Assembly (NCBI GenBank): GCA_050173015.1
Contig: JBFXLE010000009.1
Span: 64,001-128,000 of the forward strand
Length of the DNA: 64,000 bases
Source of the DNA: Calditrichaceae bacterium
GTDB taxonomy: Bacteria; Calditrichota; Calditrichia; Calditrichales; JBFXGD01
Reading direction: 5' to 3'
Shown here: positions 1-64,000 of the stretch, piece by piece
Numbering within the stretch: position 1 is the first letter of the stretch
Layout of the letters: every line of letters begins with the position of its first letter
Translations under genes and position numbers: made by a program
The notes under the pieces: generated by a model
The model's input: only the letters and a program-made list of their open reading frames with translations
Database searches by the model: none
What the model was told of the DNA's origin: nothing

Positions 1-1986
1 TTTTGGCCTGCCGGTGGAACCCGATGTATAGATAAGATAGGCCAGGTTAGATGAATCGATACTTGATACCGGATCGGAATCATTTTCCCCTGTGATGATA
101 TCCCATTTTTCATCGAGGGATAAAACAGGAAGACTTTCCGGTAAAAGATTTCTGTCAATGGATCCCCGGGTGATCAAAAGTGAAACATTGGCGTCTTTCA
201 GGATATAAGAGATCCGATCAGCGGGATATGAGGCGTCTAAAGGCAGATAAGCGCCTCCTGCTTTCCAGATGGCAAGGATACTGACAATCATGTCTATAGA
301 ACGATCCATAAGGATGCCAACGATGGATTCTGCAGCAATTCCGCTGTTTATCAGATAATGGGCCAGTTGATTTGCTTTGCCGTTTAGTTCCTGATAGGTT
401 AATTTTTCATTTTTAAACCCAATGGCGATGGAACCGGGAGTACGCTGAACCTGTTCTTCAAATTTTTTCGGAATATTGCTTTCTGAAGAAAATTCAAGTG
501 TTCCACTGTTACACTTCAAATTTATTTCTTGTTCTTCTGTCTTTGGAATCATATTCAGTCTGCTGACCGGCAAATGCGGGGTTTTGACGATATTTTGGAG
601 CAATTCGATAAAATGGCCGGCCATTCTTTCTATGGTCCCCGTTTTAAAAAGATCGCGGTTAAATTCCAGATTTCCCCGCAGATTATCGTCTTTTTCCTCA
701 AGCATCATCAATAGATCAAACTTAGCCGCCCCGGTCTCGAAATCAATTCTGCTTAGTTTCAGGTTTCCGATCCGTATTTCGGCGATGGGATCTCCCTCAA
801 GCTGAAACATCACCTGAAAAAGCGGATTATAGCTGAGATCTCTTTCTGGAAGCATGGTTTCAACCAGTTTCTCAAAGGGTAGATCCTGATTATCGTAGGC
901 ATCGATCGCCCGGGATTTAACAAGCTTGATTAAATCGCTAAAAGACGGATTATCATTGAAATCAGCGCGTAATACCATGGTGTTCACAAAAAATCCGATT
1001 AGATTTTCCGTTTCTTTGCGGTTTCTGTTGGCGATCGGAATTCCAACGCCAAATTCCCGTTGTCCGGAATAACGATAGAGCAGGGTTTGGAAAGCGGTCA
1101 GCATTGTAATAAAGAGAGTTGTCGATTCCGCGCGGCTTAAAACTTTAAGTTTACTTGTCAGATCACCCGGAATATTGAAATGATAGTGGAGCCCGTTAAA
1201 TGATTGAATCGTTGTCCTTTGATAATCGGCAGGCATTTCAAGAAAATGGGGCATCCCTGCAAGCTGATCTTTCCAGAACTTAAGTTGTCTTTTTATTTTA
1301 TCTGAATTCAGACCGGATTCCTGCCAGGCGGCGTAGTCGGCATAATTGACGGTTAATTCCGGCAGTTTTGCTTCAAGGCCGGAGATTTCAGAATCATAGA
1401 AAGCGGAAATTTCATTCAGAAAGACGCCGAGAGACCACCCATCGGCAATAATATGATGAAGTGTAATCAGCAAAATATGATTTTCCGGGTTGAGCCGTAT
1501 TAATCTGATTCTTAACAGGGGAGGGTCAGAAAGGGAGAAAGCCGTCCGCGCTTCTGATTTCGCGAGCTCAAGGACGGTTTTATCCTGATCCTTCGCGGAC
1601 ATTTTGCTCAGGTCCGTAATGTCCGGTTTAATTGAAATAGATGTTTCAATTTTTTGGACAGGATTGCCGTTTTCAGTGGTATAAAATGACCTGAGTATTT
1701 CATGCCGCTCAATAATCCGGTTAACGGCTGATTCCAGGGCGCTGATATTCAATGGTCCCTCCAGTCGGAGGGCTGCAGGAATATTATAAAACGGATTTAA
1801 AGGAGATAATTGATCCAGAAACCAGAGCCGCTTTTGAGCAAACGAGATCGGATATACGGAACTATTGTTTCTTCTTGGTATGGAATCCTGTTGATGACCT
1901 GGCTTATCTCCGCTCTGAAGCTTTCTCCTGAGTATTTCTAATTTTTCGGGAGAAAGATCCGCGAGACGTTTGGATATATTAGACAC
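1..1986 (-). CDS. Non-ribosomal peptide synthetase, N-terminal part (docking helix, C domain, start of A domain); truncated by the window edge
   Basis: Not in the ORF track because it has no stop in the window. Manual translation from GTG at 1986 (AAGGAA upstream) gives MSNISKRLADLSPEKLEILRRKLQ..., C-domain motif LHHIIADGWS and A3 motif LAYLIYTSGSTGRPK at positions 45-1. Confidence 0.93.
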   Translation of the reverse strand, partial: MSNISKRLADLSPEKLEILRRKLQSGDKPGHQQDSIPRRNNSSVYPISFAQKRLWFLDQLSPLNPFYNIPAALRLEGPLNISALESAVNRIIERHEILRSFYTTENGNPVQKIETSISIKPDITDLSKMSAKDQDKTVLELAKSEARTAFSLSDPPLLRIRLIRLNPENHILLITLHHIIADGWSLGVFLNEISAFYDSEISGLEAKLPELTVNYADYAAWQESGLNSDKIKRQLKFWKDQLAGMPHFLEMPADYQRTTIQSFNGLHYHFNIPGDLTSKLKVLSRAESTTLFITMLTAFQTLLYRYSGQREFGVGIPIANRNRKETENLIGFFVNTMVLRADFNDNPSFSDLIKLVKSRAIDAYDNQDLPFEKLVETMLPERDLSYNPLFQVMFQLEGDPIAEIRIGNLKLSRIDFETGAAKFDLLMMLEEKDDNLRGNLEFNRDLFKTGTIERMAGHFIELLQNIVKTPHLPVSRLNMIPKTEEQEINLKCNSGTLEFSSESNIPKKFEEQVQRTPGSIAIGFKNEKLTYQELNGKANQLAHYLINSGIAAESIVGILMDRSIDMIVSILAIWKAGGAYLPLDASYPADRISYILKDANVSLLITRGSIDRNLLPESLPVLSLDEKWDIITGENDSDPVSSIDSSNLAYLIYTSGSTGRPK

Positions 1987-2018
1987 GATCTATTCCTTCA
2001 GTAAAAAAATCGATTGAT

Positions 2019-5000
2019 TTATTCTCCGGTATTGATAATTTTCTGAACTTCTTCTTCGGACAAACTTTCCAGTTCGGCCAGCATGTTGTCCAGTTCTTTC
2101 TGATCTTCCCCCATCGATTGCGATTCTGTAATAACCCGCATCATGCCATCGACTGTGGGATTTTCAAATACAGACCGTAAAGGGATTTCCACATTAAAAG
2201 ATTCGCGCAAACGCGAAATAAACTGCGTCGCGAGCATGGAATGTCCTCCCAGCTCGAAAAAATTGTCATAAACTCCTATTTTTTCAATTTTTAGCAGTTG
2301 ACCGGCAATTCCCGCTATCTTTTTCTCGGTCGGTGTCCGCGGTGTTACAAACGCGGATTCAAGTTCCGGTCGCAGATTGTCAGGGACGGGCAAAGCGCGG
2401 CGATCAATCTTCCCGGCCGGTGATAATGGAAACTGATCCATCCTTATGAATGCTGACGGGATCATATAATCCGGCAATCGCTTTTGGATGGAGCCGCGAA
2501 GTTCCTTAACCGGCAGATCCTGATTTTTTCCGTTGATATAATAAGCGATCAGCCTTTTGACTCCGGAGGAATCTTCAATCGCTGTTACGATGCTCCGTGA
2601 TATGCCGCCGCATTGATTGAGAGCGGCTTCAATTTCGCCGAGTTCAATACGAAACGCTCTTATTTTGACCTGATTATCCGCGCGGCCTAAAAATTCGATA
2701 TTACCGTCCGGAAGATATCGGGCAAGATCTCCCGTTTTATAGAGCAGAATTCCGCTCTCTTTGCCAAATGGATTATTTATAAATTTTTCAGCCGTCAGTT
2801 CGGGCTGATTTAGATAGCCAATGGCCAGAGCGTTGCCTCCGATATGCAGTTCTCCGGGAATACCAACCGGGAGCGGACGAAGCTGATTGTCAAGGATGTA
2901 AAATTCCCTGTTTGCTCTGGGCCGGCCAATGGGAATATTTGTACCCTTAAAAGTCTGCGGTATATCATAGGCCGACGCGGTGATTGTGGTTTCTGTTGGC
3001 CCGTAGGCATTGAGCAGGCGTACCCCGCTTAACGGCGTTTTTTGCCATAATTCTAAAGTATCACTTGACATGCGGTCACCGCCGATGATCACAAGTCGTA
3101 AGCGGTTTTTGGAAAGCCATTCCGGATGGGAAGCCCAGTCAAGGGCAAGCTGTTGCCAGTACGCGGTCGGCAGATTGATCACACTTAGGTCAAATTGTCT
3201 GATCTTATTATGAAACTCAATAGTCGGCCAGATCTCATCGTCTCTCAGAACAAGTCTCGCTCCGCCGGTTAAAGTGGGCAGAATCTGTTCAACCGACGCG
3301 TCAAAATTAAATGACGCGAATTGAAGTATGTGATCTTCCGGGGTGATTTTATAATAGTCTTTCATATCACAGCAGTGATTCGCTATGGCCTGATGAGATA
3401 TGAGAACGCCTTTTGGAGTTCCGGTTGATCCTGATGTGTATATAATATATGCCGGGAGGTCCTTTGTAAGATTAATTTCAGGATTCCGGCTATTTTCTTT
3501 GCTTATATCGGGCCAGCGGCTATCGAGACAAATCAGTTCACATTGGGAAGTAGGGAATGTTTTAGCGATTCGCTCCTGAGTCAGAACAAATTTCGCGGAT
3601 GAATCTTCAAGCATAAAACGGATTCTCTCTTTTGGATAACCCGGATCGAGAGGAAGGTAAGTACCGCCTGCTTTTAAAATTCCCAATATCCCGATGATCA
3701 GGTCGGGAGTACGGTTGACGGATACGCCTACAAATGTACCAGGCAGCACGCCTTTTCGAATCAGATAACGCGCTAAACAATTGGCCCGCGTGTTTAATTC
3801 TTCATAACTCAGCTGATTTTGATCCGCGATCAGCGCGATGGCCTGAGGGGACTTTTCAGCCTGTGCTTCAAATAATTCATGAACAAATTTTTCGGAGTCA
3901 TACCAGGCTTCCGGCTTGCTGAGAACGGTCGTAAGATATCTGAACTCCTCACCGGTCAGCATGGGTAAATCGGATATTTTTGAAAGGGGATTGATAAGTA
4001 TCCCGTCAATAAGAACCTTAAAATGTTCAATAAACCGTTCCATAGTGTCGCGGTTAAAAATATCGGTATTATATTCCAGCTTTCCCTGCAGAATGTTTTC
4101 TGTTTCAGTCAGATTCATTATGATATCGAATTTGGATGTTCTGCTTTCAATATCAATCAATGAAACTTCAAGACCCGGAAGAGTGACGGCATTCTCAGGA
4201 GTGTTATTATAAACAAACATCACCTGAAATAAGGGTGAATGATTCAGAGCGCGGTTTGGATTGACCGCCTCCACCAGCATTTCAAACGGTAAATCCTGAT
4301 TCGCATAGGCGTTAAGAATGGTATGTTTCATTCTTTCAAGGAATGATGTAAATGCCGGATTTTCGGAAAGATCACCACGCATAACGAGCGTATTGACAAA
4401 AAATCCTATCAATCCGGCAACTTCCGCCCGGTTTCTGTTAGCGATGGGTGAACCCACACAGATATCGCTTTGTCCCGAATATCTGTGAAGCAGTGCCTGA
4501 AACACCGAGATGAGCGTCATGAACATCGTAACATCCTGTTTGAGACAGAAATCTTCCAGTTTTTGTACTTTCTCCATTTCAATATTGAAAATAATATGAT
4601 CACCCCGGTATGTTCGCGAAGCCGGTCTGGGGCGGTCCGTTGGTAGTTCAATTAATGGCGGAACATCTTTTAGCTGATTTTTCCAGTAGGTGATTTGTTG
4701 TTCAAGTACTTTTCCTCTAAACCATTTCCGCTGCCAGACAGCGTAATCGGCATACTGCACGGGCAATTCCGGTAAGGAGACAGGTTTGTTGAGACAATAG
4801 GCGGGGTAAAGTGCTTTGATTTCGCTAATGATCACACCCATGGACCAACCGTCGGAGACGATATGATGTACCGTTAATATCACAATCGTTTCATCTACAC
4901 TTAATTTTAACAGCAACGCGCGTATCAGCGGTCCGGTCTGAAGGTCAAATGGTTTTTCTGTCTCTGATAAAATGACTTCATTTACACGCGAATGAATTTC

Positions 5001-5396
5001 TTTTTTGTCGATCCCTGAGAGATCAATTTCGGGGAGATCAATCTTCAGTTTCCCGGCAATTATCTGAGAGGGGGAACCGTCATTTTGGCTGAAAACCGTT
5101 CTAAGTACCGAATGTCTTTTTATAATTGTGTTTATACTGTTTTTAAAAGCCTCTTTATTAAAATTTCCCCGTATTTTTACCGCCGCGGGAATGCTGTATA
5201 AGGAATTGCCCGGTTCAAGCTGATCCAGAAACCAAAGTCTTTGCTGCGCGAATGAAACGGGTACAGATTTGTCCTTGGACTGCCGTGGCAGAATAACGAT
5301 CTCTGAAAGATCAATTCCTTCATCAATCAGCATCAATTCAAAGAGTTCTCTCTTTTCCGGTGATAATGTGGAAATCTGTTCAAAGAGACTATTCAC
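2019..5396 (-). CDS. Single-module NRPS (C-A-PCP)
   Basis: SFAQQRLWFL, HHIVSDGWS, YTSGSTGTPKG, NAYGPTETT, YKTGDL, PCP FFELGGHSML. GTG at 5396 is preferred over the track start 5402 on RBS spacing. Confidence 0.96.
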   Translation of the reverse strand: MNSLFEQISTLSPEKRELFELMLIDEGIDLSEIVILPRQSKDKSVPVSFAQQRLWFLDQLEPGNSLYSIPAAVKIRGNFNKEAFKNSINTIIKRHSVLRTVFSQNDGSPSQIIAGKLKIDLPEIDLSGIDKKEIHSRVNEVILSETEKPFDLQTGPLIRALLLKLSVDETIVILTVHHIVSDGWSMGVIISEIKALYPAYCLNKPVSLPELPVQYADYAVWQRKWFRGKVLEQQITYWKNQLKDVPPLIELPTDRPRPASRTYRGDHIIFNIEMEKVQKLEDFCLKQDVTMFMTLISVFQALLHRYSGQSDICVGSPIANRNRAEVAGLIGFFVNTLVMRGDLSENPAFTSFLERMKHTILNAYANQDLPFEMLVEAVNPNRALNHSPLFQVMFVYNNTPENAVTLPGLEVSLIDIESRTSKFDIIMNLTETENILQGKLEYNTDIFNRDTMERFIEHFKVLIDGILINPLSKISDLPMLTGEEFRYLTTVLSKPEAWYDSEKFVHELFEAQAEKSPQAIALIADQNQLSYEELNTRANCLARYLIRKGVLPGTFVGVSVNRTPDLIIGILGILKAGGTYLPLDPGYPKERIRFMLEDSSAKFVLTQERIAKTFPTSQCELICLDSRWPDISKENSRNPEINLTKDLPAYIIYTSGSTGTPKGVLISHQAIANHCCDMKDYYKITPEDHILQFASFNFDASVEQILPTLTGGARLVLRDDEIWPTIEFHNKIRQFDLSVINLPTAYWQQLALDWASHPEWLSKNRLRLVIIGGDRMSSDTLELWQKTPLSGVRLLNAYGPTETTITASAYDIPQTFKGTNIPIGRPRANREFYILDNQLRPLPVGIPGELHIGGNALAIGYLNQPELTAEKFINNPFGKESGILLYKTGDLARYLPDGNIEFLGRADNQVKIRAFRIELGEIEAALNQCGGISRSIVTAIEDSSGVKRLIAYYINGKNQDLPVKELRGSIQKRLPDYMIPSAFIRMDQFPLSPAGKIDRRALPVPDNLRPELESAFVTPRTPTEKKIAGIAGQLLKIEKIGVYDNFFELGGHSMLATQFISRLRESFNVEIPLRSVFENPTVDGMMRVITESQSMGEDQKELDNMLAELESLSEEEVQKIINTGE

Positions 5397-5429
5397 TCGC
5401 AATTCCTTCCGTTTCCTTTATTAGATAAT

Positions 5430-8400
5430 TTAAAGTGAATCATTTTTTCTTGCTCGCAGCATCTCATTTGCTTGTTGGTCAGAAATTTTTTCAATTCGAG
5501 CGAGCATGCTTGCCACTTTATCAATTTTTTGTGAAGCCTTATTTATTTCGCGATCAATTATTTTTGTTATCCCTGAAATAGTCGGATCGGCGAATAGACT
5601 CTGCAAGGGCAGTTCAATATTGAATTGTTCACGTACTTGCGCGATTAGCTGAGTTCCCAGAAGTGAATTACCGCCCAAATCAAAAAAATCGTCATTTACG
5701 CCAATGGTCTGAATACCCAGCAAATTTTGCCAGGACTCGACAACCTGTTTTTCCAGTTTTGTTTTTGGCGGTATATAATTCGTTGGGAGATCGGGTCTCG
5801 AATATTTAATGTTCCCGGATTTACCTGTTTCAGAAATTTCAGATACTTCGGTTATTTCACTGTCAGGGACTTCTGATGAAACGGTTATCCGGCCGATCCC
5901 ACGGAGCGCCAAAATTCTCAGGATGGCGTTTGCTGATTCCTCGCTGTTGATCCCGGGTTCTGATCTTGTCTCAGTCTTTCGGATAAACCGGTTGTCACGG
6001 TTGACGCTTATCCACTGAGTCTGGCCGGCGCGGTTTTGGAGAGATGAAAAACTGTCGATAAAATGATTTACCGCTGCATATGCCGCCAACCCATATTTGT
6101 CATTAGGATGGGGTTGGGATGAGTGTAAAATACAGAAATCTGATCCGTTTTCTATCGTCAGTTTGGTGAGTTTCTTAAAACCCGCATCCATATTCTTGAT
6201 AGAGTTGGTAATATTTTCATGACTTCCATTCGAGGTGACATTCAAGAGCGCGGGATCTGAATCAATATCCGCGAAGATAAATCCGCGAATCGGTCCCATG
6301 CTTTTAATACCGGCGTCATAATTTTTAAAATTAGACAGGTTTCCCGTAAAAATTTTGACCCTGGCGCCTCTTTTTTCGATTTTTCTGATTTGCCTGATCT
6401 GCCGACTGATTACATTTTTGTCATCATGAGATTCCAGCCATAAATCCCAGTTTTCATTAGCGGGAAAAGAATCCGCTGATAATAAAATTAGCTTTAGTTT
6501 CGCTGATTTGCTGAGGTGTTCGGCGAGTAAAAGCGCCGACTTATCAAAACTCCCCGCGATCAAATAGGTGGAATCATCACGCAATAACAGTTCCTTCTTA
6601 TCCGGAACATCCAGTTGAATGGCTTCATTATGCCTGGTCCAGCGGTGACGGCCCCGGTAAGCGACAATCGGGTCAGAATTCCGCCCGGTGAATTCATGGA
6701 GAATTTGTTCTGAATATCTTCGTGAGAATCCTTCCCCGTGAGCAAACGGATCAAGATCAATCAGATGAAGATGGATGTCAGGATGGCCTTCATGTAAAGC
6801 CACGATTAGTCCAGCGAAAACTGATAGGGAAGTATCAATTTTTTCAGATCCGGTTACGTCAAACATTCCCCGCGTAATGACTCCGAGGCGCGGTGCTTCG
6901 GAATAGTTCAGGGTATTTAACACCTTTGACAGATAAACAAACCCCGGTGTTCGGTCATGCCGATCCAATATGTCCTTGCCTCGATGGTCTGATGCTATCT
7001 CAGGACCATTAGTGTCATAGAGTATGACGCCCGGATTGATTTTTTTTTCAGACAAATAATCAAACAATTGACGGAAGTCATCTTCTGATGACGGATTTAT
7101 GATGATTTTTTCATTTGATACATGAAAATTATTACCATCACAAATATTGATAACGCTTTTGGTGTACTCCCGAAGATGTTCTGTAATTTGCTTTGTTAAA
7201 GGGTCATGATGTCCGAATATCAGGCATACAGTATCTTTGAATGCCGAAATTAGCTTAGTTTTTCTGACCGGGATATCGCTTTGTTTCCAAACCGGGATAT
7301 GGAACCGGCTTGATGTATCGATTGGTTTTTCACCGTTGGAATCAGCAATGGATGATGTTTTATGAATATCGATCCAGTAGCGCTGCCTTTCAAAGGGATA
7401 AGTGGGCAATGATATTTTATTTCTGATTTCATCGCGGTAAAACGCGCTCCAGTTTATTTCTTTTCCGGACAGCCATATTTTTCCAAGAAGACTGTATAGG
7501 CATAGGGTTGCAGATCGATCAATTTCTGAATCTTCCATCATGGACAGTATTCGGTTTTCAGATACGGGAGTCCGGGATCCTGAACGGTCATTACCAAAAC
7601 CGACAATAATTGGCTGTATCGGTAGATCTGAGAGAGCGTTCAGAATATGATCAGATTGTCCGGGTGCTGTAAGTAAGTCGATATAATAGGCTGGATTCGC
7701 GGCTTCTTCAGGCGCAATAAAATCTCCGCTGACAGAAGAAATGTATTTGATCGATGGCTTTTTTAAAGTAATGCTGGAGATATACTCCTTAAAATTACCT
7801 GACAGATCGGAAAGCATCGCGTCGTTTTTGTTTCCGGCAACCGAAAATTCAGCATGTTTTAAGATTAATTTCAGGCTGTCTTCAAGCGTAATAACGCCGG
7901 CCAGATGGGCGCATAAGAATTCTCCCGAATCATATCCGGCCATGATCTCGGGCATAACACCATAGTCGATTAAAATCCGCGCGAAAGCGTATTGTATGAT
8001 GAAGGACGCGAGATGAGAAGCGGCTTCTTTTTCAAGCTTTACTTTAGATTCATTCTGAAAATTAATTTTGCCGGAAATAATGTCCGACATCGGTAAATCT
8101 GATTGATTCTTTGTCAGGGCGCAACAATGATCCACATATTTTTTGAATTCCGGAATTTCTTCATAAAATTTTCCCGACGAGCCGATACCGGAATAATTTC
8201 TACCTTCAAACAAAAAGGCCATTCCCGCCTGAACCGGGATTCTTTTGTGAGAGAGGGTGGGAAATTTATCAGATTTACTATCCTTCAGAGCTTCAATAAG
8301 TTCCTGATAATTCTGATACGTTATTATTTTCCGGTGATTAAAGGGTTTTCTTCCGGTGTTGAGGGTATAATCGAGGTCTGACAAATTTGTATCCGGATAT

Positions 8401-11400
8401 TTCAAAAGGTACGCAACCAAATTCGCTGATATTTTGTCAAGAGCCGACATACTTTTTGCTGAAAGAGTCAGCAAATGATGTTTTTGTTCGGCAGAGCCGG
8501 GTAATGGCTCGGGAGCGTTTTCAAGAATAATATGGGCATTTGTGCCGCCAATTCCGAAGGAACTGACTCCGGCGAGTCTTCTGGTGTTTTTCACTGGCCA
8601 TTCCTGACCGCTGATGGTAAAAGCTATCGGGCTTTCGCCTGATTTGATATGCGGATTTAACCTGCTCAGGTGAAGATGTTTCGGAATATATTTGTTATTC
8701 AAAGCAAGTATCGTTTTAACAAAACCTGATATTCCGGAAGCGGCTTCAAGATGACCGATATTGGTTTTGACTGATCCGATAATCAGCGGGTTTGAAAAAT
8801 CACGTTTAACGGTCAGCACATTTCTGATCGCGTCTATCTCTATCGGATCGCCATACGCGGTACCGGTAGAGTGAGACTCAAGATAATCAATATCATCCGG
8901 TGAAACACCCGCGTCATGGAGAGCGAGCCGCAATACTTCCTGCTGCGCAAGACCTTTTGGAGCGCCAATACCGTTGCTCCGGCCATCCTGGTTTAGGGCA
9001 GATCCCCTGATTACAGCGTGAATCGGATCATGATCGCGGACCGCGTCGGATAACCTTTTTAATAAAACCACCCCGCATCCTTCACCGCGCACATATCCGT
9101 CAGCGTTTTCATCAAATGATCTGCAGCGTCCGGAGGGCGAGAGCATTCTTGCCTGAGATAATGTGACCGATACTTCAGGAGAAAGGATGAGATTAACGCC
9201 TCCCGCGATAAACAAATCCGAATCACCTTGTCTAAGGCTCCGGCAGGCATTATGAATCGCTGTCAGAGAGGACGAACAGGCCGTATCGACAGAGAGACTG
9301 GGGCCTCTGAGATCAAAGGTATAGGAGATACGATTGGCCGCAAGACTTAGAGCGTTCCCGGTGCCTGAATAACTGCTGATGTCATTAAGATTTTTGTTAT
9401 TAAGCCTTGAATAATCATTGGTGCTTATGCCGATATACACACCGGTATTGCTTCCGGCTATTAAGTCGGCATTTATACCCGCTGATTCAAAGGCTTCCCA
9501 CGTAGTTTCAAGTAACAGTCTTTGTTGAGGGTCCATATGAACCGCTTCTTTGGGAGATATACCAAAGAAATGGGCGTCAAATTGATCAACACCGCTGATA
9601 AATCCGCCGTATTTTGTAACCATTTTTCCGGGAGTACCGGGATTCGGATCATAAAAATCCTCTGCCCGCCAGCGATCCGCGGGAACTTCGGTAACGGCGT
9701 CAATCCCGTCTTTCAGAATTTTCCAGAACTCATCAGGATTATTCGCGCCGGGCATTCTCAAACTGTAACCGATCACAGCAATGGATTCATTTTTTATCTC
9801 TGCCGGCTTTGTCTTTTGATGAACGATGATTGGGATTTCGCCTTCACCCGCGAGATGCGCGGCCAGAGATGCAATATCAGGGTAATCCCAAATCAGTGTG
9901 GGGGACAGGGAACGGTTTAACCAGACTTCAAGGTCTCCCACCAATCCGACTGCCTGTGCTGAATCCAGCCCGTAACTTGAGAAAGGTTTTTGCGGGTCAA
10001 TCTCCGGGGCGCTAATTTCCAGTGCTTCCGCAAGACGCGCGGTTATCCATTCTTCTATCCGGAGCGTGTTTTCGTTTTTTTGCAAAGAATCACCGGAAAC
10101 ATGTTCTAGGTCCCGGATGACGTCAATATCTTCGGGTGATTCTGTCTCAACGGATTTTGTGACGAGCTTTAAAATCCCGTTTTCGTATTCATTTTTACAG
10201 GCGTGCCGTTGTATTTTTCCGCTTGAAGTTTTTGGAATAGTTCTCGGTTTGATGAGCGCGATTGAATGTGTCTGGATATCAAAAGTTTCATTGACGATCA
10301 GACGAATGGCATCGGTAATTTGCTTAATGTTTATGTTTTTTGAATGACGAACTTCTGCCACGACGACAAGGCGTTCGGAACCATCTTTTTCAATCGAAAA
10401 AGCGGCGGAACAACCCGGCCGAATCTCGGGATGACAGTTTTCTATAAGATATTCAATATCCTGAGGATAGTAATTTCTCCCCCTGATAATGATCAGATCT
10501 TTCACCCTGCCGGTTACATACAAATTACCGTTCTCAAGGTAGCCAAGATCTCCCGTTCTCAAAAACGGGCCTTCTCCGGAATTCGCGAGATGGGCATGGA
10601 AGGTTTTTTCTGACTCCTCAGAACGATTCCAGTAGCCCTGAGCCACATTGTCGCCTTTTATCCAGATCTCGCCGATCTGCAATTCTTCACAAGCGATCAT
10701 AGAATCCGGATTGACAATCGCGATTTTTTGACCGGATGGAGTTGTGCCGCAACTGACCAGGGGCAACGCATCCGGTGATTCTTTTTCCGTCGGAACTACT
10801 TTGTTTGAAGCCAGAGCATTCTTATCAAGTGTGGTCACAATAGGTTCAACTTTTATTGTGGTTCCTGTTACAAAAAGTGTTGCCTCCGCCAGACCGTAAC
10901 ATGGGATGAAACTGTCTTTTCTGAACCCCGCGACTTTAAATGTTTCCGTAAACCGTTCAATTGTCTGCTGTCTGACGGGCTCTGCGCCGCTAAAGGCTAC
11001 ATCCCAGTGACTCAGATCCAGCCCCATTAATTGTTCGGTAGTGATTTTTTTGACGCATAAATCATACGCGAAATTTGGACCGCCGCTTATGATTGATTTG
11101 TCCTTAATTTTTGAGATCGCCTGCAGCCAGCGGATGGGCTGCTGAAGAAAGTGTATAGGTGACATTAATGTAGCGGGTAGATTGCCAAAAAGCGGCTGAA
11201 GAATGCCTCCTATTAATCCCATGTCATGATAGATGGGCAGCCATATTACTCCGTGCGAATTGTTTGAGTATCCAAAACCCTCATGGATTTGGGCAGAATT
11301 AACGAGAAGATTATTATGCGAGAGCATGACCCCTTTAGGGACCCCTGTGGATCCGGAAGTATACTGCAAAAATGCCAGATTATCCCCGGTAATTCCGGGA

Positions 11401-12005
11401 TCCTTCCAATTCTCCGCCTGACCACCCAAAATATCATCTGTAGAGATCCATTGTAAATTGCCAAGTTCGTTTGCCTCGGCGATTCCGCTGCTCTTTGTTG
11501 AGAAAAAATCCATAGTGGTGCGGAATTTTCTCAGGAAAGGCACTTTATCCAGTGATTCGGTAAATTTGTTCCCGAGTTTTAAAATACGGATCATGTGAAG
11601 AATTGAGTTGTTTGTGAGAGCCAGAGTAGCCTGCGCATCCCTTATAATACCCTGAAGCCGCGGTAGGGTGCGGTTTAGGCGGTTCGGGTCTGGCGGGTAG
11701 GCGGGAACCGCAATGATACCGGCGTAGAGACAGCCGAAGAATCCTATAATGTATTCCAGTCCGGGCGGATAAAGCAATAAAGCGCGCGCGCCGGTCAGGC
11801 CTTTTTTCTGCAGGGTAGCCGCTACCGCGCGGGCAAGTTTGTCCAAATCGCTGTAGGTATAATTAATCTCCTTGGATTCACCATCTTTCAGATAGGTGTA
11901 GGCGATTTTGTCCGGATCAGTGAACGCTCTCCACTGTAAAAGCTCGATAAGTGTTGATGGCTTAAATTTTGGATCCGAATAATCAATTGATTTATATTTT
12001 GACAT
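5430..12005 (-). CDS. Hybrid loading/PKS protein: fatty acyl-AMP ligase, ACP, KS, degenerate AT, degenerate KR, ACP
   Basis: FAAL motifs LQYTSGSTG, WLPIYHDMGLIG, CYGLAEATL; ACP GLDSAQ; KS DTACSSS, HSTGT, NIGHLEAA; AT site reads GYDSG; KR Rossmann motif reads IAGSFDKSA; C-terminal ACP LGGNSL. Confidence 0.93.
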   Translation of the reverse strand: MSKYKSIDYSDPKFKPSTLIELLQWRAFTDPDKIAYTYLKDGESKEINYTYSDLDKLARAVAATLQKKGLTGARALLLYPPGLEYIIGFFGCLYAGIIAVPAYPPDPNRLNRTLPRLQGIIRDAQATLALTNNSILHMIRILKLGNKFTESLDKVPFLRKFRTTMDFFSTKSSGIAEANELGNLQWISTDDILGGQAENWKDPGITGDNLAFLQYTSGSTGVPKGVMLSHNNLLVNSAQIHEGFGYSNNSHGVIWLPIYHDMGLIGGILQPLFGNLPATLMSPIHFLQQPIRWLQAISKIKDKSIISGGPNFAYDLCVKKITTEQLMGLDLSHWDVAFSGAEPVRQQTIERFTETFKVAGFRKDSFIPCYGLAEATLFVTGTTIKVEPIVTTLDKNALASNKVVPTEKESPDALPLVSCGTTPSGQKIAIVNPDSMIACEELQIGEIWIKGDNVAQGYWNRSEESEKTFHAHLANSGEGPFLRTGDLGYLENGNLYVTGRVKDLIIIRGRNYYPQDIEYLIENCHPEIRPGCSAAFSIEKDGSERLVVVAEVRHSKNINIKQITDAIRLIVNETFDIQTHSIALIKPRTIPKTSSGKIQRHACKNEYENGILKLVTKSVETESPEDIDVIRDLEHVSGDSLQKNENTLRIEEWITARLAEALEISAPEIDPQKPFSSYGLDSAQAVGLVGDLEVWLNRSLSPTLIWDYPDIASLAAHLAGEGEIPIIVHQKTKPAEIKNESIAVIGYSLRMPGANNPDEFWKILKDGIDAVTEVPADRWRAEDFYDPNPGTPGKMVTKYGGFISGVDQFDAHFFGISPKEAVHMDPQQRLLLETTWEAFESAGINADLIAGSNTGVYIGISTNDYSRLNNKNLNDISSYSGTGNALSLAANRISYTFDLRGPSLSVDTACSSSLTAIHNACRSLRQGDSDLFIAGGVNLILSPEVSVTLSQARMLSPSGRCRSFDENADGYVRGEGCGVVLLKRLSDAVRDHDPIHAVIRGSALNQDGRSNGIGAPKGLAQQEVLRLALHDAGVSPDDIDYLESHSTGTAYGDPIEIDAIRNVLTVKRDFSNPLIIGSVKTNIGHLEAASGISGFVKTILALNNKYIPKHLHLSRLNPHIKSGESPIAFTISGQEWPVKNTRRLAGVSSFGIGGTNAHIILENAPEPLPGSAEQKHHLLTLSAKSMSALDKISANLVAYLLKYPDTNLSDLDYTLNTGRKPFNHRKIITYQNYQELIEALKDSKSDKFPTLSHKRIPVQAGMAFLFEGRNYSGIGSSGKFYEEIPEFKKYVDHCCALTKNQSDLPMSDIISGKINFQNESKVKLEKEAASHLASFIIQYAFARILIDYGVMPEIMAGYDSGEFLCAHLAGVITLEDSLKLILKHAEFSVAGNKNDAMLSDLSGNFKEYISSITLKKPSIKYISSVSGDFIAPEEAANPAYYIDLLTAPGQSDHILNALSDLPIQPIIVGFGNDRSGSRTPVSENRILSMMEDSEIDRSATLCLYSLLGKIWLSGKEINWSAFYRDEIRNKISLPTYPFERQRYWIDIHKTSSIADSNGEKPIDTSSRFHIPVWKQSDIPVRKTKLISAFKDTVCLIFGHHDPLTKQITEHLREYTKSVINICDGNNFHVSNEKIIINPSSEDDFRQLFDYLSEKKINPGVILYDTNGPEIASDHRGKDILDRHDRTPGFVYLSKVLNTLNYSEAPRLGVITRGMFDVTGSEKIDTSLSVFAGLIVALHEGHPDIHLHLIDLDPFAHGEGFSRRYSEQILHEFTGRNSDPIVAYRGRHRWTRHNEAIQLDVPDKKELLLRDDSTYLIAGSFDKSALLLAEHLSKSAKLKLILLSADSFPANENWDLWLESHDDKNVISRQIRQIRKIEKRGARVKIFTGNLSNFKNYDAGIKSMGPIRGFIFADIDSDPALLNVTSNGSHENITNSIKNMDAGFKKLTKLTIENGSDFCILHSSQPHPNDKYGLAAYAAVNHFIDSFSSLQNRAGQTQWISVNRDNRFIRKTETRSEPGINSEESANAILRILALRGIGRITVSSEVPDSEITEVSEISETGKSGNIKYSRPDLPTNYIPPKTKLEKQVVESWQNLLGIQTIGVNDDFFDLGGNSLLGTQLIAQVREQFNIELPLQSLFADPTISGITKIIDREINKASQKIDKVASMLARIEKISDQQANEMLRARKNDSL

Positions 12006-12784
12006 AACCTGCCTTTATAAATTTAAAAACCGGCATCGTACCGGTTTTGTAATTCAGATGTTTTGAGACAACGAACAAGCCAGTAAAGAATGAGAAATAT
12101 CGATCATGAATGCCGGGATGAAGATATGCGGAATTCTGAACGATTGTGATAATGAGACATGATAAATTAGAGGGATAGGTTGAGATGAAAAATGCTGAAA
12201 GAAGGGGATAATTCAACAACGCCGTTATTTTAAACAGACTGGAAATAGTAGAGTTGCCGATGCTCTCCGGATTTATAGTACCGGATATTAAAATATAGGT
12301 CGCATCGACTATTCTAACTTTGTCAGCATAGTCCCGGATTTGTTCTGGTAATGATAGACCCAACAAATCTCTCTCCCCCCAAAGACGAGATTCAAGTCAT
12401 CAATATCCATATTAAATTTAATTCCAAATACTCAGTAAGAACCGAAAAAATATAAGATCGCGTGTGTGTGTAACTGCTAATTAAAAATCAGTATTGCGCA
12501 GGTATAACCCCACTAGGTGTAGCCGTTTGAGCATAGAATTATTTACAAAATTATGATATTGTGAATAGTGATATAGGTCACTCATATCATACCTTAAAAT
12601 GTATTTTATCTAACGCTAAGACTCAGAAAATATTCCAACTTAGTTAGCTTTAATCACTCGATTAGATTTTTAATCGGAGGGAAGATATTTTTCGGGATAT
12701 TTATAATAATTAAACCAATTAAATATTACTAAATTCATCTTATTACCGATATTTAACGGATTCAAAGACTATAAAGATGAATAA

Positions 12785-12958
12785 TCATAAGGGATTATCC
12801 GGCTTTTTTAGGATGCGGTTTGGATCAAATCGCATCTGCATCACCGGACATGACGCGCATTGAGACCCGTCTTCACCGACGGTCATCACTTTTTTGACAT
12901 GTTTGTATATATAAAAAACCGCGCCTGTCAGCACCAAACCGATAATTAATTCTTCCAT
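12785..12958 (-). CDS. FeoB-associated small Cys-rich membrane protein (57 aa)
   Basis: Below the ORF-track size cutoff. MEELIIGLVLTGAVFYIYKHVKK...QCASCP...: one hydrophobic helix followed by CxxC, directly downstream of feoB. Confidence 0.75.
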   Translation of the reverse strand: MEELIIGLVLTGAVFYIYKHVKKVMTVGEDGSQCASCPVMQMRFDPNRILKKPDNPL

Positions 12959-12967
12959 AATTTCCGC

Positions 12968-15127
12968 CTATCCTAATCCTAAAAATATACCTGCCTGGTA
13001 AACTAAAAGTGATGAGATATATGCCAGGCTTGTCATATAGCCCACCATAATCAGCGGCCATTTCCAGGAGTTGGTTTCTTTTTTAATAATCGCAAACGTT
13101 GCCATGCATTGTGCGGCATAAGCGAAAAAGACCATCAGTGATATCGCCACAAGAGTCGTAAAAACCGGTCTTCCGTCAGGATGTGTATCTCTTTTCATGG
13201 CATCGATCAGACTGGTGCTCTCACCATCCCCGTTTTCAAGGTTGTATAAAGTCGACAGGGTACTGATGATGACTTCTCTGGCAGCAAACGAGGTGACTAA
13301 ACCTACACCGATTTTCCAGTCATATCCGAGCGGCTTGATGACCGGCTCGATGGCATGCCCTAATTTCCCGGCGTAACTTTGCTCAATCCGTTCTTTCGCG
13401 GTAAGGTCATTGTAATTGTCCGCTTTGGGGTATGAGGCGAGAAACCAAAGAACAATGGATATGGCAAGAATAATACTTCCCGCGTTGGCCAGAAACGATT
13501 TACCACGTTCATAGATTTGCCACCAAACAGATCTAAACAATGGCATCCGGTACGGAGGCAGTTCCATGATAAGACCGGATGAAGATTTCCGGCGAAAAAC
13601 TTTTTTAAATATGATCGCTACAAAAATTGCGGTGAACATGCCTAAGAAGTAGATACCCATCAGGGCGATTCCCTGAAGAGATAGGAATCCGAAAATGGTT
13701 TTTTGGGGAATGAATGCCGCGATTAATAACGTGTAAACGGGAAGACGGGCGCTGCAGCTCATTAAGGGAATGATCATAATTGTGACTACGCGATCCCGCC
13801 AGTTGTCGATAGTACGGGCCGCCATTATCGCGGGAATTGCGCATGCAAATCCACTGAGAAGAGGCAGTACTGAACGTCCATGAAGACCAATTTTACCCAT
13901 AAGGCGATCCAGCATAAAAGCCATTCTCGCCATATAGCCGGTATCTTCGAGAAGTGTCAGAAAGAAGACGAGTAGAATAATTTGTGGAAAAAATACGAGA
14001 ATACTGCCCACACCGGCAATAATACCGTCAACCAACAGGCTTTTCAGAACTCCCTCGGGGAGAAGCAAATTCGCCTGGGCAGATATCCATTCCACTCCTC
14101 CGGAAAACACTTCCATCGGATATTGCGCCCAGCTGAATATGGCGTTAAAAATAAAACCAATTACTAATATTAACGCGATCGGTCCGAAAACCTTGTGAGT
14201 CAATATCGAGTCAACCTTCTCGCTGAAACTTTTCAATTCAATTTTATCTTCATTGACCACTTTTGATAAATATACATCAATAAACGCGTATCTTGAAGCA
14301 GGTTCGAGGGCCTGATAGGGAATATCGCGTTTTTTAAATTCACCCCGGACACCTTCCAGCAGGCTCCTTAACTCATCGATTTCTTCCGATGACAGTATCT
14401 TTTCCAGATGAACGATATAATTGACTTCACCAATAAGCCGCAGCGCGTCAATCAGGGGAGAATGGTTGAGTTTGTTTTCCCGCTCAGAAAGAAATGTGAT
14501 CACCGGATTCAGTGGTTCCAGAAACCGGTCAATCTCAAGAAGTCTTGGTCGTGTTGCTTTGGGTTTATATTGATCAGGCGCTTTTAAGATAGCGTCAATG
14601 ATATCAGAAATCCCTTCGCCATATCTCGCGGAAGCCGGAATCACGGCGTATGCTTTTAGCCGGGATTTTAACAGAGGAACGTTTATTTTCAGACCTTTTT
14701 TTCTGGCTTCATCCATCATGTTAAGAACAATAACCGTGGGAATTGACCAATCCAGTATTTGCAAAGCAAGATAAATATTTCTTTGCAGATTTGTGGCATC
14801 AAGAACAACGACAACGGCATTCGGCCTGTTCTCCTTATCCCTCCAGCTTTGAACCATATCCGAGACAATCTTTTCGTCGATGCTCTTGGCGTTTAGGCTG
14901 TAGGTTCCGGGAAAATCTCTAATTTGAACCTTGTGTCCTCTAAGCCATCCGGATTTCTTTTCAACAGTGATCCCGGGATAATTTCCCACCTTGTGATGCA
15001 ATCCCGTCAATCTGTTAAAAAGTGCTGTTTTTCCACAGTTTGGATTTCCCAGAATAGCGATCCAGGGTGTTCTTTTGCTTCGGTCTATAATTTCGGAACT
15101 GATAGGCTGAAATTTAATTCCTTTCAA
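12968..15127 (-). CDS. feoB: Ferrous iron transport protein B
   Basis: G1 GNPNCGKT, G2 VGNYPGITVE, DFPGTYSL, NMMD, and a multi-TM C-terminal half with SCSARLPVY. Confidence 0.97.
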   Translation of the reverse strand: MKGIKFQPISSEIIDRSKRTPWIAILGNPNCGKTALFNRLTGLHHKVGNYPGITVEKKSGWLRGHKVQIRDFPGTYSLNAKSIDEKIVSDMVQSWRDKENRPNAVVVVLDATNLQRNIYLALQILDWSIPTVIVLNMMDEARKKGLKINVPLLKSRLKAYAVIPASARYGEGISDIIDAILKAPDQYKPKATRPRLLEIDRFLEPLNPVITFLSERENKLNHSPLIDALRLIGEVNYIVHLEKILSSEEIDELRSLLEGVRGEFKKRDIPYQALEPASRYAFIDVYLSKVVNEDKIELKSFSEKVDSILTHKVFGPIALILVIGFIFNAIFSWAQYPMEVFSGGVEWISAQANLLLPEGVLKSLLVDGIIAGVGSILVFFPQIILLVFFLTLLEDTGYMARMAFMLDRLMGKIGLHGRSVLPLLSGFACAIPAIMAARTIDNWRDRVVTIMIIPLMSCSARLPVYTLLIAAFIPQKTIFGFLSLQGIALMGIYFLGMFTAIFVAIIFKKVFRRKSSSGLIMELPPYRMPLFRSVWWQIYERGKSFLANAGSIILAISIVLWFLASYPKADNYNDLTAKERIEQSYAGKLGHAIEPVIKPLGYDWKIGVGLVTSFAAREVIISTLSTLYNLENGDGESTSLIDAMKRDTHPDGRPVFTTLVAISLMVFFAYAAQCMATFAIIKKETNSWKWPLIMVGYMTSLAYISSLLVYQAGIFLGLG

Positions 15128-15381
15128 TTCATCTTTCCTTTCCCATTCCTTCTTCGAACGCGAATTTGTTTGGCTACAGAATTCCTGATAGACAAATGAA
15201 AACCGCGAATCTTTATTTCAATTGGATCCCCCAGGGGCGCGTACTTTATTACACGCAGTGGTGTTCCGTCGCTCAATCCCATATCCCTCAAACGCTCCTG
15301 ACTGTTTGTGTCATCATCCACTCCGCTTATAACCGCCTCATCACCGGGCATCAATTCATTGAGGGTCAATATCTTTTTCAT
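15124..15381 (-). CDS. feoA: Ferrous iron transport protein A
   Basis: RLRDMGL...APLGDPIEIKIRGFHLSIR; overlaps the feoB start by 4 nt. Confidence 0.95.
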   Translation of the reverse strand: MKKILTLNELMPGDEAVISGVDDDTNSQERLRDMGLSDGTPLRVIKYAPLGDPIEIKIRGFHLSIRNSVAKQIRVRRRNGKGKMN

Positions 15382-15397
15382 TGCACATCCTTAGTGA

Positions 15398-15919
15398 TTA
15401 GTATTTCTCAAAACGGTTGGAGGATGATTTCTCTTTTCTTCCCCTTGATGATGCTGACCGTTTTAGGGTTTGTCGATAATTCTCCAATTGATCCAGAAAA
15501 GCGGACGCGGTTTTTTTCTCGCTGAGAGTAAAATCAATAAAATGCGTCAGTTCTTCATAAGTTTCGTAACTCAAAAGGTGTTCAATTTTACAGGCGTCAA
15601 TCTCGGCTTGTCGCTCAGAAATTCCGAGCACTTCCGTGAAAAATGTAAACGCGGCAATCCTTCTCTGTTTAATCATCTCCACAATTCCGCGTGATTGTTC
15701 AGACAAATTCAAAAATCGGTTTTCATCTTCTCCCACCAGTCCCTTATCCTTAAGGGATTTAATTGTCAGAGACGCGCTGCCCCTGGTGATATTAAGTCTT
15801 TTTGCTACATCGGTCACTCTGGCATAACCATATTCATTTAATAAATCGTAGATTGTCATCAAATGATGGGCGACGCTGTGCGTCGTGGAATTGTGGTCAA
15901 ATTCTTTCCATGTTTCCAA
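15398..15919 (-). CDS. DtxR/MntR-family metal-dependent transcriptional regulator
   Basis: HTH ARVTDVAKRLNITRGSAS and dimerisation motif AEIDACKIEHLLS; first gene of the feo operon. Confidence 0.9.
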   Translation of the reverse strand: METWKEFDHNSTTHSVAHHLMTIYDLLNEYGYARVTDVAKRLNITRGSASLTIKSLKDKGLVGEDENRFLNLSEQSRGIVEMIKQRRIAAFTFFTEVLGISERQAEIDACKIEHLLSYETYEELTHFIDFTLSEKKTASAFLDQLENYRQTLKRSASSRGRKEKSSSNRFEKY

Positions 15920-15963
15920 TGTTCCGGGCTCCGATTATTAAGCTTATGTTATATTTGTAACTT

Positions 15964-15983
15964 TTGTTTTATATGTAAAACAA
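15964..15983. promoter_or_regulatory. Candidate DtxR/MntR operator palindrome
   Basis: TTGTTTTA-TATG-TAAAACAA, a perfect 8-bp inverted repeat ~45 bp upstream of the regulator start. Confidence 0.5.
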
Positions 15984-16208
15984 TTGGATTGAATATAAAA
16001 ATACAAAACATCATAGTCAATCAAATTAATAATCTAATCATCAATAAAATTATAACTCAGGATGATGATGCTAATTGTTAAGATTATCTAAATCGTCTTT
16101 ATTTAATACGCATTTACTTGACATAAATGGGGGCTCATCGTATCTTTCAAATTCATTATTTTGATAATATAATCACTAAACATAAAAAGTTCTACGGAGG
16201 TTTTCCCC

Positions 16209-18881
16209 ATGTCAGAAAAATTTGTTTATAAATTCGGGGCAGGAAAAGCAGACGGTAACGCGGGTATGAAGTTATTACTCGGCGGAAAAGGTGCGAATCT
16301 TGCTGAAATGTCTAATCTGGACGTCCCTGTACCACCGGGATTTACCATATCAACGGAAGTTTGTACTACATTTTACGCAAACGACGGAAAATATACCGAT
16401 GATGTTAAGAAACAGGTGATGGAAGGTGTGAAACACATCGAAAAAGAAATGGATTCTGTTTTTGGTGATTCAAAAAATCCTCTTCTGGTGTCTGTTCGGT
16501 CAGGCGCGCCTGCTTCGATGCCGGGTATGATGGATACTGTTCTCAATCTGGGTTTAAACGATGAGACGGTTAAAGGAATTATCGAACAATCCGGTAACGA
16601 GAGATTTGGATGGGATTCATACCGCCGTTTTGTACAGATGTATGGTGATGTGGTGATGGGTATGAAACCGGAATCGAAAGAAGAGGAAGATCCGTTCGAG
16701 GTGATTATCGATGAAGTCAAAGAAAAACGAAATGTGACGAATGATACCGATTTAACGGCGGATGACTTAAAAGAATTGGTTTCACTTTTCAAGGCAGAAA
16801 TCAAAAAAAGAACGGGCTCCGAATTCCCCACCGATCCCTGGGTCCAGTTATGGGGTTCCGTCAGCGCGGTTTTTGGGAGCTGGAATAATAATCGGGCGAT
16901 TACCTACAGAAAACTTAATAACATCCCGGCGGACTGGGGAACAGCAGTCAATGTCCAGGCGATGGTCTTTGGAAATATGGGCGATGATTGCGCCACAGGC
17001 GTTGCTTTCACCCGTGACCCTGCCACCGGAGAAAAAAAATTTTACGGTGAGTATCTGATCAATGCCCAGGGTGAAGATGTTGTGGCCGGAATCAGGACGC
17101 CGCAGCCGGTTAATGAATCGACAAAGAGTGATCCAACCCATAAAACACTTCAGGAAGTAATGCCGACAGCTTACGCTGAACTCGAATCGATTTACAAAAA
17201 TCTTGAAAATCATTACAAGGAAATGCAGGATATCGAGTTTACGATCCAGAGAGGACGTTTATGGATGCTCCAGACACGCACGGGTAAACGTACCGCTGCC
17301 GCCGCTGTGCGTATTGCCGTTGAGATGGTGGATGAAGGCATGATTGACAAGAAAACAGCTTTAAAAAGAATTGAACCAAATCAGCTGAATCAGTTACTCC
17401 ATCCAACATTTGATCCAAAAGCGAGCAAAACTGTCATTGCGAAAGGGTTGCCCGCCTCTCCCGGAGCGGCGACTGGACGTATCGTGTTCCATGCGGATGA
17501 TGCTGAAGAATGGGCAGAACGTGGAGAATCTGTTATTCTCGTAAGAATTGAAACATCGCCGGAAGATATCGGCGGTATGAATGTTGCCAAGGGTATTCTA
17601 ACGGCCCGCGGCGGTATGACCTCACACGCGGCTGTGGTGGCGCGTGGAATGGGTAAGTGCTGCGTCGCCGGTAGCGGTGCATTGAGAATCAACTATAAAG
17701 AACAAACGATGACCGTGGACGGCAACGTTTATAAAAAGGGCGACTGGATTTCGCTCGACGGATCATTAGGTGAAGTAATTGAAGGAAAAGTACCCACTAC
17801 CCAACCGGAACTTTCGGGTAACTTTGGCAAATTAATGTCATGGGCTGATGAGGTAAGAAGATTAAAAATACGCACCAACGCGGATACTCCGCATGATGCC
17901 GGTGTGGCCCGCGATTTTGGCGCTGAAGGTATCGGTTTATGCCGTACCGAACACATGTTCTTTGAAGGTGATCGGATCAAGGCGGTCCGGGAAATGATTT
18001 TGGCGGAAGATGAGGCCGGAAGACGCAAGGCGCTTGATAAATTGCTTCCTTATCAAAGAGATGATTTCTATGGAATTTTTAAGGCAATGCATGGACTGCC
18101 TGTGACCGTAAGAACGCTTGATCCACCCCTGCATGAGTTCCTGCCTCACGATGATGATAATCAAGCGGAGATGGCCAAAGAGATGGGAATCAGCCTGGAA
18201 GAAGTCAAGGCGAAAGTTGATGCTCTTCATGAGTTTAACCCGATGCTTGGTCATCGTGGCTGCCGTCTTGGCATATCCTATCCTGAAATTACTGAAATGC
18301 AGGCCCGCGCTATTCTGGAAGCTGCCTGTCAGCTAACAAAGGAAGGCATTGAAGTTTATCCGGAGATCATGATTCCTCTGATTGGAACGAAGGCTGAACT
18401 GGCAAATCAAAAACAGGTGGTAGTAAGAGTTGCCGAAGAAGTTCAGAAGGAGATGAATGTTAAAGTCGCCTATTTGGTAGGAACGATGATTGAAATCCCG
18501 AGAGCCGCGCTCACGGCGAACGAAGTAGCCGAAGAAGCGGAATTTTTCTCATTTGGTACCAACGATCTTACACAGATGGCTTTCGGATTTAGTCGTGATG
18601 ACGCCGGAAAATTCCTGAAAGAATATGAGGATAAAAAAATCCTGCCGCAGGATCCGTTCCAGACCCTCGATCAGAGTGGTGTCGGACAGCTCGTTGAAAT
18701 GGGCCTGAAAAAAGGACGTCAAACCAAACCGGATCTGAAGGTCGGGATTTGCGGTGAACACGGCGGCGATCCAAAATCCATTGAGTTCTGTCACCGGGTG
18801 GGATTGAACTATGTAAGTTGTTCTCCTTACCGTGTACCAATAGCGCGTCTGGCAGCCGCTCAGGCCGCTCTGGATAAATAG
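16209..18881 (+). CDS. ppdK: Pyruvate, phosphate dikinase
   Basis: [18 protein letters not shown]...SMPGMMDT, phospho-His motif [31 protein letters not shown]. Confidence 0.98.
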
Positions 18882-18891
18882 CTGATTCAAC

Positions 18892-18926
18892 AAAAAAGCC
18901 ACCGTTTTTGACGGTGGCTTTTATTT
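18892..18926 (+). terminator. Rho-independent terminator after ppdK
   Basis: AAAAGCCACCGT-ttttg-ACGGTGGCTTTT hairpin with T tail. Confidence 0.85.
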
Positions 18927-19064
18927 CGTCGAGGAAACTTCCAGGTTTCAGGAAATTAATCAGTATCCTGCCTGAAAATTTCCTCTTTTTTTTTATTCAT
19001 TATAATTATTATCTTATAATGTAGTTGTGATCACTCGCACGTAAGAGTAGAAAAATTGTAATTT

Positions 19065-20054
19065 ATGAAAAAAATTCTCCTTGTCCACACCGGCGGGACC
19101 TTTGGAATGGTGCCCGCGGAGCCGAAAAGTATCCTGGCGCCCGGAAATTTTCAAAGCCAGATCCTGATAAATGTTCCGGAAATTGTCCGTATCGCGGATA
19201 TAGATGTTGAAATACCATTCAATCTTGACAGTTCCAATATCGGGATCAATGAATGGCAAATTCTCACAGAGTTAATTCACGCGAGAATGGACGAATATGA
19301 TGGGTTTGTTATCATCCATGGCACAGATACAATGGTTTACACGGCGGCAGCCCTTTCATTTACTTTGAGAAATCTCAATAAACCGGTGATCCTTACCGGG
19401 GCGCAGCGTCCATTGTCAAAATTGCGCTCCGATGCCAGGACAAACCTGATCGATGCCGTGGAACTGGCTACTCTGGATATTTTTGAAGTGCTTATCGTTT
19501 TCGGTCAAAAGATTGTTAGGGGCAGCAGGGCAAAAAAAGTGAGTATCAGCAGCTATGACGCGTTTGAATCGCCTAATTTTCCTTTAATAGGGGAAATAGG
19601 TCTCAAGATCAAGTTAAACCAACTGCTTTTGTACAAATCCGTTGAAAAATACAGTTTTCTTCCCGGTTTCAAACAAAAAGCGCTGATTATAAATATCGTG
19701 CCTTCACTGAATCCCAAATATTATTTTCCTTTGTTGGAAAATGACTTGGAGGCATTTATTCTGGCCGGTTTTGGAGCCGGTAATCTCCCAAATACGTCGC
19801 CGGATTGGATACCGTTTATACAAAACGCGACAAAGCTGGGCAAATCAGTTTTTATCTGTAGCAATTCAATGCATGGTTCTGTAGATTTATCATTGTATGA
19901 AAGCGGTCAGAAAGCGCTTGAAGCGGGCGCGGTGGGGCTTGGTGATATGACAATTGAATCAGCCTATGTAAAATTATTGAAAATACTGAATATAACGGAT
20001 ATCCCGGGAGAAATAGTAACTCTCATGAATGAAAACTGGGCGGGTGAAATCTAA
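19065..20054 (+). CDS. ansA: Type I L-asparaginase
   Basis: HTGGTFGM, DSSN, HGTDTM, LTGAQRP motifs. Confidence 0.92.
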   Translation: MKKILLVHTGGTFGMVPAEPKSILAPGNFQSQILINVPEIVRIADIDVEIPFNLDSSNIGINEWQILTELIHARMDEYDGFVIIHGTDTMVYTAAALSFTLRNLNKPVILTGAQRPLSKLRSDARTNLIDAVELATLDIFEVLIVFGQKIVRGSRAKKVSISSYDAFESPNFPLIGEIGLKIKLNQLLLYKSVEKYSFLPGFKQKALIINIVPSLNPKYYFPLLENDLEAFILAGFGAGNLPNTSPDWIPFIQNATKLGKSVFICSNSMHGSVDLSLYESGQKALEAGAVGLGDMTIESAYVKLLKILNITDIPGEIVTLMNENWAGEI

Positions 20055-20055
20055 C

Positions 20056-20985
20056 ATGTGGCATATTTTCAGGAAAGAATACGCGAAAGTTGTTTTCTCA
20101 TCAGATTACATTTATGGACTTCCCACTTCAGGCGATCATCAAACTTTTGATATCATGAAGTACAAAAAGATAAGAGATAAGTTGGTCGCGAAAAAACTGT
20201 TGAAAAGAAGAAATGTCCTGCGGCCTGATTTGTGTTCATATGAGGATCTTAAACTTGTTCATACGGAAAAATACCTGAAATCTTTGCAGGATCCGCAAAA
20301 TGTCAGTCAAATTCTGAAGCTCGGAATTGTTAATCCCTGGGACAATTTTATATTGGAATATTTCAGGGCTGTGACAGGCGGTACCTTAATGGCGACGGCT
20401 TATGCTCTGAAATGGAACAAGCCGACATTTAATCTGGGCGGTGGATACCATCATGCGCACCCGGACAAGGCGGAGGGATTCTGCCTGATCAACGATGTCG
20501 CGATTGCCATACAGAAATTCCGGCATTTGCACCGCGCCAGGAAATTTATGATTATTGATCTTGATTACCATCAGGGGAACGGCAATTTACTTTATTTTAA
20601 GGACGATCCCGATGTTTTCACATTTTCCATGCACGCGAATACCTGGGTGGAGATCGAAGGAAGGTGGAATCAGGATATTCTGCTTCCCGAAAACTGTGAC
20701 GATGACACATATCTTGAAATTCTCGAGCAGCAATTATCGGAATCATGCATGGCTTTCAAACCGGACGCGGTCTTCTACATTGCCGGGTCCGATCCGTATG
20801 AAAAGGATATGCTCGCGGATATGAAATTAACGCGCGAAGGAATGCTGAAAAGAAACCTGTATGTGTATCGAAAAGTGAGAAAACGGAATATACCTTTGAT
20901 TGTGATAGCCGGAGGAGGCTATGGAGCGGATAGCTGGGAAGTATATTATGATTTTCTTGAATACTGTTTACAAAATAAATATTGA
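20056..20985 (+). CDS. Zn-dependent histone deacetylase family protein
   Basis: GGGYHHAH...GFCLINDVAIA, DLDYHQGNG, GSDP..D, GGGY. ATG at 20056 follows the ansA stop (track start 20029). Confidence 0.92.
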   Translation: MWHIFRKEYAKVVFSSDYIYGLPTSGDHQTFDIMKYKKIRDKLVAKKLLKRRNVLRPDLCSYEDLKLVHTEKYLKSLQDPQNVSQILKLGIVNPWDNFILEYFRAVTGGTLMATAYALKWNKPTFNLGGGYHHAHPDKAEGFCLINDVAIAIQKFRHLHRARKFMIIDLDYHQGNGNLLYFKDDPDVFTFSMHANTWVEIEGRWNQDILLPENCDDDTYLEILEQQLSESCMAFKPDAVFYIAGSDPYEKDMLADMKLTREGMLKRNLYVYRKVRKRNIPLIVIAGGGYGADSWEVYYDFLEYCLQNKY

Positions 20986-20997
20986 AATGAATAAAAA

Positions 20998-21900
20998 ATG
21001 AGTTTTAAAATACAAAAAAAATATTGGCAGGTTGCTAAAAAACTAACAACCGCGCAATTACAGAAGGAAAATTCCGACCAGTCTTTCCTGATGGAAGAAG
21101 ATTTTTTTAACATAGATATTGGGAAGAGAGGGCATAGCTTTTTTCTGGGATATTATTCAAAGGCGGGAATTGAACTCGCATTGGAAAAATATGATGTTAA
21201 GAAAATTCTAAAAGAGAAGGGATTCGAAAAACTTGTCCTTAATTTGGATACAAACGATCCCTACAGACACCGGTTAACGGTCTATGATAAGGTTCAGGAA
21301 CCGGACAAAATGCTGTTTGAGCTGATTCTGAAGAAAGAACGGATCCAGATCGATATGCCGTTCAGGACTGACCTAAACGGCAAAACATTTGAGACAATTG
21401 CGATTGAATGGATGTGTATGCAAAATCCATACAAAGATTTCACACCCGAAAAGCCCATATTGCCGGGTCAGCGATTTCCCGGTTTGGGGATGGCCTCAAA
21501 AGCGGTCGAATTGCTCATAATAATTTCCTGGCGCTTGAAGCTGGCCGGCCTGGTGAATATTCCACAGCATTTTCATAATGCCTGCCTCTATTCGAAGGTG
21601 TTTTATTACATAGATCCCCTGGATCAGGCAAAGCTGCTGGCCATGATAAGAGATACAAAAATCTATCCTCTTGAGAAGGTGGCCTGGGCAATGGAGTATG
21701 GAGCTATTACTGATTTGAATACCGGTCAGCCCGCAGAGTGGTTTGTTTCCAAACAAATTATACCGCTTGATTCCCAACTGAAAAAATTATTTAATTCAAG
21801 AGCATACAGGCAACTGGTGAAAAAGGAAGTTCAAAATTATAAATACAAACTGGACATACAAAAATATCTCGATGATGAAAAAAACAGGAGTACCAGATGA
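20998..21900 (+). CDS. Hypothetical protein, possible GNAT-fold acyltransferase
   Basis: 300-aa ORF in the operon; PGQRFPGLGMASKAVELL...HNACLY resembles GNAT motifs A and B; stop overlaps the efp start (ATGA). Confidence 0.6.
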   Translation: MSFKIQKKYWQVAKKLTTAQLQKENSDQSFLMEEDFFNIDIGKRGHSFFLGYYSKAGIELALEKYDVKKILKEKGFEKLVLNLDTNDPYRHRLTVYDKVQEPDKMLFELILKKERIQIDMPFRTDLNGKTFETIAIEWMCMQNPYKDFTPEKPILPGQRFPGLGMASKAVELLIIISWRLKLAGLVNIPQHFHNACLYSKVFYYIDPLDQAKLLAMIRDTKIYPLEKVAWAMEYGAITDLNTGQPAEWFVSKQIIPLDSQLKKLFNSRAYRQLVKKEVQNYKYKLDIQKYLDDEKNRSTR

Positions 21901-22460
21901 AGTTAAAAGCGACACAATTGCGCAAAGGAATGATCATTATATATAACGATGACCTCTATGTTCTTACCGATGTCATGCATGTTACCCCCGGAAAAGGTCA
22001 GGCCTCCGTTCAGACAAAAATGAAAAACATTAAGTCCGGTACCAACGCGGAAAACCGGTTCCGTTCGGATGAGACCGTTGAAAAGGCAAATTTAGAAAAT
22101 CGTGTCATGGAATATCTGTACGATGACGGACAGCATTATTATTTTATGGACAAGGAAACGTTTGAGCAGATTCCTCTTAGCTCAGAATTGTTGGGTGACG
22201 CGCATCTTTACATGCTTCCGAATATTTCAGTAGATGTGAGTTTTTATAATACTGAAGCCATTGGTGTGGATTTACCGAATACAGTGGATCTGAAAGTTGT
22301 TGAGACCGAGCCGACAATGAAAACGGCGACCATCACATCCTCTTATAAACCCGCGACACTGGAAACAGGTCTCAAAGTGCAGGTGCCGCAGTTTATATCG
22401 GAAGGTGAAGTGATCCGAATAGATACGCGTGACGGGAAATATCTCGAAAGAGCAAAATAA
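21897..22460 (+). CDS. efp: Elongation factor P
   Basis: HVTPGKGQA loop, KPATLETG, VPQFI..GE.I.IDTRDGKYLER. Confidence 0.97.
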   Translation: MKLKATQLRKGMIIIYNDDLYVLTDVMHVTPGKGQASVQTKMKNIKSGTNAENRFRSDETVEKANLENRVMEYLYDDGQHYYFMDKETFEQIPLSSELLGDAHLYMLPNISVDVSFYNTEAIGVDLPNTVDLKVVETEPTMKTATITSSYKPATLETGLKVQVPQFISEGEVIRIDTRDGKYLERAK

Positions 22461-22468
22461 TATTTCTT

Positions 22469-22500
22469 AATACCGGGTGGTAATGCCCGGTATTTTTTTT
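22469..22500 (+). terminator. Rho-independent terminator after efp
   Basis: AATACCGGG-tggtaatg-CCCGGTATT followed by a T run. Confidence 0.8.
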
Positions 22501-22611
22501 CCTGAATTCTCAAGATGTGTTCATTTTCTGTGAACTTCATTTGATATCAGAATAATAATGTTTCCGTATAGAATGTAATTTTATCGAAAATATTGAACGG
22601 AAGGCTCTGTT

Positions 22612-23958
22612 ATGTCCCGCTCAACCAAGTCAACCTTTATTTGCGCCGCCTGTGGATATCAAACCCAGCGCTGGTTGGGAAGATGTCCCGAATGCATGAG
22701 CTGGAGCAGTCTGGAAGAACATATCGAAAAAAGCCCGTCAGGCAATAAGGGTGACCGACCAATCCAAGCGGTTGAGCTCATCCCTTTAACGGAAAAAAGA
22801 AACACGAATGAAATTCGTGTGCGGACGGGTATTTCAGAGCTTGATCGAGTACTCGGGGGTGGAATTGTCCAGGGGGCGCTCATCATGATCGGTGGTGATC
22901 CCGGTATCGGAAAGTCCACGATTATGCTGCAAATGTTAAACAAAATTTCGGTCAGACAAAAAAGTGTCTACATTTCGGGCGAGGAGTCTCTTGAACAGAT
23001 ACAGGACCGGGCGGAACGAATTGGATTTGATAACAAGAATATCTTCTTCCTGAGTGAAACAAATATCGAAAATATGACCGGGTTGCTGGAAAAAGAAAAT
23101 CCCGCTCTGGTCATTATCGATTCCATACAAACGGTCAGCAGTGAAGAAATTGATGGCATTCCGGGAAATAGCAGCCAGCTTCGGTACTGTACGGCGAAAC
23201 TGCAATATTTCGCGAAATACAACAACATTCCGGTGTTTATCGTGGGCCATGTGACAAAAGACGGATCCATTGCGGGGCCAAAAATCATTGAACACATGGT
23301 GGACACGGTTCTCTATTTTGAGGGGGACAATAATCATGATTACAGGATACTGCGATGTATCAAAAACCGATTTGGCGCCGTAAATGAGATCGGAATTTTT
23401 CAAATGCAGAAGACCGGACTTGAACCGGTCTCTAATCCTTCTGAATTGTTCTTGAATAGCGGGGAACATGATCGTCAGGGAACCACCGTCATTGCCGTTA
23501 TGGAGGGAAACAGGCCGTTGCTGGTGGAGGTTCAGGCGCTGGTGACAAAAACACAGTTTGGGATGCCGCAGCGGACCTCGACCGGATTTGATCAGCGAAG
23601 GATTAATCTTTTACTTGCCGTGCTGGAGAAAAAATACGGCAAACCCTTTGGATTTCATGATGTCTTTATCAAAACTGCCGGCGGATTACGCATTGATGAA
23701 CCGGCCGCGGATCTGGGTATTTGCATGGCCTTGTTATCCAGCCTCCAGGAAAAGACGACTGATCACCAGACTGTATTTATCGGCGAGGTTGGATTAAATG
23801 GCGAACTCCGCGGTGTGAGTTCTCTTCAGGAGCGCGTTAGTGAAGCCGAAAAGCTGGGATTTAAAAACATCGTTATCCCGCGAGTAAAGAAATCTCCCGC
23901 AGTAAAAAAATCAAAACTTTATCAAATCTCGAAATTGGATGAAGTTTTCAACCACTAA
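22612..23958 (+). CDS. radA: DNA repair protein RadA/Sms
   Basis: C4 zinc finger CAACG...CPEC, Walker A GDPGIGKST, KNRFG motif. Confidence 0.97.
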   Translation: MSRSTKSTFICAACGYQTQRWLGRCPECMSWSSLEEHIEKSPSGNKGDRPIQAVELIPLTEKRNTNEIRVRTGISELDRVLGGGIVQGALIMIGGDPGIGKSTIMLQMLNKISVRQKSVYISGEESLEQIQDRAERIGFDNKNIFFLSETNIENMTGLLEKENPALVIIDSIQTVSSEEIDGIPGNSSQLRYCTAKLQYFAKYNNIPVFIVGHVTKDGSIAGPKIIEHMVDTVLYFEGDNNHDYRILRCIKNRFGAVNEIGIFQMQKTGLEPVSNPSELFLNSGEHDRQGTTVIAVMEGNRPLLVEVQALVTKTQFGMPQRTSTGFDQRRINLLLAVLEKKYGKPFGFHDVFIKTAGGLRIDEPAADLGICMALLSSLQEKTTDHQTVFIGEVGLNGELRGVSSLQERVSEAEKLGFKNIVIPRVKKSPAVKKSKLYQISKLDEVFNH

Positions 23959-24136
23959 AAATTTACATCCGGCCGCCCCCGGCAATATATCCTAATTGTA
24001 TGATGTCATTATGGCGCACTAATAAGACATTTGTTCCGATAAATTGAAATACTGACATGTTTACTGTCTTGACAATTTTTAATGTGAGTATTGTTAAATT
24101 GATTAATAATAGGCATTTATCAATATATTTGCGACT

Positions 24137-24153
24137 TTGGCACGCATATTGTC
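24137..24153 (+). promoter_or_regulatory. Candidate sigma-54 (-24/-12) promoter of hsp20
   Basis: TTGGCACG-CATA-TTGT, one mismatch to TGGCACG-N4-TTGC. Confidence 0.45.
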
Positions 24154-24209
24154 TAATATAATATCAAACTAATGATAATTGATAGATAATATCAGTAAAG
24201 GGAGGCAGT

Positions 24210-24644
24210 ATGAATATGTTAAAATTAAATCCGATCGGAAATTATATTTCACCGTCGCGTCAAAATGAGCACATATTAAATGATTTTTTTGGTACAGAAG
24301 TCGGTGATAGTCGTTTTCAGGATTTCCAGCCACCGGTGAATGTGCTGGAAAACGATGACGCGTTTATTATGACTTTTGAAATTCCGGGTATTGCAAAAAA
24401 GGATGTGAATATTACTTTTAAAGATGATGTGTTATCTGTCAGCGGAGAGAAAAAAATCGACAATAAAGCTGACAAAGCGGTTTTCCATCGCTTTGAAAGA
24501 AAAAATGGCAAATTCCAACGAGCATTTTACATCAATGAAAAAATTGACCCGGAAGGTATCGACGCATCCTTCAGAGACGGAATTCTGACGATAGTATTAC
24601 CCAAAGCGGAAGAAGCGAAACCGAGAGAAATCAAAGTAAATTAA
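24210..24644 (+). CDS. Hsp20/alpha-crystallin small heat-shock protein
   Basis: PPVNVLE...EIPGI.K.DV, ER..G.FQRAF, ASFRDGILTIVLPK. Confidence 0.95.
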   Translation: MNMLKLNPIGNYISPSRQNEHILNDFFGTEVGDSRFQDFQPPVNVLENDDAFIMTFEIPGIAKKDVNITFKDDVLSVSGEKKIDNKADKAVFHRFERKNGKFQRAFYINEKIDPEGIDASFRDGILTIVLPKAEEAKPREIKVN

Positions 24645-24666
24645 TATCATTTTATTGAATTCAAAG

Positions 24667-24695
24667 AAAAGCAGGTCATTGTACCTGCTTTTTTT
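24667..24695 (+). terminator. Rho-independent terminator after hsp20
   Basis: AAAAGCAGGT-cattgt-ACCTGCTTTT plus T run. Confidence 0.8.
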
Positions 24696-24821
24696 GTTTA
24701 TAAATCGGAAAAGTTGAGTCATGATTAAAATTAGTTGCGGAATATAAACCTATTTATGTAACTTAATAGCAATATAATCATAAACTTTAGATGATGTTCA
24801 ACTAATGGCAAAGGAAATTAT

Positions 24822-24974
24822 ATGAACTTTGGGTTAACCGAATTAATCATCATTTTTGCAATTATTATTCTTTTATTCGGAGCAAAAAGGCTGCCTGATC
24901 TGGCGAAAAGCCTTGGATCCAGTATCAAACAGTTCAAAAAAGGCGCCAGTGAAGACGATGAGGAAGAAAAATAA
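24822..24974 (+). CDS. tatA: Twin-arginine translocase TatA/TatE subunit (50 aa)
   Basis: Below the track cutoff. [43 protein letters not shown] helix, FG hinge, amphipathic helix; AAGGA RBS. Confidence 0.93.
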
Positions 24975-25072
24975 AACGACATCTGTCGTTCTGGCATAAT
25001 TTACTAATCAATCCTTCCTGAAATACATTCCTGTATACTCAACAGAATCAATAAGTTACGTGTTTAATTCGA

Positions 25073-25089
25073 TTGGCATTGTTATTGCA
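25073..25089 (+). promoter_or_regulatory. Candidate sigma-54 (-24/-12) promoter of clpB
   Basis: TTGGCAT-TGTTA-TTGCA with canonical GG-N10-GC spacing. Confidence 0.55.
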
Positions 25090-25121
25090 GCTCCTGAAAA
25101 TAAACTATTATGGAGGTTGGA

Positions 25122-27734
25122 ATGAATTTTGAAAATTATACGATTAAAGCTCAGGAGGCTTTACAAAAGGCGAGTCATATGGCCGTTGAAAATGAGCACC
25201 AGCAAATTGAACCTGAACATTTGTTAAAAGCGCTGATAAGCGATGCGGATGGCGTTGTCAGCGCTACCATAAGAAAATACGGTGTCCCGATTGATTTGAT
25301 AATCAATAAACTTGATGAAACGTTTAAAAATATGCCCAGAGTTTACGGCGGATCGACCGGTAATGCCTATTTTAGTGACCGTTTACAGAGGATTTTTCGT
25401 GAGGCGGGCAATGAAGCTCACGCATTGCATGATGATTTTATAAGTACTGAGCATTTGTTTATTTCGATAAGCGCGGAAAGAAACGGAAGCGCGGCTGAAA
25501 TATTAGGTTCAGTTGGTTTAAACAAAGAGATGATCCTAAAAGCGCTTCGTGAAGTCAGAGGAAATCAGCGTGTAACGGACCAGAATCCAGAAGCAAAATA
25601 TCAGGCCCTGGAAAGATACAGCAAAGACCTGACAAGGTTGGCATACCAGGGAAAACTAGATCCCGTCATTGGTCGTGACGAGGAGATTCGCAGGGTGTTG
25701 CAGGTACTCTCGAGACGCACCAAGAATAATCCGGTTTTGATTGGTGAACCGGGGGTTGGCAAAACCGCGGTTGTTGAAGGCATTGCGCACAGAATTGTCA
25801 ATGGGGATATCCCTGAAAATTTGAAAGATAAAAAAATTGTAGCGCTGGACATGGGAGCTCTCATCGCGGGCGCAAAATTCAGAGGAGAGTTTGAAGAGCG
25901 TCTAAAAGCAGTGTTAAAAGAAGTTGTCGAATCCCAGGGTAAAATCATCCTGTTCATTGATGAACTGCATACACTTGTTGGGGCGGGAGCGGCCGAGGGC
26001 GCGATGGACGCTTCCAATATGCTGAAACCGGTTTTAGCAAGAGGCGAGCTGAGAGCGGTCGGCGCCACTACGATTAATGAATACAGAAAATATATTGAAA
26101 AGGATGCCGCGTTTGAAAGAAGATTTCAGCCGGTTTTAGTGGAAGAGCCGTCAGTCGAAGATACCATATCCATCTTGCGCGGGCTCAAGGAAAAATATGA
26201 GGTTCATCACGGGGTACGGATTCAGGATTCAGCGCTGGTGTCGGCGGCCGTTTTGTCTCACCGCTATATCTCCGACCGCTTTCTTCCTGACAAAGCCATC
26301 GATCTTGTGGACGAAGCCGCGTCTAAATTGAGGATTGAAATTGATTCTATGCCTGAAGAACTGGACGATGTGGAGAGAAGAATTAAACAACTCGAAATTG
26401 AAACGGTTGCTTTAAAGAAGGAAAAAGATAAGGTTTCTGCTGAACGGCTTTTAGTCGTCAAAAATGAGATTCGCAATTTGAGTGAATCCTCGGCGCGGTT
26501 GAAAACCCAGTGGAAGGCGGAAAAAGATATCATTCAATCGATTCGGAGTCTGAAATCAAAAATCGATGAATATAAGAGTGAAATGGAAAAATCCGAGCGT
26601 GACGGAGAATTAAACCGGGTCGCTGAAATTCGCTATGGCCGTATTCCGGAAGCAGAAAAAGAATTGCTTCAGTTGAATGAAAGGCTGTCGGAGTTGCAAA
26701 AAACAAAAAAAATGTTGAAGGAGGAAGTGGGAGACGAAGATATCGCTGAGATAGTATCAAAATGGACGGGAATTCCCGTCAGTAAGATGCTGGAAAGCGA
26801 AAAAGAAAAATTACTGAAAATGGAAGACAGAATGGAAGAACGTGTGATCGGGCAGCATGAAGCGGTCGTATCCGTATCAAACGCCATTCGAAGATCCAGA
26901 TCCGGTCTGAGCGATCAGAACAGACCAATCGGTTCTTTTATCTTTTTGGGTTCGACGGGAGTGGGTAAAACGGAGCTGGCAAGAGCACTGGCGGAATTTT
27001 TATTTGATGACGAAAACGCCATGATTAGGATAGACATGTCCGAATATATGGAGAGTCACAGTGTGTCCCGTCTCATCGGCGCTCCACCCGGATATGTAGG
27101 ATATGATGAAGGGGGCCAGCTCACCGAGGCCGTTCGCCGGAAGCCCTATTCCGTAATTCTGCTCGATGAAATTGAAAAGGCTCATCACGATGTTTTTAAT
27201 ATTCTGTTACAGGTTCTTGATGACGGGCGGTTGACCGATAATAAGGGTAGAACGGTAAATTTTAAGAATAGCATAATCATTATGACCTCCAATCTGGGCG
27301 CTCAGTATATCAGGGAGCGAACCGATGAACTGGCAGGGTCAGATACAGAGATGATTTATGAAGAAATTAAGGTAAAAGTGTTTGATATCCTGAAACAGAG
27401 CCTGAGACCGGAATTTTTAAATCGTGTTGATGATATTATAGTGTTTCATGCTTTAAGCAGGGATAATCTCAGAGAAATTATACGGATACAATTTAGTCTC
27501 ATTCAAAAATTACTGGTGGAAAAAGGACTGAGCGCGGAACTTTCCGACAGGGCGGTAGACTATCTGATTCAAAAAGGGTATGATCCGGCTTTCGGAGCAA
27601 GGCCATTGAAACGCCTGCTGCAGAAGGAAGTCGTGGATCAGCTCGCGAAAGAACTAATCGCCGGTAACATTGTCCAGGGTGATCAATTTAAGATTGATTA
27701 CGATTCTGATAAAATAACTTTTCAAAAAAACTAA
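25122..27734 (+). CDS. clpB: ATP-dependent chaperone ClpB
   Basis: Two AAA+ modules ([16 protein letters not shown]), coiled-coil middle domain, [12 protein letters not shown] at 25122 follows GGAGG. Confidence 0.97.
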
Positions 27735-27740
27735 AATCAC

Positions 27741-27776
27741 AGGGGACAAGGTTGTATGTCTGTCCTTGTCCCTTTT
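27741..27776 (+). terminator. Rho-independent terminator after clpB
   Basis: GGGACAAGG...CCTTGTCCC followed by TTTT. Confidence 0.7.
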
Positions 27777-27982
27777 ATTTTTATAAAAATGGTAAAATCG
27801 TTATTAATTATTGTCATTATTAGCAGAAAATTACCATTTTTTTTTTTATTCCCCTGTTTTTTTATTACATTTAAAAATTATTTTTGAATCATAATTAAAA
27901 CTATCAAATTTCACAATAAACAATCAGCAATTTCGATTTTGATAAGTTCACGGGATCGAAAGAAATAATATATAAAGGATGT

Positions 27983-29023
27983 ATGATGGCAGATAAAACT
28001 AAAGATAAAGGTAACGTATATAATATCACTCTTATCCCCGGTGACGGAATCGGACCGGAAGTTACTTCCGCTGCCCGAAGAGTGATTGCGGCGGCCGGGA
28101 TAGTGGTGGACTGGGAAATTGCGGATGGAGGCTCTGTTGCCCTTGAAAAACATGGCACAACGCTTCCGGATGAAACTCTGGAATCGATTAAGAAAAATAA
28201 AGTTGCTCTAAAAGGACCTATTACCACACCGATCGGGGGAGGTTTTCAATCGGTTAATGTTGGTCTTAGAAAGGCGTTGGATCTTTATTCTAATGTTCGT
28301 CCAGTACGTTCAGCTCTTGGAATTTCTTTACATCATACACCAATTGATCTTGTCATATTCAGAGAAAACACGGAAGATCTGTATAGCGGGATGGAATACG
28401 AAGTCGCGCCCGGTGTCGCGCAAAGTTTAAAAATTATTACCGAAAAAGCATCCACACGCATCGCAAAAGCGGCGTTTAAATGGGCTAGTGAGCGTAAACG
28501 GAAGACCATCCATGCTGTGCATAAAGCCAATATTATGAAGAAGAGTGACGGACTTTTCCTTGATAGTGTCAGAAAAGTCGCCGCCCAATATCCGGAAATT
28601 ACCTATAAGGAAATTATAGTAGATAACTGCGCTATGCAAATGGTGATGCATCCTGAGCAGTTTGACGTGATGGTTTTAGGCAATCTTTATGGTGATATTA
28701 TTTCTGACCTTGCCGCGGGGCTGGTTGGGGGACTCGGAGTCGTTCCGGGCGCCAATCTTGGTGATGATATCGCCGTTTTTGAATCGGTTCACGGGAGCGC
28801 GCCGGACATCGCGGGTAAAGGAGTAGCGAATCCCATGGCCACGATTTTATCCGCAAATATGATGCTGCGCCATATCGGTGAAGAAAAAGCCGCGGACCGC
28901 GTCCAGGCGGCGCTGGTTCTCTTCCTTTCGGAAAAAAAATGTCTGACTCCGGATCTCGGCGGGAATGCCACAACCGATAAAATGGTTGACGGTATTATTG
29001 AAAAGATAAATTTACTGAAATAG
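27983..29023 (+). CDS. Isocitrate/isopropylmalate dehydrogenase family protein, probably NAD-dependent isocitrate dehydrogenase
   Basis: IPGDGIGPEV, SVNVGLRK.LDLYSNVRP, RENTEDLY, NLYGDIISD, HGSAPDIAGK. Confidence 0.9.
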   Translation: MMADKTKDKGNVYNITLIPGDGIGPEVTSAARRVIAAAGIVVDWEIADGGSVALEKHGTTLPDETLESIKKNKVALKGPITTPIGGGFQSVNVGLRKALDLYSNVRPVRSALGISLHHTPIDLVIFRENTEDLYSGMEYEVAPGVAQSLKIITEKASTRIAKAAFKWASERKRKTIHAVHKANIMKKSDGLFLDSVRKVAAQYPEITYKEIIVDNCAMQMVMHPEQFDVMVLGNLYGDIISDLAAGLVGGLGVVPGANLGDDIAVFESVHGSAPDIAGKGVANPMATILSANMMLRHIGEEKAADRVQAALVLFLSEKKCLTPDLGGNATTDKMVDGIIEKINLLK

Positions 29024-29216
29024 GTCGAGTGATCGATATCGCCGGAAAGTATAAAAATAAAATAGTTTGGAGGCATAACCTTCTCTATAGACTGAAATTC
29101 TCGCTAAAAACACACATGCATCACAACTTTAGCTGGTGATTTGGTTATTATTTTCATAGCTGTATGATGAGGTGTGTAGAATGAATCTAATCAGATAAAA
29201 GGTTTTGTTTCGGAAT

Positions 29217-30200
29217 ATGAATAGAAAATTTGAAGAATTACATAAACTGATTTTGAAGAATGAGAGATTTGTGTTGACCAGTCATGTTTATACTGACGGG
29301 GATGCTTTGGGTTCTCTCCTGGCGTTAAATCAGTATTTAAAGAGTTTAAATAAAACGGTTGATGTGATTGTACCCGGTGAGATCCCTCCGAAATACGACT
29401 TTCTCAATACGGAGAATATCATTAACCGGCTTGACGATACTCACACAAAAATAGCAATCAAAAACGCGGATGTGATTATCATCCTGGATGTCAGCGCACT
29501 CGACAGGCTGAATCATCTTTACGAACCTGTTCATGCGAGTAAGGCCTATAAGGTTTGTCTTGATCACCATCCGGTTAAACAGGATTGGATAGATTTACTT
29601 TTAGTTGATCTTGAAAAAGTAGCGACCGGCGAAATCATTTATGAATTTTTCAAATTTTGTAATACGGAAATCTCCATGTCCATCGCCGAAGCGTTATATA
29701 CATCGATCTTATCCGATTCAGGCGGTTTTAGATTTCACCGGACGGGTGTATCAACATTCAAAATGGCCGCGGATCTCGTAAGCGCCGGTATCGATCCAAC
29801 TGATATCTATAACCGTGTGTTTGAGAGTGGAAATCTGCGACAGTTAAAGGCCTGGGGACAGTTATTATCCAATATCCGCTCCAATGGCAGAGTCACCTGG
29901 GCGGTTGCCGACAAAAATCTGTTAGGCGTCCATGGAATCACTCTTGAAGAAGTTGACGGTATTATCGATCTTTTACGTAAGAATGATCAGGCGGATGTCG
30001 TTATCGTCTTCATCGAAAAGGAGATCAACGAAATTTTGGTAGGATTACGATCCAAAAATGGAATCAATGTTGCGGAAATTGCCGGAAAATTCGGTGGAGG
30101 CGGTCATTATCACGCCGCCGGCTTTACTTCACGTGAACCGCTATCAGATGTCATTAACCTGACCCTCAAATATATCCCCGGTGTCAATATCGAAAATTAA
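29217..30200 (+). CDS. nrnA: DHH/DHHA1 phosphoesterase (bifunctional oligoribonuclease/PAP phosphatase NrnA-like)
   Basis: H..TDGDALGS, LDHH, SDSGGF, GGGGHYHAAG. Confidence 0.9.
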   Translation: MNRKFEELHKLILKNERFVLTSHVYTDGDALGSLLALNQYLKSLNKTVDVIVPGEIPPKYDFLNTENIINRLDDTHTKIAIKNADVIIILDVSALDRLNHLYEPVHASKAYKVCLDHHPVKQDWIDLLLVDLEKVATGEIIYEFFKFCNTEISMSIAEALYTSILSDSGGFRFHRTGVSTFKMAADLVSAGIDPTDIYNRVFESGNLRQLKAWGQLLSNIRSNGRVTWAVADKNLLGVHGITLEEVDGIIDLLRKNDQADVVIVFIEKEINEILVGLRSKNGINVAEIAGKFGGGGHYHAAGFTSREPLSDVINLTLKYIPGVNIEN

Positions 30201-30209
30201 AGGACCCAA

Positions 30210-31364
30210 ATGATTCGATACTTAACGGCCGGAGAATCCCACGGCCCCGGACTTGTCGGAATCGTTGAAGGGATTCCGGCAAATCTTGAGATAGACATTG
30301 AAAAAGTAAATCACGAATTATATCGCCGCCAGCAAGGCTATGGAAGAGGCGGGCGAATGCGAATCGAAAATGACCGTATCGAAGTTTTGTCGGGTATTCG
30401 TTTCCGCAAAACATTGGGAAGTCCGATCAGTTTTGTGCTTCGAAACCGGGACTGGGAAAATTGGCGTGATGAAATGTCTGTCGGGCAGGGCCGGTCTGCA
30501 AAGCCGATCAGCAAACCGCGTCCCGGTCACGCCGATTTACCGGGCGCTCTAAAGTATGGTTTTGATGATATTCGAAATGTACTTGAGCGGTCCAGCGCGA
30601 GAGAGACGGCAATGCGAGTGGCGGCCGGAGGATTTGTCCGACAGTTTCTCGAATCATTTGATATTCAGATCTATTCTCATGTCATTCAGGTCGGTCCTGT
30701 GCGGGTTGACGCGGAGATTCTCGAAAAAGCCAGGAAGATAAAGGATCTTAAAGAGATAACCGATGCTTCGCCCGTAAGATGCCTGGATAAAAAAACCGAA
30801 GAGAAAATGGTTAACTATATTCATGAGGTGAAAAAGGAAGGCGACACGACCGGAGGAATCATCGAAATAATAATCAGGAATGTTCCACCCGGATTGGGAG
30901 GCTATATTCAATGGGACCGGAAATTAGATTCCTTGCTCGCGTCGGCGCTGATGTCGATTCAGGCGGTAAAAGGGGTGGAGGTTGGAACCGGATTTGAAGG
31001 AGTGGCCCGGAAAGGTTCTGAATTTCATGATGAAATTTTTCATGATGGTAAAAGATATTTGAGAAAAACGAATAATGCCGGAGGTATCGAAGGCGGTATG
31101 TCCAATGGTGAGGATATTATTCTTAGAATTGTCATGAAACCAATTCCCACACTAATGAAACCACTAAGTTCTGTTGATATGAACACAAAGGAGTCTTTTC
31201 AAGCCCATAAGGAACGAAGCGATGTCACGGCTGTACCGGCATGCGCGGTGATCGCGGAAGCGGTTACGGCGCCTGTTATCGCGGGTGTTTTTCTGGATAA
31301 GTTTGGTTCCGATAGCATGGAAGACATAAAATCAGCATATAAATTGTATATGAATAGAATTTAA
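30210..31364 (+). CDS. aroC: Chorismate synthase
   Basis: TAGESHG, RPGHAD, ERSSARETA, GGIEGGMSNG, MKPIPT. Confidence 0.98.
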   Translation: MIRYLTAGESHGPGLVGIVEGIPANLEIDIEKVNHELYRRQQGYGRGGRMRIENDRIEVLSGIRFRKTLGSPISFVLRNRDWENWRDEMSVGQGRSAKPISKPRPGHADLPGALKYGFDDIRNVLERSSARETAMRVAAGGFVRQFLESFDIQIYSHVIQVGPVRVDAEILEKARKIKDLKEITDASPVRCLDKKTEEKMVNYIHEVKKEGDTTGGIIEIIIRNVPPGLGGYIQWDRKLDSLLASALMSIQAVKGVEVGTGFEGVARKGSEFHDEIFHDGKRYLRKTNNAGGIEGGMSNGEDIILRIVMKPIPTLMKPLSSVDMNTKESFQAHKERSDVTAVPACAVIAEAVTAPVIAGVFLDKFGSDSMEDIKSAYKLYMNRI

Positions 31365-31381
31365 ATATAGGATTAGTTAAA

Positions 31382-31609
31382 ATGAAATTGATAATTGAAT
31401 ATTGTGTTGTTTGAAATTATTACCCCAGAGCCGCCAGTTTGGCGCAGGAATTAGAAAAAAAATTTGATCTGGAAATTGATCTGGTAAAAAGCAGCGGCGG
31501 AAGATTTGAGGTCTTTCTTAATGATGAGCAGATATTTTCCAAATACAATACATATCGTTTTCCGGAAGAAGGCGAGATTGAAAGAATGATCAGTGAAAAG
31601 ATTGCCTGA
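31382..31609 (+). CDS. SelT/SelW/SelH (Rdx-family) selenoprotein, CxxU motif, 75 aa
   Basis: MKLIIEYCVV-(TGA 31412-31414)-NYYPRAASLAQEL...SSGGRFEVFLNDEQIFSKYNTYRFPEEGEI. Family similarity continues through the TGA; hairpin CGCCA-GTT-TGGCG downstream is a SECIS candidate. Confidence 0.88.
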
Positions 31610-31620
31610 TGAATGCGGTT

Positions 31621-33438
31621 TTAATTAGTGTATTTTTCTAAATTAGTGAGCAGATTTTTTGCTTCATTATTATTCGGGCTCATGGTCAGTACTTTTCGAA
31701 GCACATTTGCTGCTTTGCCATAATAACCCTGAGCCTGAAAAACTTTTGCCAGAATTAAATTATTGTTCGTATCATTGGGATTGGTCTTAAGCTTCCCGTC
31801 GAGTTCCCTCATAAATTTGTCAAAGACATTAATGTATTGATGTTCCGGTCCGAGTGTCGGCTGGGACACAAAAATCGCCGGCTCTATTTCAAACACTTTT
31901 TTATACTGCTCGATGGCAAGATCAAGCCGTTTTGTTTTTTCATAAACTTCCGCAAGCTTCATGTATGCTCTTATCAGATATGGATTTATCAGAAGGGTAG
32001 CCTTAAAATATCTTTCGGCAAGTTCATAATTACCCATTTCGAAATAAGTAAGAGCAAGATTGAAAGTCGCTTCCATAAAATTGGATTGAGCTTGTGATGC
32101 TTTGGTGAACGCGTCAACCATATCTTCATAGACTTTTCGTTTTTTTACCGGATCAATACCGGTATTTTTAGAAAATTTGTTGTTGGTCACCTCTTGACCG
32201 CCAGTGTTGCTCTCCGCCAAAATATCTAAAAACGCGTCAATCAACTCTTCAAGAACGGCCTGTTTGTATATCGTCACGCCAAGCATAAAATTGGCGATCG
32301 GTTCATTGGGCTGCAGAGAAAGAACAAAATTAAACTCGGTCAGCGCGTTATAATAGATCTGTGAGCGATAATAGGTCTCACCAAGTATCAAATGATACTG
32401 AACATTATTATTATCTAATTCCGTTGCTTTTTTGTAGTATTCTATTGATTTCCGGTAGAGGTTCTGGTCATAATAAATATTTCCCATTTCAAAGTAAATA
32501 GGGGCATAGTCCGGATTCAGGCTTTGGGCCTTGTCAAGATAGGTTTGAGCATCCTTAAAATTCTTATCCAGAACACTTATTTTGCCAAGGTAATAATAAG
32601 GTTTAAAGTCGTTTGGGTTAAATTCAGTTACTTTTTTAAAATCATCAATCGCCAGGTTATATTTTTTTTGTTTTTCATAAATTAAACCACGTCCGTAGTA
32701 AGGTTTATCAAAATTTGGCAGGGCAGTGATGACCGAATTGAACTGCTCGATGGCCTCATCATACTTTTTACTGTTAAAATATACAATTCCCAAGTTGTAA
32801 TATGCTTCCCAGAATTTAGGATCCTCACGGATGGCTTTTCGGAAAAGACCTGTTATAACCTCCATCCGCCCATTTGGATTCTCATTTTCCATATAGGCCC
32901 GCACAAAACTCTCAAAGGCGCCAATAGATGTGGTTATTGAGCGGTTTATCAAATTGGTTTCCATGGGGGATATTCCGATTCCGGCAATCGTAACGACACG
33001 GTCAATAATTTTTCTCGAAGTTGAAAACAGGTTGGAAATATTTTCATTATAACTGTCGGTAATGATCAGCGAACCGTTAAAAGTATTATAATAGGATACC
33101 TGCAGGTTCAGAGTCTGGCCGTTCATGGTATATGATCCGGTGATTGCCACCTCTGCGCCAGATGCTTTCCCAAAGTGATAACTCATTCTTCCGTCAAGAG
33201 CGCGTGTTCCATATCCGGCTTCCTTGAGAGCATCTCTCATCAGAGATTTTTCGGGAACATAAAATCCTGATATCACGGATAATTTATTCATCAACAGATA
33301 ATCAAGGCCGCTCGAAACCCATTCATGTCTTGAATCACCGGTCTTATTCTCGAAAGGAATCAGACCAATCTTGCGTTTATCCTGAGCATATACAACAGAG
33401 AATGCAATCAGAAGAAGAATAATAGTTTTAAATTTCAT
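31621..33438 (-). CDS. Secreted tetratricopeptide-repeat protein with TolB_N/FlgO-like N-terminal domain
   Basis: Signal peptide, IPFENKTG...W.SSG motif, many TPRs (AYYNLG, PYYGRG, ATFNLA). Confidence 0.85.
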   Translation of the reverse strand: MKFKTIILLLIAFSVVYAQDKRKIGLIPFENKTGDSRHEWVSSGLDYLLMNKLSVISGFYVPEKSLMRDALKEAGYGTRALDGRMSYHFGKASGAEVAITGSYTMNGQTLNLQVSYYNTFNGSLIITDSYNENISNLFSTSRKIIDRVVTIAGIGISPMETNLINRSITTSIGAFESFVRAYMENENPNGRMEVITGLFRKAIREDPKFWEAYYNLGIVYFNSKKYDEAIEQFNSVITALPNFDKPYYGRGLIYEKQKKYNLAIDDFKKVTEFNPNDFKPYYYLGKISVLDKNFKDAQTYLDKAQSLNPDYAPIYFEMGNIYYDQNLYRKSIEYYKKATELDNNNVQYHLILGETYYRSQIYYNALTEFNFVLSLQPNEPIANFMLGVTIYKQAVLEELIDAFLDILAESNTGGQEVTNNKFSKNTGIDPVKKRKVYEDMVDAFTKASQAQSNFMEATFNLALTYFEMGNYELAERYFKATLLINPYLIRAYMKLAEVYEKTKRLDLAIEQYKKVFEIEPAIFVSQPTLGPEHQYINVFDKFMRELDGKLKTNPNDTNNNLILAKVFQAQGYYGKAANVLRKVLTMSPNNNEAKNLLTNLEKYTN

Positions 33439-33848
33439 TACCCAATACCATCGTTAAAAACGTGTTTGAACCGCAGCCTTTTGCTTTCATTTCGTTTATT
33501 AAGGTTCGGCTTAAATTTGGAAGTCTTAATATAAATCGGATAACATTTGCTTCCCATTAAGATTTTTTTCTCTGTTTAGGCATAATTTATATAATATATG
33601 ACAGTTGCATAAATATAGTCAAACCCTTATATCAAAAAAGCTGAATTTATTCTGAGAAAATCTTCTATCCGGATGTTTTAATTCAAATAAGTATTGAGAC
33701 ATCCGGGATTATTTATAAAAAGTGAAAAGAGTCCGCCCTAAAAACAAATTTGATATTACGGGACAGACTCAATTTTACATCAAATTACCAACCTCTCACC
33801 ATTAACTTTTACAACAGATGAGATATGATAGCAATAATTTTATTAAAG

Positions 33849-35204
33849 TTATGTTAACAGATCGATCAAATCTATTTTAGTCAATATATCTTTCACTTTT
33901 TTATTTTCAATCACCAGAACCGCATCGGCTGATTTTAGTTTTTTCAGCACATCGTTGATGGGATCAGTCCCGGTCGCTGTTTGCACATGGGTTTCTATCA
34001 GATCAGAAATTGGACGGTTTTTGTCATGTTCGTTTTCGATCAAAAAGTTCAAAAGGTTGTTTTCAGTGATTAATCCCAAAAGCTGATCGTTATCGATAAC
34101 AGGCATCTGCGATATACTATTGTTTTTCATTATCTTGATGACTTCGGATATGACCGAAGCGCTGTGCGTGGAAAGCAATGATTTCTTTGGTTTTTTCTTT
34201 AAAAAATCATCTACCGTGCCGGAGAGAATGATCTCAAGCATTCCGTTATCCTGCATCCATTCGTCGTTGTAAATTTTTGAAAGATATCGAAATCCCGTAT
34301 CAGGAAGAATGGTCACGATATTTTTTCCAGGACCCGCTTTTTTAGCGATCTGTAACGCTCCCCAAACCGCTGAACCGGATGATCCACCGGCGAAAATACC
34401 TTCTTTTCTGGCCAGATCGCGTACTGTCATAAATGAATCTTTATCGTTCACCTGAATGATATCGTCAAGAAGGTTAAAGTCCAATGCGTCCACAAGCATA
34501 TCTTCGCCGACGCCTTCAACCTTATAAACATGAGGTTCTATGAGTTTTCCTGATTTAAAATAATCGTAAAACACCGATCCCACCGGGTCAACGGCAATGA
34601 CTTTAATGTCAGGATTCTTCTCTTTCAGGTATCGGGCCACTCCGCTCAGTGTGCCGCCTGTACCTATACCGGCCACAACGTAATCAATCTTTCCGTCCAT
34701 CTGATCCCAGATTTCCGGCCCGGTTGAACTATAATGCGCCTCCGGATTTTCGGGATTATGATATTGATTGACATAAAAAGAATTCTCGGTGGACTGATGG
34801 ATTCTTTTTGCGGTTTCATAGTAGCTCTGAGGAGAATCCGCCGGGACATTTGTCGGAGTAACCACGACTTTCGCGCCAAAAGCTTTTAGAAAATTGATTT
34901 TTTCACTGCTCATTTTATCCGGGATTGTAAATATTGCCTTATACCCTCTAACCGCGGCTACAATGGCCAGCCCGGCCCCGGTGTTACCGGATGTGTTCTC
35001 GACAATCGTGCCGCCTTTTTTGAGCGCTCCGGTTTTCTCCGCCTTGTTGATGATATGCAGGGCAATACGGTCTTTGATGCTCCCCCCGGGATTCAGAAAT
35101 TCAAGTTTCGCGTAAACATTTGCTTCGGAAGCGCCGGCTATTTTGTTTAGCCTGACTATTGGTGTCTCACCTATAACATCGAGAATATTATTATATACCT
35201 TCAT
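33849..35204 (-). CDS. Cystathionine beta-synthase (PLP enzyme with C-terminal CBS domains)
   Basis: NPGGSIKDR, TSGNTG, GIGTGGT, YKVEGVG, C-terminal SQMPVID CBS pair. Confidence 0.9.
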   Translation of the reverse strand: MKVYNNILDVIGETPIVRLNKIAGASEANVYAKLEFLNPGGSIKDRIALHIINKAEKTGALKKGGTIVENTSGNTGAGLAIVAAVRGYKAIFTIPDKMSSEKINFLKAFGAKVVVTPTNVPADSPQSYYETAKRIHQSTENSFYVNQYHNPENPEAHYSSTGPEIWDQMDGKIDYVVAGIGTGGTLSGVARYLKEKNPDIKVIAVDPVGSVFYDYFKSGKLIEPHVYKVEGVGEDMLVDALDFNLLDDIIQVNDKDSFMTVRDLARKEGIFAGGSSGSAVWGALQIAKKAGPGKNIVTILPDTGFRYLSKIYNDEWMQDNGMLEIILSGTVDDFLKKKPKKSLLSTHSASVISEVIKIMKNNSISQMPVIDNDQLLGLITENNLLNFLIENEHDKNRPISDLIETHVQTATGTDPINDVLKKLKSADAVLVIENKKVKDILTKIDLIDLLT

Positions 35205-35618
35205 CAAAATTCCTCTGAAATAATTTATATAATGCGGATCATTCTGTTTTGAACAACCACAATAATGTGGAAAATAATCCGTATTAGGCTCTAATTAATT
35301 TAGATATTAAGTTAAATTTTCTGCTAAAATAAAGGAATCATATGATTTTTGCACAAAAAAGTTTCCCGAAAGTGATATTTTTTTATAAACCTGATGGTAT
35401 GAATGGATGTTTTTTGATATCTCATGAGGATATCAGCGGGAAATTGACCATTCAGTATATCGGGGAAAATCATGAAAAATATTTTGCGTCATATCCTTCG
35501 ACAGGCGTATCTTGTCAAACCAAAATCAATTCAAATTAACCGGATGACATCAATTTATTATTCTTACGATTTAAAATAATTATTTATATTTAATCTTTCT
35601 GTCAGGAAAGGAAAAAAG

Positions 35619-37088
35619 ATGATTTATACGCGCATAATATTAATGATTATCATAGGTGTTAACGGATTATTCGCCGCTTCGAAGGTAAGTTTTAATGATT
35701 TTTTCGTTGACCGTACCATGAGGATCGATTATTTCCACATCGGAAACGCGGTGGACGATATCATTACAGTTGACCGCATATACATGGGAGGAGTCTGGGC
35801 CGGGAATCCGGATAAACTGGTAGAAACAGTTAATACGGGAAGATATGTTGTCAAAGTATATGATGAAAAATCAGGGGCTCTTATTTATTCAAAAGGCTAC
35901 GACAGTTATTTTGGAGAATATAAAACGACCGCTCCGGCGATAAACGGGATTCAGCGTGTTTACCATGAATCAGCCCTGATCCCTTATCCCAAAAACAAAA
36001 TTTTGTTTACGATCGAGGCACGGGATCGACAAAATAATATGAATGTGATTTTTAAAAACGTCGTGGAGCCGGATAACGTCGGGATCATTAGAGAAAACGC
36101 GGACAGCCGTATAGAGGTGTATGAAATGGTGAAGAATGGAAATCCGCATAAAAAAGTTGATCTTGCTATCATTGCGGAAGGCTACACTGAAAGTGAAAGA
36201 GATAAACTTCAAAAAGATCTCACGCATTTCACCGAAGTATTTTTCAATAATGAGCCTTATAAATCCTATAAAGATCATTTTAACGTATATGGAGTATTCA
36301 GACCCTCCGCGGAATCGGGATGTGATCAGCCGACGCATAATGTTTACCGGAATACAAGTCTGAACGCAACGTTTAACTCTCTGGAATCACCTCGTTATTT
36401 GCTCACAGAAGACAATAAAAGTTTACATGATATCGCCTCTGCCGTACCTTATGACGCGTTATTGATTATGGTAAATCATGAGCGCTATGGGGGAGGTGGA
36501 ATTTATAATTTCTACCTGACTTTTACTACGGACAATGAATGGCGTGACTATGTGTTTTTACATGAATTTGGTCATTCCTTCGCCGGTCTCGCGGATGAAT
36601 ATTACTCATCTTCGACGGCATACAATGATTTTTATCCGAAGGGAATAGAACCGGTCGAACCCAATATTACGGCGCTGCTGGATCCTGCTAAACTTAAATG
36701 GGGCCATTTGGTCGAAAAAAATATGCCGGTTCCCACACCCTGGGACAAAGATGCCTATGATGGAGCCGAGATGGACTATCAGAAAAGCCGTAGGGACATC
36801 AATGAAAAAATTGCTGAAATGAACCGTCGTGGAGCACCGGAGGAGGAGATAAAAAAAATGCAGGAAACGGCGATCCTTTTATCAAAAGAAAACTCAAAAA
36901 AACTGGATTCATTGTTGTATAACAGCAGATACAGCGGTAAAGTTGGCGCGTTTGAAGGCGCCGGATATTCATCAAAAGGACTGTACCGGCCGGCTCTTGA
37001 TTGTACGATGTTCAGCAAGGGGAAAAAGGGATTTTGCCCCGTATGCCGGGAAGCGATAATCAGAACAATTGAGTATTACACTGAGTAA
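35619..37088 (+). CDS. Secreted peptidase M64 family metalloprotease
   Basis: Signal peptide, TMRIDYFH N-terminal domain, HEFGHSFAGLADEY, C-terminal CTM...FCPVC. Confidence 0.9.
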   Translation: MIYTRIILMIIIGVNGLFAASKVSFNDFFVDRTMRIDYFHIGNAVDDIITVDRIYMGGVWAGNPDKLVETVNTGRYVVKVYDEKSGALIYSKGYDSYFGEYKTTAPAINGIQRVYHESALIPYPKNKILFTIEARDRQNNMNVIFKNVVEPDNVGIIRENADSRIEVYEMVKNGNPHKKVDLAIIAEGYTESERDKLQKDLTHFTEVFFNNEPYKSYKDHFNVYGVFRPSAESGCDQPTHNVYRNTSLNATFNSLESPRYLLTEDNKSLHDIASAVPYDALLIMVNHERYGGGGIYNFYLTFTTDNEWRDYVFLHEFGHSFAGLADEYYSSSTAYNDFYPKGIEPVEPNITALLDPAKLKWGHLVEKNMPVPTPWDKDAYDGAEMDYQKSRRDINEKIAEMNRRGAPEEEIKKMQETAILLSKENSKKLDSLLYNSRYSGKVGAFEGAGYSSKGLYRPALDCTMFSKGKKGFCPVCREAIIRTIEYYTE

Positions 37089-37179
37089 AAGTCCTTTTGG
37101 CATAAAAATTTCAATAAGGTTATCTGAGCCAGCAGGTTAGATAGAGATTAGACGATCAACCAGAGGAGAAGGAACTAGA

Positions 37180-38406
37180 GTGAATCCGGAATATGATGTC
37201 ATTATTGTCGGTGGCGGTCCCGCCGGGGCGACTGCCGCGTTATACGCGAAAAGAGCCGGATTAAAAAGCTTGTTATTGGATAAAGACAAATTTCCCAGAG
37301 ATAAGATCTGCGGCGACGCTGTTTCGGGAAAATCAATGAATATTCTGAAAGATCTCGGTTTGCTCGAAAAAGCATGCGCTCTGCCCGGCGCGGAAATCAG
37401 ATCAATTACATTTGGCAGTCCCGCCGGCACAACGATCAATATCGGCCTGATGAGTGAAAAGCGGAAGGGGATGCCCGGCGGAATGGTCATCCGAAGGGAA
37501 GTGTTTGATCAGTTTTTACTTGCTGAAGCATCAAGAGCCGCGGATCGGGTGATCCAGGGATTTAAGGTTATAGATGTTGTTAAAGAGAACGGATTTGTAC
37601 GCGGTGTTCGCGGAATTAATTCTGAAACGGCCAAAGAAGAAGTTTACCGCGGTAAAATAGTCATTGGAGCGGATGGTTTTAATTCGGTTGTGTCACGAAA
37701 AACAGGTCTTTACCGGCACGAACCCGGCCACCTGATTATTGCCCTGAGACAGTATTATAAAAATGTTTCAGAGTTATCGGATCAGATAGAAATTCATTAT
37801 TTAAAAGATGTACAGCCGGGGTATTTTTGGGTTTTCCCGCTTGATAACGGCACGGCAAACGTTGGAATAGGAATGCTTCATGAAACGATTACAAAACGTA
37901 ATATTGATCTCAAACTTTTGCTCAGGAAAGCCATTACAAGTGATAAATTCAAAGATCGTTTCGCGGAGGCGGAGCCGTTGGAGAGCCCAAAAGGCTGGAA
38001 TCTTCCGATCGCCAGTAAACACAGAAAAATTCACGGCAATGGATTTCTGCTGATTGGAGACGCCGCGGGATTGATAGACCCGTTTACCGGAGAAGGTATC
38101 GGAAACGCCCTATACTCCGCAAAAATAGCTGTCCGCTCCGCGGAGAAAGCAATTTCTTTTGATGATTATAGTGAAAAAATGCTTGCAGAATATGATCATC
38201 AGCTTTGGAAAACAATGGGAAATGAATTTAAAACCAGTACCCGGTTACAAAAAATCGGACGTTTTCACTTCCTTTTAAATTTTGTTATAAACAGAGCAGC
38301 GCGCAGCGCTGAGGTCAGTGAGATTATCAGTGGAATGATGGCAAATCAAATACCAAAAACGAAACTGGCAAATCCGTTTTTTTATTTAAAAATTTTGTTT
38401 AGCTAA
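37180..38406 (+). CDS. Geranylgeranyl reductase family FAD-dependent oxidoreductase
   Basis: [38 protein letters not shown]. Confidence 0.9.
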
Positions 38407-38420
38407 ATTTTATATCATTT

Positions 38421-38870
38421 ATGATAAGGATATCTAAAATGGAAGAATCTCATTACAGAAAACTCGAAAAAATGTATGCTTCGGCTCCGATCAACCATTT
38501 CTATCACCCTGAAATGGTGGTTAGTAATGGAATAAGTGAGATTACAATAACAAACCGTCCGGATTTCTTTCATGCCGCCCACGCGGTCCACGGCTCCGTA
38601 TATTTTAAGATGCTGGATGACGCCGCTTTCTTTGCGGTCAATTCGCTTGTGCCCGATGTATTTGTGCTGACGGTATCATTTAATATCTATCTGATCAGAC
38701 CTGTAACAGAAGGACAATTAATCTCCAGGGGCCGCGTTGTGAACGAATCTAAGCGTCTTTATATTGCCGAGTCAGAATTATATGATTCTGAGGGAAGAAT
38801 CATCGCCCGCGGCAGCGGAACCTTTATGAAGAGTAAAATACCATTGTCCGCGGAAGTTGGTTACAGATAA
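38421..38870 (+). CDS. PaaI-family thioesterase (hotdog fold)
   Basis: HAAHAVHGSVYFKMLDDA, ARGSGTF. Confidence 0.88.
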   Translation: MIRISKMEESHYRKLEKMYASAPINHFYHPEMVVSNGISEITITNRPDFFHAAHAVHGSVYFKMLDDAAFFAVNSLVPDVFVLTVSFNIYLIRPVTEGQLISRGRVVNESKRLYIAESELYDSEGRIIARGSGTFMKSKIPLSAEVGYR

Positions 38871-39067
38871 TTTTCATCTTTTAATTGTTTTAAGAGCTGA
38901 GGCAAAATTGACTATCAGTGTTTTTGATTTTTCTGACAAACTTGTTAAATTCAATAAAGAAGACCAATGGATTTGCACCGGTTCTGAAGAATGTGTTTCA
39001 GGTATATTATATCCGATAATTTTAAGATTAAAACAGCAAAATAAATTTTCGAGAATGAGGAGAAATC

Positions 39068-39916
39068 ATGATCAAACGTATATTAGTACCCCTTGATCCG
39101 TCGCCTTACACCGATAAAGTGATAGAACTCGCCTGTAAACTGGCCAAAAACAATAAAGCTGAATTAACCGGACTGGTAATTCTTGATATACCCGGTATTG
39201 AAAAATCAATTGGACCGGTACCGGCGGGAGCGCTTTATTATGCTGAAAAACTGGAAAAGAAAAAAGAAACGCAGGCCTCAGAAAGAATAAAGGCGCTTCT
39301 TGAAAAATTCGTAGAATCCTGCAAAGCCTCCGGCGTCACTTGTCATACCGCTCATTCCCAGGGAAGCCCGAGCGAAAGAATTATCGCGGAATCAATATAC
39401 TATGACGCCATCATGGTGGGGCTGCGTACTTTTTACCACTTCCAGGCGGATGACAGGCCCGGGGATTCGCTCACCGAGATCATGAACCATTCAATTACTC
39501 CGGTTTATGGAGTCCCTGAAACATTTTCGGTGCCCGATATCCCTGCCGAAAAACTGAAAGTTCTACTGGCGTTTGACGGAAGTCTGCCGGCGGCAAGGGC
39601 CATGCAACGGCTGGCCCAGTTAGCCAACGCCGATTTAATGGAAGTGATGATTTTGACATCAAACGCGAACAAAGAGACGGCGGATTACTACCTGGATAAT
39701 GCCGAAGCTTATCTCAGGGCGCATAACTTCAAAAATATTCAAAAGACCCGGATTACCGGGAATATTATAGACGCGGTTGAAAAGAAATATCTGGATTGGG
39801 CGCACGTCGTGGTAGTCGGAGCTCACTCAAAGCAGGGTATCTTTGATTTTATGCTTGGGAGTTTGACCAAATTTCTGATCAAGGCAGATAAAAAACCCGT
39901 AATCATCGGGCAGTAG
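39068..39916 (+). CDS. Tandem-domain universal stress protein
   Basis: RILVPLD.S, VLLAFDGS..A.RA, VVVGAHS...MLGS.T. Confidence 0.9.
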   Translation: MIKRILVPLDPSPYTDKVIELACKLAKNNKAELTGLVILDIPGIEKSIGPVPAGALYYAEKLEKKKETQASERIKALLEKFVESCKASGVTCHTAHSQGSPSERIIAESIYYDAIMVGLRTFYHFQADDRPGDSLTEIMNHSITPVYGVPETFSVPDIPAEKLKVLLAFDGSLPAARAMQRLAQLANADLMEVMILTSNANKETADYYLDNAEAYLRAHNFKNIQKTRITGNIIDAVEKKYLDWAHVVVVGAHSKQGIFDFMLGSLTKFLIKADKKPVIIGQ

Positions 39917-40021
39917 ATTTGTAAGAATGAAAGCGACTAATCGTATAAAATTTATTTTTTCGGCACTAAGCGATAAATGAAAAATTTAATTTATTGTAAT
40001 CCCGGAGTTTATAAAAGGAAC

Positions 40022-41698
40022 ATGTTTATGAAAAATATTTTATCCTTAATGATGATAACGGTAACCGGATTAACAATTTTCTCGTGCGGCGGGAAACAAG
40101 GTGATGAGGTACCTATGCTTCAGCAGAAAATTAACCAGTTCGCGTCAACCGAACTAAAATATGATGAATCTCTTCTCGACGACCGCCAAAAAATGGTCGT
40201 TGAAAAACTATTCATGGCGGCAAAAATCATGGATGAAATATACCTGGATCAAGTATATTCAAAAAATAATGATCTAAAAGCAACCCTTATGGAGGCTACA
40301 GACGAAAACAGCCGGCTCATCCTTGATTATTTTGACATCATGTTTGGTCCCTTTGACCGGCTGGACCATGATAAGCCATTTTACGGAAATGCCTCCAAAC
40401 CCGCGGGCGCGAATTTTTATCCGGAAGATATGACCAAGGAAGAATTTCAGGAATGGTTAAAAAATCATCCCGAAGATGAGCCGGCCTTTACATCGGAATT
40501 CACCGTCATCCGTCGGGATGGGGACAAACTTGTTGCCATTCCCTATTCAGAATATTATAAAGAGCCTTTGAGCAGAGCGGCAAAATATCTTCGCCAGGCC
40601 GCGGAATATGCCGATAACGCTTCCCTTAAAAAATATCTGATCACCCGGGCGGATGGATTTGAATCAAATGATTATTTCGAGAGTGACATGGCCTGGATGG
40701 ATTTAAAAGATCATTCTATCGAGTTCATCATTGGTCCCTATGAAGTTTACGAAGACGAATTATTTAACTATAAAGCATCCTTTGAGAGCTTTCTGACCTT
40801 GAAAGATCCTGCTGAAAGCGCGAAACTGGCTGTTTTTGGCAGTTATCTGAATGATATCGAAAAGAATTTGCCAATCCCCGATGAATATAAAAATTTTAGC
40901 AGAGGCAGTGAGTCACCCATTATGGTGGTCCAGGAAGTTTTTTCAGCAGGCGATACAAAGGCGGGAGTCCAGACTCTGGCATTCAATCTGCCCAATGATG
41001 AGAGAGTGCGTGAAGCCAAAGGGTCAAAAAAAGTGATGCTGAAGAATATGCATGAAGCAAAATATAATAAATTACTGTTACCGATCGCCGAGCTGATTAT
41101 CGCTCCGGATCAGCTTCAGTATGTCAGTTTTGATGGTTTTTTCAATCATACTTTGATGCATGAGATGTCCCACGGAGTCGGACCGGGCAAAATCACTATT
41201 AATGGAAAACAGACTGAGGTCAAAAAAGAACTCAAGGAAACCTATTCCAAGCTGGAAGAATGTAAAGCTGATCTCCTTGGTATGTATAACAATATGTTTA
41301 TGATCAGTAAGGGCGTTTATCCCGAATCATTTGAAAAGGAAACATGGGTCACATTCCTCGCCGGTACATTTCGCTCAGTACGGTTTGGTATCAATGAAGC
41401 GCACGGCGCCGGCAACGCGATTATTTATAATTTCCTTCTGGAAAAAGGCGCGTATGCATATGATGAGGCAAGCCAGAAAGTCAGCGTCAATTTTGACCGG
41501 ATATATGATGTGGTCACCGAGCTTTCTTCTCTTATATTGACAATCCAGGCGGAAGGTGATTATGAAGGGGCAAAAAAACTGATCGAAACATACGCGGTTG
41601 AGACACCTTCAATGAAAACGCTCAGAGAAAAATTGACCGTGCTTCCGGTTGATATTAAACCGGTCTTCCAGATAGAGAAAACCCTGGCGTCGCGATAG
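40022..41698 (+). CDS. Peptidase M49 (dipeptidyl-peptidase III-like) lipoprotein with HEXXH motif
   Basis: Lipobox TIFSC, AFNLPNDE, HEMSH and EECKAD zinc-binding motifs. Start 40022 follows AAGGA (track start 39977). Confidence 0.88.
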   Translation: MFMKNILSLMMITVTGLTIFSCGGKQGDEVPMLQQKINQFASTELKYDESLLDDRQKMVVEKLFMAAKIMDEIYLDQVYSKNNDLKATLMEATDENSRLILDYFDIMFGPFDRLDHDKPFYGNASKPAGANFYPEDMTKEEFQEWLKNHPEDEPAFTSEFTVIRRDGDKLVAIPYSEYYKEPLSRAAKYLRQAAEYADNASLKKYLITRADGFESNDYFESDMAWMDLKDHSIEFIIGPYEVYEDELFNYKASFESFLTLKDPAESAKLAVFGSYLNDIEKNLPIPDEYKNFSRGSESPIMVVQEVFSAGDTKAGVQTLAFNLPNDERVREAKGSKKVMLKNMHEAKYNKLLLPIAELIIAPDQLQYVSFDGFFNHTLMHEMSHGVGPGKITINGKQTEVKKELKETYSKLEECKADLLGMYNNMFMISKGVYPESFEKETWVTFLAGTFRSVRFGINEAHGAGNAIIYNFLLEKGAYAYDEASQKVSVNFDRIYDVVTELSSLILTIQAEGDYEGAKKLIETYAVETPSMKTLREKLTVLPVDIKPVFQIEKTLASR

Positions 41699-41750
41699 CG
41701 GGTTACTTATCTGTTATACGCCGGTATCGACATAAGTATTGTATATAAGT

Positions 41751-42042
41751 TATAAACCGGAGGTTTGTCTTTTTGAAGACTCAGGGGTGGAAAGTATTCT
41801 GCCACAAGCATAGCAAATATTTTAAAAAAATCAGCTCAAAAAGCAGGAATAACAAAAACGATAACGCCGCCTACGCGGCGTTCTTGTTTTGCGACGCGGT
41901 TGCTTGCGCAGGGTAGGGATTTAAGGTATATTCAGGAGTAGTTAGGTCAAAATAGTCCCGGGAAGACTGAACTGCACCCGTTTCGAATAAGTCTATTGAT
42001 TGAATAAGGAATTCTGTTGATGATATTTTTGAAAAGGATTAG
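41751..42042 (+). pseudogene. Tyrosine recombinase C-terminal remnant, copy 1
   Basis: YKPEVCLFE / GGKYSATSIANILKKSAQKAGITKTITPPTRRSCFATRLLAQGRDLRYIQE*LGQNS...: box II (HxLRHSFATHLL...IQELLGH) with stops and frameshifts. Confidence 0.88.
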
Positions 42043-42059
42043 TTAATTGTAAAAAAAAT

Positions 42060-42131
42060 ATATAAACAATGGTTCATACACCGCCAATTTGGGGGGATAA
42101 GAACAATGGGATATATACGAACGTTATGGGC
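42060..42131 (+). repeat. attI-like site, copy 1
   Basis: Conserved ~65-bp block shared with 46508-46580 and 55378-55451; similarity ends at the GTT core (42123) where cassette 1 begins. Confidence 0.7.
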
Positions 42132-42254
42132 AAGGCAATGAAAGAAAACGCAATGGGAGTAATATTGTCAGGAAATAGAAAGTTGGAGACTAAAAATAGC
42201 TAATATAGATGAATGTTTTGAGAAAATAAAAATAGATTCTAAAGAGAAAATATT

Positions 42255-42761
42255 ATGAGTATATACACAGATAAAACATATGTTGCTTTTGATGCTGATA
42301 ATGATATCCACTACTACAGATTGATGCAAGCTTGGAAAAAAAATGATAATTCTTCATTTAACTTTTATGATGCTCACGATTTGAATAATTTGATGTCTTG
42401 GTCTTCAGAAGAAACAATAAAAGCGAGACTTGCTGAAAGAATGAAAAACTCAAAAGTCTTTATTTTACTTGTAGGAAATAACACAAAATTTCTATACAAA
42501 TTTGTTCGATGGGAAATTGATCAAGCTTTAAAAAGAGAAAAACCTATTATAGTTGTTAACTTAAATAAAAAGAGAAGCAGGGATACCGAACGATGTCCTG
42601 CTATTTTAAATAGTGAATTAGCGGTTCATATAAGTTTTAATCAAAAGATAATTGAATACGCAATAAATAATTGGCCTAGCTCTGAGGAGTATTACCGTAA
42701 GAACAATGAAAAAGGAGATTATTATTACAAAGATTCTGTTTATAAAGAATTAGGAATATGA
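42255..42761 (+). CDS. thsB: Thoeris ThsB TIR-domain protein (cassette 1)
   Basis: KTYVAFDADNDIHYYRLMQAWK...FNFYDAHDLN and FVRWEI with the catalytic Glu: MTH538-like TIR typical of type II Thoeris. Confidence 0.85.
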   Translation: MSIYTDKTYVAFDADNDIHYYRLMQAWKKNDNSSFNFYDAHDLNNLMSWSSEETIKARLAERMKNSKVFILLVGNNTKFLYKFVRWEIDQALKREKPIIVVNLNKKRSRDTERCPAILNSELAVHISFNQKIIEYAINNWPSSEEYYRKNNEKGDYYYKDSVYKELGI

Positions 42762-43663
42762 AAATGGGTATTTACAGATGGTTGTCGAAATATAAATCTA
42801 TCCTTACAGATTTGATGTCTGGTATAGGCCTTTTTTGGCTATTTGTTGAAATAGCAAGTTATTCGACAAATGGACAAATTGACAAATACACGAAAAGCAT
42901 AGCTTTTTTCTTAGTAGGGTTTGTATTAATCATTATTATAGTGCTAATAAAAAATAGGCCTAGAACATCTTTTTCCTATAAATTACGAGATAAAGATAAT
43001 TTCATAGAAGTTAAAGTAGGTGATGCTTTTGATAATAATGGAGCTTTAATAATTCCATTCAATAATTATCTTGATGTATCTCTCGGTGGTAATGTAAAAA
43101 AGGCTAATAGTCTGCAAAACAAACTTATAAAACAATATTATTTTGATAAAGAAGAACATTTAGTTCAAGATATTTTAAAAAAAACAAATCTAACTGCACC
43201 ATTTGATATTGGTACGACTGTAGAAATTGAACAAAAAGGTAAAAGTTTTTTTCTACTAGTTAATTCTCATAAAAAAGAAAATAACCGAGTTGTATCGACA
43301 GTTGATGACTTCTTATTGAGTTTATCGAAGGTTTGGGATTTCATTGCTTTGGAATCCGGAAGAAAAAGTATAGTAACAATTCCAATAATAAGTACAAATC
43401 ACGGCAGAATAACAGACTTAAACAGAATGAATGCGATAAAAGAAATTATTAATAGCTACGTTGAGGCTTCAAAGTTTCTAAATATTGCAGATAAATTGAT
43501 AATCAGCATTTTTCCAGACGATATAAATAAAGGAAATATTAAACTTGATGAAGTAGATGAATATTTAAAGTTTCAGTGTAATCATTATAGAAAAGTTCAT
43601 TTTTCACCTAAACTAGAAGGTAAAGAAGTAAGTCCTTCAGTTACAAAGGGTATTAATAATTAA
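42758..43663 (+). CDS. thsA: Thoeris type II effector ThsA (two TM helices plus Macro domain; cassette 1)
   Basis: Two N-terminal hydrophobic segments, then IEVKVGDAF...LIIPFNNYLD, IGTTV, IPIISTNHGR Macro-like motifs; overlaps thsB by 4 nt. Confidence 0.8.
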   Translation: MKMGIYRWLSKYKSILTDLMSGIGLFWLFVEIASYSTNGQIDKYTKSIAFFLVGFVLIIIIVLIKNRPRTSFSYKLRDKDNFIEVKVGDAFDNNGALIIPFNNYLDVSLGGNVKKANSLQNKLIKQYYFDKEEHLVQDILKKTNLTAPFDIGTTVEIEQKGKSFFLLVNSHKKENNRVVSTVDDFLLSLSKVWDFIALESGRKSIVTIPIISTNHGRITDLNRMNAIKEIINSYVEASKFLNIADKLIISIFPDDINKGNIKLDEVDEYLKFQCNHYRKVHFSPKLEGKEVSPSVTKGINN

Positions 43664-43721
43664 TTACAAGAATAATAGGAAATACAATAGGAAATTTTAA
43701 TTAAGGAAATTAAGAAGCCCA

Positions 43722-43856
43722 GCCCATAACAATGCATATACTTTATGGCGGGTTCCGTTATGAAAATGAGTATTTTAGTTTCAAATATAAATCAGTGTGG
43801 ACAGAAAGATTTGTCTTCCAAAGTCCGCCACAAAGCATATGCTTCCCGTTATGCAC
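43722..43856 (+). repeat. attC-like site 1
   Basis: GCCCATAAC...GTTATGCAC; inner arms GCATATACTTTATGGCGG / CCGCCACAAAGCATATGC. Confidence 0.85.
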
Positions 43857-43879
43857 AAGCTAAAAAAAGAATATAGTTA

Positions 43880-44737
43880 ATGATTATAATAAATGACAAG
43901 TCAATAGAGAAACTCAGAGACCTGATAAATGAAGAAACTGAATATCGGTCAGGTCCGAAACTCATCGAGTTTTTTAAAGACTTGGGCTTCAATGACTCTT
44001 ATGGTCAAGGATTTCCTTCTCGTTGGAAATATACTGATGATCGCCTTCGCAAAATTAACGGTAAACCAGAATTAGATAAGTGCATCAGAAAATTATTCAA
44101 TCCAGTTAATTTCATTGGCAAAACTTCTGAACTTGATAACCACATCAAAAATCTGAATCAATATTTAGCTTTTGATAAATGGCAGGTAGTTCGTAATGGT
44201 ACAGAAATAACTTTCAAAAAGAAAGATAAGGTTGAACTGCATGATGATTATGCAGAACTGAAAGCAGATGAATTTTTAGATAAAGAATTTGATGATATTT
44301 CAATAGATGCTCTAGGTCTTGATTCTATAGTTTCAGAAGTTCTCAAAATTCGTTTTGTAGAAATAAAGAATTGTTTTGCAGCAAAAGCACATTTGTCGGT
44401 CATTTTTCTTTCAGGCAGTAGTCTTGAAGGAATCCTACTAGGAATTGCTTTGAAGTCACCTACGGAATTCAACCAAGCTAAATCTGCACCTAAAGACAAG
44501 GAAGGCAAAGTCAAACAATTTCCTGATTGGACTTTGAGCCAACTAATTGACGTTACGTTTGAAGTTGGTCTCATCAAGGATGATGTGAAAAAATTTAGTC
44601 ATGCTCTTCGAGACTTCAGAAACTACATTCACCCATATCAGCAAGTAAGCTCGGGATTTAATCCTGATCACCATACAGCAAAAATTTGCTTTCAAGTATT
44701 GAAGGCAGGAGTATTTCAACTATCAAAAAACAAATAA
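43880..44737 (+). CDS. Putative AbiJ-like N-terminal domain plus HEPN-like C-terminal domain protein (cassette 2)
   Basis: N-terminal YRSGPKLIEFF...GFPSRWKYT; C-terminal SVIFLSGSSLEGIL...LRDFRNYIHP. Family assignment is from motif memory. Confidence 0.6.
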   Translation: MIIINDKSIEKLRDLINEETEYRSGPKLIEFFKDLGFNDSYGQGFPSRWKYTDDRLRKINGKPELDKCIRKLFNPVNFIGKTSELDNHIKNLNQYLAFDKWQVVRNGTEITFKKKDKVELHDDYAELKADEFLDKEFDDISIDALGLDSIVSEVLKIRFVEIKNCFAAKAHLSVIFLSGSSLEGILLGIALKSPTEFNQAKSAPKDKEGKVKQFPDWTLSQLIDVTFEVGLIKDDVKKFSHALRDFRNYIHPYQQVSSGFNPDHHTAKICFQVLKAGVFQLSKNK

Positions 44738-45076
44738 ATGGATACTACACAATTTAAAAACGGCTATTTCATTGAGAGAGTTTATCAACCAATCTCAGAA
44801 ACTGAATTCAAGTGTCGACTAATAGTTAAATCAAAGGCGAATAATCAAGAAATTACAGGAATAGAGACTAAAATAAATACCGTTGAGATTGGTCAGGGAT
44901 TAGCAGACTCACAATTTAGCGTTAATCCAATAAGTTGGGAGAGATATTTGAACCAGACAATTACAATGTTATTCAACATGTTGATGCTTCGTCTGAATAT
45001 TACCGACTTGCATAATGTTGACGGAGAAGATAAAATTTCTGAATTCTTTGACGAAAATCCGTTTCACCAAAATTAA
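44738..45076 (+). CDS. Hypothetical protein (cassette 2)
   Basis: 112-aa ORF abutting the upstream stop and ending 8 bp before attC-like site 2. Confidence 0.75.
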   Translation: MDTTQFKNGYFIERVYQPISETEFKCRLIVKSKANNQEITGIETKINTVEIGQGLADSQFSVNPISWERYLNQTITMLFNMLMLRLNITDLHNVDGEDKISEFFDENPFHQN

Positions 45077-45084
45077 AAAAGCCA

Positions 45085-45219
45085 GTGCCTAACATCGGCT
45101 ATAGCAAATGCGGGCTAAAGTGCTATAATGAAAGTAATTACACATAATAAACCAACTGCTAGTCGGACAAGTAAGTACCTTGAAACCCCGCACTTTCCAT
45201 AGCCATGACCGTTAGCTGC
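45085..45219 (+). repeat. attC-like site 2
   Basis: GTGCCTAAC...GTTAGCTGC; arms GGCTATAGCAAATGCGGG / CCCGCACTTTCCATAGCC. Confidence 0.85.
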
Positions 45220-45257
45220 AAGGTTAAGAGCGATACTGCAAAATTGAAAATTAAGAA

Positions 45258-46142
45258 ATGATTTTAGACTATTTAAATAAAACATTTAATAACAGAGAAA
45301 TCGTATTGATTTCCTATTTGACAATTTTCATTATATGGACACTTACACAGAAAAATATTAGACAGTCCATAGTGTCTGTGATTAAAGCATTTATGGCATG
45401 GAAGATACTTGTTTCAATATTTGTGTTGTTACTATATATTGCATTGATTGCTTTTGGATTATTTAAAATTGGACTTTGGGATAAATCCATGATTAAAGAT
45501 ACTGTTTATTGGACTTTTGGGGTCGGATTCATTATTATGATGAATTTTGACAAAGCATTGAAGGAAGAACACTATTTTAAGAACCTTGTCAAAGAAAATT
45601 TTAAAGTCCTTATAATCATTGAATTTATAGTTGGAATTTATGTTTTTGGTATCATCACTGAATTTATTTTAATGCCATTTGTGATTCTATTTTCAATGTT
45701 ATTAGGATACACTGAAGTTTATAAAGAGCATGGACAAGTTCGCAAATTTTTAAATGGAATCTTTGGCATCATAGGTACGATTTATTTAATTTATTCCGGT
45801 TATCATATTTACTCTGATTTTACTGGATTTGCAACTCTGGGGAATCTTAAAACATTTTTATTCCCTTTAATAATGTTTGTTCTATTTTTACCATTTGCAT
45901 ATTCCTTTGCACTATTGGCTCATTACGAGAGCTTATTCGTTCGATTAGGTTTTTTCCTTAAAGACAAAAAATTGAGAAGATTCGCTAAGTGGAGAATATT
46001 ATTGTCAGTAAATTTTAGCATTTTAAGATTAAAACGAATAACACCTGGAATGTTATTTAGTGACTGTTCTACTAGAGAAGATATAAAAAATGAGATAAAA
46101 AATAAAATAAACCCAGCAGCTAACACACAATATAGCCAATAA
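45258..46142 (+). CDS. Hypothetical polytopic membrane protein (cassette 3)
   Basis: 294 aa with about seven hydrophobic segments; the stop codon lies inside attC-like site 3. Confidence 0.8.
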   Translation: MILDYLNKTFNNREIVLISYLTIFIIWTLTQKNIRQSIVSVIKAFMAWKILVSIFVLLLYIALIAFGLFKIGLWDKSMIKDTVYWTFGVGFIIMMNFDKALKEEHYFKNLVKENFKVLIIIEFIVGIYVFGIITEFILMPFVILFSMLLGYTEVYKEHGQVRKFLNGIFGIIGTIYLIYSGYHIYSDFTGFATLGNLKTFLFPLIMFVLFLPFAYSFALLAHYESLFVRLGFFLKDKKLRRFAKWRILLSVNFSILRLKRITPGMLFSDCSTREDIKNEIKNKINPAANTQYSQ

Positions 46143-46254
46143 GGGTTTCAGTGGTATGCAAAGGGTTGTAGTGTAGCCCGCTCCAACTTTTCGTGTAACT
46201 TGATAGGAAATCACCCGCAATCCCTTACTGGCCATATTGTCAAGCGTTAGCTCC
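46116..46254 (+). repeat. attC-like site 3
   Basis: GCAGCTAAC...GTTAGCTCC; arms CAATATAGCCAATAAGGG / CCCTTACTGGCCATATTG. Confidence 0.85.
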
Positions 46255-46310
46255 AAGGCTAAAAAATAGAAACAAAAAGAATAAAATATTTGCCAAAAGG
46301 ATGAAAATAG

Positions 46311-46490
46311 AACGCCGCCTATGCGGCGTTATTGTTTTGCGACGCGGTTGCTTGCGCAGGGTACGGATTTAAGATATATTCAGGAGTAGTTATGTCATAT
46401 TAGTCCCGGGACGACTGAACTGCACACGTCTCAAATAAGTCAATTGATTGAATAAGGAATTCTGTTGATGATATTTTTGAAAGGGATTAG
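46311..46490 (+). pseudogene. Tyrosine recombinase C-terminal remnant, copy 2
   Basis: TPPMRRYCFATRLLAQGTDLRYIQE*L...; near-identical to 41863-42042. Confidence 0.85.
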
Positions 46491-46507
46491 TTAATCGTAA
46501 AAAAAAT

Positions 46508-46580
46508 ATATAAACAATTGTTCATATACCGCTGATTTGGGTGGATAAGAACAATAACATATACACGCACGTTAGGTTGC
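46508..46580 (+). repeat. attI-like site, copy 2
   Basis: TATATAAACAATTGTTCATA...GATAAGAACAATAACATATACACGCAC then GTTAGGTTGC (46571). Confidence 0.7.
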
Positions 46581-46595
46581 ATTAAAAAAGAAACC

Positions 46596-47180
46596 ATGAA
46601 ACTATATCACAGATACAACATAAAGAGAAAACAAGAACATTTATTTTTGGAGTTTATCTTGAATAATATTCCAGGAATAAATTATTTAAAAGAGAATTAT
46701 CGTCTTACAGAAAATGAATATGATTCATCAATTGAGATAAAACCCATAATTGATTCATTAAAAAATGACACTTGGTTACCAAAAAAGCGTAAACAAAATT
46801 GCATTGACATTTTACAGGACATTAAACTTAATCATGACAAGGTCGTAGTATTTGAATCGGTTAATAAAATATCATTTGATTTCACTATTAAAATAGATAG
46901 TGACTTGTTTTTCTTTGAATTACACGAAGACCAACACAAGAAGTTAAAAGTAAATAGACAGTCAAAAATATTTGATATCCAAGGAAATGAAATTTTTGTT
47001 CCTCGTTATTTACAAAGATTATTAAAGGATATTTGGCGCTGGGAGAATCTTGACAACTACAAGATAATTTGGGCTGACTGGTTTATTTCATCATCAAATA
47101 AACTTTCTAACTTGTTGGAAAAAGGAAAAATCGAATACGGAATAGATAATACATTTCAATTTAAAAACTTAGGAATATGA
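46596..47180 (+). CDS. Hypothetical protein, possible PD-(D/E)xK/Vsr-like nuclease (cassette 4)
   Basis: SFDFTIK...FFFELHEDQH and a later RLLKD resemble the D...ExDExQH pattern of DUF559/Vsr-like nucleases. Confidence 0.55.
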   Translation: MKLYHRYNIKRKQEHLFLEFILNNIPGINYLKENYRLTENEYDSSIEIKPIIDSLKNDTWLPKKRKQNCIDILQDIKLNHDKVVVFESVNKISFDFTIKIDSDLFFFELHEDQHKKLKVNRQSKIFDIQGNEIFVPRYLQRLLKDIWRWENLDNYKIIWADWFISSSNKLSNLLEKGKIEYGIDNTFQFKNLGI

Positions 47181-47844
47181 ATATTGAAGAATTGGAACAA
47201 AAGATTGCGAAACTTAGAAACGAAATAAAAAAGGATACTCTAGAACTTGAGAATGTTCCCGAAAGATTTATTTCAGTAATCAAAGGAGAACTGAAAACAA
47301 AAGAAGGTAGATTAATTGATTTGGAGTTAAAACTGGATGATTTAATTGAAAATGGAATTACTGATAGGCTGCAAAAGCCAATTGATGAATTACAAGAGAA
47401 AATTAAATCGTTTATTCTTGATTATCAATTTCAATATCCACAGGACAAAGAAATGTTTATCTATCAAATTGCATTTGAAGAAAATGATGATGAACTCTTG
47501 ATAAGCTTAAAACCAAAGGAAAAAACCACAAATCGATTGAACAAATACAACAAGGATTTACTAAAAGTTACAATAGAGAACAAAGTAATACAAGAACCAA
47601 AAGCTACTGACCTTTTATTAAGACTTTAAAGCACTTTTCAATTAAAAAAGTTAAATCACTTGACCTTGTATTCTTAGGAGTTCCCTTAATCGCTGAATAT
47701 AGCCATGACAAATATCAATAGAAACAAATATCAAACAACCTTTTCGTTTTGACTCAGATTTCCAAAGATAAAAAGAAAGAAATTCTTGAATATATTGCAG
47801 AAAAATTCAATCAGAGTATAAAAATCGAATTTGTGAAGAAATAA
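47177..47844 (+). pseudogene. Coiled-coil protein gene disrupted by a frameshift and an internal stop (cassette 4)
   Basis: Track ORF ends at 47629; restoring one base near 47611 continues ...TDTFIKTLKHF...GVPLIAEY...KYQ*(47719)KQI...KIEFVKK* to a TAA at 47842-47844 next to attC-like site 4. Confidence 0.65.
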
Positions 47845-47845
47845 C

Positions 47846-47982
47846 GCAACCTAGCACGCAATAAAAAACATAGGGCAGAAAGTGCAAAAATTGAACGACA
47901 TAACATTTAATAAACGACTTGGTAACTTGACAGGGAAGTGCTTCGAAATGCCAAACGTTTCATATACGTAACCGATAGCGTT
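47846..47982 (+). repeat. attC-like site 4 (degenerate cores)
   Basis: GCAACCTAGC (AAC to AGC) ... GATAGCGTT (GTT to GAT); arms still partly complementary. Confidence 0.75.
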
Positions 47983-48070
47983 CATTGTAAGGAGACAAAA
48001 CAACCGTCAGAATAATTATGGTATTTTTGCTGCATGAAGAAAAAAGAAAATATGGAAATAGCCACCGCAC

Positions 48071-48133
48071 AAATGGCATATTTGGTTTTTGCCGACGCAC
48101 AGCCAAACGCTGAAAAAACCAAAAGAGCCATTT
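48071..48133 (+). repeat. Inner hairpin motif H1 (5' end of cassette 5)
   Basis: AAATGGC-ATA-TTTGGTTTTT ... AAAAACCAAA-AGA-GCCATTT. Confidence 0.75.
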
Positions 48134-48163
48134 CTTGCCATCTCACGACTGAAAGATAATGAT

Positions 48164-51010
48164 ATGACAACATATAAAAATCAAAATCCTGAACAAATAG
48201 CCAGAGACAAAATTGACAAAATGTTAATTGAAGCTGGTTGGATTGTTCAATCTAAAAATGAAGTTGACTTGGGTGCAGGCAGAGGTGTTGCGTTGAGAGA
48301 ATACCAAACGGAAACAAAATTTGCGGATTATGTGCTGTTTGTTGACAAAAACCCTGTTGGAATTATTGAGGCAAAAAAAGAAGACGAAGGACATAAACTA
48401 ACCGTAGCGGAAGACCAAGCCTCTGAATATGCCAAAGCAAAACTAAAATATTTGGATAACGACCCATTGCCTTTTGTTTTTGAGAGTACCGGAACAATAA
48501 CCCGTTTTAGAGATACACGAGACCCAAAACCAAGAGGGCGACATATTTTTTGGTTTTACCGTCCCGAAACATTGGCGGAATGGCTACAAAAAGATAAAAG
48601 TTTAAGAGGTAGATTATTAGATATTCCGCAATTAAATGAGACTGGGCTTCGCCCTGCTCAAATTAAGGCGATTAATAACCTTGAACAATCTTTTAAAAAG
48701 AACAAGCCAAAAGCTTTAATACAAATGGCTACCGGAGCAGGTAAAACTTTTACTGCCTGTACTTTTGTGTATCGCTTATTGGAACACGCCAAAGCCAAAC
48801 GGATTTTATTTTTGGTTGACACCAAAAACTTAGGAGAACAAGCAGAACAGGAGTTTATGGCTTTTCAGCCCAACGACAGCAATCGCAAATTCACAGAATT
48901 GTATAATGTACAGCGTCTTACTTCAAGCTACATAGCAAGCGATAGTCAGGTTTGTATCTCTACCATTCAACGGATGTATGCCATTTTAAAAGGTGAAGAA
49001 CTAGACGAAGGAGCCGAAGATACAAACCCGAACGAATCGACCTGGATGGAACAACAGCGAAATAAAAAACAGGCAATGCCTGTGGAATATTCTGCCAAAG
49101 TACCCATTGAACAATTCGATTTTATTGTAATTGATGAATGCCACCGCTCTATTTACAATCTTTGGAAACAAGTGTTGGATTATTTCGATGCTTTCCTTAT
49201 CGGCTTAACTGCCACACCCGATAAGCGAACTTTTGGCTTTTTTGAGGAAAATGTAGTGAGCGAATATACCTATGAAGAATCTGTGTTGGATGGTGTAAAT
49301 GTTCCTTACGATGTGTACAATATTGAAACTGAAATTTCGCAAAAAGGCAGTGTGATAAAAGCAGGTTGGTTTGTGGACAGACGAGATAAGCTCACCCGAA
49401 AAACGCGTTGGCAACAAGAAGATGAAGACACCGAATATTTGAAAAACGATTTGGATAAAAAGGTCGTTAATCCAAGCCAGATACGGAATATTATTCGCCA
49501 ATACAAAAAAGCATTGGAAACCGAAATTTTCCCGAACAGAAAAGACGAAAATGGAGAATACGAAGTTCCTAAAACACTGGTTTTTGCAAAAACTGACAGC
49601 CACGCGGATGATATAATCAAAATCATTCGTAAAGAATTTGACGAAGGCGATGATTTCTGCAAAAAACTGACTTATAAAATAAAAGAAGACCCAAAATCGG
49701 TGTTAAACCGTTTTCGGAATTCATATCATCCCCGCATTGCGGTTACGGTAGATATGATTGCAACGGGAACCGATGTAAAACCTTTGGAAGTGTTGTTGTT
49801 TATGCGTGATGTTAAAAGCACCAACTACTTTGAACAAATGAAGGGTAGAGGAACACGCACCATTAACAAAGATGCTTTTCAGGCAAACAACACCAATGTA
49901 AAAGGGGCTTGCAAAACCCATTTTATTATTGTGGATGCAGTTGGCGTAACAAAGTCGAAGAAAACCGACAGCCGGCCTTTGGAACGCAAACCAACTGTAG
50001 CCTTAAAAGATTTATTGGGAGCGGTAACAATGGGAGTTACCGAAGAAGATTTGTTTCTTTCGCTTGCAAATCGTTTGATACGATTAGAAAAAGAAATTAC
50101 CGACAAGGAAAAAGATAAATTACTGGAACATTCCAAAGGCAAAAATCTGAAACAAATCAGCAAAGAATTATTATCGGCTTTTGATAAAGATGAAATTGAA
50201 AACAGAGCACAGGAAAAAATTGAAAAATTCTGTAAAGACGCCCTACAGGGCGTCTCTTCTGCTGCCGATTTATCTCCGGCACAAATAGAATCTTTCCGAC
50301 AGGACGCACAGAAAGAATTGATTAATACCGCCGCTTCTACTTTTAACGGAAAGCTGAACGATTATATTGAAAAAGTGCGTATGGAACACGAGCAAATTAT
50401 CGACAGCCACAATATCGACACCGTAACAAAATCGGAATGGGACACCGCTTCGGTGGATAAAGCCAAAGAAACTGTAAAAGATTTTAACGAATACCTCGAA
50501 GCCAATCAGGACGAGATAAAAGCATTGACCATTTTTTACAAACAACCCTACAACCGCCGAAACATTACCTTTAAAATGATTAAAGATGTGTTTGATAAAC
50601 TGAAATTGGATAAACCCACCCTTGCCCCCGATTATGTTTGGGCGGCATACAGCCAATTGGAAGAGGTAAAAAGCAAACAACCGATTGACGAACTCACCGC
50701 GTTAATTTCGTTAATTCGCAGGGCTTGCGGAATTGACAGCGAGTTGAAAGCTTTTGATTCCACCATTGACGAAAATTTCAAAAACTGGATTTTCAAACAA
50801 AACGCAGGCAAGCACAACCGCTTTACAACCGAACAAATGGACTGGCTGCGAGAACTGAAAAATCACGTAGTAAATTCGTATCACATAGAAATTGAAGACC
50901 TCGATTATACACCCTTTGATGAAAAAGGAGGACGTGGCAAAATGTACCAACTCTTTGGTGCCGAAATGAACGATATTATTAATGAACTTAACGAGGTATT
51001 AGCAGCATAA
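48164..51010 (+). CDS. hsdR: Type I restriction enzyme, R subunit (cassette 5)
   Basis: ADYVLF...IIEAKK nuclease motif, MATGAGKT, DECH, TATP, QMKGRGTR. ATG 48164 is preferred because the track start 48089 lies inside hairpin H1. Confidence 0.95.
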   Translation: MTTYKNQNPEQIARDKIDKMLIEAGWIVQSKNEVDLGAGRGVALREYQTETKFADYVLFVDKNPVGIIEAKKEDEGHKLTVAEDQASEYAKAKLKYLDNDPLPFVFESTGTITRFRDTRDPKPRGRHIFWFYRPETLAEWLQKDKSLRGRLLDIPQLNETGLRPAQIKAINNLEQSFKKNKPKALIQMATGAGKTFTACTFVYRLLEHAKAKRILFLVDTKNLGEQAEQEFMAFQPNDSNRKFTELYNVQRLTSSYIASDSQVCISTIQRMYAILKGEELDEGAEDTNPNESTWMEQQRNKKQAMPVEYSAKVPIEQFDFIVIDECHRSIYNLWKQVLDYFDAFLIGLTATPDKRTFGFFEENVVSEYTYEESVLDGVNVPYDVYNIETEISQKGSVIKAGWFVDRRDKLTRKTRWQQEDEDTEYLKNDLDKKVVNPSQIRNIIRQYKKALETEIFPNRKDENGEYEVPKTLVFAKTDSHADDIIKIIRKEFDEGDDFCKKLTYKIKEDPKSVLNRFRNSYHPRIAVTVDMIATGTDVKPLEVLLFMRDVKSTNYFEQMKGRGTRTINKDAFQANNTNVKGACKTHFIIVDAVGVTKSKKTDSRPLERKPTVALKDLLGAVTMGVTEEDLFLSLANRLIRLEKEITDKEKDKLLEHSKGKNLKQISKELLSAFDKDEIENRAQEKIEKFCKDALQGVSSAADLSPAQIESFRQDAQKELINTAASTFNGKLNDYIEKVRMEHEQIIDSHNIDTVTKSEWDTASVDKAKETVKDFNEYLEANQDEIKALTIFYKQPYNRRNITFKMIKDVFDKLKLDKPTLAPDYVWAAYSQLEEVKSKQPIDELTALISLIRRACGIDSELKAFDSTIDENFKNWIFKQNAGKHNRFTTEQMDWLRELKNHVVNSYHIEIEDLDYTPFDEKGGRGKMYQLFGAEMNDIINELNEVLAA
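50232..50259. repeat. Degenerate REP palindrome in frame inside hsdR
   Basis: GTAAAGACGCCC-TACA-GGGCGTCTCTTC, translated as CKDALQGVSS. Confidence 0.7.
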
Positions 51011-52548
51011 TGAGAGAAGATTGGATTGACGTTGAATTAAAAGATGTTTGCCTAAGTTCAAAGGGAAAGAAACCAAGTGTTTTAGAAAAAAATAATTCTG
51101 AAACTGCTAATGTGCCATATATAAATATCAAAGCTTTTGAGAAAGGTATAATAGAAGAATACACTGATGGTGAAAAATGCAATTTATGTGAAGATGGTGA
51201 CTTGTTAATGGTTTGGGATGGTGCAAGGGCTGGGCTTACAGGTAAAGCTAAAAAAGGTGCTGTTGGTTCAACACTAATGAGAATTGAAGAAGTAAAAGGT
51301 ATTGAAAAGGAATATTTATATTATTTTCTTTTATCACTTTTTACAAAGATTAATACAAATCCAAGAGGTGTTGGTATTCCACATGTTGAACCACGAATAC
51401 TATGGTTGTCAAAAGTATTAATTGTTAGCAGTCCCATCCAACGAGCAATAGTATCCAAAATCGAAGCCCTGTTTTCCGATTTGGACAACGGCATCGCCAA
51501 TTTAAAAAAAGCACAGGAGCAATTAAAAATATACCGTCAAGCGGTTTTGAAAAAGGCCTTTGAGGGCGAACTCACAAAAGAATGGCGTGAAAAGATTGTA
51601 CAGACGCCCAATTTGGGCGTATCAACGCCCCTGCCAACAGCCGAAGAACTGCTAAAACAAATAAAAGAAGAACGCCAAAACCACTACAACCAACAAATTG
51701 AAGACTGGAAAAAAGCGGTTAAGGAATGGGAGAAAAATGGGAAAGTTGGGAAGAAGCCAAGTAAGCCTAAGCAGCAAAAAGAATTGCCACCTTTAAATGA
51801 GGAAGAATTGAATGAGCTGCCGAAATTGCCAAAGTCAATGGTATGGACACAACTTGGAAATGTGGTTTGGTCTGTAAAAGATGGACCTCATTTTAGCCCT
51901 AAATATTCAAAAACTGGTATACCCTTTATCTCAGGTGGGAATATTAGACCAGAAAAAATTGACTTTGAAAAAGTAAAATATATTTCAGAAGAGCTTCATA
52001 AGGAACTAAGTCGAAGATGTAAACCACAATTAGATGACATTCTATACACCAAAGGCGGAACAACTGGAATTGCAAAAGTTAATACATATAAATTTGATTT
52101 TAATGTTTGGGTGCATGTAGCAGTATTAAGACCAATCCAAATGATTTTACCATTATATTTACAACATGTTTTAAATTCTTCTCATTGTTATAAACAATCG
52201 CAAGAATATACACATGGGGTTGGTAATCAAGATTTAGGTTTAACAAGAATGATTTTAATCACACTGCCTATTTGTTGTAAAGAAGAACAAACCCAAATCG
52301 TCCAAGAAATAGAAAGCCGTTTATCGGTTTGCGACAAAGTAGAGCAAAGCATAACCGAAAGCCTTGAAAAAGCCGAAGCCCTTCGCCAAAGCATTCTTAA
52401 AAAAGCATTTGAGGGCAAATTATTAAGCGAAGCTGAAATAGAACAATGCAAAAAGGCAGCCGATTACGAACCTGCGGCAAAATTGTTGGAACGAATAAAA
52501 CAGGAAAAAATAAATAAGGATAATAATAAAAAAACAAAATCAAAATAA
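51010..52548 (+). CDS. hsdS: Type I restriction enzyme, S subunit (cassette 5)
   Basis: Two TRDs with repeated conserved blocks Q..IVS.IE...RQAVLKKAFEGEL and EQTQIVQEIE...RQSILKKAFEGKL. Confidence 0.94.
   Translation: MREDWIDVELKDVCLSSKGKKPSVLEKNNSETANVPYINIKAFEKGIIEEYTDGEKCNLCEDGDLLMVWDGARAGLTGKAKKGAVGSTLMRIEEVKGIEKEYLYYFLLSLFTKINTNPRGVGIPHVEPRILWLSKVLIVSSPIQRAIVSKIEALFSDLDNGIANLKKAQEQLKIYRQAVLKKAFEGELTKEWREKIVQTPNLGVSTPLPTAEELLKQIKEERQNHYNQQIEDWKKAVKEWEKNGKVGKKPSKPKQQKELPPLNEEELNELPKLPKSMVWTQLGNVVWSVKDGPHFSPKYSKTGIPFISGGNIRPEKIDFEKVKYISEELHKELSRRCKPQLDDILYTKGGTTGIAKVNTYKFDFNVWVHVAVLRPIQMILPLYLQHVLNSSHCYKQSQEYTHGVGNQDLGLTRMILITLPICCKEEQTQIVQEIESRLSVCDKVEQSITESLEKAEALRQSILKKAFEGKLLSEAEIEQCKKAADYEPAAKLLERIKQEKINKDNNKKTKSK
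51598..51626. repeat. Degenerate REP palindrome in frame inside hsdS
   Basis: GTACAGACGCCCAATTTGGGCGTATCAAC, translated as VQTPNLGVST. Confidence 0.8.
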
Positions 52549-52599
52549 TTGTGAAACGCGTTGGACGTATTTGTCGCATTTGACGCGTTGGACGCATTG

Positions 52600-52628
52600 G
52601 TAGAGACGCCCAATTTGGGCGTCTCTAC
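52600..52628. repeat. GTAG-type REP palindrome upstream of the RAYT
   Basis: GTAGAGACGCCCAA-T-TTGGGCGTCTCTAC, perfect 14-bp arms. Confidence 0.88.
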
Positions 52629-52700
52629 GACGACGATCCCTACGATCCCGATCCCGACGACGACAATATCGTTCACGTTCACAATAACGAAAACAAAAAT

Positions 52701-53312
52701 ATGCCCGATAAATTTCAAAACAAATACCGCATACCATCGGCACGATTGCAAACATGGGATTATGGAAGCAATGGAACCTATTTTATAACCATTTGCACCC
52801 AAAACCGTGAACATTATTTTGGTGAAATTACAGACGGTAATATGATATTATCCGAAATAGGAATTTTGGCGAACAAATATTGGAATGAAATACCAGAACA
52901 TTTTCCATTTGTCAATTTGGATGAATTTGTGGTAATGCCCAACCACGTGCATGGGATTATTATCATTGATAAACCCGATGATGGACGGGATGATGGGCGG
53001 GACGTTGGACGGGACGTTGGACGGGACGTAGAGACGCCCAAATTGGGCGTCTCTACCAATACCAATACCAATACCAATACCAATCATCAAACCGCCACGG
53101 CATCCGAAAAATGGAAACCGGCATCATTGGGGGTAATTATCAACCAATATAAACGAATGGCAACCATTAAATCGCGTAAAATCCACGCTGATTTTGGTTG
53201 GCAATCCCGTTTTTACGACCAGATCATACGAAACAACGAATCGTATGAAAAAATCAGAAATTATATTGTCAACAACCCATTGAAATGGGAAGAAGATAAA
53301 TTTTACAATTAA
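52701..53312 (+). CDS. REP-associated tyrosine transposase (RAYT, Y1 HUH family)
   Basis: SARLQTWDY...YFITICT, VVMPNHVHGII (HUH), WQSRFYDQIIRN...YIVNNP. Confidence 0.92.
   Translation: MPDKFQNKYRIPSARLQTWDYGSNGTYFITICTQNREHYFGEITDGNMILSEIGILANKYWNEIPEHFPFVNLDEFVVMPNHVHGIIIIDKPDDGRDDGRDVGRDVGRDVETPKLGVSTNTNTNTNTNHQTATASEKWKPASLGVIINQYKRMATIKSRKIHADFGWQSRFYDQIIRNNESYEKIRNYIVNNPLKWEEDKFYN
53028..53056. repeat. GTAG-type REP palindrome in frame inside the RAYT gene
   Basis: GTAGAGACGCCCAA-A-TTGGGCGTCTCTAC (VETPKLGVST), flanked by 12-bp and 6-bp tandem repeats. Confidence 0.88.
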
Positions 53313-53327
53313 ATTGAAAGAAATAAT

Positions 53328-54848
53328 ATGTCAGAAAGTGCAATAGTATCAAAAGTGTGGAATTTCGCCAATGTTCTTAGAGACGATGGAGTGGGTTATG
53401 GTGATTATTTAGAGCAAATCACCTATTTGCTTTTCCTAAAAATGGCAGACGAACTTAACAAACCGCCCTACAATAAAGGTTTAAAATTTCCGAAACTCAA
53501 AAATGCTGAGGGTGTTGAATTGCCCGATGCCGAAACCTGCGACTGGCAAACGCTGTCGCAAAAACGTGGTTTGGAATTGGAAAATTTTTACAACCAAATG
53601 CTACGAAGTTTGGGAAGCGAAAAAGGAACGTTGGGGCAAATTTTCGTAAAAAGTCAAAACAAAATACAAGACCCATCAAAACTCTTAAAAATCATTGATA
53701 TGATTGATAAAGAGCAATGGAGCTTAATGGGAACCGATGTAAAAGGGAAAATTTACGAAGGTCTTTTAGAGAAAAATGCCGAAGACACCAAAAGCGGTGC
53801 AGGGCAATATTTTACGCCTCGTTCGCTCATCAAAACAATGGTGGCTTGTGTTCGTCCCAAACCCATGAAAACCATTATAGACCCTGCTTGTGGCACTGGC
53901 GGTTTCTTTTTGGCAGCTTACGATTATATCAAAAGTCAGAATTTAGACCAGGAAGAAAAGGAGTTTTTGAAAAACAAAACTTTCTACGGAAACGAAATTG
54001 TAGCCAATACACGCAGAATGTGTTTGATGAACATGTTTTTGCACAACATTGGCGAAATTGATGGCGAAACACTCATTTCTTCAGCTGATGCTTTGGTTTC
54101 GGACAATGGCATACGCTACGATTATGTGCTGGCAAATCCGCCTTTTGGTAAAAAAAGCAGTATGACCATTACCAACGAAGAGGGCAAACTGGAAAAGCAG
54201 GATTATACTATCAATCGTCAGGATTTTGTGGCTACCACAGCCAACAAGCAACTAAACTTTTTGCAACACATAAAAACGCTTTTAAAACTCACAGGCGAAG
54301 CAGCCGTTGTACTTCCCGATAATGTTTTGTTTGAGGGCGGAGCAGGCGAAACGGTTCGGAAAGAATTGATGAAAACAACCGAATTGCATACAATTTTAAG
54401 ACTTCCAACAGGTATATTTTACGCACAAGGTGTAAAAGCAAATGTTTTGTTTTTCGACAACAAACCAGCTTCAAAAGAGGCTTGGACAAAAGATGTTTGG
54501 ATTTATGATTATCGAAGTAACATAAGCCACACATTAAAGAAAAACCCAATGCGATTTGAGCATCTACAGGAATTCGTAAAACTCTACAATCCCGAAAACC
54601 GAAATAAAAGAACAGAAACGTGGAGCGAAACAAATCCCGAAGGCAGATGGAGAAAGTATAGTTATGCTGAAATCATTGAACGAGATAAAACCAACTTGGA
54701 TATATTTTGGATTAAAGACAAAAGCTTAACCGACTTAGATAATTTACCCGACCCCGATATTTTGGCAAACGAAATCATTGAAAACATTGAAGCCGGATTA
54801 AATAGTTTTAAAGAAATAATGGAAACAATAAACGGAGATGAAAGCTAA
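53328..54848 (+). CDS. hsdM: Type I restriction-modification N6-adenine methyltransferase (cassette 5)
   Basis: GQYFTPR, DPACGTGGF, NPPF, LRLPTGIF. Confidence 0.96.
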   Translation: MSESAIVSKVWNFANVLRDDGVGYGDYLEQITYLLFLKMADELNKPPYNKGLKFPKLKNAEGVELPDAETCDWQTLSQKRGLELENFYNQMLRSLGSEKGTLGQIFVKSQNKIQDPSKLLKIIDMIDKEQWSLMGTDVKGKIYEGLLEKNAEDTKSGAGQYFTPRSLIKTMVACVRPKPMKTIIDPACGTGGFFLAAYDYIKSQNLDQEEKEFLKNKTFYGNEIVANTRRMCLMNMFLHNIGEIDGETLISSADALVSDNGIRYDYVLANPPFGKKSSMTITNEEGKLEKQDYTINRQDFVATTANKQLNFLQHIKTLLKLTGEAAVVLPDNVLFEGGAGETVRKELMKTTELHTILRLPTGIFYAQGVKANVLFFDNKPASKEAWTKDVWIYDYRSNISHTLKKNPMRFEHLQEFVKLYNPENRNKRTETWSETNPEGRWRKYSYAEIIERDKTNLDIFWIKDKSLTDLDNLPDPDILANEIIENIEAGLNSFKEIMETINGDES

Positions 54849-54863
54849 GCCCAGCCCAAAAAC

Positions 54864-54921
54864 CATACACATTTGCAATTCGCGCGAGCCAACGCTTGAC
54901 CAAAAATTGCAAAAGAGTATG
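54864..54921 (+). repeat. Inner hairpin motif H2 (3' end of cassette 5)
   Basis: CATAC-ACA-TTTGCAATT ... AATTGCAAA-AGA-GTATG. Confidence 0.75.
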
Positions 54922-54990
54922 TCTTGCCAACGCACGGACAGAGAATGCAGCAAAAATGAAAGATAAATTGGCTGGAAAAATAAACAACGA

Positions 54991-55123
54991 AACGCTAACA
55001 CGCGGTATAAAACATTGGGGTTTAAGTATTTATTCGAGCGTTCTACCCCGCATCAAGTTCGGTGTAACTCGACAGGATAGTAGCCCGCAATCCCTTACGA
55101 GTCATACACTCAAAGTTAGTTCC
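54991..55123 (+). repeat. attC-like site 5
   Basis: AACGCTAAC...GTTAGTTCC; shares CCCGCAATCCCTTAC with site 3 and CGCAATCCCTTAC with site 7. Confidence 0.82.
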
Positions 55124-55179
55124 AAGCCTAAAAAATAGAAACAACAAGAATAAAATATTTGCCAAAAGGATGAAAATAG

Positions 55180-55361
55180 AACGCCGCCTATGCGGCGTTA
55201 TTGTTTTGCAACGCGGTTGCTTGCACAGGATAGGGATTTAAGGTATATTCAGGAGTAGTTAGGTCATAATCGTTCCGGGACTACTGAAATTTGCGCACAT
55301 CTCAAAAAAGTCTATTGATAAAAACAGTAATCCTACGGATGATATCTTTGAAAGGGATTAG
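55180..55361 (+). pseudogene. Tyrosine recombinase C-terminal remnant, copy 3
   Basis: TPPMRRYCFATRLLAQDRDLRYIQE*LGHNRSGTTEICAH: the catalytic Tyr position reads Cys. Confidence 0.87.
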
Positions 55362-55377
55362 ATAATTGTAAAAGAAA

Positions 55378-55451
55378 TATATAAACAATTGTTCATACAC
55401 CGCCAATTTGGGCGGATAAGAACAATAGAATATATACGAACGTTGTGTGGC
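55378..55451 (+). repeat. attI-like site, copy 3
   Basis: TATATAAACAATTGTTCATACACCGCCAATTTGGGCGGATAAGAACAATAGAATATATACGAAC then GTTGTGTGGC (55442). Confidence 0.7.
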
Positions 55452-55484
55452 ATTAGAAGTAACTTACATAAAAAAGGGTGACTT

Positions 55485-56072
55485 ATGGAAATAAAATTTG
55501 ATGTGGAAATACAAGATGAAGAGAAAGAACTTCTGAAAACGATATTACATTGTGATAATGATGAAGACTTAAATAATCTCTTGAATAAATTAGGCCGTTC
55601 TTCATTTGAAGATATTAGAAGAATGACAATTGGACAAAAAGTATTTACTCGTGGAAGAGATATTTTAGAATATCGGTTATTTAATTTAATAAAGTTTTTC
55701 TTCGATGGGAAAATACCAGACGAACAAAAAATATGTGATTTATTCCAAATAACGGCAACTGAAAGTCGAGCATTTATTCGCTCAATAATGTCAAAGTATC
55801 AATATGACTTAAAAGAAACAATATCTTCAACATTAAAAGAACAAGTAGAAAATATTCAAAAAGAAGAAAATGAAGAAGTTTATAAACTTTCCATTCAAAA
55901 CCAGTATTTCAAAGATGAATTAAATAGAATATTAGGAACAATAGACACAAGTTTACCGATTATTGAAAAAGAGCGGGGAACTATTTCTACTTATGTAATT
56001 CAAACATCATCTTACCAGAAGTTATGTGAACATTTTGGCATTGAACTAGAAGAAGAAAACAATGAAAACTGA
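55485..56072 (+). CDS. Hypothetical protein with possible HTH (cassette 6)
   Basis: 195 aa; PDEQKICDLFQITATESRAFIR is HTH-like. Confidence 0.75.
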   Translation: MEIKFDVEIQDEEKELLKTILHCDNDEDLNNLLNKLGRSSFEDIRRMTIGQKVFTRGRDILEYRLFNLIKFFFDGKIPDEQKICDLFQITATESRAFIRSIMSKYQYDLKETISSTLKEQVENIQKEENEEVYKLSIQNQYFKDELNRILGTIDTSLPIIEKERGTISTYVIQTSSYQKLCEHFGIELEEENNEN

Positions 56073-56481
56073 TTTACCTAATTTATTAACTGCATCAAGT
56101 ATTCTATTGGGAATTATTACTGCATTATATGGTTTATTTTTTCCTGCGATTAATTCAATTTTAGTAATAAAATCTAAGCCCCATAAGGTTGATAATAAGA
56201 AGGCCTACAGTGAAAGCAAGGATATTATAAAAGCAAAATATATTCCATTATTAATTGGTTCGTTAGTAATTACATTGATAAACATACCAGAGCTGTTTTC
56301 TCAATTAAGAAATAGTTTTGTTGCAATAAAAACTAGTGGAATAGAGAACACAACATATGATACGTTAACAGCATCATTTATTGTCGTTTGCCTTTTTATG
56401 ATTTTCATTACGATAATGATGATAGCAACTGGTTTTAAGTTAAGAAAGAAAATAAAAGAACTTAATCCAAATGAACAATAA
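56062..56481 (+). CDS. Hypothetical membrane protein, about three TM helices (cassette 6)
   Basis: 139 aa, overlaps the upstream gene; stop lies 1 bp before attC-like site 6. Confidence 0.78.
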   Translation: MKTDLPNLLTASSILLGIITALYGLFFPAINSILVIKSKPHKVDNKKAYSESKDIIKAKYIPLLIGSLVITLINIPELFSQLRNSFVAIKTSGIENTTYDTLTASFIVVCLFMIFITIMMIATGFKLRKKIKELNPNEQ

Positions 56482-56482
56482 C

Positions 56483-56619
56483 GCCACACAACAAAAAATA
56501 TAGTGCATTTGGCAGATGGTGCTAAAAATGAAAATGATTGCAATAAATGAACATAGTAGTAAATTGAAAGCTTGGAGCGTTGAAATGCCAAACGCACCAT
56601 ATTCAAACCGTTGTATGCC
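56483..56619 (+). repeat. attC-like site 6
   Basis: GCCACACAAC...GTTGTATGCC; arms AATATAGTGCATTTGGCA / TGCCAAACGCACCATATT. Confidence 0.85.
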
Positions 56620-56643
56620 ATGCTGGAAACGAGCTAACCGCAC

Positions 56644-56705
56644 AAATAGCACATTTGGTTATTGCTGACACAAAAGCAAAGGCTGAAAAACTAAAAGAGC
56701 TATTT
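56644..56705 (+). repeat. Inner hairpin motif H3 (5' end of cassette 7)
   Basis: AAATAGC-ACA-TTTGGTT ... AACTAAA-AGA-GCTATTT; homologous to H1. Confidence 0.75.
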
Positions 56706-56737
56706 TATTGTCAAACGCACATAGACTAAAACTAAAA

Positions 56738-59700
56738 ATGAATGAAGAAATAGTATCAGCAAGTGGAGAAAGAGCAGCAATGGGAGGCTATTTGCCTCAA
56801 TTTGATGAGTTCGCTTGGTTTGTCTATTTGAATCTAATAAATAAAAAGCTTGAATGGATACGAATAGCAGACTCCAAGGCTGAAAAACTAGATGATATAC
56901 AGTATTCTACTCATTCAGAAATTCATGCATACCAAGTAAAATGGACTATCGCTGATGCAAATATATCATTTGCAAATTTTACGGATTTGTTTCCTCTTAT
57001 CACCTCTAGTTGGAAGAGTTTAAAAACAGCTAATCCTAGCAAAAAAATAATTCCTCATTTAATCACTAACAAACCTATTTCCTCCCACGACAGCTTAAAG
57101 GTAGGCGATACAAAAATCGGTTCATTTCAAGACTTCGTCTCAGAAGTTTGGGTAAAGCTAAAATCAAATCAATCAATTGATGATAAGTGGAAACAAGTTC
57201 TTGAGGAACTCAAAAAGAGTTCAAAACTCAATGATTCTGAATTTGGAGAATTTATCATCTCTTTTGATTTTCAACCAGACTATAAACAAAAACAGTTTAG
57301 TATAGGAAATATTAAATACTCTAAAGAAGACGAAGACCTTCAACAGATCAGTCGATATATAGTACAAAAAGTTGCTAGCCCGAAAAGAGTCGTTGAATTT
57401 ACTCGCCAAGAAATTATTAAAGAATTAGGTTGGTCTGATAGATTTAAAACAATTTTTAATCACGAGTTAATAGTCGATAGACAAAGATACCAGCCGATTC
57501 AATCGACAATTGACCTGTTAAATTCAAAGTTAGAGGAGCATAAAAATGGATACCTGTTTTTGCTAGGTGGCCCAGGTTCTGGAAAATCTACCTTATTGAA
57601 TCAATGGTCAAAAGGCCTTAAAACACGAATAATACGATACTACGCCTTTGATTTCGTTAATCCATCTTCACACTTAAACTTTTATGAAAGAGGAAATGCT
57701 ACCCATCTTTTTTTCGATTTAGTTTTTCAATTAAAGGAAGCTGGAATATATAAAAGAGACATTCTTCCATATAAAGACTTACTTTTTCTAAAAGATGTAT
57801 TCAATGAGCAATTAAGTGCAATTGGAGAGGACTTTGTGACAAATGGTCAATCGACCATAATATTGATTGATGGTCTAGATCATGTTCCTAGGGAATACAA
57901 ATCAACAACTAATAGTTTCCTACGAGAACTTCCTTTACCATCTTCTCTCCCAAACGGGGTCTTCATCATTTTAGGTAGTCAATCTTATGAACTTGAAGAC
58001 ATTCAACAGGAAATTAAAACTGAATTTCAGAAAGGAAATAGAACCATTCAAATTGATCCACTTAAAAAGGAGGAAGTATACAAGTACATTGATAATCTTG
58101 ATACTTCAATTCAACTTAATGGTTCTCAAAAGCTGCAAATATTTGAGAAATCAGAAGGACACCCGTTATACCTGTCATACTTAATTGAAAAAATCAATAA
58201 CGCAGATTCTATTAACGATACAATCGAATCTTTTGAAGTTATTGATGGTAGTATTGATAATTATTACAAAAAAATATGGGAGCCTATCCAGAAAGAAGAT
58301 AGCCAAATTCAATTCTTAGGTTTAATTGCGAGAATTAATGGTTTGATCAAACTTCAGTTCATTCAGGAATGGGACTTCCAACCGAGTGTTTTAAAGTCCT
58401 TTCGTGAAAAGGCCAGATTTCTGTTTAATGAAACCGAAAAAACTTTGTCTTTCTTTCATAATTCGTTCAAGCAATTCCTTCTTCATCATACCTCTTTAAA
58501 TTACTTAACAGATGAGTTTGATCCGACAATTAACGTCAATTATCATAGTCAACTTACTGATTATTATGTAAAATCAGAGATTGAAAAATCCTGGAAACAG
58601 AATCATCACCTATTTCAGGCTAAACAATATGATAAGTTTATTTCAGAAGTTACCCCAAATAGTATTACTGAACAGTTACTTAACTTCAGACCAGCAGAAG
58701 AAATTAAGCAGGATGCAAAATTGGGAGTTGAAATAGCAAGACAGAATAAGGACATTAATACTCTGGTAAGATATCTGTTTTCATTAGCAGAAATTGAAAG
58801 AAGATTATTCAATATTGATCCCACATCCTTTATAGAAGAACTTTTGTACCTAAATAAATACGACTTAGCAAGGGATTATCTAAGAACTGGCAACACCCTC
58901 CATTGTAGCGAATCGTACGCATTTAAAGCATGTCGATTGTTTATTGAATCTGGGCACAAATCAGAAGGAGCAACTTTATACAATTTGGCTTATCCAGAAA
59001 TCATTACAGATTCCGGGATACATATTGATGATTCTCACAGATATGAAGAAATAAGAGATTCTTTAGAAGAATGGATTTATACTTCTCCCTATTTTGAAGC
59101 AACCGAGAATATTTTCTCAATAATTGAGAAAATTCAATTCTCAGGTAGCATACGGAAAAACAGGTTTGAAGAAGAAGAATCTGATTTACTTTTAAGGTTA
59201 CTCTCTAATCTTGGTTATAGTTTAGTGGATCAAAACAAGTGGGATGATTTTAATAAAGTCATAGAAAAAATAGATTCGAGGTCTTCAAGAGGAAGGAATT
59301 CTCTTTTCCAACTTATAAAGTACGCTATCGAGCAATGCCTTGACTTAAAAGATAGTAGTCGAGTGAATGAATATCTGTCATTTTTAACCACTCATTTCAC
59401 AAAAGAGAAGACAAAATCCATTGGCAAAATATTCATTGCAGATTTAGTCTATAAAGTCACTAGAGACCTAAATGAAACATATAGTTGGATTAAGGAAGTT
59501 GAGCAACCATCTAATGTGGGTAAAGACCAGCTAGGATATGATGATTCGTTAGACGCCTTTCTTCCATTAATCAAACTTAACAAGTTACTTAACCTATGTG
59601 GAAAAGGAGTTTCGATTACGTCTGCAATTCCATCTGTTGCGAAAGGTACTGATGAAGAAGTTTTAGTGGAGTTTGAACGAATGTTATGTATTACCACTCA

Positions 59701-62700
59701 AATTCTAGCCGAGGGCATTCTTCAAACACCAATGCCAGGTGATCCTATTAAAAGAGTATTTCCAATTGTTCGGTTTTATTACAAAGAAATATCCCACCGA
59801 AACAGCTATTGGTATAAGCTGACACAAGCAAAAGGCCAATATTATGATTTTTTGATTTCGGCGGTGTCTGAATTGGGTACTGAAAAATTAGAATTATTAG
59901 GAGATTATTTGTTCAGTGAGTTTAAGAATATTCCAAAATATTGGAGTACAAGTGTCCAGCGGAAAATCATTAAATCCCTCTTGAATAAAGGGTTTAATGC
60001 TAAAAAAGCAGTAATAAAGTTGAGATCCATAGAGGATTCCATGTTGGAAGGTCACGATATAGATGGCCGTATAACCGAATGCTTGGCCCACTCAAAAGTA
60101 TGGTTCATTTTAGGCAAGCTAGATGAAGGTGAAATATGGCTCAAACAGGCTATTCAAGAATCTATTGGAGTAGGATATAGAAAAGATTATCAATTTAGTA
60201 CATGGATTGAATGGTTAAGAAAAATAAACCATAAAGACCCATCAAAAGCTACTGAAAGAATAAAGTGGTTCTTATCTCATTTAAAACATATTAAAGAAAC
60301 CACGGAGGGAAGGGCTTATTGGAATGCTTCTGAAGAATTATTAGAAGTCGCATATGAACACAATCTGGAAGATGGCTTAGAGCAGGCTATTTGGCAATTA
60401 AAGAACGATCTAATAGACTTTAAAGATTCAATTGCTCTTTTCATAAAATATTTTATGATAAAAACAAAAAGTAAAGAAGAGTTCAAAAGTATTGTTCAAC
60501 TATATAGTGATTTATATCTGCTTCTTGCTGAATCTGCCAATTCTTCCCTGCTCAAATCTATCTTAGAAAAAGGGCATGAAATTTTAAAAGAAGATTTTTT
60601 AGTAGAACATGCTCAAGCCATTATTTCGGCAATAGAAATTAAAGCTTACGAAGAAACCAGACATTACTTACTATCTGAAATTGATAACTTCTATACATCA
60701 AAAGGGCTAAAAGCAGAAGACTATTATTCACGGTTTAATATACCGGCAAAAAGCGAAAGAAATAGTTCATCAACATCTTCTAACACATTGACTTTAAAGA
60801 CAGATCATGAAAAGATTGATGAAAGTGAAGTACTAAAACGAGTTACAAATTTTGAAGATTTCAAAAAAATCATTCAAGAAGAAGATCAGGCAAATTCATT
60901 TTTTAATTGGTCAAAGGTTATAGATAAAATAGCTCCATTATTGTCTTCAAGTCAAATTGAAGAAATCACCAAACTGGCTAGAATAGGAAGGAGAGAGTCA
61001 GATTTCTATGCTAAATTAAGTGAGGCTGCCTTGGAGCTAGAAAACACAGAACTCGCAACTAGTTTAGCCAATAAAAGTATTGAGTTATCGAGCGAATCGG
61101 GGTGGGTAAAATATTATGATGGAGGAACAAGAATCAATGCATTTAATGCACTAAAACGAATCAATCCTGCAATATCATCTAATAAGGCATTTGAAGTATT
61201 TGCTCATGATATAGTAACCAGTAATTATCCAAGTTCATATATCGAACATCTTGAAGACATCGTTCCACTTTTAACAGAAAATTATGTTGAGGAAGAGCTT
61301 TGGCATGAAATATATGGTTACCTGCAAAGACTGATGTCGAATAGTAAACCGGTTGAGGATTTACCTGTTCTTCCATCATTAAATCGTCCAATCATAGAAA
61401 CCTTAGTCGATTATATGGTGTATTTATCACAGAGTCCCGTCTCAATAATAAAGGAGCAATCTTTACAGCTATTGGCAAAATATATAAATCAAGATAATGA
61501 CTATGCTTTGACTCAATTACTGAATGGACGTTTAGATGATTACTCAAGTATGAACGTGATGATGAAATTAACTGCGTTCAACTCCCCCAAAGTCCATTTG
61601 CTTAAATCAAAGATCAATAGTTTAGCTATATCAAATGACTATCAATTAAGAGAAAGCTCAAAACAAATACTTTCCTCAATTCAAGAAGAAATTCCAACTC
61701 CCAAAAACATCGAATTATCTAAAGTATACTCTTTCCATATTCCAGAAACTGAAAAACCAGATTTTAGAAAAGAGATTGACCCTTATTTCCCAGAAGTTGA
61801 TACTAATGACCCCCGTGATCTGATACGACCATTTGAATTTTTAATCAAAATCTTATCTGAGGAGTCTGGGATTAATGAATCTAACCTTATATATAGAGCC
61901 TACTCGATCATGAAAGAAATTGGTCGAGAGGAGGAATGGTCCGTTGAGTATGAAAAAAAGCTTAGAAATCATTTAGAAGAAATTTACCTAAGATACTCTT
62001 ACCCTAGACCAAGGGTAATTGCGGCTCGAAGAGCCATAATGCATGTCACCAATGAATTAATAGATTCTGGAACAATTGATGATGAGCGAATTCAGAAACC
62101 TTTTATATCACATGATTATGCGGTTCTGTTTTTTAATGAAATAGCAAAACCTGAATTCATTCAAACTATTAAAGAGAGAGATTTTGGAGGAGTTGGCAAT
62201 GATTGGTTAGATCGAATAGGTGAATCAGAAAGATTAAACGAATCAATATTAGACTATAATGATAACTTCAAGATTATTGCAGAATATAATCAAGTTAAAA
62301 ATTTAGATTGGGGTTCTCCTACTGAAGAATACATGTACCAAATTGCGGTTAATGAGGAGTTGGATGAAGAAGATAATTACATTTTTGGCTCTGTTTTTCA
62401 CCAATTAAGCAGTAACTATCATGATTTGAGAAGTGGTGGACATTTTATTGTTGTAGTCAGGGATCATAGATTTGACCAATTTGATCTGAAATCTAAGTGG
62501 ATTGCAATTAACCCTGTTTTGGCTAGATACTTAGGATGGGAGCCTGAAACAACCAAATTATTTGCTTGGAAAAACTCGCAAGGTGAATTGATGGCGGAAT
62601 CAATTTATTGGTCAAATGGAAATATTAACATGACACCTCGTAAGGATGGAGAAGTCGGGGAAGGGTGGTTTGTTATTGTTTCCAAAGATGGATTAGAGAA

Positions 62701-62809
62701 GATAAAATCTATCGAGAAGAAATTGTTTCTGCAAAAGAAATTAACAAGATCTAAATTTGAAGATTCAGTTCTAATGAATAATCAAGCAATTAGTGTGACA
62801 AAAATTTGA
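56738..62809 (+). CDS. PD-(D/E)xK nuclease - STAND/NACHT NTPase - helical repeat protein, Avs/NLR-like (cassette 7)
   Basis: N-terminal AAMGGYLPQ...KLDDI...AYQVKW nuclease motif, Walker A GGPGSGKST, Walker B ILIDGLD, EGHPLYL (GxP), long helical C-terminus. ATG 56738 is preferred over track start 56708. Confidence 0.85.
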   Translation: MNEEIVSASGERAAMGGYLPQFDEFAWFVYLNLINKKLEWIRIADSKAEKLDDIQYSTHSEIHAYQVKWTIADANISFANFTDLFPLITSSWKSLKTANPSKKIIPHLITNKPISSHDSLKVGDTKIGSFQDFVSEVWVKLKSNQSIDDKWKQVLEELKKSSKLNDSEFGEFIISFDFQPDYKQKQFSIGNIKYSKEDEDLQQISRYIVQKVASPKRVVEFTRQEIIKELGWSDRFKTIFNHELIVDRQRYQPIQSTIDLLNSKLEEHKNGYLFLLGGPGSGKSTLLNQWSKGLKTRIIRYYAFDFVNPSSHLNFYERGNATHLFFDLVFQLKEAGIYKRDILPYKDLLFLKDVFNEQLSAIGEDFVTNGQSTIILIDGLDHVPREYKSTTNSFLRELPLPSSLPNGVFIILGSQSYELEDIQQEIKTEFQKGNRTIQIDPLKKEEVYKYIDNLDTSIQLNGSQKLQIFEKSEGHPLYLSYLIEKINNADSINDTIESFEVIDGSIDNYYKKIWEPIQKEDSQIQFLGLIARINGLIKLQFIQEWDFQPSVLKSFREKARFLFNETEKTLSFFHNSFKQFLLHHTSLNYLTDEFDPTINVNYHSQLTDYYVKSEIEKSWKQNHHLFQAKQYDKFISEVTPNSITEQLLNFRPAEEIKQDAKLGVEIARQNKDINTLVRYLFSLAEIERRLFNIDPTSFIEELLYLNKYDLARDYLRTGNTLHCSESYAFKACRLFIESGHKSEGATLYNLAYPEIITDSGIHIDDSHRYEEIRDSLEEWIYTSPYFEATENIFSIIEKIQFSGSIRKNRFEEEESDLLLRLLSNLGYSLVDQNKWDDFNKVIEKIDSRSSRGRNSLFQLIKYAIEQCLDLKDSSRVNEYLSFLTTHFTKEKTKSIGKIFIADLVYKVTRDLNETYSWIKEVEQPSNVGKDQLGYDDSLDAFLPLIKLNKLLNLCGKGVSITSAIPSVAKGTDEEVLVEFERMLCITTQILAEGILQTPMPGDPIKRVFPIVRFYYKEISHRNSYWYKLTQAKGQYYDFLISAVSELGTEKLELLGDYLFSEFKNIPKYWSTSVQRKIIKSLLNKGFNAKKAVIKLRSIEDSMLEGHDIDGRITECLAHSKVWFILGKLDEGEIWLKQAIQESIGVGYRKDYQFSTWIEWLRKINHKDPSKATERIKWFLSHLKHIKETTEGRAYWNASEELLEVAYEHNLEDGLEQAIWQLKNDLIDFKDSIALFIKYFMIKTKSKEEFKSIVQLYSDLYLLLAESANSSLLKSILEKGHEILKEDFLVEHAQAIISAIEIKAYEETRHYLLSEIDNFYTSKGLKAEDYYSRFNIPAKSERNSSSTSSNTLTLKTDHEKIDESEVLKRVTNFEDFKKIIQEEDQANSFFNWSKVIDKIAPLLSSSQIEEITKLARIGRRESDFYAKLSEAALELENTELATSLANKSIELSSESGWVKYYDGGTRINAFNALKRINPAISSNKAFEVFAHDIVTSNYPSSYIEHLEDIVPLLTENYVEEELWHEIYGYLQRLMSNSKPVEDLPVLPSLNRPIIETLVDYMVYLSQSPVSIIKEQSLQLLAKYINQDNDYALTQLLNGRLDDYSSMNVMMKLTAFNSPKVHLLKSKINSLAISNDYQLRESSKQILSSIQEEIPTPKNIELSKVYSFHIPETEKPDFRKEIDPYFPEVDTNDPRDLIRPFEFLIKILSEESGINESNLIYRAYSIMKEIGREEEWSVEYEKKLRNHLEEIYLRYSYPRPRVIAARRAIMHVTNELIDSGTIDDERIQKPFISHDYAVLFFNEIAKPEFIQTIKERDFGGVGNDWLDRIGESERLNESILDYNDNFKIIAEYNQVKNLDWGSPTEEYMYQIAVNEELDEEDNYIFGSVFHQLSSNYHDLRSGGHFIVVVRDHRFDQFDLKSKWIAINPVLARYLGWEPETTKLFAWKNSQGELMAESIYWSNGNINMTPRKDGEVGEGWFVIVSKDGLEKIKSIEKKLFLQKKLTRSKFEDSVLMNNQAISVTKI

Positions 62810-62831
62810 CCATGAATCCAAACGCTCGCAT

Positions 62832-62893
62832 CCATACACATTGGCAAATCGCACAGGACAGCCACACCAGCCAAAATTTGCCAAAGAGTATGG
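62832..62893 (+). repeat. Inner hairpin motif H4 (3' end of cassette 7)
   Basis: CCATAC-ACA-TTGGCAAAT ... ATTTGCCAA-AGA-GTATGG; homologous to H2. Confidence 0.75.
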
Positions 62894-62932
62894 CTGCACC
62901 AACGCCGCCAGAAAAGAAAATGAAAAAGCACG

Positions 62933-63059
62933 GGCATACAACAATGTGTATAATTCATAAGGGTTTCAGCGGATTGCAAGCCGTATCACCCGCATCAAAT
63001 TCGGGTGGTAACTTGATAAGTAAAAAGTTCGCAATCCCTTACGAATCATAGTTAGCTCC
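62933..63059 (+). repeat. attC-like site 7 (right spacer deleted)
   Basis: GGCATACAAC...GTTAGCTCC; arms TATAATTCATAAGGG / CCCTTACGAATCATA joined directly to GTT. Confidence 0.8.
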
Positions 63060-63132
63060 AAGGCTAAAAAATAGAAACAAAAAGAATAAAATGTTTGCCA
63101 AAAGAATAGAAATAAAAGCCACCGCACAGTAA

Positions 63133-63187
63133 GCACATTTGCAATTCGCGCGAGCCGGCGCGAAAACCAAAAATTGCAAAAGATTGC
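63133..63187 (+). repeat. Inner hairpin motif H5 in the terminal cassette stub
   Basis: GC-ACA-TTTGCAATT ... AATTGCAAA-AGA; closest to H2. Confidence 0.65.
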
Positions 63188-63571
63188 AATCTTGCCGGCG
63201 CGTGACTGAATACGAATAGAAAACTATATAATTTGGAATTGAACTAATGAAATTATCACCCGCGCGATTAGAGAACTTGATCCCGGAATTTATCGGATAT
63301 CTTATCCGTTAAGTATAAATAATATCGAAATTATAACTGTACGACATAACACTTTTATCAGAAACAGATCCTAAAAAATAAATCAAAGGCGATACAACAA
63401 CACAATCAAGGTAACAAAAAAGCGGTTACTGTAGATTGTCTCCCTATTATTACACACCGTGGTAGATCATCAGAAACCCGACAAGCGCCGGACGCCGGTT
63501 TTTTGCGCCAAAACGTGGAGGTGATACCTTATGCAAAAAACGATTTTAAAAAATAGTACAGGATTTAAACT

Positions 63572-64000
63572 ATGATAAAAACGATCATTTTTCTCATCGC
63601 CATAAGTATTGCATCGCAACTCAATGCTCAAAGCAAAGAATCTCTTTCTCCAATAATATTTATTTATGATGCCAGTGGCTCTATGTGGGGTCGGATACAA
63701 GGCGAAACAAAAATGGAGATTGGCGCTGATGTCTTATCTGCCGCTGTAAATAGCCTTCCCGATAATCAAAAAACAGGATTTGTCGTCTACGGTCACCGTA
63801 AGGAGGGTGATTGCGCCGATGTGGAGTTTCTGGTTGATGTTGAAAGTGGAACAAAAGCTGATGTTATTCAAGCGGTTAAGGGGATAAAGCCGCTCGGAAA
63901 AACGCCTTTGGCATATTCCGCTTTACAGGTGATGAATAGAATGCGTCAAACCAAATTTAAAGCAACCATTATATTAATTACTGATGGAATAGAATCTTGT
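63572..64000 (+). CDS. Secreted von Willebrand factor A domain protein, truncated by the window edge
   Basis: Manual translation: MIKTIIFLIAISIASQLNAQ...IFIYDASGSMWG (MIDAS DxSxS)...GKTPLAYS...ILITDGIESC. Confidence 0.9.
   Translation, partial: MIKTIIFLIAISIASQLNAQSKESLSPIIFIYDASGSMWGRIQGETKMEIGADVLSAAVNSLPDNQKTGFVVYGHRKEGDCADVEFLVDVESGTKADVIQAVKGIKPLGKTPLAYSALQVMNRMRQTKFKATIILITDGIESC

Follow-up and report, generated by a model that had tools for sequence, protein, structure and literature searches.

What kind of element brought together the 21.6-kb run of co-oriented genes and recurrent palindromes found in the 64-kb stretch of Calditrichaceae DNA analyzed here (the window)? The run is an integron-like row of swappable gene cassettes, several of which carry anti-phage systems, and it is not a classical integron. 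The explanation we favor, at a probability of about 0.7, is a chromosomal cassette array of an integron-like system, now decayed, in which cassettes were exchanged at G|TT by a short Xer/XerA-like tyrosine recombinase rather than by an integron integrase (IntI).

Nine units lie between crossover points (Table 1), seven of them gene-bearing cassettes (1, 2, 3, 5, 6, 8, and 9) and two of them modules in which a recombinase remnant is joined to an attI-like site. The separators are imperfect palindromes of ~135 nt with AAC/GTT cores, and all cassette genes are on the + strand. The original prediction had called seven cassettes from seven start/end pairs, and all of the pairs are present where it placed them, but it overlooked the two 325-bp remnant plus attI-like units (modules 2 and 3). 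The GC content is 0.29-0.40 across 42-63 kb versus 0.42-0.45 in 36-42 kb (except for one 1-kb bin of 0.40).

Table 1 Features of the cassette array and its right flank, in window coordinates.
Feature	Start	End	Strand	Content
Recombinase remnant, copy 1	41730	42050	+	Final ~100 codons of a B-type Xer-like tyrosine recombinase, interrupted by stops and frameshifts
attI-like hairpin 1	42051	42125	+	Ends ...ACG|TT; the G|TT is the start of cassette 1
Cassette 1	42123	43850	+	Thoeris: ThsB TIR 42255-42761, ThsA Macro 42758-43663; attC1 43722-43856
Cassette 2	43848	45213	+	Two genes, 285 aa and 112 aa; attC2 45085-45219
Cassette 3	45211	46248	+	Single 294-aa gene, no family; attC3 46116-46254
Module 2	46246	46573	+	70-nt "terminal leader" 46246-46312, recombinase remnant, attI-like hairpin with ACG|TT at 46571
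Cassette 5	46571	47976	+	Two genes (194 aa, 150 aa) without a family; degenerate attC5 47846-47982 (cores AGC and GAT)
Cassette 6	47974	55117	+	Type I R-M: hsdR 48089-51010, hsdS 51010-52548, hsdM 53328-54848; attC6 54991-55123
RAYT-like gene	52701	53312		Within cassette 6
Module 3	55115	55444	+	70-nt leader, recombinase remnant, attI-like hairpin with ACG|TT at 55442
Cassette 8	55442	56612	+	Two genes (195 aa, 139 aa) without a family; attC8 56483-56618
Cassette 9	56610	63053	+	2033-aa NACHT/STAND protein (Avs-like) 56708-62809; attC9 62933-63059
Array end	63051	63190	+	70-nt leader shared with modules 2 and 3; one second-family hairpin after it; no attC beyond
vWA-domain gene	63572	64000	+	465 aa, continues past the window end; 140-aa membrane protein next

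The boundaries of the cassettes carry the argument for exchange. Over the 7 nt beyond GTT/AAC, the cassette starts match the reverse complements of their own ends at 44 of 49 positions, whereas each end matches the R' next to it in the array at 25 of 49 (chance expectation, ~1.9 matches per 7 nt). When the start/end pairings were permuted, the identity pairing alone (1/5040) reached 44. Cassettes 1-3 have nine matches, an AA/TG mismatch, and then three to four further matches; both the self-complementarity and its resumption past a short mismatch had been noted in the original prediction. An imperfect palindrome of ~109-122 nt lies between each ...AAC and the following GTT.... Cassettes 2 and 3 also occur in contigs from two other studies, at ~96-97% likeness with the onset exactly at the predicted G|TT. 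In run X3, a contig of 2960 nt aligns with 43848-45125 from the G|TT onward, and in run X5 one of 996 nt aligns with 45211-46171, beginning at G|TT after 26 unlike letters. The comparison used Logan contigs rather than raw reads and is informative only where contigs cover the stretch. As each of runs X2-X8 holds small shares of the stretch, no habitat is named from them. The boundary matches and the onsets at 43848 and 45211 place the crossover between the G and TT of R', as in integrons. The original prediction turned on whether homologues elsewhere are bounded by the same junctions, and the likeness of the foreign contigs to these two cassettes starts there.

All seven sites have the R''-L''...L'-R' arrangement of integron sites, as imperfect palindromes with AAC/GTT cores. 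In the consensus, a 6-bp R box (TAAC/GTTA) is separated by an unpaired, asymmetric spacer from an 18-bp stem, the bottom strand of which carries two fixed G.T wobbles. The window sites share 24 pairs, 13 of them covarying. In 43 sites from 25 sources, aligned by fitting to the model, which favors pairing, 93% of cells are paired and 18 of the 24 pairs change on both sides, a result reached by 0 of 500 shuffles. The extrahelical (bulge) columns that characterize integron sites are filled in only one or two of the 43, in either arm. Scores with the site model (R1) were 118 bits for attC1, 128.9 for attC2, 119 for attC3, 112 for attC6, and 99.9 for attC9. The attC5 site has mutated cores and folds poorly (z = +1.3 on the bottom strand versus -1.9 to -3.6 for five others) and attC6 folds weakly (z = -0.5). 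The attC8 site has a 92% identical counterpart behind a different gene in another genome (G004:C13). The sites attC3, attC6, and attC9 are related, one closing each of three sub-arrays. Rfam gave no match in 41000-64000, and sliding-window folding of locus L051 did not discriminate sites. A simple AAC/GTT stem scanner recovered five of the seven window sites and nothing convincing in the IntI loci of relatives. The idea that the R-M and NACHT operons sit in an "empty site" flanked by an 8-9-bp duplication was dropped, as the shared letters are part of copies of one hairpin family.

Each sub-array is headed by a recombinase fragment. The remnant is 65.6% identical over 64 aa to an intact 278-aa Calditrichaceae Xer/XerA-like recombinase (B-type) versus 33-40% to IntI. 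Copy 1 gives a partial TIGR02249 match (window 41801-41953, one stop) and contains a GC-rich terminator-like hairpin (41863-41882). Neither IntI nor an intact recombinase of the Xer-like family was found in the genome (97.5% complete) or in the 64-kb window, the best TIGR02249 score in the genome being 87.6 bits versus a cut-off of 265. Members of the Xer-like family score above the NF040815 cut-off and below that of TIGR02249, and have a gap in place of the ~42-residue IntI insert. In a quick tree, the deep branches of which have no resolution, IntI, the A-type recombinases, and an IS-like clade form separate starred clades. In Calditrichota, Ignavibacteriota, and Bacteroidota, intact genes of the family stand at the head of arrays whose hairpins belong with those of the window. 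Side and strand are fixed: R1 sites lie upstream on the + strand at A-type loci and downstream on the - strand at B-type loci. Such sites were detected at 23 of the 64 recombinase loci searched (69 found), including 12 of 20 A-type loci; in the other eight the gene is within ~1.2 kb of a contig end. At the level of whole genomes the link is weak for both enzymes, with R1 sites in 14 of 19 genomes having the Xer-like recombinase and 22 of 41 having IntI. The prediction that this G|TT platform departs from classical integrons holds in each respect examined, namely the type of recombinase, the orientation, and the structure of the sites. The enzyme is Xer/XerA-like without the IntI insert, its gene is co-oriented with the cassettes and abuts the insertion site by its 3' end, and the sites fold as 135-nt hairpins whose 18-bp stem is unbroken and free of extrahelical bases.

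Could the hairpins instead be intergenic REP- or MITE-like repeats, or terminators, with no role in recombination, their complementarity being that of palindromic repeat ends? They lie downstream of operons, fold stably, and are dispersed; the search of genomes with a site model that the original prediction called for found R1 sites in 39 of the 86 class genomes. Repeats of this sort, however, predict pairing of R'' with R' within one copy, and R'' instead pairs best with its own cassette's start, which lies 1.2-7 kb upstream, by the counts given above. Likeness to the foreign contigs breaks at G|TT, and the sites are strictly co-oriented with genes and polar relative to a recombinase gene. 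We consider this reading very improbable. It is also unlikely that the locus is a plain CALIN, in which clustered classical attC sites were left behind by a canonical IntI integron or are acted on by one in trans, with the Xer-like fragments as incidental neighbors. An R1 search of eight IntI-flanking loci gave no match, and the canonical attCs found beside IntI in this class (as in G044) are ~78 nt long with an extrahelical G that is absent from R1 sites. The CALIN reading gains from the presence of IntI above the TIGR02249 cut-off in 41 of the 86 class genomes, and from the attC-like architecture of the window sites, with R box, spacer, stem, AAC/GTT cores, and a length within the known attC range. 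Moreover, one R1-type site is part of a genuine IntI integron (G044:C12), ~5 kb from IntI and in a tandem row with canonical attCs, and others are on the same contigs as IntI fragments (G024:C13 and G032:C154). Given these occurrences, IntI may also use R1 sites. Incidental fragments, however, would not account for an Xer-like recombinase that adjoins R1 arrays on a fixed side and strand, Bacteroidota included, nor for the coupling of the attI-like hairpin to the recombinase 3' end, seen in five copies in this genome and at an intact locus (L071).

Intact relatives of this type have the recombinase gene, immediately after it a ~75-nt attI-like hairpin ending ACG|TT, and then co-oriented cassettes, each closed by a ~135-nt hairpin site. 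On the Xer-type cassette reading, cassettes would come and go in circular form through strand exchange between the G and TT of folded sites, by analogy with integrons; we infer single-stranded folded substrates and circular intermediates. In this genome the recombinase has decayed to its last ~100 codons. Because the genome retains neither the cognate recombinase nor IntI, the array has probably become a frozen defense island. With one site degenerate in addition, calling the cassettes excisable was an overstatement. The putative insertion site is itself a hairpin, ~80 nt of which are conserved in 17 of the 86 class genomes, with the likeness ending exactly at GTT. At L071 it directly follows the stop codon of the intact recombinase and shows a compensatory stem change.

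The head module is present three times. Module 2 is 91% identical to copy 1 over 263 nt (repeat families D1-D4 aligned), and a sigma-70 promoter scan of two head modules showed no excess over shuffles. We infer duplication in place: two further copies of the module may have arisen within the array, the simplest route being a single illegitimate join and then unequal crossing-over, with three insertion sites in one array as the outcome. A rather doubtful alternative is that three small platforms, each with a remnant, attI-like site, cassettes, and leader, were acquired separately in tandem. Each sub-array does close with one of the related sites and a common 70-nt leader, divergence among the module copies is 9-17%, the sub-arrays have no common cargo, and in genome G004 the platform occurs with a single cassette and, after it, that leader again. 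Separate acquisition is nevertheless hard to reconcile with the leader|remnant junction, which is identical in copies 2 and 3 and needs a single origin. Nor was any integration-site duplication seen at the island borders. The notion that a sub-array is one mega-cassette was rejected, since by eye the starts do not complement the ends of attC6 and attC9, which also speaks against separate acquisition.

The description of all seven as defense cassettes was too generous: recognized systems are present in three (Thoeris, type I R-M, and an Avs-like NACHT protein), one more gives a weak PADLOC match, and the remaining three have no matches. Cassette 1 matches Pfam PF08937 and PF20016 and the PADLOC models of ThsB (1e-73) and ThsA (1.7e-39); its ThsA is the only homologue in the class (1 of 86 genomes). 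Cassette 6 matches Pfam ResIII, EcoEI_R_C, Methylase_S, and N6_Mtase, with NF047646 at 59.9 bits, below the cut-off of 80. Cassette 9 matches Pfam NACHT and PADLOC Avs1b (2.4e-39 over residues 269-597). The 285-aa protein of cassette 2 has a weak Stk2/AbiJ-like N-terminus (PADLOC Stk2, 5e-10), and cassettes 3, 5, and 8 gave no match in Pfam, NCBIfam, or PADLOC. Four of the seven cassettes are without known function. When the 14 cassette proteins were compared by tblastn with the 119 loci fetched, only hsdM gave matches (L042, L063, and L073), and no direct sharing of cassettes with those arrays was seen. The vWA gene and the 140-aa membrane protein beyond the array both fall within a 23.8-kb island that is missing from a genome of the same genus (G001); the flank at 63200-64000 has no match in G001 because it is island DNA. 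The Xer-type cassette reading explains this strain-specific defense island.

Like integrons, especially sedentary chromosomal ones, the array has an insertion site beside a tyrosine recombinase gene and promoter-poor co-oriented cassettes, each with a terminal imperfect palindrome bearing R/L boxes and AAC/GTT cores. Crossover is at G|TT, which leaves the start of each cassette complementary to its own end, and related sites recur within one array. A minority of integrons, the "inverted" integrons, have intI co-oriented with the cassettes. In contrast to integrons, the recombinase of this array is without the ~42-residue insert specific to IntI and groups apart from the IntI clade, the sites have two fixed G.T wobbles in place of extrahelical bases, the attI-like site is a conserved hairpin, cassettes reach 6.4-7.1 kb, and there are three insertion sites in one array. 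The array shares with CALINs its seven attC-like sites and the lack of an intact integrase nearby, and would count as one (at least two attC, no integrase nearby) only if R1 sites count as attC. CALINs, however, are defined by the attC model of IntegronFinder, and the remnants here show that the lost enzyme was not IntI. Defense cargo is likewise described for Vibrio SCIs (bioRxiv 10.1101/2024.07.02.601686). Integron integrases are thought to have acquired the use of folded single-stranded sites with the gain of an extra helix that grips extrahelical bases (PMC4792948, PMC7790495). We give roughly even odds to a broader proposal, that Calditrichota, Ignavibacteriota, and Bacteroidota harbor a second integron-type gene-capture lineage. 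Its Xer-like recombinase, devoid of the I2/extra domain, would recombine hairpins without extrahelical bases, choose the strand via fixed G.T wobbles, and insert cassettes at a site that is a hairpin. If this is true, the IntI extra domain is not required for cassette capture, and the evolution of cassette capture becomes directly testable.

Our literature search found no description of Xer-type or insert-less integrons, and it found rAID as a relative. The nearest published relative is rAID-1, the recombinase-associated acquired interbacterial defense clusters of gut Bacteroidales (bioRxiv 10.1101/471110; PMC12247911). The novelty claimed in the original prediction was therefore overstated. 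In the accessible text of Ross et al. (bioRxiv 10.1101/471110), an XerD-like recombinase heads co-directional low-GC genes with integron-like intergenic repeats. The criteria given there are a XerD-like recombinase at the 5' end that is at least 44% identical to BF9343_RS08045, at least two co-directional genes of GC content no higher than 41%, conserved repetitive intergenic motifs, and a cargo of orphan interbacterial immunity genes. Here too at least two co-directional low-GC genes lie downstream. The array has a conserved site family, which may or may not correspond to the rAID-1 motif. In a Bacteroidales MAG (L075), the R1 model also picks out four sites that lie downstream of the recombinase in a common orientation. 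The available parts of the rAID-1 descriptions give no hairpin structure, crossover point, or attI. The present array differs in its Calditrichota host, its dead recombinase, and a cargo of anti-phage systems and large operons rather than short T6SS orphan immunity genes, no immunity families being matched in the cassettes by Pfam, PADLOC, or NCBIfam. Should the proposed lineage be real, phyla thought nearly integron-free would have cassette platforms of their own, which would explain the near-absence of integron-finder reports in Bacteroidota, and rAID-1 would be one branch of these platforms, tied to a defined mechanism.

The original prediction held that each cassette begins with the reverse complement of its own end, and a sequence check found all seven start and end pairs in place. 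When the 7 bases beyond the common GTT/AAC were counted in the seven cassettes (49 positions in total), starts were identical to the reverse complement of their own ends at 44 of 49 positions, versus 25 of 49 for the R' next in the array after each end, and among the 5040 start-end pairings tested only the true pairing attained 44. The resumption of the match noted earlier also held: cassettes 1-3 have nine matches, an AA/TG mismatch and three to four further matches.

Each AAC is separated from the next GTT by an imperfect palindrome of 109-122 nt (seven sites). The bottom strand folded better than shuffled sequences at five of the seven sites (z -1.9 to -3.6). The site after cassette 5 is weak (z +1.3) with cores mutated to AGC and GAT, as is the site after cassette 6 (z -0.5). 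Read along the bottom strand, the consensus opens with TAAC and a spacer of 5-6 nt; an 18-bp stem then encloses a variable loop, and a second spacer of 2 nt leads to GTTA. It contains 24 pairs, 13 of which show compensatory changes. A covariance model of these ~135-nt sites (R1) gave matches in 39 of the 86 Calditrichia genomes. In a broader set (43 sites from 25 sources), 93% of cells were paired, although the alignment was fitted to the R1 model, which favors pairing. Two-sided changes were found at 18 of the 24 pairs (218 cells), and none of 500 shuffles or six slid registers approached this pairing and covariation. Two G.T wobbles are almost fixed (38/43 and 43/43 sites). Extrahelical bases were sought in the R1 sites, where bulge columns are occupied in just 1-2 of the 43, whereas attC sites beside a bona fide IntI of the same class (genome G044) measure ~78 nt and carry the extra G in L'' typical of classical attC.

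In a second hairpin family of ~60 nt (arm, CAYATTKG, 20-30-nt loop, CMAAAGAG, arm), two A.A mismatches are conserved and the arms show compensatory changes. The restriction-modification (R-M) operon and the NACHT gene each have one copy at either end, and a lone copy comes after the array. A regular expression gave four matches in the array and three in the remainder of the 4.3-Mb genome, and similar hairpins occur in foreign contigs, often ~30 nt past a GTT core. They may act in regulation or termination, or may form another family of sites.

Array genes are all on one strand and have a GC content of 0.29-0.40, versus mostly 0.42-0.45 across six 1-kb bins upstream. The description of all seven cassettes as defensive stands for the three with recognized defense systems; none was recognized in the other four.

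Features of the array and of related loci (window positions unless a locus is named)
Feature	Position	Strand	Content
Array head	41730-42125		Remnant with a longer part of the recombinase gene; attI-like hairpin
Cassette 1		+	Thoeris: ThsB TIR, ThsA Macro
Cassette 2		+	285 aa, weak Stk2/AbiJ-like match; 112 aa
Cassette 3		+	294 aa, no family; only unnamed clusters in protein atlas
Head module	46246-46573		No gene cassette; 325 bp
Cassette 5		+	194 aa and 150 aa, no family
Cassette 6		+	Type I R-M (hsdR, hsdS, hsdM), RAYT-like gene within
RAYT-like gene (REP-associated tyrosine transposase)	52701-53312		Between hsdS and hsdM; NF047646 59.9 bits, below cut-off 80
29-nt palindromes	51598-51626, 52600-52628, 53028-53056		Perfect or near-perfect; three copies around RAYT-like gene
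Head module	55115-55444		No gene cassette; 325 bp
Cassette 8		+	195 aa and 139 aa, no family
Cassette 9		+	2033-aa NACHT protein, NTPase region Avs1b-like
Leader at array end	63051-63117		Further copy of 70-nt leader
~60-nt hairpins	48064-48140, 54858-54925, about 56643-56700, 62837-62888, 63134-63184		Second hairpin family
GC hairpins in remnants	41863-41882, 46311-46330, 55180-55199		Perfect 8-bp hairpin and T-rich run
Second array, same genome	G000:C5:153649-163464 (L046 7650-17465)		Five or six R1 sites; headed by recombinase remnant and attI-like hairpin; DNA methylase and 594-aa partner, CN-hydrolase, Rce1/CPBP-like protease, catalase-peroxidase
Further recombinase remnant, same genome	G000:C43:2480-2688
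Mercury-resistance cassette	L048 (G031:C1) 5994-9032		ArsR/MerR-like regulator, MerT-HMA, MerA-like reductase; intact A-type array; one 3.4-kb cassette between two R1 sites
R1-type site in IntI integron	L051 (G044:C12) 1985-2330		135 nt, AAT for AAC; directly beside canonical ~78-nt attC, no gene between

The two head modules lie between crossover points, and each joins a 70-nt leader to the 3' remnant of a recombinase gene and to an attI-like hairpin of ~75 nt with ACG|TT at its end; the same remnant and hairpin open the array. Matches of the three remnants to the IntI model (TIGR02249) are confined to its C-terminal part, and the remnants contain stops. Remnant copy 1 shares 65.6% identity (64 residues) with the intact 278-aa recombinase of a Calditrichaceae MAG (locus L071, the same as L035), versus 53% with the G031 type and 33-40% with IntI. 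The leader|remnant junction is the same in copies 2 and 3, and this identity is the one basis for inferring the history of the three modules (probably in-place duplication, with tandem acquisition as the rival). Note that the GC hairpin inside each remnant, terminator-like in appearance, occupies the codons of the TPHxLRHSFATH box of intact genes, and in copies 2 and 3 the junction falls at its foot.

At the intact L071 locus the attI-like hairpin begins ~25 nt past the recombinase stop codon, ends ACACG|TT and has a stem of TTGTGC/GCACAA where the window copies have TTGTTC/GAACAA, a compensatory difference. The module's terminal ~80 nt were found in 17 of the 86 class genomes, the likeness stopping at GTT in eight of nine aligned copies (the G026 row failed to align). 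Cassettes 1, 5 and 8, the first after attI-like hairpins, follow the own-end complementarity rule, which argues that the G|TT ending these hairpins has served as an insertion point.

No IntI was found in the window's genome, which is 97.5% complete (best TIGR02249 score 87.6 bits, cut-off 265), and 41 of the 86 class genomes have an IntI above this cut-off. On NF040815 ('site-specific tyrosine recombinase/integron integrase', cut-off 220) the Xer-like recombinase family scored 228-240 bits, and on TIGR02249 it reached 214-229 bits, split in two stretches; its alignment has a gap of 31+6+5 residues exactly at the position of the IntI-specific insert. In a quick IQ-TREE analysis of 44 proteins (three truncated rows left out), separate starred clades were formed by IntI (100), by the A type typified by G031 (99) and by an IS-like group (100); the B type was not one clade, and the tree gave no firm deep branching order. 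The tight IS-like clade (L083, L084, L079, L074 and L076) comprises ~284-aa relatives from Paludibacter-like Bacteroidota, in which a conserved ORF directly follows the recombinase gene in place of the attI-like hairpin. The presence of at least six identical copies on one metagenome chromosome suggests an insertion sequence.

Scanning one genome per species gave 69 recombinase loci; R1 was run on 64 of these, with matches at 23. Within the class, the A-type genes of G031, G036 and G021 are divergent from R1-site arrays, the first cassette beginning 85-100 bp from the start codon (G031, G036); the cassettes of G031 carry, among other genes, a mercury-resistance operon and a methylase. Twenty loci (Calditrichota, Ignavibacteriota and two gammaproteobacterial MAGs) are 54-100% identical to the G031 enzyme. 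Twelve had R1 matches; at the other eight there was little upstream sequence because the gene lies within ~1.2 kb of a contig end. R1 sites of A-type loci lie upstream in '+' orientation, the exceptions being L062 (one distant downstream match) and L107 (additional downstream matches). Those of B-type loci (L071, Draconibacterium L072, L069, L075, L091 and L113) lie downstream in '-' orientation, the co-oriented arrangement seen in the window; an exception is Gaetbulibacter L087, with a B-like sequence and upstream sites.

At the genome level, co-occurrence does not separate the two enzymes: R1 sites were found in 14 of 19 genomes with an Xer-like enzyme and 22 of 41 with IntI (a tally in which related genomes are not independent). 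IntI may also use R1 sites. The IntI integron of G044 has one R1-type site in its row of canonical attCs, and contigs of G024 and G032 that carry IntI fragments have R1 sites as well.

Evidence of movement came from other genomes and from contigs of separate studies. The genes flanking the island (M49 peptidase and MFS-like) are ~130 bp apart in G001, of the same genus, and 23.8 kb apart here (41700 to about 65466), and so the whole island, including the vWA gene and small membrane protein past the array, is strain-specific. G004 has a minimal version, in which an attI-like hairpin precedes a single cassette that carries another gene; next come a site with 92% identity to attC8 (the site closing cassette 8), the same leader and a type I R-M system. 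A 2960-nt Logan contig (run X3) aligns to 43848-45125 with 51 differences, its likeness beginning at the G of the predicted G|TT, and a 996-nt contig (run X5) has 26 unlike letters and then matches 45211-46171 with 32 differences, again from the G of G|TT. The attC1 and attC8 sites were also found by themselves in foreign contigs. These are contigs rather than reads, and what they document is occurrence in a different context, not excision.

The element belongs to an Xer-type, integron-like cassette family and has decayed. Among its cargo are Thoeris, a type I R-M system and an Avs-like gene, and the array in the window's genome is probably no longer active. The system would work like an integron but lacks two defining features of the classical kind, the IntI insert and the extrahelical bases. 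Together with the co-oriented B-type layout, these absences support the central idea of a cassette platform differing from classical integrons. In the literature searched, no integron recombinase without the insert was described together with hairpin sites. The accessible text of one report describes defense cassettes in Vibrio sedentary chromosomal integrons (10.1101/2024.07.02.601686), and IntegronFinder 2.0 reported that complete integrons are almost absent from Bacteroidetes. Of published systems, rAID-1, the recombinase-associated defense clusters of gut Bacteroidales, comes closest in layout. A 2025 preprint (PMC12247911) keeps the same definition of rAID-1, the words integron, hairpin and attC being absent from its accessible text. 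The corresponding text of the earlier rAID-1 report places an XerD-like recombinase on the 5' side of low-GC genes that run in the same direction, the repeats between these genes being termed 'reminiscent of integrons' (10.1101/471110).

Follow-up and report, generated by a model that had tools for sequence, protein, structure and literature searches.

Introduction

Among the described systems closest to the locus analysed here is rAID-1 of gut Bacteroidales, in which a 'XerD-family' tyrosine recombinase lies 5′ of co-oriented, low-GC genes with T6SS-immunity cargo, and whose intergenic repeats were described as 'reminiscent of integrons'; close homologues of the recombinase were said to be restricted to that context (10.1101/471110; PMC12247911). 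For integrons proper, the joint origin of the I2 domain of the integrase and the extrahelical bases (EHBs) of the attC sites has been called a chicken-and-egg paradox (PMC4792948). An 'inverted integron-integrase group' is known, so that co-orientation of integrase gene and array is not new by itself, and recombinases near attC sites that lack the IntI-specific insertion have been dismissed as not being IntI (PMC4889954), while an 'integron-like' subgroup shows an incompletely conserved insertion (PMC8138268). Complete integrons appear to be nearly absent from Bacteroidetes (PMC9024848).

Here, we compare with these systems a stretch of 64,000 nt from a Calditrichaceae bacterium (assembly GCA_050173015.1, contig JBFXLE010000009.1, positions 64,001 to 128,000), referred to as the window, which carries a decayed tyrosine recombinase gene followed by an attI-like site and an array of hairpin-terminated cassettes. 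Sequence comparison with intact relatives suggests that the intact form of this enzyme is quite likely the own integrase of a co-oriented attI-like site and cassette array.

The recombinase remnant and cassette array of the window

All coordinates of the window array are given in Table 1.

Table 1. Recombinase remnants, attI-like sites, cassette cargo and attC-like hairpins of the window (bits, covariance model score; G, crossover position)
Feature	Position	Strand	Basis or remark
Pseudogene, 3′ third of an insertion-less tyrosine recombinase (patch III, box II, C-terminal tail)	41742..42042	+	frameshifts, profiles, tree
Inverted repeat in decayed box II codons, terminator-like on both strands	41855..41890	.	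copies 2 and 3 begin here
attI-like site 1: inverted repeat (arms 42059-42087 / 42089-42117), TAYAC-like box, G|TT crossover, G 42123	42043..42129	+	sister strain diverges here
Cassette 1 cargo: Thoeris ThsB (TIR) and ThsA (Macro)	42255..43663	+	profiles
attC-like hairpin 1, G 43848	43723..43855	-	model, 85 bits
Cassette 2 cargo: 285-aa ORF (weak Stk2-model match, N-terminus) and 112-aa ORF	43880..45076	+	
attC-like hairpin 2, G 45211	45086..45218	-	model, 81 bits
Cassette 3 cargo: 294-aa hydrophobic ORF, no family match	45258..46142	+	
attC-like hairpin 3, G 46246	46117..46253	-	model, 93 bits
Second, shorter recombinase remnant and attI-like site 2 (G 46571), joined to 65-nt cassette-type leader	46311..46574	+	
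Cassette 4 cargo: two ORFs, no family match	46596..47629	+	
attC-like hairpin 4, both core triplets degenerate, G 47974	47848..47981	-	model, 61 bits
Cassette 5 cargo: type I restriction-modification (R, S, M) with inserted RAYT-like transposase gene	48089..54848	+	
attC-like hairpin 5, G 55115	54992..55122	-	model, 69 bits
Third recombinase remnant and attI-like site 3 (G 55442)	55180..55452	+	
Cassette 6 cargo: two ORFs, no family match above cut-off	55485..56481	+	
attC-like hairpin 6, G 56610	56485..56617	-	model, 80 bits
Cassette 7 cargo: 2033-aa STAND/NACHT ATPase, partial Avs1b-model match	56708..62809	+	
attC-like hairpin 7, last site of the array, inner arm shortened, G 63051	62935..63058	-	model, 61 bits

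A peptidase M49 gene ends about 45 nt before the start of the remnant, and DNA similarity to an intact gene begins near 41742. According to the preliminary description, the remnant went from a '...KY...' segment straight into YKPEVCLFE/GGKYSATSI...KAGI and then box II. Most of this reading could be located: a 1-nt deletion shifts the frame between YKPEVCLFE (41751-41777) and GGKYSATSI (41786-41812), and KAGI (41840-41851) and a decayed box II (TPPTRRSCFAT, 41864-41896) follow; the KY segment had to be given up, as HKYC (41731-41742) sits in a third frame and is not the KYP motif of IntI. The tail IRNSVDDIFEKD is found past a 4-nt deletion at 42004-42039, with the stop codon at 42040-42042. The lesions are two frameshifts and an internal TAG at 41939; with the histidines of HxxR and LGH and the catalytic tyrosine lost, the gene is dead. 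The resemblance is not due to chance, since the 54-aa open piece matches tyrosine-recombinase profiles (E 5e-11 to 1e-5) and the remnant-plus-site block is present in five copies in the genome (three in the window, the others on contigs C5 and C43). The remnant is cut off directly before YKPE and therefore shows by itself only a 10-residue gap after patch III; the missing 32-residue part before patch III is evidenced solely by intact relatives.

All three remnant copies of the window contain the terminator-like inverted repeat of box II, and copies 2 (46311) and 3 (55180) start exactly at it; both are joined at an AAC to the 65-nt cassette-type leader, which recurs at 63051 without a remnant. 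A scan of 41650-42300 for a Pc promoter, restricted to the sigma-70 type, gave no match on the + strand. Neither an intact family gene (tblastn and profile) nor an IntI above cut-off was found in the window genome G000, which is 97.5 % complete, and XerC and XerD, encoded by separate genes, are its only intact close recombinases.

The array behind the remnant consists of seven cassettes with mostly anti-phage cargo, has a GC content of 29-39 % versus around 43 % upstream, and has all of its cassette ORFs on the + strand, like the remnant. The crossover G 42123 lies 81 nt past the remnant stop, in agreement with the earlier placement of an attI-like site about 20-80 bp after the stop on the strand of the cassettes. 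Each window cassette terminates in an imperfect palindrome of 124-137 nt, and the nine bases following its opening GTT are complementary at 6-8 of 9 positions to its own inverse core, versus 0-6 to those of the other window cassettes. This own-end complementarity is the signature that circles inserted at G|TT would leave.

A covariance model built from 33 sites of other genomes recovered exactly the seven window sites, at 61-93 bits, and no site in the first 41 kb of the window. Over the whole genome the model matched 13 sites, five of them behind the C5 remnant. Rfam gave no match at the window sites, and a strict RYYYAAC...GTTRRRY scan recovered none of the seven because their cores are looser.

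There are several further observations on the repeats and cassettes of this genome. A second hairpin family lies immediately inside the ends of the two large cassettes (48071-48133, 54864-54921, 56644-56705, 62828-62897 and 63138-63171). The RAYT-like gene within the type I restriction-modification cassette (in 51598-53312) is accompanied by 29-nt palindromes at 52600 and 53028, and a third copy is embedded in frame in hsdS at 51598. The C5 sites form a second array of five behind another remnant (G000:C5:153649-163459); one of its cassettes encodes a 725-aa protein whose N-terminus presumably resembles catalase-peroxidase.

In a 97 %-identical sister contig, the same broken remnant is followed by another first cassette that starts at G|TT. 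Therefore, cassettes changed after the death of the gene, and an enzyme acting in trans was needed. Paralogous platforms within one genome behave similarly, being identical or one base apart up to G|TT and diverging thereafter (L068/L069/L081 and L041/L045).

Intact relatives lack the IntI insertion

A scan of GTDB genomes confirmed at least 531 relatives, of which the best 80, mostly from Bacteroidota, were used, so that the sample leans towards close relatives. P0001 is an intact 278-aa gene from a genome of the same order that is followed by the same attI-like block as in the window. Its residues 180-201 span residues 181-245 of VchIntI4, and in the alignment the family lacks 32 residues of IntI ahead of patch III and another 10 behind it (42 in total). 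The integron-integrase model TIGR02249 scores 214 on P0001, against a cut-off of 265, with the match split into two pieces. An insertion profile trained on 42 IntI proteins, i.e. our own equivalent of the intI_Cterm HMM, detected 37 of 37 held-out IntI proteins (59-110 bits), none of 81 family proteins and none of 31 XerC/D-type proteins. The expectation that intact homologues would lack the insertion was thus borne out. In agreement with this, helices 170-183 and 200-213 of the AlphaFold model (pLDDT 87) are connected by no more than a loop. By fold, the model matches VchIntI4 best (2a3v, TM 0.71), with archaeal XerA behind, while the best PDB match by sequence is 4a8e, an archaeal XerA.

Like IntI and IS91-type recombinases, the family has an N-terminal Phage_int_SAM_4 domain and, at the C-terminus, a tail of the form S/N-P-L/M-D. 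Minimal members of 275-287 aa also head arrays, so that no extra domain is needed. An N-terminal HARP-like domain, considered as a requirement, was rejected: it is below cut-off in L079, and the closest members, which are minimal, lack it.

Cassette arrays behind intact genes

Bottom-strand model matches are strongly concentrated behind the intact genes, with 134 downstream (332 kb) versus 5 upstream (519 kb) over 85 loci, 33 of these matches being training sites. By locus, 32 of the 44 with at least 2 kb of downstream sequence were matched, versus 3 of 73 upstream; the 12 loci without a downstream match include the short-site array L100, two truncated plasmid copies and one IS91-type gene. 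A first cassette could be delimited at 26 of 31 testable loci: 28-326 nt past the stop codon, these have a GTT that corresponds to the inverse core of the first site; the test failed in the other five. Among 73 adjacent cassettes, 66 match their own end at 5-6 of 6 positions and 60 do so perfectly, the mean being 5.47 versus 2.16 for shuffled pairings (maximum 2.70). The earlier claim that the recombinase points into the array extends to the intact homologues: downstream of them, in the same orientation, come the attI-like block seen here and hairpin cassettes. These homologues neither carry the insertion and group inside IntI nor stand without cassettes.

From the 80 loci, 48 were taken, one per carrier genome; IntI was found in 9 of these genomes, and 39 had none above cut-off. 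Two chromosome-level carrier genomes without IntI hold at least 150 sites each, and one array in an IntI-less genome stretches over about 370 kb behind the family gene. These super-integron-sized arrays belong to Prolixibacteraceae (G108:C1, around 1.96-2.33 Mb, and G109:C1).

Insertion-less relatives in 6 of 29 phage loci have their sites upstream and on the opposite strand (L233, L238, L239, L241, L243 and L249), i.e. the orientation is not fixed across the wider group. At one locus, an IntI gene with an internal TAG adjoins an insertion-less recombinase (L206; G090:C1:303410-306586), and in a Chryseobacterium plasmid a group II intron sits in the inverse core of a family-type site (L097:14460-16473).

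Anatomy of the sites

The arms of the sites behave as base-paired stems: 95 % of the alignment cells are paired and 744 cells are compensatory, a level reached by none of 500 shuffles, with 26-49 % of cells paired in slid controls, though fitting of the alignment to the model favours such pairing. The bottom strand pairs better in 43 of 46 sites, the top strand in one, with two ties; the selection of these sites was blind to wobble pairs. In the inverse-core arm, A·C mismatches, which are G·T pairs on the bottom strand, recur at fixed places among 112 distinct sites, i.e. at +1 in 97, at +10 in 73 and at +15 in 93, and the R′ arm carries a surplus of 2-3 nt beside the core.

Bulges on the R″/L″ arm, where canonical sites carry their EHBs, are scarce: 13 of 115 family sites have them, or 23 if wobbles are treated as mismatches, against 51 of 51 sites in a control of eight IntI arrays, one of which supplied 24. 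Matches judged false (L205, L206 and one in L216) were dropped from this control. The stem score by which the training sites had been selected penalises bulges; this bias is offset only in part by the 60 perfect matches among 73 neighbours, which argue that few bulged sites were missed. The training set left out the tandem repeat L068 and the near-duplicate sites L051 and L063. The IntI arrays of the same phylum, compared over stretches beyond the 1.5-kb flanks, follow another site design with 2-3 bulges and gave one strong model match in 21 stretches. The absence of I2 together with the scarcity of bulges indicates that loss of I2 is matched by loss of its ligand.

Among the attI-like blocks, 11 of 29 carry an inverted repeat (z < -2), so that a hairpin at this place is not general in the family. 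Around the crossover, partner sites have just the triplet in common, and no identical overlap of 6-8 bp.

Phylogenetic position

In a quick tree of 76 rows, the family (support 98), IntI (100) and XerC/D (100) are separate, and the remnant groups with P0001 and the closest, Calditrichota-type relatives (97). A mixture-model tree of 45 of these rows shows the family (91/94), IntI (100/99) and IS91-type recombinases (95/94) as a trichotomy, divided from XerC/D by a branch with 100/100 support; both trees sampled these four groups. A clade of family plus XerD was rejected (AU test, p=7.7e-7), whereas a position of the family as the first branch of the trio, next to all XerC/D, was not (p 0.43). 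P0001 reaches 204 and 209 bits with TIGR02224 and TIGR02225, whose cut-offs are 335 and 330, and NF040815 is the only NCBIfam model passed by a family recombinase (238.7 versus a cut-off of 220). A placement as sister to IntI, seen in the quick tree (89), is unsupported by the mixture-model tree and the AU test. A homologue search starting from an IS91-type recombinase returned near-copies only.

By these sequence criteria, the family is neither XerD nor inside IntI, and is placed as a clade of its own beside IntI and IS91-type recombinases. Of the two labels in the preliminary description, 'non-IntI' thus stands, while 'XerD-like' has to be dropped in view of the rejected clade, the branch to XerC/D, and the domain and tail shared with IntI and IS91-type recombinases.

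Proposed mechanism and alternative explanations

The family enzyme is very probably the catalyst of cassette movement. Cassettes would move as circles that start after G|TT and end in a palindrome of about 130 nt complementing their own start. The enzyme probably recombines the folded bottom strand with a double-stranded attI by one exchange at AAC/GTT, i.e. it would bind both partners and exchange one strand pair at this triplet. To select the strand, the enzyme would rely on the G·T pairs and the spacer instead of on EHBs bound by an I2 helix. The resulting junction would be resolved by replication, a putative step that we somewhat favour. This chemistry has a precedent, because XerCD recombine the EHB-less hairpin of CTXphi without I2 (PMC4792948). 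As the enzyme of the window genome is dead, any later change in its cassettes would depend on an intact copy supplied in trans.

Alternatively, canonical IntI acting in trans might have built the arrays, with the insertion-less recombinase as a passenger. IntI is present in 41 of 86 genomes of this phylum, the core triplet and G|TT crossover are canonical, one family-type site (46.6 bits) falls inside an IntI array, and deletion of the EHBs barely affects bottom-strand recombination for some attC sites (PMC5027507). One genome (G049) has IntI and two family-type sites, with no intact family gene among the matches listed. The change of cassettes behind an already dead remnant also agrees with IntI in trans, and it speaks against the array having been served by its own integrase: the copy is dead, yet the sister strain has another first cassette, and some other source of enzyme acted. 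We nevertheless regard IntI in trans as improbable, given that the window genome and 39 of the 48 carriers, including the chromosome-level ones with at least 150 sites, are without it, that the first cassette begins at a short distance behind the family gene at most testable loci, and that the IntI arrays of the phylum use the bulged site design.

A related possibility is that the family enzyme is the cognate one, and acts on double-stranded sites by a classical exchange of two strand pairs, the palindromic arms being mere binding sites. In favour of this route, an I2 helix that could block the second exchange is absent, double-stranded activity on attI x attI is retained even by IntI (PMC4792948), and the inverted repeat of some attI-like blocks would suit such binding. 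However, arms lying about 120 nt apart covary as pairs while their sequence is not conserved, folding is biased to one strand, and partner sites have no common overlap beyond the crossover triplet, which makes this route unlikely. The least credible explanation, and a very improbable one, is that cassettes are moved by HUH enzymes of the IS91 or RAYT type, or by host XerCD, with the recombinase as a leftover IS91 helper. IS91-linked recombinases are among the nearest outside relatives, a RAYT-like gene lies in cassette 5, and G000 has XerC and XerD as its sole intact close recombinases; on the other hand, it is the attI-like block and cassettes, not a transposase, that follow the family genes, the IS91-type proteins form a clade of their own, and the short palindromes that belong to the RAYT gene lie within a single cassette. 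Recombination by the family enzyme at a folded bottom strand thus remains our preferred explanation.

Comparison with known systems

The window locus itself is a dead copy. On plasmids, a family recombinase also lies directly before the antibiotic resistance genes tet(X3) (where the recombinase is annotated 'tnpF') and blaVEB-3. The similarity among tet(X) contexts begins at the G of GTT, and tet(X2)/tet(X) forms a complete family cassette on plasmids of Myroides, Riemerella and Empedobacter (L217:6001-7335, L218:4228-5562, L219:6001-7335 and L096:6793). The start of these cassettes perfectly complements their own inverse core, the hairpin scores 32-34 bits, and the neighbouring genes differ. 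The site code that bounds tet(X2) and adjoins other resistance genes on Flavobacteriales plasmids may offer a mechanism for their origin. Further family-type sites adjoin aadS, catB, ere(D) and lnu genes. At tet(X3), the gene occupies the attI position behind the 'tnpF' recombinase and the hairpin is cut; blaVEB-3 on a Klebsiella IncC plasmid (L098:6756-6867) is immediately preceded by a family recombinase, a GTT stands close upstream of the gene, and no hairpin is left behind it.

IntegronFinder requires the insertion in its integrase test, so that family platforms would not be called integrons, and standard integron searches would likely miss this route of gene acquisition, whose cargo represents a pool of defence genes. 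Given single genomes with at least 150 sites, such missed platforms may explain the scarcity of integrons in Bacteroidetes. Since I2 and the extrahelical bases of attC are held to make integrons work, a natural system without both would make the question of their origin testable.

The full-text literature, with few subscription papers among the sources covered, yielded no description of an insertion-less, EHB-less integron, of long-site arrays outside Bacteroidales, or of tet(X) as such a cassette; the sources covered include PMC2426708, PMC8618304 and PMC13644095. The supplements of PMC4889954, with four 'intermediate' recombinases, and Fig. S4 of the rAID preprint, with its motifs, may bear on novelty.

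With canonical integrons (IntI1, VchIntIA/IntI4) the system has in common a recombinase, an attI-like site and a cassette array, the AAC/GTT core with G|TT crossover, bottom-strand-biased hairpins, own-end complementarity, sedentary arrays of at least 150 sites and defence-rich cargo. In contrast to them, the family is without the IntI insertion and I2 helix and outside the IntI clade, its hairpins mostly have fixed G·T pairs in place of EHBs, and, as far as cellular members were examined, the attI-like site follows the 3′ end of a co-oriented gene. The folding of an EHB-less single strand that is recombined by an I2-less enzyme would be shared with CTXphi and IMEX (PMC4792948), which, however, borrow host XerCD and dif and do not build arrays, whereas enzyme and attI-like site are both dedicated to the system in the family. 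IS91-associated recombinases and archaeal XerA are of the same size and also lack the insertion; the IS91-type proteins differ by their separate clade and, at the one neighbour checked by profile, by a Y2 transposase.

The relationship with rAID-1, whose recombinases are defined by an identity of over 44 % to BF9343_RS08045 of B. fragilis, is the closest. A Bacteroides ovatus array (L100) with immunity genes and a GC content of 29-35 % is headed by a recombinase that is 59 % identical to P0001 and falls inside the family clade in both trees, and 9 of 11 of its cassettes keep the own-end rule at 6 of 6 positions. Therefore, the family is already in print under another name and with a narrower scope. 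The window array, too, shows the rAID-1 arrangement of at least two co-oriented downstream genes with a GC content of at most 41 %. It differs in its host, which belongs to Calditrichota and not to Bacteroidales, in its cargo of Thoeris, type I restriction-modification and an Avs-like ATPase in place of orphan interbacterial immunity genes, and in its sites of about 130 nt with a GTT core, those of L100 being short with an ATT core; the available parts of the rAID-1 descriptions give no crossover, fold, strand bias or comparison with IntI (10.1101/471110; PMC12247911). Seen from its sequences, the system would work like an integron, fails two of the tests that define IntI and attC, and extends rAID-1. 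It is tempting to speculate, and on balance we lean towards this view, that it represents a complete second integron lineage, with an enzyme of 275-290 aa that has neither I2 nor an extra domain, bulge-free, G·T-marked bottom-strand hairpins and super-integron-sized arrays in Bacteroidota and Calditrichota, of which rAID-1 would be the gut branch and from which the tet(X) cassette would stem; it may reflect an earlier stage, prior to the gain of I2 by IntI and of extrahelical bases by attC.

Follow-up and report, generated by a model that had tools for sequence, protein, structure and literature searches.

Three copies of a dead integrase remnant with an attI-type docking element in a putative integron-type array of defence cassettes from Calditrichales

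The window analyzed here, a stretch of 64,000 nt from a Calditrichales chromosome, probably contains (at about 70%, a joint figure for our best explanation as a whole) a sedentary, integron-type cassette array with anti-phage defence systems, in which the 3' end of a dead tyrosine recombinase gene and the attI-type docking element behind it are found three times. The array constitutes an island that is not present in a genome of the same genus (G001), where the M49 peptidase and MFS genes are directly adjacent, forming an empty site; the far end of the island is the point where homology to this genome resumes. As in defence islands, several systems, i.e., Thoeris, type I restriction–modification (R-M) and an Avs1b-like protein, are clustered in a variable region, and in contig L127, from a sister-strain metagenome, the defence systems of the region are replaced by others. 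Seven attC-like sites are accompanied only by an integrase remnant, that is, at least two attC sites are found with no intact integrase nearby (by our own criteria, not those of IntegronFinder). Scanning of the whole window with Rfam at gathering thresholds produced no structured-RNA matches. The features are as follows (a slash in G/TT marks the crossover point; fractions give the complementarity of the cassette start to its own R'').

41701–65465 (window-equivalent, running past the window end), cassette-array island of 23.8 kb, integron-type
41699–42042, plus strand, copy 1, a 5'-truncated dead tyrosine-recombinase remnant with in-frame similarity to the intact integrases of loci L013, L048, L049 and L045
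41863–41882, plus strand, GC-rich 8-bp hairpin with a T-rich run, resembling a terminator on either strand; also at 46311–46330 and 55180–55199
42043–42125, plus strand, attI-type element of copy 1: conserved leader, 16-pair imperfect hairpin, core ACG/TT (G at 42123)
42124–43848, plus strand, cassette A: ThsB (TIR, 1e-73) and ThsA (Macro, 1.7e-39), that is, Thoeris; attC at 43721–43848; 9/10
43849–45211, plus strand, cassette B: 285-aa ORF (weak match to the N-terminus of a Stk2-like kinase) and 112-aa ORF; attC at 45084–45211; 8/10
45212–46246, plus strand, cassette C: 294-aa ORF with no assigned function; attC at 46115–46246; 9/10
46247–46571, plus strand, copy 2 (M2), a 325-nt unit with no ORF and G/TT at both borders: tail 46247–46310, hairpin and integrase remnant 46311–46490, attI-type element 46491–46573
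46572–47974, plus strand, cassette D: 194-aa and 150-aa ORFs with no assigned function; attC at 47846–47974; 9/10
47975–55115, plus strand, cassette E: type I R-M system (hsdR, hsdS, 203-aa ORF, hsdM), 7.1 kb; attC at 54990–55115; 8/10
55116–55442, plus strand, copy 3 (M3), a 327-nt unit with no ORF and G/TT at both borders: tail 55116–55179, hairpin and integrase remnant 55180–55361, attI-type element 55362–55444
55443–56610, plus strand, cassette F: 195-aa and 139-aa ORFs with no assigned function; attC at 56483–56610; 10/10
56611–63051, plus strand, cassette G: 2033-aa NACHT/STAND protein, Avs1b-like (2.4e-39); attC at 62933–63051; 10/10
63052–64000, plus strand, terminal segment continuing to 65465: third tail 63052–63117, palindromic leader, VWA-domain gene

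All seven ORF-bearing cassettes end in attC-like imperfect palindromes of 119–132 nt and obey the integron border rule, with 8–10 of 10 bases at each cassette start being complementary to the R'' of that same cassette (7/7 cassettes); mismatched cassette/site pairs yield 5.7 on average and 8 at maximum. For attC1, attC2 and attC6, folding is better in the bottom strand than in the top strand (bottom-strand folds of –22.9 kcal/mol for the cassette A site and –16.8 kcal/mol, z –4.0, for that of cassette F), and the R' of the cassette D site is degenerate (GAT). The ORF pairs of cassettes D and F are not homologous to each other, and their assignment as a capsule-type leader pair (UpxY/UpxZ) or a PUL regulator pair was abandoned, as no Pfam match was obtained.

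The three direct copies, identified by repeat search and alignment at 41798–42139, 46246–46587 and 55115–55458, are 83–93% identical to the reference copy, and in each of them one frame is recognizable as the C-terminus of a tyrosine recombinase. An earlier note on this DNA had described three blocks of approximately 260 bp (41863–42125, 46311–46573 and 55180–55444) with common lesions, diverging at the GTT core, and had suggested that the integrase died before the platform was multiplied; on these points our results agree with it. The blocks comprise the recombinase 3' remnant and the docking element; the lesions are present in one frame per copy (TPPTRRS for TPHxLRHS, ATRLL for ATHLL, and a stop codon between IQE and L); and homology both between the copies and between strains ends at the core, with the G at 42123, 46571 and 55442. 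Thirteen derived states, the TAG stop included, are common to five dead copies (three here and two in the sister-strain contig), as counted over the 91 columns in which neither group varies internally, the comparison set being four intact relatives and one other remnant. Together with the truncation junction shared by copies 2 and 3, this argues for loss of the integrase prior to multiplication.

The remnant in copy 1 begins directly 3' of the M49 peptidase stop codon, corresponds approximately to residues 160–278 of the intact 278-aa relative P0001, and has stops and a 4-nt deletion. M2 and M3 contain integrase debris only, with stops and frameshifts and no functional ORF, and have the form attC–G/TT...element–ACG/TT. 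Their starts are complementary to R'' at 5/10 and 6/10, which is background, and since no R'' complementary to the unit start is present, the recombination site of these units is not an attC; the possibility that the element is the attC of an ORF-less cassette was rejected for the same 5–6/10 match. The tail that the earlier note had placed at the end of each module is indeed shared (88–90%), but in copies 2 and 3 it is located at the 5' end instead, and a fourth copy consisting of the tail only (66–72 nt) is found at 63046–63117. The junction of the tail and the hairpin is identical in copies 2 and 3, and that of the tail and the remnant is not at a GTT. As copy 2 combines the left junction of copy 3 with the interior of copy 1, including the 4-nt deletion, the history of the copies is reticulate, with gene conversion, and the mosaic SNP patterns among them indicate that homologous recombination and gene conversion also contribute. 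With these patterns a simple tree of the copies was dropped, and the reticulate history yields no simple order of events. Nothing resembling an IS91-type or other transposon end is seen beside the copies.

The docking element, approximately 80 nt long, is found in the same place, directly after the integrase stop codon, in seven of the 80 loci of the recombinase family that were analyzed. All seven belong to the ten loci whose identity is 66% or more; in the remaining three, the downstream sequence is either shorter than 50 nt (two loci) or 235 nt long with no match (L051). Each of the seven intact platforms has one plus-strand match to the element at the platform, and intact platforms with the element head attC arrays. 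In the alignment of 26 element copies, 80.8% of cells are paired; covariation in the hairpin is modest, with six pairs showing double changes, a value matched by 31 of 500 shuffles. The elements of the dead modules retain all 15 invariant columns of this alignment. Moreover, when old lineages are compared (the c-group with either the C5 copy or the G044 remnant), identity is 61–64% in the debris and 83–95% in the 78-nt element, as opposed to 72–80% for the gene part and 68–78% for the element when intact genes are compared. This difference suggests retention of a docking element that is still functional, be it as an entry site or within an expression module, although some of its high conservation might be due to gene conversion or recent transfer and not to selection. 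As expected for an attI, cassette junctions lie at the element GTT, which would be used as the insertion point. An automated look upstream of 12 element-only copies in relatives found a clear attC at L017, possible ones at L014 and L015, and no clear ones elsewhere.

A tyrosine recombinase gene heads this array as the dead remnant at 41699–42042, and intact 278-aa relatives head equivalent arrays; in locus L013, P0001 is followed by the element 12 nt later, then by an ORF and an attC. The recombinase is not a canonical IntI, as the intact relatives are XerA-like and lack the IntI-specific additional domain (around patch III, the I2 helix). P0001 scores 214.3 bits against TIGR02249, in two stretches and below the cut-off of 265, passes NF040815 "XerA / integron integrase" (238.7 bits, cut-off 220), and aligns with XerA end to end; residues 182–244 of IntI4 (2a3v) face only residues 181–200 of P0001. 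As folded attC substrates are considered to require the additional domain (available part of PMC7790495), the absence of this domain would count against the handling of attC-like sites that our best explanation involves. Our crude attC scanner, of low sensitivity and specificity (it missed clear sites in L048), yielded 13 matches in three contigs compared to three in shuffles, and weakly indicates an excess downstream of the 80 family integrases (0.26 hits/kb versus 0.09/kb upstream; at least one match downstream in 29 of 39 loci versus upstream in 31 of 69).

A search with P0001 found no cognate recombinase in the 97.5%-complete genome of the organism, the best full-length matches being 34–36% identical (C19, C10), with one at 28% (C16). 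Action in trans, as proposed in the earlier note, is therefore likely. Together with this negative search, it is the simplest reading of the G/TT borders, the border rule and the strain-different cassettes at the same GTTs. The copies and the neighbouring cassettes would thus have been moved by a same-family recombinase supplied in trans, all the movements proposed here being deduced from junctions.

The sister-strain contig contains orthologues of copies 1 and 3 that are 95–97% alike to those in the window (copy 3, 95%). After copy 1, the strains part behind GTTATG, and the cargo of the sister strain is PRTase-CE with NADAR, and a TmtA-like protein. Copy 3 is flanked there by other sequence on both sides, from exactly the two GTTs: the homology of M3 to the sister copy begins at G/TTAG of the preceding attC and ends at ACG/TT, and the cargo that follows is a type III R-M system. 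The border rule holds for 3/3 of the sister-strain cassettes, at 8–9/10. Hence one half of the earlier claim that each copy later gained different cargo is observed, as the cargo differs after each copy; later gain at a landing pad is not required, since insertion of a 325-nt unit between existing cassettes gives the same junctions.

The same contig bears on the possibility that three separate loci have been misjoined via the repeat. In it the links of the peptidase to copy 1 and of the attC and tail to copy 3 are both reproduced, from another sample, on one molecule and 5.2 kb apart. Although the Logan contigs break inside the repeats, two runs have contigs that connect every copy with the cassette downstream of it, and a single contig spans attC3, the tail and copy 2. 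As the copies differ by 7–15%, they are not collapsible repeats. Misassembly is unlikely, and a misjoining of three separate loci is hardly credible. Contigs of run X2 cover 41400–50934 and 53092–54880, with differences, and none is found at 57336–61300, nor a joint across the gap, which is only a hint at a strain with no NACHT cassette.

The sequence of events that we favor would be as follows. A resident XerA-like recombinase, co-oriented with the cassettes and with an attI-type element right behind its stop codon, would have headed the array; it is now dead and 5'-truncated, as seen in copy 1. After its death, a piece of the platform may have become a 325-nt ORF-less unit bounded by G/TT crossover points and consisting of a short leader (the tail), the hairpin, integrase debris of about 180 nt and the docking element in full. 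It would, in practice, be a cassette with an attI instead of an attC as its recombination site, and integrase debris could be included in it because the integrase and attI are co-oriented. The unit would now be present twice more inside the array, as copies 2 and 3. A recombinase of the same family, acting in trans, would have moved the copies and their neighbours, with gene conversion and homologous recombination adding to the shuffling.

Did the cassettes come to the modules, or the modules to the cassettes? Each dead module might be a working entry site, with cassettes captured one by one after the multiplication, at three insertion points, by a foreign recombinase. The cassettes that follow the three copies here and the two sister copies are well formed (8–10/10 to own R''), copy 1 is followed by a different first cassette in each strain, and the element keeps all its invariant columns and is 83–95% conserved as against 61–64% for the debris; however, both flanks of copy 3 differ in the sister strain, which a moving unit fits at least as well, and each of the seven intact platforms found in the family has only one element. 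As the junctions would be exactly the same if the 325-nt unit had gone into an existing attC, the moving partner leaves no distinguishing trace, and we treat capture at the modules as a tentative reading, the data fitting either a landing pad or a mobile passenger or promoter module. Site-specific activity might instead have ceased with the integrase, the modules having multiplied by segmental duplication or unequal crossing-over and the cargo differing between strains through homologous exchange of blocks anchored in the conserved modules and flanking core genes. The mosaic SNP patterns do show gene conversion, 330-nt repeats at 85–95% identity are adequate substrates, and the genome lacks a cognate recombinase. 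Such exchange, however, cannot create new junctions exactly at G/TT, the attC on the left side of copy 3 is not the same in the two strains up to the very G, the attCs before M2 and M3 are distinct, as are the cassettes after them, which obey the border rule, and at least five different cassettes abut dead modules; we consider this scenario improbable.

Another possible reason for the retention and spread of the unit is a resetting of transcription within a long array, with recombination playing a secondary role: the terminator-like hairpin would stop read-through from cassettes upstream, a promoter in the former integrase 3' end would start transcription anew, and the element would be a 5' leader. 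Indeed, the homology common to the three copies starts exactly at the perfect 8-bp GC hairpin with its T-run, which was built by several substitutions in former TPHxLRH codons, and the module hairpins are the top-ranked terminator-like sites (20 such sites found versus 10.2 ± 2.8 in shuffles). Sigma-70-like hexamers (TTGATA/TTGATT ... GATGAT, 8–9/12, 17-nt spacing) are seen 46–48 nt before the element hairpin, and in relatives the element is located 30–50 nt before ORF starts. The hexamers are at this fixed distance in 11 of 13 integrase- or remnant-linked copies (L049 and L046 have their best match elsewhere, and the row for L127b is mis-anchored). On the other hand, they sit in conserved codons (AIDxI...IDDFF), so that their conservation may be protein-driven; element-only copies give a different best promoter match; and a promoter scan of the region shows no excess over shuffles (54 versus 56.1 ± 7.8), with the reservation that the sigma-70 consensus may not be that of Calditrichota. 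As for the Pc promoter of integrons, we thus see hexamers at the consensus level only, inside conserved codons. An expression module as the main reason for the spread of the unit is possible but on the unlikely side.

Integrons with a decayed intI are known from Xanthomonas, and attI is located downstream of a co-oriented intI in the "inverted integrase" group, such as Treponema. The closest parallel to M2 and M3 appears to be the ΔattI-type cassettes known from mobile integrons of classes 1 and 2, which are reported to be excised and inserted by the integrase, with ΔattI variants having 244 nt or the complete 65-bp attI (Gonzales Machuca et al., 2026, PMC12901181, available part). The defining features of such cassettes, a downstream attI-derived site ending at GTT and an attC or attI before it, are found in M2 and M3, and the architecture described in that source, attC–...–ΔattI with an attI piece ending in the GTT core as the 3' site, is the same. 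Unlike the cassettes described there, whose ORFs are resistance genes, M2 and M3 have no ORF and carry about 180 nt of a dead integrase gene, a terminator-like hairpin and the complete element of ~80 nt; the module occurs three times, in a chromosomal defence array of Calditrichota; and the cognate enzyme is missing and of another type. M2 and M3 may thus be regarded as an extreme form of the known ΔattI-type cassettes. As described in the accessible text of Cury et al. (2016, PMC4889954), sedentary chromosomal integrons with an inactivated integrase and CALINs share with our locus the homogeneous attC length, the dead or missing integrase and the strain-specific cassettes; in contrast to CALINs (PMC4889954), the dead platform is repeated inside the array, defence operons reach 7.1 kb, and the integrase family has no IntI domain.

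Packaging of anti-phage defence systems as integron cassettes, as seen here, has been described in the preprint of Darracq et al. (10.1101/2024.07.02.601686), which deals, in its available portion, with Vibrio-type integrons having canonical IntI and mostly small cassettes, unlike our array. Bacteroidota are listed there among the clades previously found to have no integrons, and this portion of the preprint mentions neither Thoeris (0 occurrences) nor repeated attI modules. In archaeal integrons, according to the part of the preprint at hand (Ghaly et al., 10.1101/2022.02.06.479319), the putative attI is also located directly downstream of the integrase gene, with the canonical insertion point; their integrases carry the IntI-specific additional domain, which P0001 lacks. 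Among the titles and abstract openings surveyed, we find no attC arrays run by an integrase with no extra domain and no repeated integrase–attI modules.

Integrons are usually pictured with one entry site beside a live integrase. Here, three copies of the docking site are attached to debris of a dead integrase, the docking site being conserved (83–95%) and the debris decaying (down to 59–64%), and two close strains have, from the same crossover bases, Thoeris, type I R-M and Avs in one case and PRTase/NADAR, a TmtA-like protein and type III R-M in the other. The locus thus provides a testable case of cassette exchange in trans after loss of the integrase, of attI-type cassettes outside the clinical integrons of classes 1 and 2, and of large defence systems of several genes that each move as one cassette. 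It is also further evidence for a common XerA-like family, devoid of the IntI domain, as the driver of integron-type arrays in Calditrichota, Ignavibacteriota and Bacteroidota; as standard integron finders generally require the IntI domain, they would miss these platforms if this is so. More speculatively, and with considerable doubt, the platform 3' end may have been domesticated in this widespread family as a small, non-autonomous attI cassette, comprising the terminator hairpin, a promoter/leader and the docking site, that is copied through arrays by integrases from other cells or phages and splits defence arrays into separately expressed, exchangeable blocks with several entry points. If true, this would be a modular device for swapping defence systems that works on after the death of the resident integrase.

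Three direct copies of a platform, consisting of the remnant of a dead tyrosine recombinase and an attI-type docking element of about 80 nt (further, the element), were found by a repeat search and a four-way alignment at 41798–42139, 46246–46587 and 55115–55458, with 83–93% identity to the reference copy. Six-frame translation confirms the lesions listed in the earlier note in one frame per copy, that of the recombinase C-terminus; copy 1 reads ...KAGITKTITPPTRRSCFATRLLAQGRDLRYIQE*LGQ.... By alignment with intact relatives, copy 1 is integrase-derived from approximately 41716, right behind the stop codon of an M49 peptidase gene, to 42042; this debris corresponds to about residues 160–278 of a 278-aa enzyme and is followed by the non-coding element, terminating in ACG|TT. 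Copies 2 and 3 start with a 64-nt tail; where this meets the integrase debris there is a perfect 8-bp GC hairpin (AACGCCGCCTAYGCGGCGTT and a T-run), beyond which the sequence is as in copy 1. These hairpins rank first among the terminator-like sites of the region (20 sites, compared to 10.2 ± 2.8 in shuffled sequences). The tail, previously described as the module end, is indeed repeated, but it opens copies 2 and 3; a fourth copy, of 66–72 nt at 63046–63117, comprises the tail only. Rfam yielded no matches over the window.

From 42.2 kb onwards, every gene in the window lies on the + strand, and the GC content falls here from ~0.42–0.45 to 0.29–0.39. The intergenic gaps hold long imperfect palindromes that start with ...TAAC/CAAC and finish with GTT.... 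We tested the integron border rule, by which a cassette begins with bases complementary to R'' in its own attC. All seven ORF-bearing cassettes match it at 8–10 of 10 bases, with R'' located 119–132 nt before the cassette end, compared to a mean of 5.7 and a maximum of 8 for wrong pairings of cassettes and sites. Bottom strands give more stable folds than top strands, with energies of –22.9 vs –18.2 kcal/mol for attC1, the first site along the array, –17.3 vs –11.1 for attC2, and –16.8 vs –13.3 for attC6. The locus is a cassette array that obeys the integron border rule, with cassettes of 1.0–7.1 kb:

42123, 43848, 45211, 46246, 46571, 47974, 55115, 55442, 56610 and 63051: placement of the crossover G
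42255–43663, + strand: two-gene Thoeris, the first cassette, with its own 128-nt attC (PADLOC ThsB 1e-73; ThsA, Macro domain, 1.7e-39)
46247–46571, + strand: M2, copy 2 as an ORF-less unit; start matches R'' at 5 of 10 bases, no partner
55116–55442, + strand: M3, copy 3 as an ORF-less unit; start matches R'' at 6 of 10 bases, no partner

As the starts of M2 and M3 have no R'' partner, the site of these units is not an attC. The cargo differs behind each copy, as had been claimed. By Pfam and PADLOC, copy 1 is followed by ThsB-TIR and ThsA-Macro (Thoeris); copy 2, by two unknown ORFs and type I restriction-modification (R-M) genes (hsdR, hsdS, hsdM); and copy 3, by two other unknown ORFs and a 2033-aa NACHT protein (Avs1b-like, 2.4e-39). 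The R-M system and the NACHT gene each form a single cassette, and comparison of the two unknown ORF pairs revealed no homology between them.

A second family of palindromic repeats (CATACACATTTGCAA ... TTGCAAAAGAGTATG; fold z of –2.1 to –4.9) is located directly behind hsdM, the NACHT gene and the third tail (54849–54940, 62830–62900, 63118–63200), and shorter members form short leaders ahead of hsdR and the NACHT gene (48040–48088, 56620–56700); they may be degenerate attC sites, or leaders and trailers common to the two large cassettes. Between hsdS and a 203-aa ORF (52701–53312) with a faint match to the IS200/Y1 transposase (E 0.005), there is a GC-rich palindromic stretch at 52549–52700 (GAGACGCCCAATTTGGGCGTCTC), and 52549–53312 may be a REP/RAYT-like insertion within the R-M cassette.

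Different cassettes behind similar modules could also result from misjoining of separate loci through the repeat. This is unlikely given three lines of evidence: contigs of two public runs tie each copy to its downstream cassette (42005–46151, 46453–47885, 55237–61300), and one contig spans attC3, the tail and copy 2 (46123–46472); the copies diverge by 7–15%; and there is an independent contig of a sister strain, L127, one of two metagenome contigs retrieved with a hairpin-derived pattern. The first 718 nt of L127 correspond to the peptidase end and copy 1 at 96.7% identity, the homology ending behind ACGTTATG; copy 1 is followed there by PRTase-CE with NADAR and by a TmtA-like 1050-aa protein. 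About 5.2 kb further, an M3-like unit (95% identical) extends from G|TTAG of a different attC to ACG|TT and precedes type III R-M mod and res. The L127 cassettes obey the border rule in three cases out of three, at 8–9 of 10 bases, and hence, together with those of the window, at least five different well-formed cassettes adjoin dead modules. In one of these two runs, contigs extend as far as the type I R-M cassette but do not cover the NACHT cassette (runs compared on 55344–61300); it may represent another strain variant, no joint being seen.

A genome of the same genus has an empty site, with the M49 peptidase gene, ~130 nt and an MFS gene; the 23.8 kb from 41701 to the window-equivalent position 65465 are absent. 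No direct repeat was found at the island borders (41699–41716; 65392–65470). The left border is at most 17 nt from the GTTATACGC motif, which also opens several element-bearing stretches in relatives.

In its own genome the element occurs exactly five times, each time joined to integrase debris, three times in the window and at two further loci:

C5:153649–153888: element copy
C43:2444–2688: element copy

The platform on contig C5 (153560–165000) is dead, lacks the TAG and reads ...FQELLGHNSSKTTEIYTHVS...; a second array follows it, which includes a DNA methylase cassette and no fewer than five attC-like sites. The one on contig C43 (2444–2760), also dead, has no cassette and is directly followed by a 502-aa gene. 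The assembly, 97.5% complete, yielded no cognate recombinase; P0001, an intact recombinase from a relative, has best full-length matches there of 34% (C19, 302 aa), 36% (C10, 315 aa) and 28% (C16).

Death of the integrase before copying, as proposed earlier, is upheld: the five dead copies are uniform among themselves, and so are five reference sequences, in 91 columns, of which 13 differ between the sets, including the TAG and the hairpin-building substitutions, and copies 2 and 3 have the same junction of tail and hairpin. Copy 2 shares with copy 1 a 4-nt deletion and the 3' half (debris 92.8% identical), copy 3 having a 2-nt deletion at that place. The SNP patterns are mosaic, and, given also the mixed affinities of copy 2, gene conversion between the copies has blurred the order of events. 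Between old dead lineages (the three copies compared to the C5 copy or to a remnant in a relative's genome) the debris is 61–64% and the 78-nt element 83–95% identical, while in intact loci conservation is similar, 72–80% for the integrase vs 68–78% for the element. The element thus seems to have been under constraint since the integrase died, although part of its similarity could come from gene conversion or transfer.

Matches to the platform were identified in 12 out of 61 genomes (60 relatives and the own genome), the majority covering the non-coding element alone. In L013, a locus of an uncultured Calditrichaceae, the intact 278-aa P0001 is followed by 12 nt, the element, an ORF and an attC, in that order. 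P0001 scores 238.7 bits with NF040815 ("XerA / integron integrase"), above the cut-off of 220, and 214.3 bits, in two stretches, with TIGR02249, below the cut-off of 265. Since it aligns with XerA structures end to end, and only 20 of its residues stand opposite IntI4 residues 182–244, the IntI-specific domain is missing. A scan of species genomes gave 531 relatives among 600 candidate stretches. The 80 loci kept belong to Calditrichaceae, Ignavibacteriales, Melioribacteraceae, Spirochaetaceae and many Bacteroidota. By the element profile, the element lies directly 3' of the integrase in seven of them, all within ten loci of at least 66% identity; of the other three, two are cut off within 50 nt downstream of the integrase, and L051, with 235 nt there, has no match. 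The seven platforms stand at the head of attC arrays. For all 80 integrases, a crude hairpin scanner, a weak indicator, gives 0.26 hits/kb downstream vs 0.09 upstream. The 16-pair hairpin of the element has 80.8% of cells paired in 26 copies, compared to 34–56% with the partner slid, and modest compensatory support (six double-change pairs, reached in 31 of 500 shuffles).

In L049 (8963–16000), a Melioribacteraceae MAG locus with an intact integrase, a three-cassette block directly behind the element is tandemly duplicated (8963–12592, again from 12593), so block duplication in such arrays also occurs next to a live integrase. Elements without integrase debris are observed in relatives of the order and class (L011, L012, L014–L019, L023–L026), 30–50 nt upstream of ORF starts, many ORFs having signal-peptide-like beginnings; an attC just upstream is clear in L017 only.

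The array anatomy fits integron logic. Recombination between an attC and a following attI in direct orientation would release a circle holding all between the two G|TT points, and any attC or attI could then take this circle up again. Since the integrase and attI are co-oriented in the P0001 family, the excised piece would carry integrase 3' sequence. As the truncated unit encodes no enzyme and the genome has none, an integrase in trans, suggested in the earlier note, would be needed, but it may have acted in this lineage itself or in a donor array that was subsequently gained by recombination. The internal copies may be extra entry sites, that is, the proposed landing pads, or passengers kept for another reason, e.g., the terminator-like hairpin or a possible promoter, promoter signals in the modules being at the consensus level only; the junctions alone do not separate these possibilities. 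The original observation of repeated modules is confirmed, and its interpretation is supported in part, as regards early death and differing cargo.

Integron cassette arrays with dead integrases are already known. ΔattI-type cassettes are described in class 1 and 2 integrons, where IntI1 excises and inserts them (PMC12901181), and M2 and M3 are an extreme version, with integrase 3' sequence included. Defence genes in integron cassettes (10.1101/2024.07.02.601686) and, in some integrons, attI downstream of intI (10.1101/2022.02.06.479319) are also described. In the literature as far as it was accessible to us, we found neither repeated integrase–attI modules nor a recombinase family of this kind lacking the IntI domain described, which does not prove absence. 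New here is an ORF-less attI-type unit that stems from the dead 3' end of the platform itself and occurs three times, together with the apparent exchange of large defence cassettes between strains at the GTT of this unit, and a recombinase family that lacks the IntI domain.

Follow-up and report, generated by a model that had tools for sequence, protein, structure and literature searches.

Fixed G.T wobbles in the attC-like repeats of a Calditrichaceae defence island as candidate strand and arm marks on a folded bottom strand

How might a cassette recombinase recognise its strand, and the correct arm of that strand, in sites whose stems carry no bulged bases? The question is raised by a 64,000-nt stretch of a Calditrichaceae bacterium genome (GCA_050173015.1, JBFXLE010000009.1:64001-128000; hereafter the window, with positions counted from its first letter), in which attC-like repeats, each an imperfect palindrome of about 123 nt, lie between defence genes. 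Classical attC sites, as set out in PMC5027507, carry extrahelical bases on the arm that faces AAC, at positions 16, sometimes 20, and 23/24 and separated by a 6-bp stem, and a central spacer of five to six unpaired bases per arm; the same text places IntI cleavage inside 5'-AAC-3'. The I2 helix of IntI docks the extrahelical bases (PMC7790495), and these two sources hold that recombination of single-stranded attC depends on this docking. We propose, with a probability of roughly 0.6, that in an integron-like cassette array these repeats serve as recombination sites and work as a folded bottom strand, with G.T wobbles and a one-sided loop as the marks of strand and arm.

Layout of the island and its cassette boundaries

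The array forms a defence island of 23.7 kb, in which only decayed copies of the recombinase gene remain. Its parts are as follows.

41790..41990, +: recombinase remnant 1, the decayed 3' end of a tyrosine recombinase gene, at the left island edge
42062..42128, +: attI-like short hairpin site 1 (AAC...GTT, 67 nt), after remnant 1
42255..43663, +: cassette 1, Thoeris ThsB (TIR) and ThsA (Macro), by Pfam (PF08937, 2.3e-21; PF20016, 8.2e-28)
43728..43850, +: attC-like site s1, 123 nt, N4 CTTT/AAAG
43848..45213, +: cassette 2, ending in site s2 (45091-45213)
45211..46248, +: cassette 3 (ORF 45258-46142), ending in site s3
46122-46248, +: attC-like site s3, 127 nt, N4 GCCA/TGGC, the end of cassette 3
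46309..46434, +: recombinase remnant 2 (profile match, translation, tblastn)
46510..46576, +: attI-like hairpin site 2
47853..47976, +: decayed attC-like site (AAC to AGC, GTT to GAT), covariance-model match of 67.7 bits
48089..54848, +: type I restriction-modification cassette of about 7 kb with hsdR, hsdS, a 203-aa ORF and hsdM, by Pfam (ResIII, EcoEI_R_C, Methylase_S, N6_Mtase)
54997..55117, +: attC-like site with unpaired N4 blocks (AAAC versus GAGT), covariance-model match of 58.1 bits
55088..55312, +: recombinase remnant 3 (profile match, translation, tblastn)
55381..55447, +: attI-like hairpin site 3
55485-56481: two-ORF cassette upstream of site s6
56490..56612, +: attC-like site s6, N4 GTGC/GCAC
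56708..62809, +: cassette with a single 2033-aa NACHT/STAND ATPase gene, by Pfam (NACHT, ATPase_2, AAA_16)
62940..63053, +: attC-like site s7, N4 ATTC/GAAT, right spacer deleted, partial covariance-model match of 47.4 bits

The right boundary of the island was taken from a reverse search, and the right flank (63100-64000) had no match in a genome of the same genus (G001). The two ORFs of cassette 2 (43880-44737 and 44738-45076) had no Pfam match. This genome holds site arrays without a working recombinase gene, together with decayed platform copies, and its site type is not classical.

The paired arms described in the first-pass annotation can be read directly in the sites at 43728, 45091, 46122, 56490 and 62940. 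The right arm, AC-N4-CATA-N8/9-GTT, is present at the first four, with the right spacer missing at 62940; the compensating N4 blocks (CTTT/AAAG, GCCA/TGGC, GTGC/GCAC and ATTC/GAAT) agree with that account, down to the single mismatch at 45091, and a top-strand A faces C at both of the places it had named in all five sites (mismatch positions 3 and 8). The left-arm pattern AAC-N6-TATA-N4-AT occurs six times in the window, always on the + strand, against a chance expectation of 0.8, and none of 100 shuffles reached six. Three features had been overlooked: a third A.C (top) / G.T (bottom) pair abuts the inside of the AAC/GTT box (AACA...CGTT), three further, variable base pairs beside TAT/ATA cut the unpaired spacer to 2 nt versus 4-5 nt, and two more copies of the site, at 47853 and 54997, have decayed. 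The bottom-strand fold consists of a 5-6 bp AAC/GTT box closed by G.T, an asymmetric internal loop with 4-5 nt on the AAC arm and 2 nt on the opposite arm, and a bulge-free 18-bp stem whose arms, TATG-N4-GT and AT-N4-TATA, form two further G.T pairs. Counted from the 3' end, the fixed wobbles fall at nucleotides 8, 17 and 22.

As in integrons, cassette homology begins at the GTT of the upstream site. Past sites s3, s5 and s7, identity steps up at the GTT, from about 65% to some 95%. Metagenome comparison, interpreted for four runs, all of them contigs and with no joints listed (small word shares occur in many other metagenomes), revealed copies of cassettes 2 and 3 in unrelated metagenomes, about 96% identical and with unlike flanks. 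Cassette 2 is matched over 43848-45125 by a 2960-nt contig of run X2, with 51 differences and different flanks, and a 996-nt contig of run X4 matches 45211-46171 (cassette 3) with 32 differences. The homology begins at 43848 and 45211, the G of the upstream GTT, in line with the classical crossover at G/TT of R'; because GTT is common to all sites, the junction is located to this triplet rather than to a single bond. Site s1 was itself found in a different context on a metagenome contig.

These boundaries bear on whether the repeats are recombination sites at all. Miniature transposable elements, terminators or antisense RNA structures between genes would likewise be intergenic, structured and repeated, and the window matched no Rfam family at gathering thresholds, which leaves room for an undescribed RNA. 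We nevertheless regard such readings as very improbable: the repeats keep a fixed orientation in arrays that adjoin a recombinase gene in many lineages, they contain the AAC/GTT core, complete cassettes are found in other contexts and their homology stops at GTT, and the A.C mismatches fall on the mRNA-sense strand.

Conservation, covariation and strand folding

A covariance model built from seven sites, all from this genome, was used to gather larger sets. Of 39 genomes of the order, 27 yielded sites, about 130 in total; a further 40 sites lay near recombinase relatives (mostly from Bacteroidota) and 184 in viral contigs. The site was absent from 12 of the 39 genomes, and several site-bearing genomes of the order showed no recombinase of either class discussed below; many of these assemblies are fragmented. 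An exact-pattern scan of four loci with the short class of recombinase recovered one site only, a 52-nt short form in G002, and the other sites needed the covariance model. Every larger set was gathered with a model containing G.U pairs, and the alignments were fitted to its structure; the two further sets (other phyla and viral) were collected via the recombinase, not via the site.

The first-pass annotation had proposed two invariant mismatches. Their conservation extends to the larger sets, but the wobbles number three, and the middle one is not invariant in viral relatives. In the order set, G.T occupies the box-proximal, middle and distal positions in 100/104, 92/106 and 100/106 sites; among the 93 distinct sites from its other genomes, the counts are 90, 80 and 89. 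The 40 sites beside recombinase relatives in other phyla gave 39/39, 32/40 and 39/40, and 118 viral-contig sites gave 113/117, 52/118 and 114/118. The box-proximal and distal wobbles are thus kept in 94-100% of sites in all three sets, whereas the middle wobble is kept in 87% and 80% of chromosomal sites versus 44% of viral sites. Since the middle pair varies freely in viral sites, the model does not force G.U; the same 44% means that at least one of the two marks first described is dispensable. Polarity is fixed throughout: the bottom-strand G always lies on the AAC arm with T opposite, never reversed, and no U.G type is listed at the three wobble pairs in any of the three site sets. Cytosine deamination in an exposed strand is a conceivable origin of the G.T pairs, but we rejected this origin, since deamination would not hold three positions constant in a single polarity.

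Between these marks, the arms covary as those of a folded single strand would, in all three sets and against shuffle controls, which bears out the structural code suggested at first pass. In the order set, 93.0% of 2506 cells are paired, compared with 70.1% after shuffling and 32-56% in slid controls, and double changes occupy 593 cells versus 222 in shuffles (0 of 500 shuffles reach 593). Pairing is 94.3% versus 70.2% shuffled in the recombinase-neighbour set and 97.1% versus 67.2% in the viral set. Stem positions between and around the G.T marks covary freely, while the three G.T pairs retain place and polarity. The AAC/GTT pairs are present in 97-99 of 106 sites, with variable outer box pairs. 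The long stem is bulge-free in 93/105 sites on the 5' arm and 89/105 on the 3' arm, and the internal loop measures 4-5 nt in 97/105 sites by 2 nt in 102/105. In both respects (89-93 of 105 sites bulge-free; a 4-5 x 2 nt loop), the sites depart from the standard attC model of PMC5027507, a fit to which would have refuted the earlier description.

A counterpoint is that the facing conserved bases can also be read as duplex DNA sequence, apart from wobble geometry. The conserved bases could be sequence contacts in a duplex, with the arms (TATA...AT and AC...CATA) serving as unequal inverted repeats bound by the recombinase and the A/G differences telling left from right, like unequal transposon ends. 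G.T geometry would then be irrelevant, or its effect would be limited to a slight thermodynamic bias. Next to the wobbles, the pairs hardly vary (TAT/ATA in 91-103 of 106 sites; T-A beyond the distal wobble in 100 of 106), so that a sequence motif exists in addition to a shape; the energy bias described below is modest, and a thermodynamic effect of G:T alone is the published reading of classical sites (PMC5027507). However, the arms covary freely between the conserved bases and stay complementary, which duplex recognition does not need, and the facing bases are never corrected to Watson-Crick pairs in two phyla and viral contigs, which points to selection on the mispair itself. On balance, we judge recognition of a duplex unlikely.

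Folding of both strands, which the first-pass annotation had suggested as a check, favours the bottom strand in six of six sites. The bottom and top strands reach -20.3 and -16.1 kcal/mol in s1, -24.2 and -18.0 kcal/mol in s3, and -16.8 and -12.6 kcal/mol in s6. Across the larger set, the bottom strand folds better in 83/105 sites with a mean difference of -1.52 kcal/mol, a modest bias, and the top strand folds equally well or better in 22/105. Mispairs per site are 2.98 versus 1.17 (n = 105). For mobile-integron attC, a bias towards the bottom strand through G:T mispairs has been published before (Nivina 2016, PMC5027507): the paper reports that bottom-strand G:T, against top-strand A and C, favours bottom folding, with a mean of 1.24 versus 0.39 mispairs and 2.12 kcal/mol over 263 sites. 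The bias reported there is statistical, has no fixed place and accompanies extrahelical bases, whereas the sites described here have three fixed positions, fixed polarity and no bulges.

The top strand could conceivably be the substrate, its three A.C mismatches being open or flippable and the longer unpaired stretch opposite AAC acting like classical bottom-strand bulges. The extra unpaired bases (4-5 versus 2) do lie opposite 5'-AAC-3', as in classical bottom strands (PMC5027507). Yet the cassette junctions are at the GTT end (R'), not the AAC end, and the bottom strand is the better folder in most sites. Junctions at the GTT end, taken with IntI-like cleavage inside 5'-AAC-3' as given in PMC5027507, indicate the bottom strand, and we think a top-strand substrate quite improbable.

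The recombinase class and classical sites in relatives

The first-pass annotation had drawn on IntI, known to recombine the folded bottom strand and to read extrahelical bases. The partner enzyme here is not IntI: remnant matches, alignment and profile scores point instead to a XerA-like recombinase without the IntI-specific insertion. Remnant 1 gives a fragment match to TIGR02249 with an in-frame stop, and its best tblastn match is to a short class of 298-aa recombinases (60.8 bits, versus 35-42 bits for true IntI). Nothing in this genome (G000) exceeds the TIGR02249 cut-off of 265 bits. The attI-like site 1 is homologous to the hairpin that follows an intact 278-aa recombinase gene in G025 (contig C272). 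The short class is without alignment columns 215-230 and 236-250, which are common to seven of seven aligned true IntI proteins. For L097 and L023, two intact relatives of the remnant, the TIGR02249 scores are 214.3 and 221.2 bits, below its cut-off, and the NF040815 (XerA) scores 238.7 and 239.8 bits, above the curated whole-protein cut-off of 220. The best solved relatives of the short class are the XerA structures 4a8e and 5hxy, each matched in one stretch; IntI4 2a3v matches in two. The window remnants are C-terminal, of about 60 residues, and not scorable on NF040815. By sequence, then, the decayed recombinase is assigned to a XerA-like class without the IntI-specific insertion.

Could the repeats still be ordinary attC sites of ordinary IntI integrons, with the wobbles a lineage signature of no special role? 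True IntI genes (TIGR02249 above cut-off) are present in 21 of 41 related genomes, wobble sites adjoin true IntI gene fragments, both broken, on two contigs (G005:C154 and G035:C13), and PMC10295459 (Table 1) reports an IntegronFinder CALIN in one member of the phylum. The distribution of the two systems argues against this reading, which we hold to be improbable. IntI occurs without wobble sites in G003, G004, G015, G031 and G014, and the converse is seen in G002 and G025; the sites adjoin short-class relatives in 17/79 genome loci and 40/80 viral loci; and the window's own remnant belongs to the short class.

Arrays near true IntI genes provide natural controls, and in G003 and G007 they consist of bulged sites of the classical kind and not of wobble sites. 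The 15 sites that follow a true IntI gene in G003 have a box of 7 bp and a 5x5 loop, and their bulges lie at positions 16 and 23. G007 carries both systems, with bulged sites (again at positions 16 and 23) near its true IntI gene and wobble sites near a short recombinase. A model of the classical sites (R2, from five near-identical G003 sites with an effective number of 1.2) found 17 sites in G003 and, in eight other genomes including this one, weak matches only (30-39 bits). With matches this weak, the model cannot map classical sites across the order, and the classical control is limited to G003 and G007. At three true-IntI loci (L106, L108 and L109), whose contigs end within about 500 bp of the gene, a generic scan for AAC/GTT hairpins gave nothing convincing.

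A proposed mode of recognition and its relation to known systems

We infer a strand-determinant role for the wobbles and the loop asymmetry. The recombinase would act on the folded bottom strand, where the fixed wobbles and the one-sided loop would tell it which strand and which arm it has bound. The wobbles lie near the classical bulge positions 16 and 23 and may take over the function that classical integrons assign to extrahelical bases and the I2 helix; they may also weaken the top-strand hairpin through its three A.C mismatches. The stronger proposal, that fixed G.T wobbles functionally replace extrahelical bases and that a XerA-like recombinase without I2 selects strand and arm by reading them on single-stranded, folded DNA, is more tentative, and we put it at somewhat less than even odds. 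In the literature searched, which covered few subscription journals and no supplements, we found no description of fixed wobbles replacing bulges, nor of this system.

The sites share much with the classical attC/IntI system (class 1 and the Vibrio chromosomal integron; VchIntIA-VCR 2A3V): an AAC...GTT inverted core, an imperfect palindrome at the 3' cassette end in uniform orientation, covarying arms, a non-coding strand that folds more stably and a cassette boundary at GTT. The platform is likewise a tyrosine recombinase gene plus a first site. They differ from classical attC in having no extrahelical bases at 16 and 23/24, three G.T pairs at fixed places, and a 4-5 x 2 nt loop where classical arms each leave 5-6 nt unpaired. 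They also have a conserved TATG/TATA stem motif and a length held at about 123 nt in chromosomes. At the level of the system, a short hairpin also makes up the first site, the enzyme is without the I2 insertion and below the IntI model cut-off, and cassettes reach 6-7 kb.

Xer systems offer a second comparison. The dif and pdif sites are 28-bp duplexes with two 11-bp arms and a 6-bp spacer, in contrast to wobble sites of about 123 nt whose covarying arms lie about 80 nt apart. In CTX phage, a folded single-stranded attP is recombined by XerC/XerD, so that a Xer-type recombinase without an I2 helix acts on a single-stranded hairpin with mispaired positions. CTX attP differs in being one phage attachment site that integrates at dif, not an exchangeable cassette array.

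If the proposed reading is correct, hairpin cassette exchange would proceed without I2, the domain regarded as what chiefly sets integron integrases apart as an innovation, and would be widespread in Calditrichota, Bacteroidota and their phages, in a system able to move 6-7 kb cassettes with complete defence systems. The wobble sites form a large natural cassette-site family with neither bulges nor an I2-bearing enzyme, yet with folded-substrate covariation and GTT junctions. Three fixed wobbles and a one-sided loop would constitute an alternative, testable grammar for strand choice, and the family would provide a natural comparison for the origin of the I2/bulge system.

The array resembles sedentary chromosomal integrons as an anti-phage store (Darracq et al. 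2024, 10.1101/2024.07.02.601686). That study describes streamlined, small defence systems fitting cassette size limits and lists Bacteroidota among integron-free clades; it is one of two papers considered here that treat Bacteroidota as having few or no integrons. Our data suggest that Bacteroidota and their phages hold cassette arrays that present integron finders may miss, some with whole defence systems. In contrast to the small systems described by Darracq et al. (2024), the full type I restriction-modification operon and the 2033-aa NACHT gene in the window each constitute a single cassette.

Arms and mismatches of the repeat sites

The attC-like repeats between the defence cassettes, each about 123 nt long, share the left arm AAC-N6-TATA-N4-AT, which matches six times in the window, always on the plus strand. 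About 0.8 matches are expected by chance, and 0 of 100 shuffles gave six. Reading the sequence at 43728, 45091, 46122 and 56490 yields right arms of the form AC-N4-CATA-N8/9-GTT paired to these left arms; at 62940 both arms are present and the right spacer is missing. In an unbiased arm-versus-arm scan of the whole genome, A faces C at the identical two positions in 5/5 sites. The arm pattern and two A.C positions that the first-pass annotation described in five sites are thus borne out, as are its N4 blocks, including the single mismatch at 45091. A covariance-model search found two extra sites in the window, at 47853-47976 and 54997, which are evidently sites 4 and 5 of that annotation. The former is decayed (AAC to AGC, GTT to GAT), and the N4 blocks of the latter have lost pairing.

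Both annotated mismatches are real in the window, but the total is three. The overlooked pair, also A.C on the top strand and G.T on the bottom strand, lies immediately inside the AAC/GTT box, the outer inverted core; we call it box-proximal, and the two stem wobbles middle and distal. Three more variable base pairs, likewise absent from the annotation, adjoin TAT/ATA, so that only 2 nt on one arm and 4-5 nt on the other are left truly unpaired. The arms are unequal as proposed, with an unpaired part smaller than the 6 versus 8-9 nt first given.

Conservation and covariation in larger site sets

Our covariance model R1, built on the bottom strand of seven sites from the source genome, matches 15 places in that genome (E up to 1); across the order it finds about 130, spread over 27 of the 39 genomes. 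Among 108 aligned matches from the order (106 distinct), 93.0% of cells are paired, versus 70.1% in shuffles; compensatory double changes occupy 593 cells versus 222, the covariation score is 0.561 versus 0.163, and slid controls drop to 32-56% paired. G.U stands at the three positions in 100/104, 92/106 and 100/106 sites (90, 80 and 89 of the 93 distinct rows from other genomes), and between the two stem wobbles all four pairs are mixed, with AU, CG, GC and UA occurring.

To avoid the circularity of site-based searching, loci were also gathered through the recombinase, a short, XerA-like tyrosine recombinase that lacks the IntI-specific I2 insertion. At 17 of 79 reference-genome loci encoding its relatives, mostly in Bacteroidota, 40 sites lie within 10 kb; 94.3% of their cells are paired versus 70.2%, with G.U in 39/39, 32/40 and 39/40. 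Viral contigs hold 184 matches at 40 of 80 such loci, often in dense arrays with 300-600 bp spacing. The viral alignment took the best 118 of the 184 (E up to 1e-6; 39 of the 40 loci, one duplicate locus being left out) and gave 97.1% paired versus 67.2%, with G.U in 113/117, 52/118 and 114/118. The arms therefore covary in all three sets. The annotation's claim that both mismatches are invariant holds in nearly all sites of the larger sets for the distal pair and fails in viral sites for the middle one, which the counts across the three sets mark as lineage-specific. The free variation of the middle pair also shows that R1 is not forcing G.U. Nearly all sites retain the box-proximal and distal wobbles, with G always on the AAC arm.

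According to the IntegronFinder papers, Bacteroidetes have almost no integrons, Bacteroidota are named among integron-free clades by Darracq et al. (10.1101/2024.07.02.601686), and a survey records one CALIN in a member of the Calditrichota phylum (PMC10295459). The general idea that G:T mispairs favour the bottom strand is not new, having been published for attC sites of mobile integrons (Nivina et al. 2016, PMC5027507). Our literature searches found no published fixed-position, fixed-polarity wobbles in bulge-free sites tied to an I2-less recombinase; supplementary tables might list such arrays. The original observation is confirmed and generalised and its interpretation as a whole is partly supported: a folded single-strand substrate and a non-classical grammar have good support, but we infer the causal role of the wobbles and loop asymmetry.

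Strand folding, classical attC sites and the recombinase

In single-stranded DNA folding, the bottom strand of six sites forms a continuous 18-19 bp stem, with an internal loop of unequal sides and the AAC/GTT box closed. In every one of the six it folds more stably than the top strand (bottom/top, kcal/mol: -20.3/-16.1, -17.3/-11.1, -24.2/-18.0, -16.8/-12.6, -22.0/-20.2, -23.0/-22.8). Across 105 distinct sites, the mean bottom-top difference is -1.52 kcal/mol, the bottom strand being better in 83, equal in 2 and worse in 20; minimum-energy folds contain 2.98 G.T pairs on the bottom strand versus 1.17 on the top. Folding both strands, a check the annotation had suggested, thus favours the bottom strand, and a folded single-strand substrate is well supported.

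In classical attC sites, as described by Nivina et al. (2016, PMC5027507), the arm opposite AAC carries extrahelical bases at positions 16 and 23/24 and sometimes also at 20, and a stem of 6 bp separates the outermost two; the central spacer is unpaired over five to six bases per arm, and the terminal structure is variable. Most wobble sites have no such bulges: the long stem lacks an extra base on the 5' arm in 93/105 sites and on the 3' arm in 89/105, and the internal loop measures 4-5 nt (97/105) on one side and 2 nt (102/105) on the other. Numbered from the bottom-strand 3' end, the T's of the wobbles are nucleotides 8, 17 and 22; the classical bulges, at 16 and 23, are close by without coinciding with them. 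The sites therefore do not fit the standard attC model, and a non-classical site grammar is well supported.

Genomes of the order that contain true IntI, integron integrases above the TIGR02249 cut-off, serve as controls. One is the complete genome G003, where 15 arrayed sites follow such a gene. Each of them has a 7-bp box and a 5 x 5 loop, then three pairs and a bulged G at 16, then a further six pairs and a bulged T at 23. A second genome, G007, has sites in divergent orientation with bulges at 16 and 23, or three bulges, by the true IntI gene on contig 1; its wobble sites go with the short recombinase on contig 3. Each of three true IntI genes (G003:C1:4864876-4865817, G007:C15:47435-48373, G007:C1:15530-16468) has one in-frame TGA. 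Two classical bulged sites by true IntI on G007 contig 1 (L201, 11368-11471 and 12132-12227) have an AAC/GTT box also closed by G.T (AACG...TGTT), so the box-proximal wobble may predate the two in the stem and be more general than they are. Another genome (G002:C1; L023, 12687-12754) has a 52-nt short site form about 1.3 kb from a 298-aa recombinase gene, with the same arms and wobbles and a 6-nt loop; the arm grammar therefore does not need the ~80-nt centre of the chromosomal sites.

No source-genome protein reaches the IntI cut-off in a profile search. The window contains decayed C-terminal recombinase remnants, each followed by a 67-nt AAC...GTT hairpin:

41801-41953, recombinase remnant
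46309-46434, recombinase remnant
55088-55312, recombinase remnant

The longest remnant scores 60.8 bits to the 298-aa short class, versus 35-42 bits to relatives' true IntI and 51 bits to the genome's own Xer-like protein. After a 278-aa member in another genome (G025:C272) comes a hairpin that is clearly a homologue of the window's, with a wobble site about 1.3 kb beyond. Intact short-class members reach 214-221 bits against TIGR02249 (cut-off 265) and 239-240 bits against the XerA model NF040815 (cut-off 220). Among solved structures they come closest to archaeal XerA (4a8e and 5hxy), aligned in a single stretch; IntI4 (2a3v) aligns in two. In an alignment of nine short-class and seven true IntI proteins, two segments bearing the IntI hallmark motif are missing from the short class. 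Extrahelical bases are recognised and docked by the I2 helix, according to Escudero et al. (2020, PMC7790495), so the absence of bulges and the absence of I2 go together. The source genome has a second array (L019, G000:C5:153649-163462), with five R1 matches, two of them decayed, after another remnant (93-aa open frame).

Cassette boundaries and site orientation

The sites lie in a 23.7-kb, AT-rich island that runs from 41700 to about 65466, past the window end (G000:C9:105700-129466). It is absent from a genome of the same genus, where about 130 bp separate the flanking M49 peptidase gene from the transporter gene. No recognisable terminal site was found at its right end (VWA-domain gene and small membrane protein). 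The same sequence follows the sites at 46122, 54997 and 62940, and identity rises from about 65% within the sites to about 95% exactly at GTT. Cassettes 2 (43848-45125, 51 differences) and 3 (45211-46171, 32 differences) each occur in contigs from unrelated metagenomes with unlike flanks, and in both the homology starts with the G in the GTT of the upstream site. The first site by itself (43728-43850) occurs in a third metagenome context. These patterns follow integron cassette logic. Should cleavage lie within 5'-AAC-3', as for IntI (Nivina et al. 2016, PMC5027507), the bottom strand is indicated.

In the window and at one Winogradskyella locus, the order is recombinase, first site, cassettes, and the G.T strand is non-coding. 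The viral contig L224 has ten small ORFs at 3987-8750, a site after each, with ORFs and G.T strand on one strand; its array lies upstream of the recombinase gene, and gene orientation relative to the site is opposite to that in the window. With the array placed on the same side of the platform (recombinase gene plus attI-like first site) in both kinds of locus, G.T polarity is equal and gene direction differs, judged from one locus each. Constant polarity despite differing gene direction is consistent with a mark that the recombination machinery, not gene expression, reads.

Approximately 5-8% of sampled words from 43600-47700 also occur in metagenomes from ice, sediment, sludge, marine and bioreactor sources (runs X2-X21). 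They were single cassettes or single sites in the four runs examined, so individual cassettes appear to circulate widely. A unit of leader, recombinase remnant and attI-like hairpin is present at 46253-46576 and 55120-55447, and a third copy begins at 63051-63120. The unit comes after three different sites and always starts at GTT; it looks as if the platform itself was inserted or duplicated in cassette fashion. Between hsdS and hsdM of a type I R-M cassette, a 203-aa ORF (52701-53312) has as its sole match an IS200-like Y1 transposase, weak and sub-threshold (E 0.005, 17.3 bits versus cut-off 23). Several contig ends of the source genome (C2, C9, C12, C28, C33, C39) share a ~55-nt sequence, presumably one end of a multicopy insertion sequence at which the assembly breaks.
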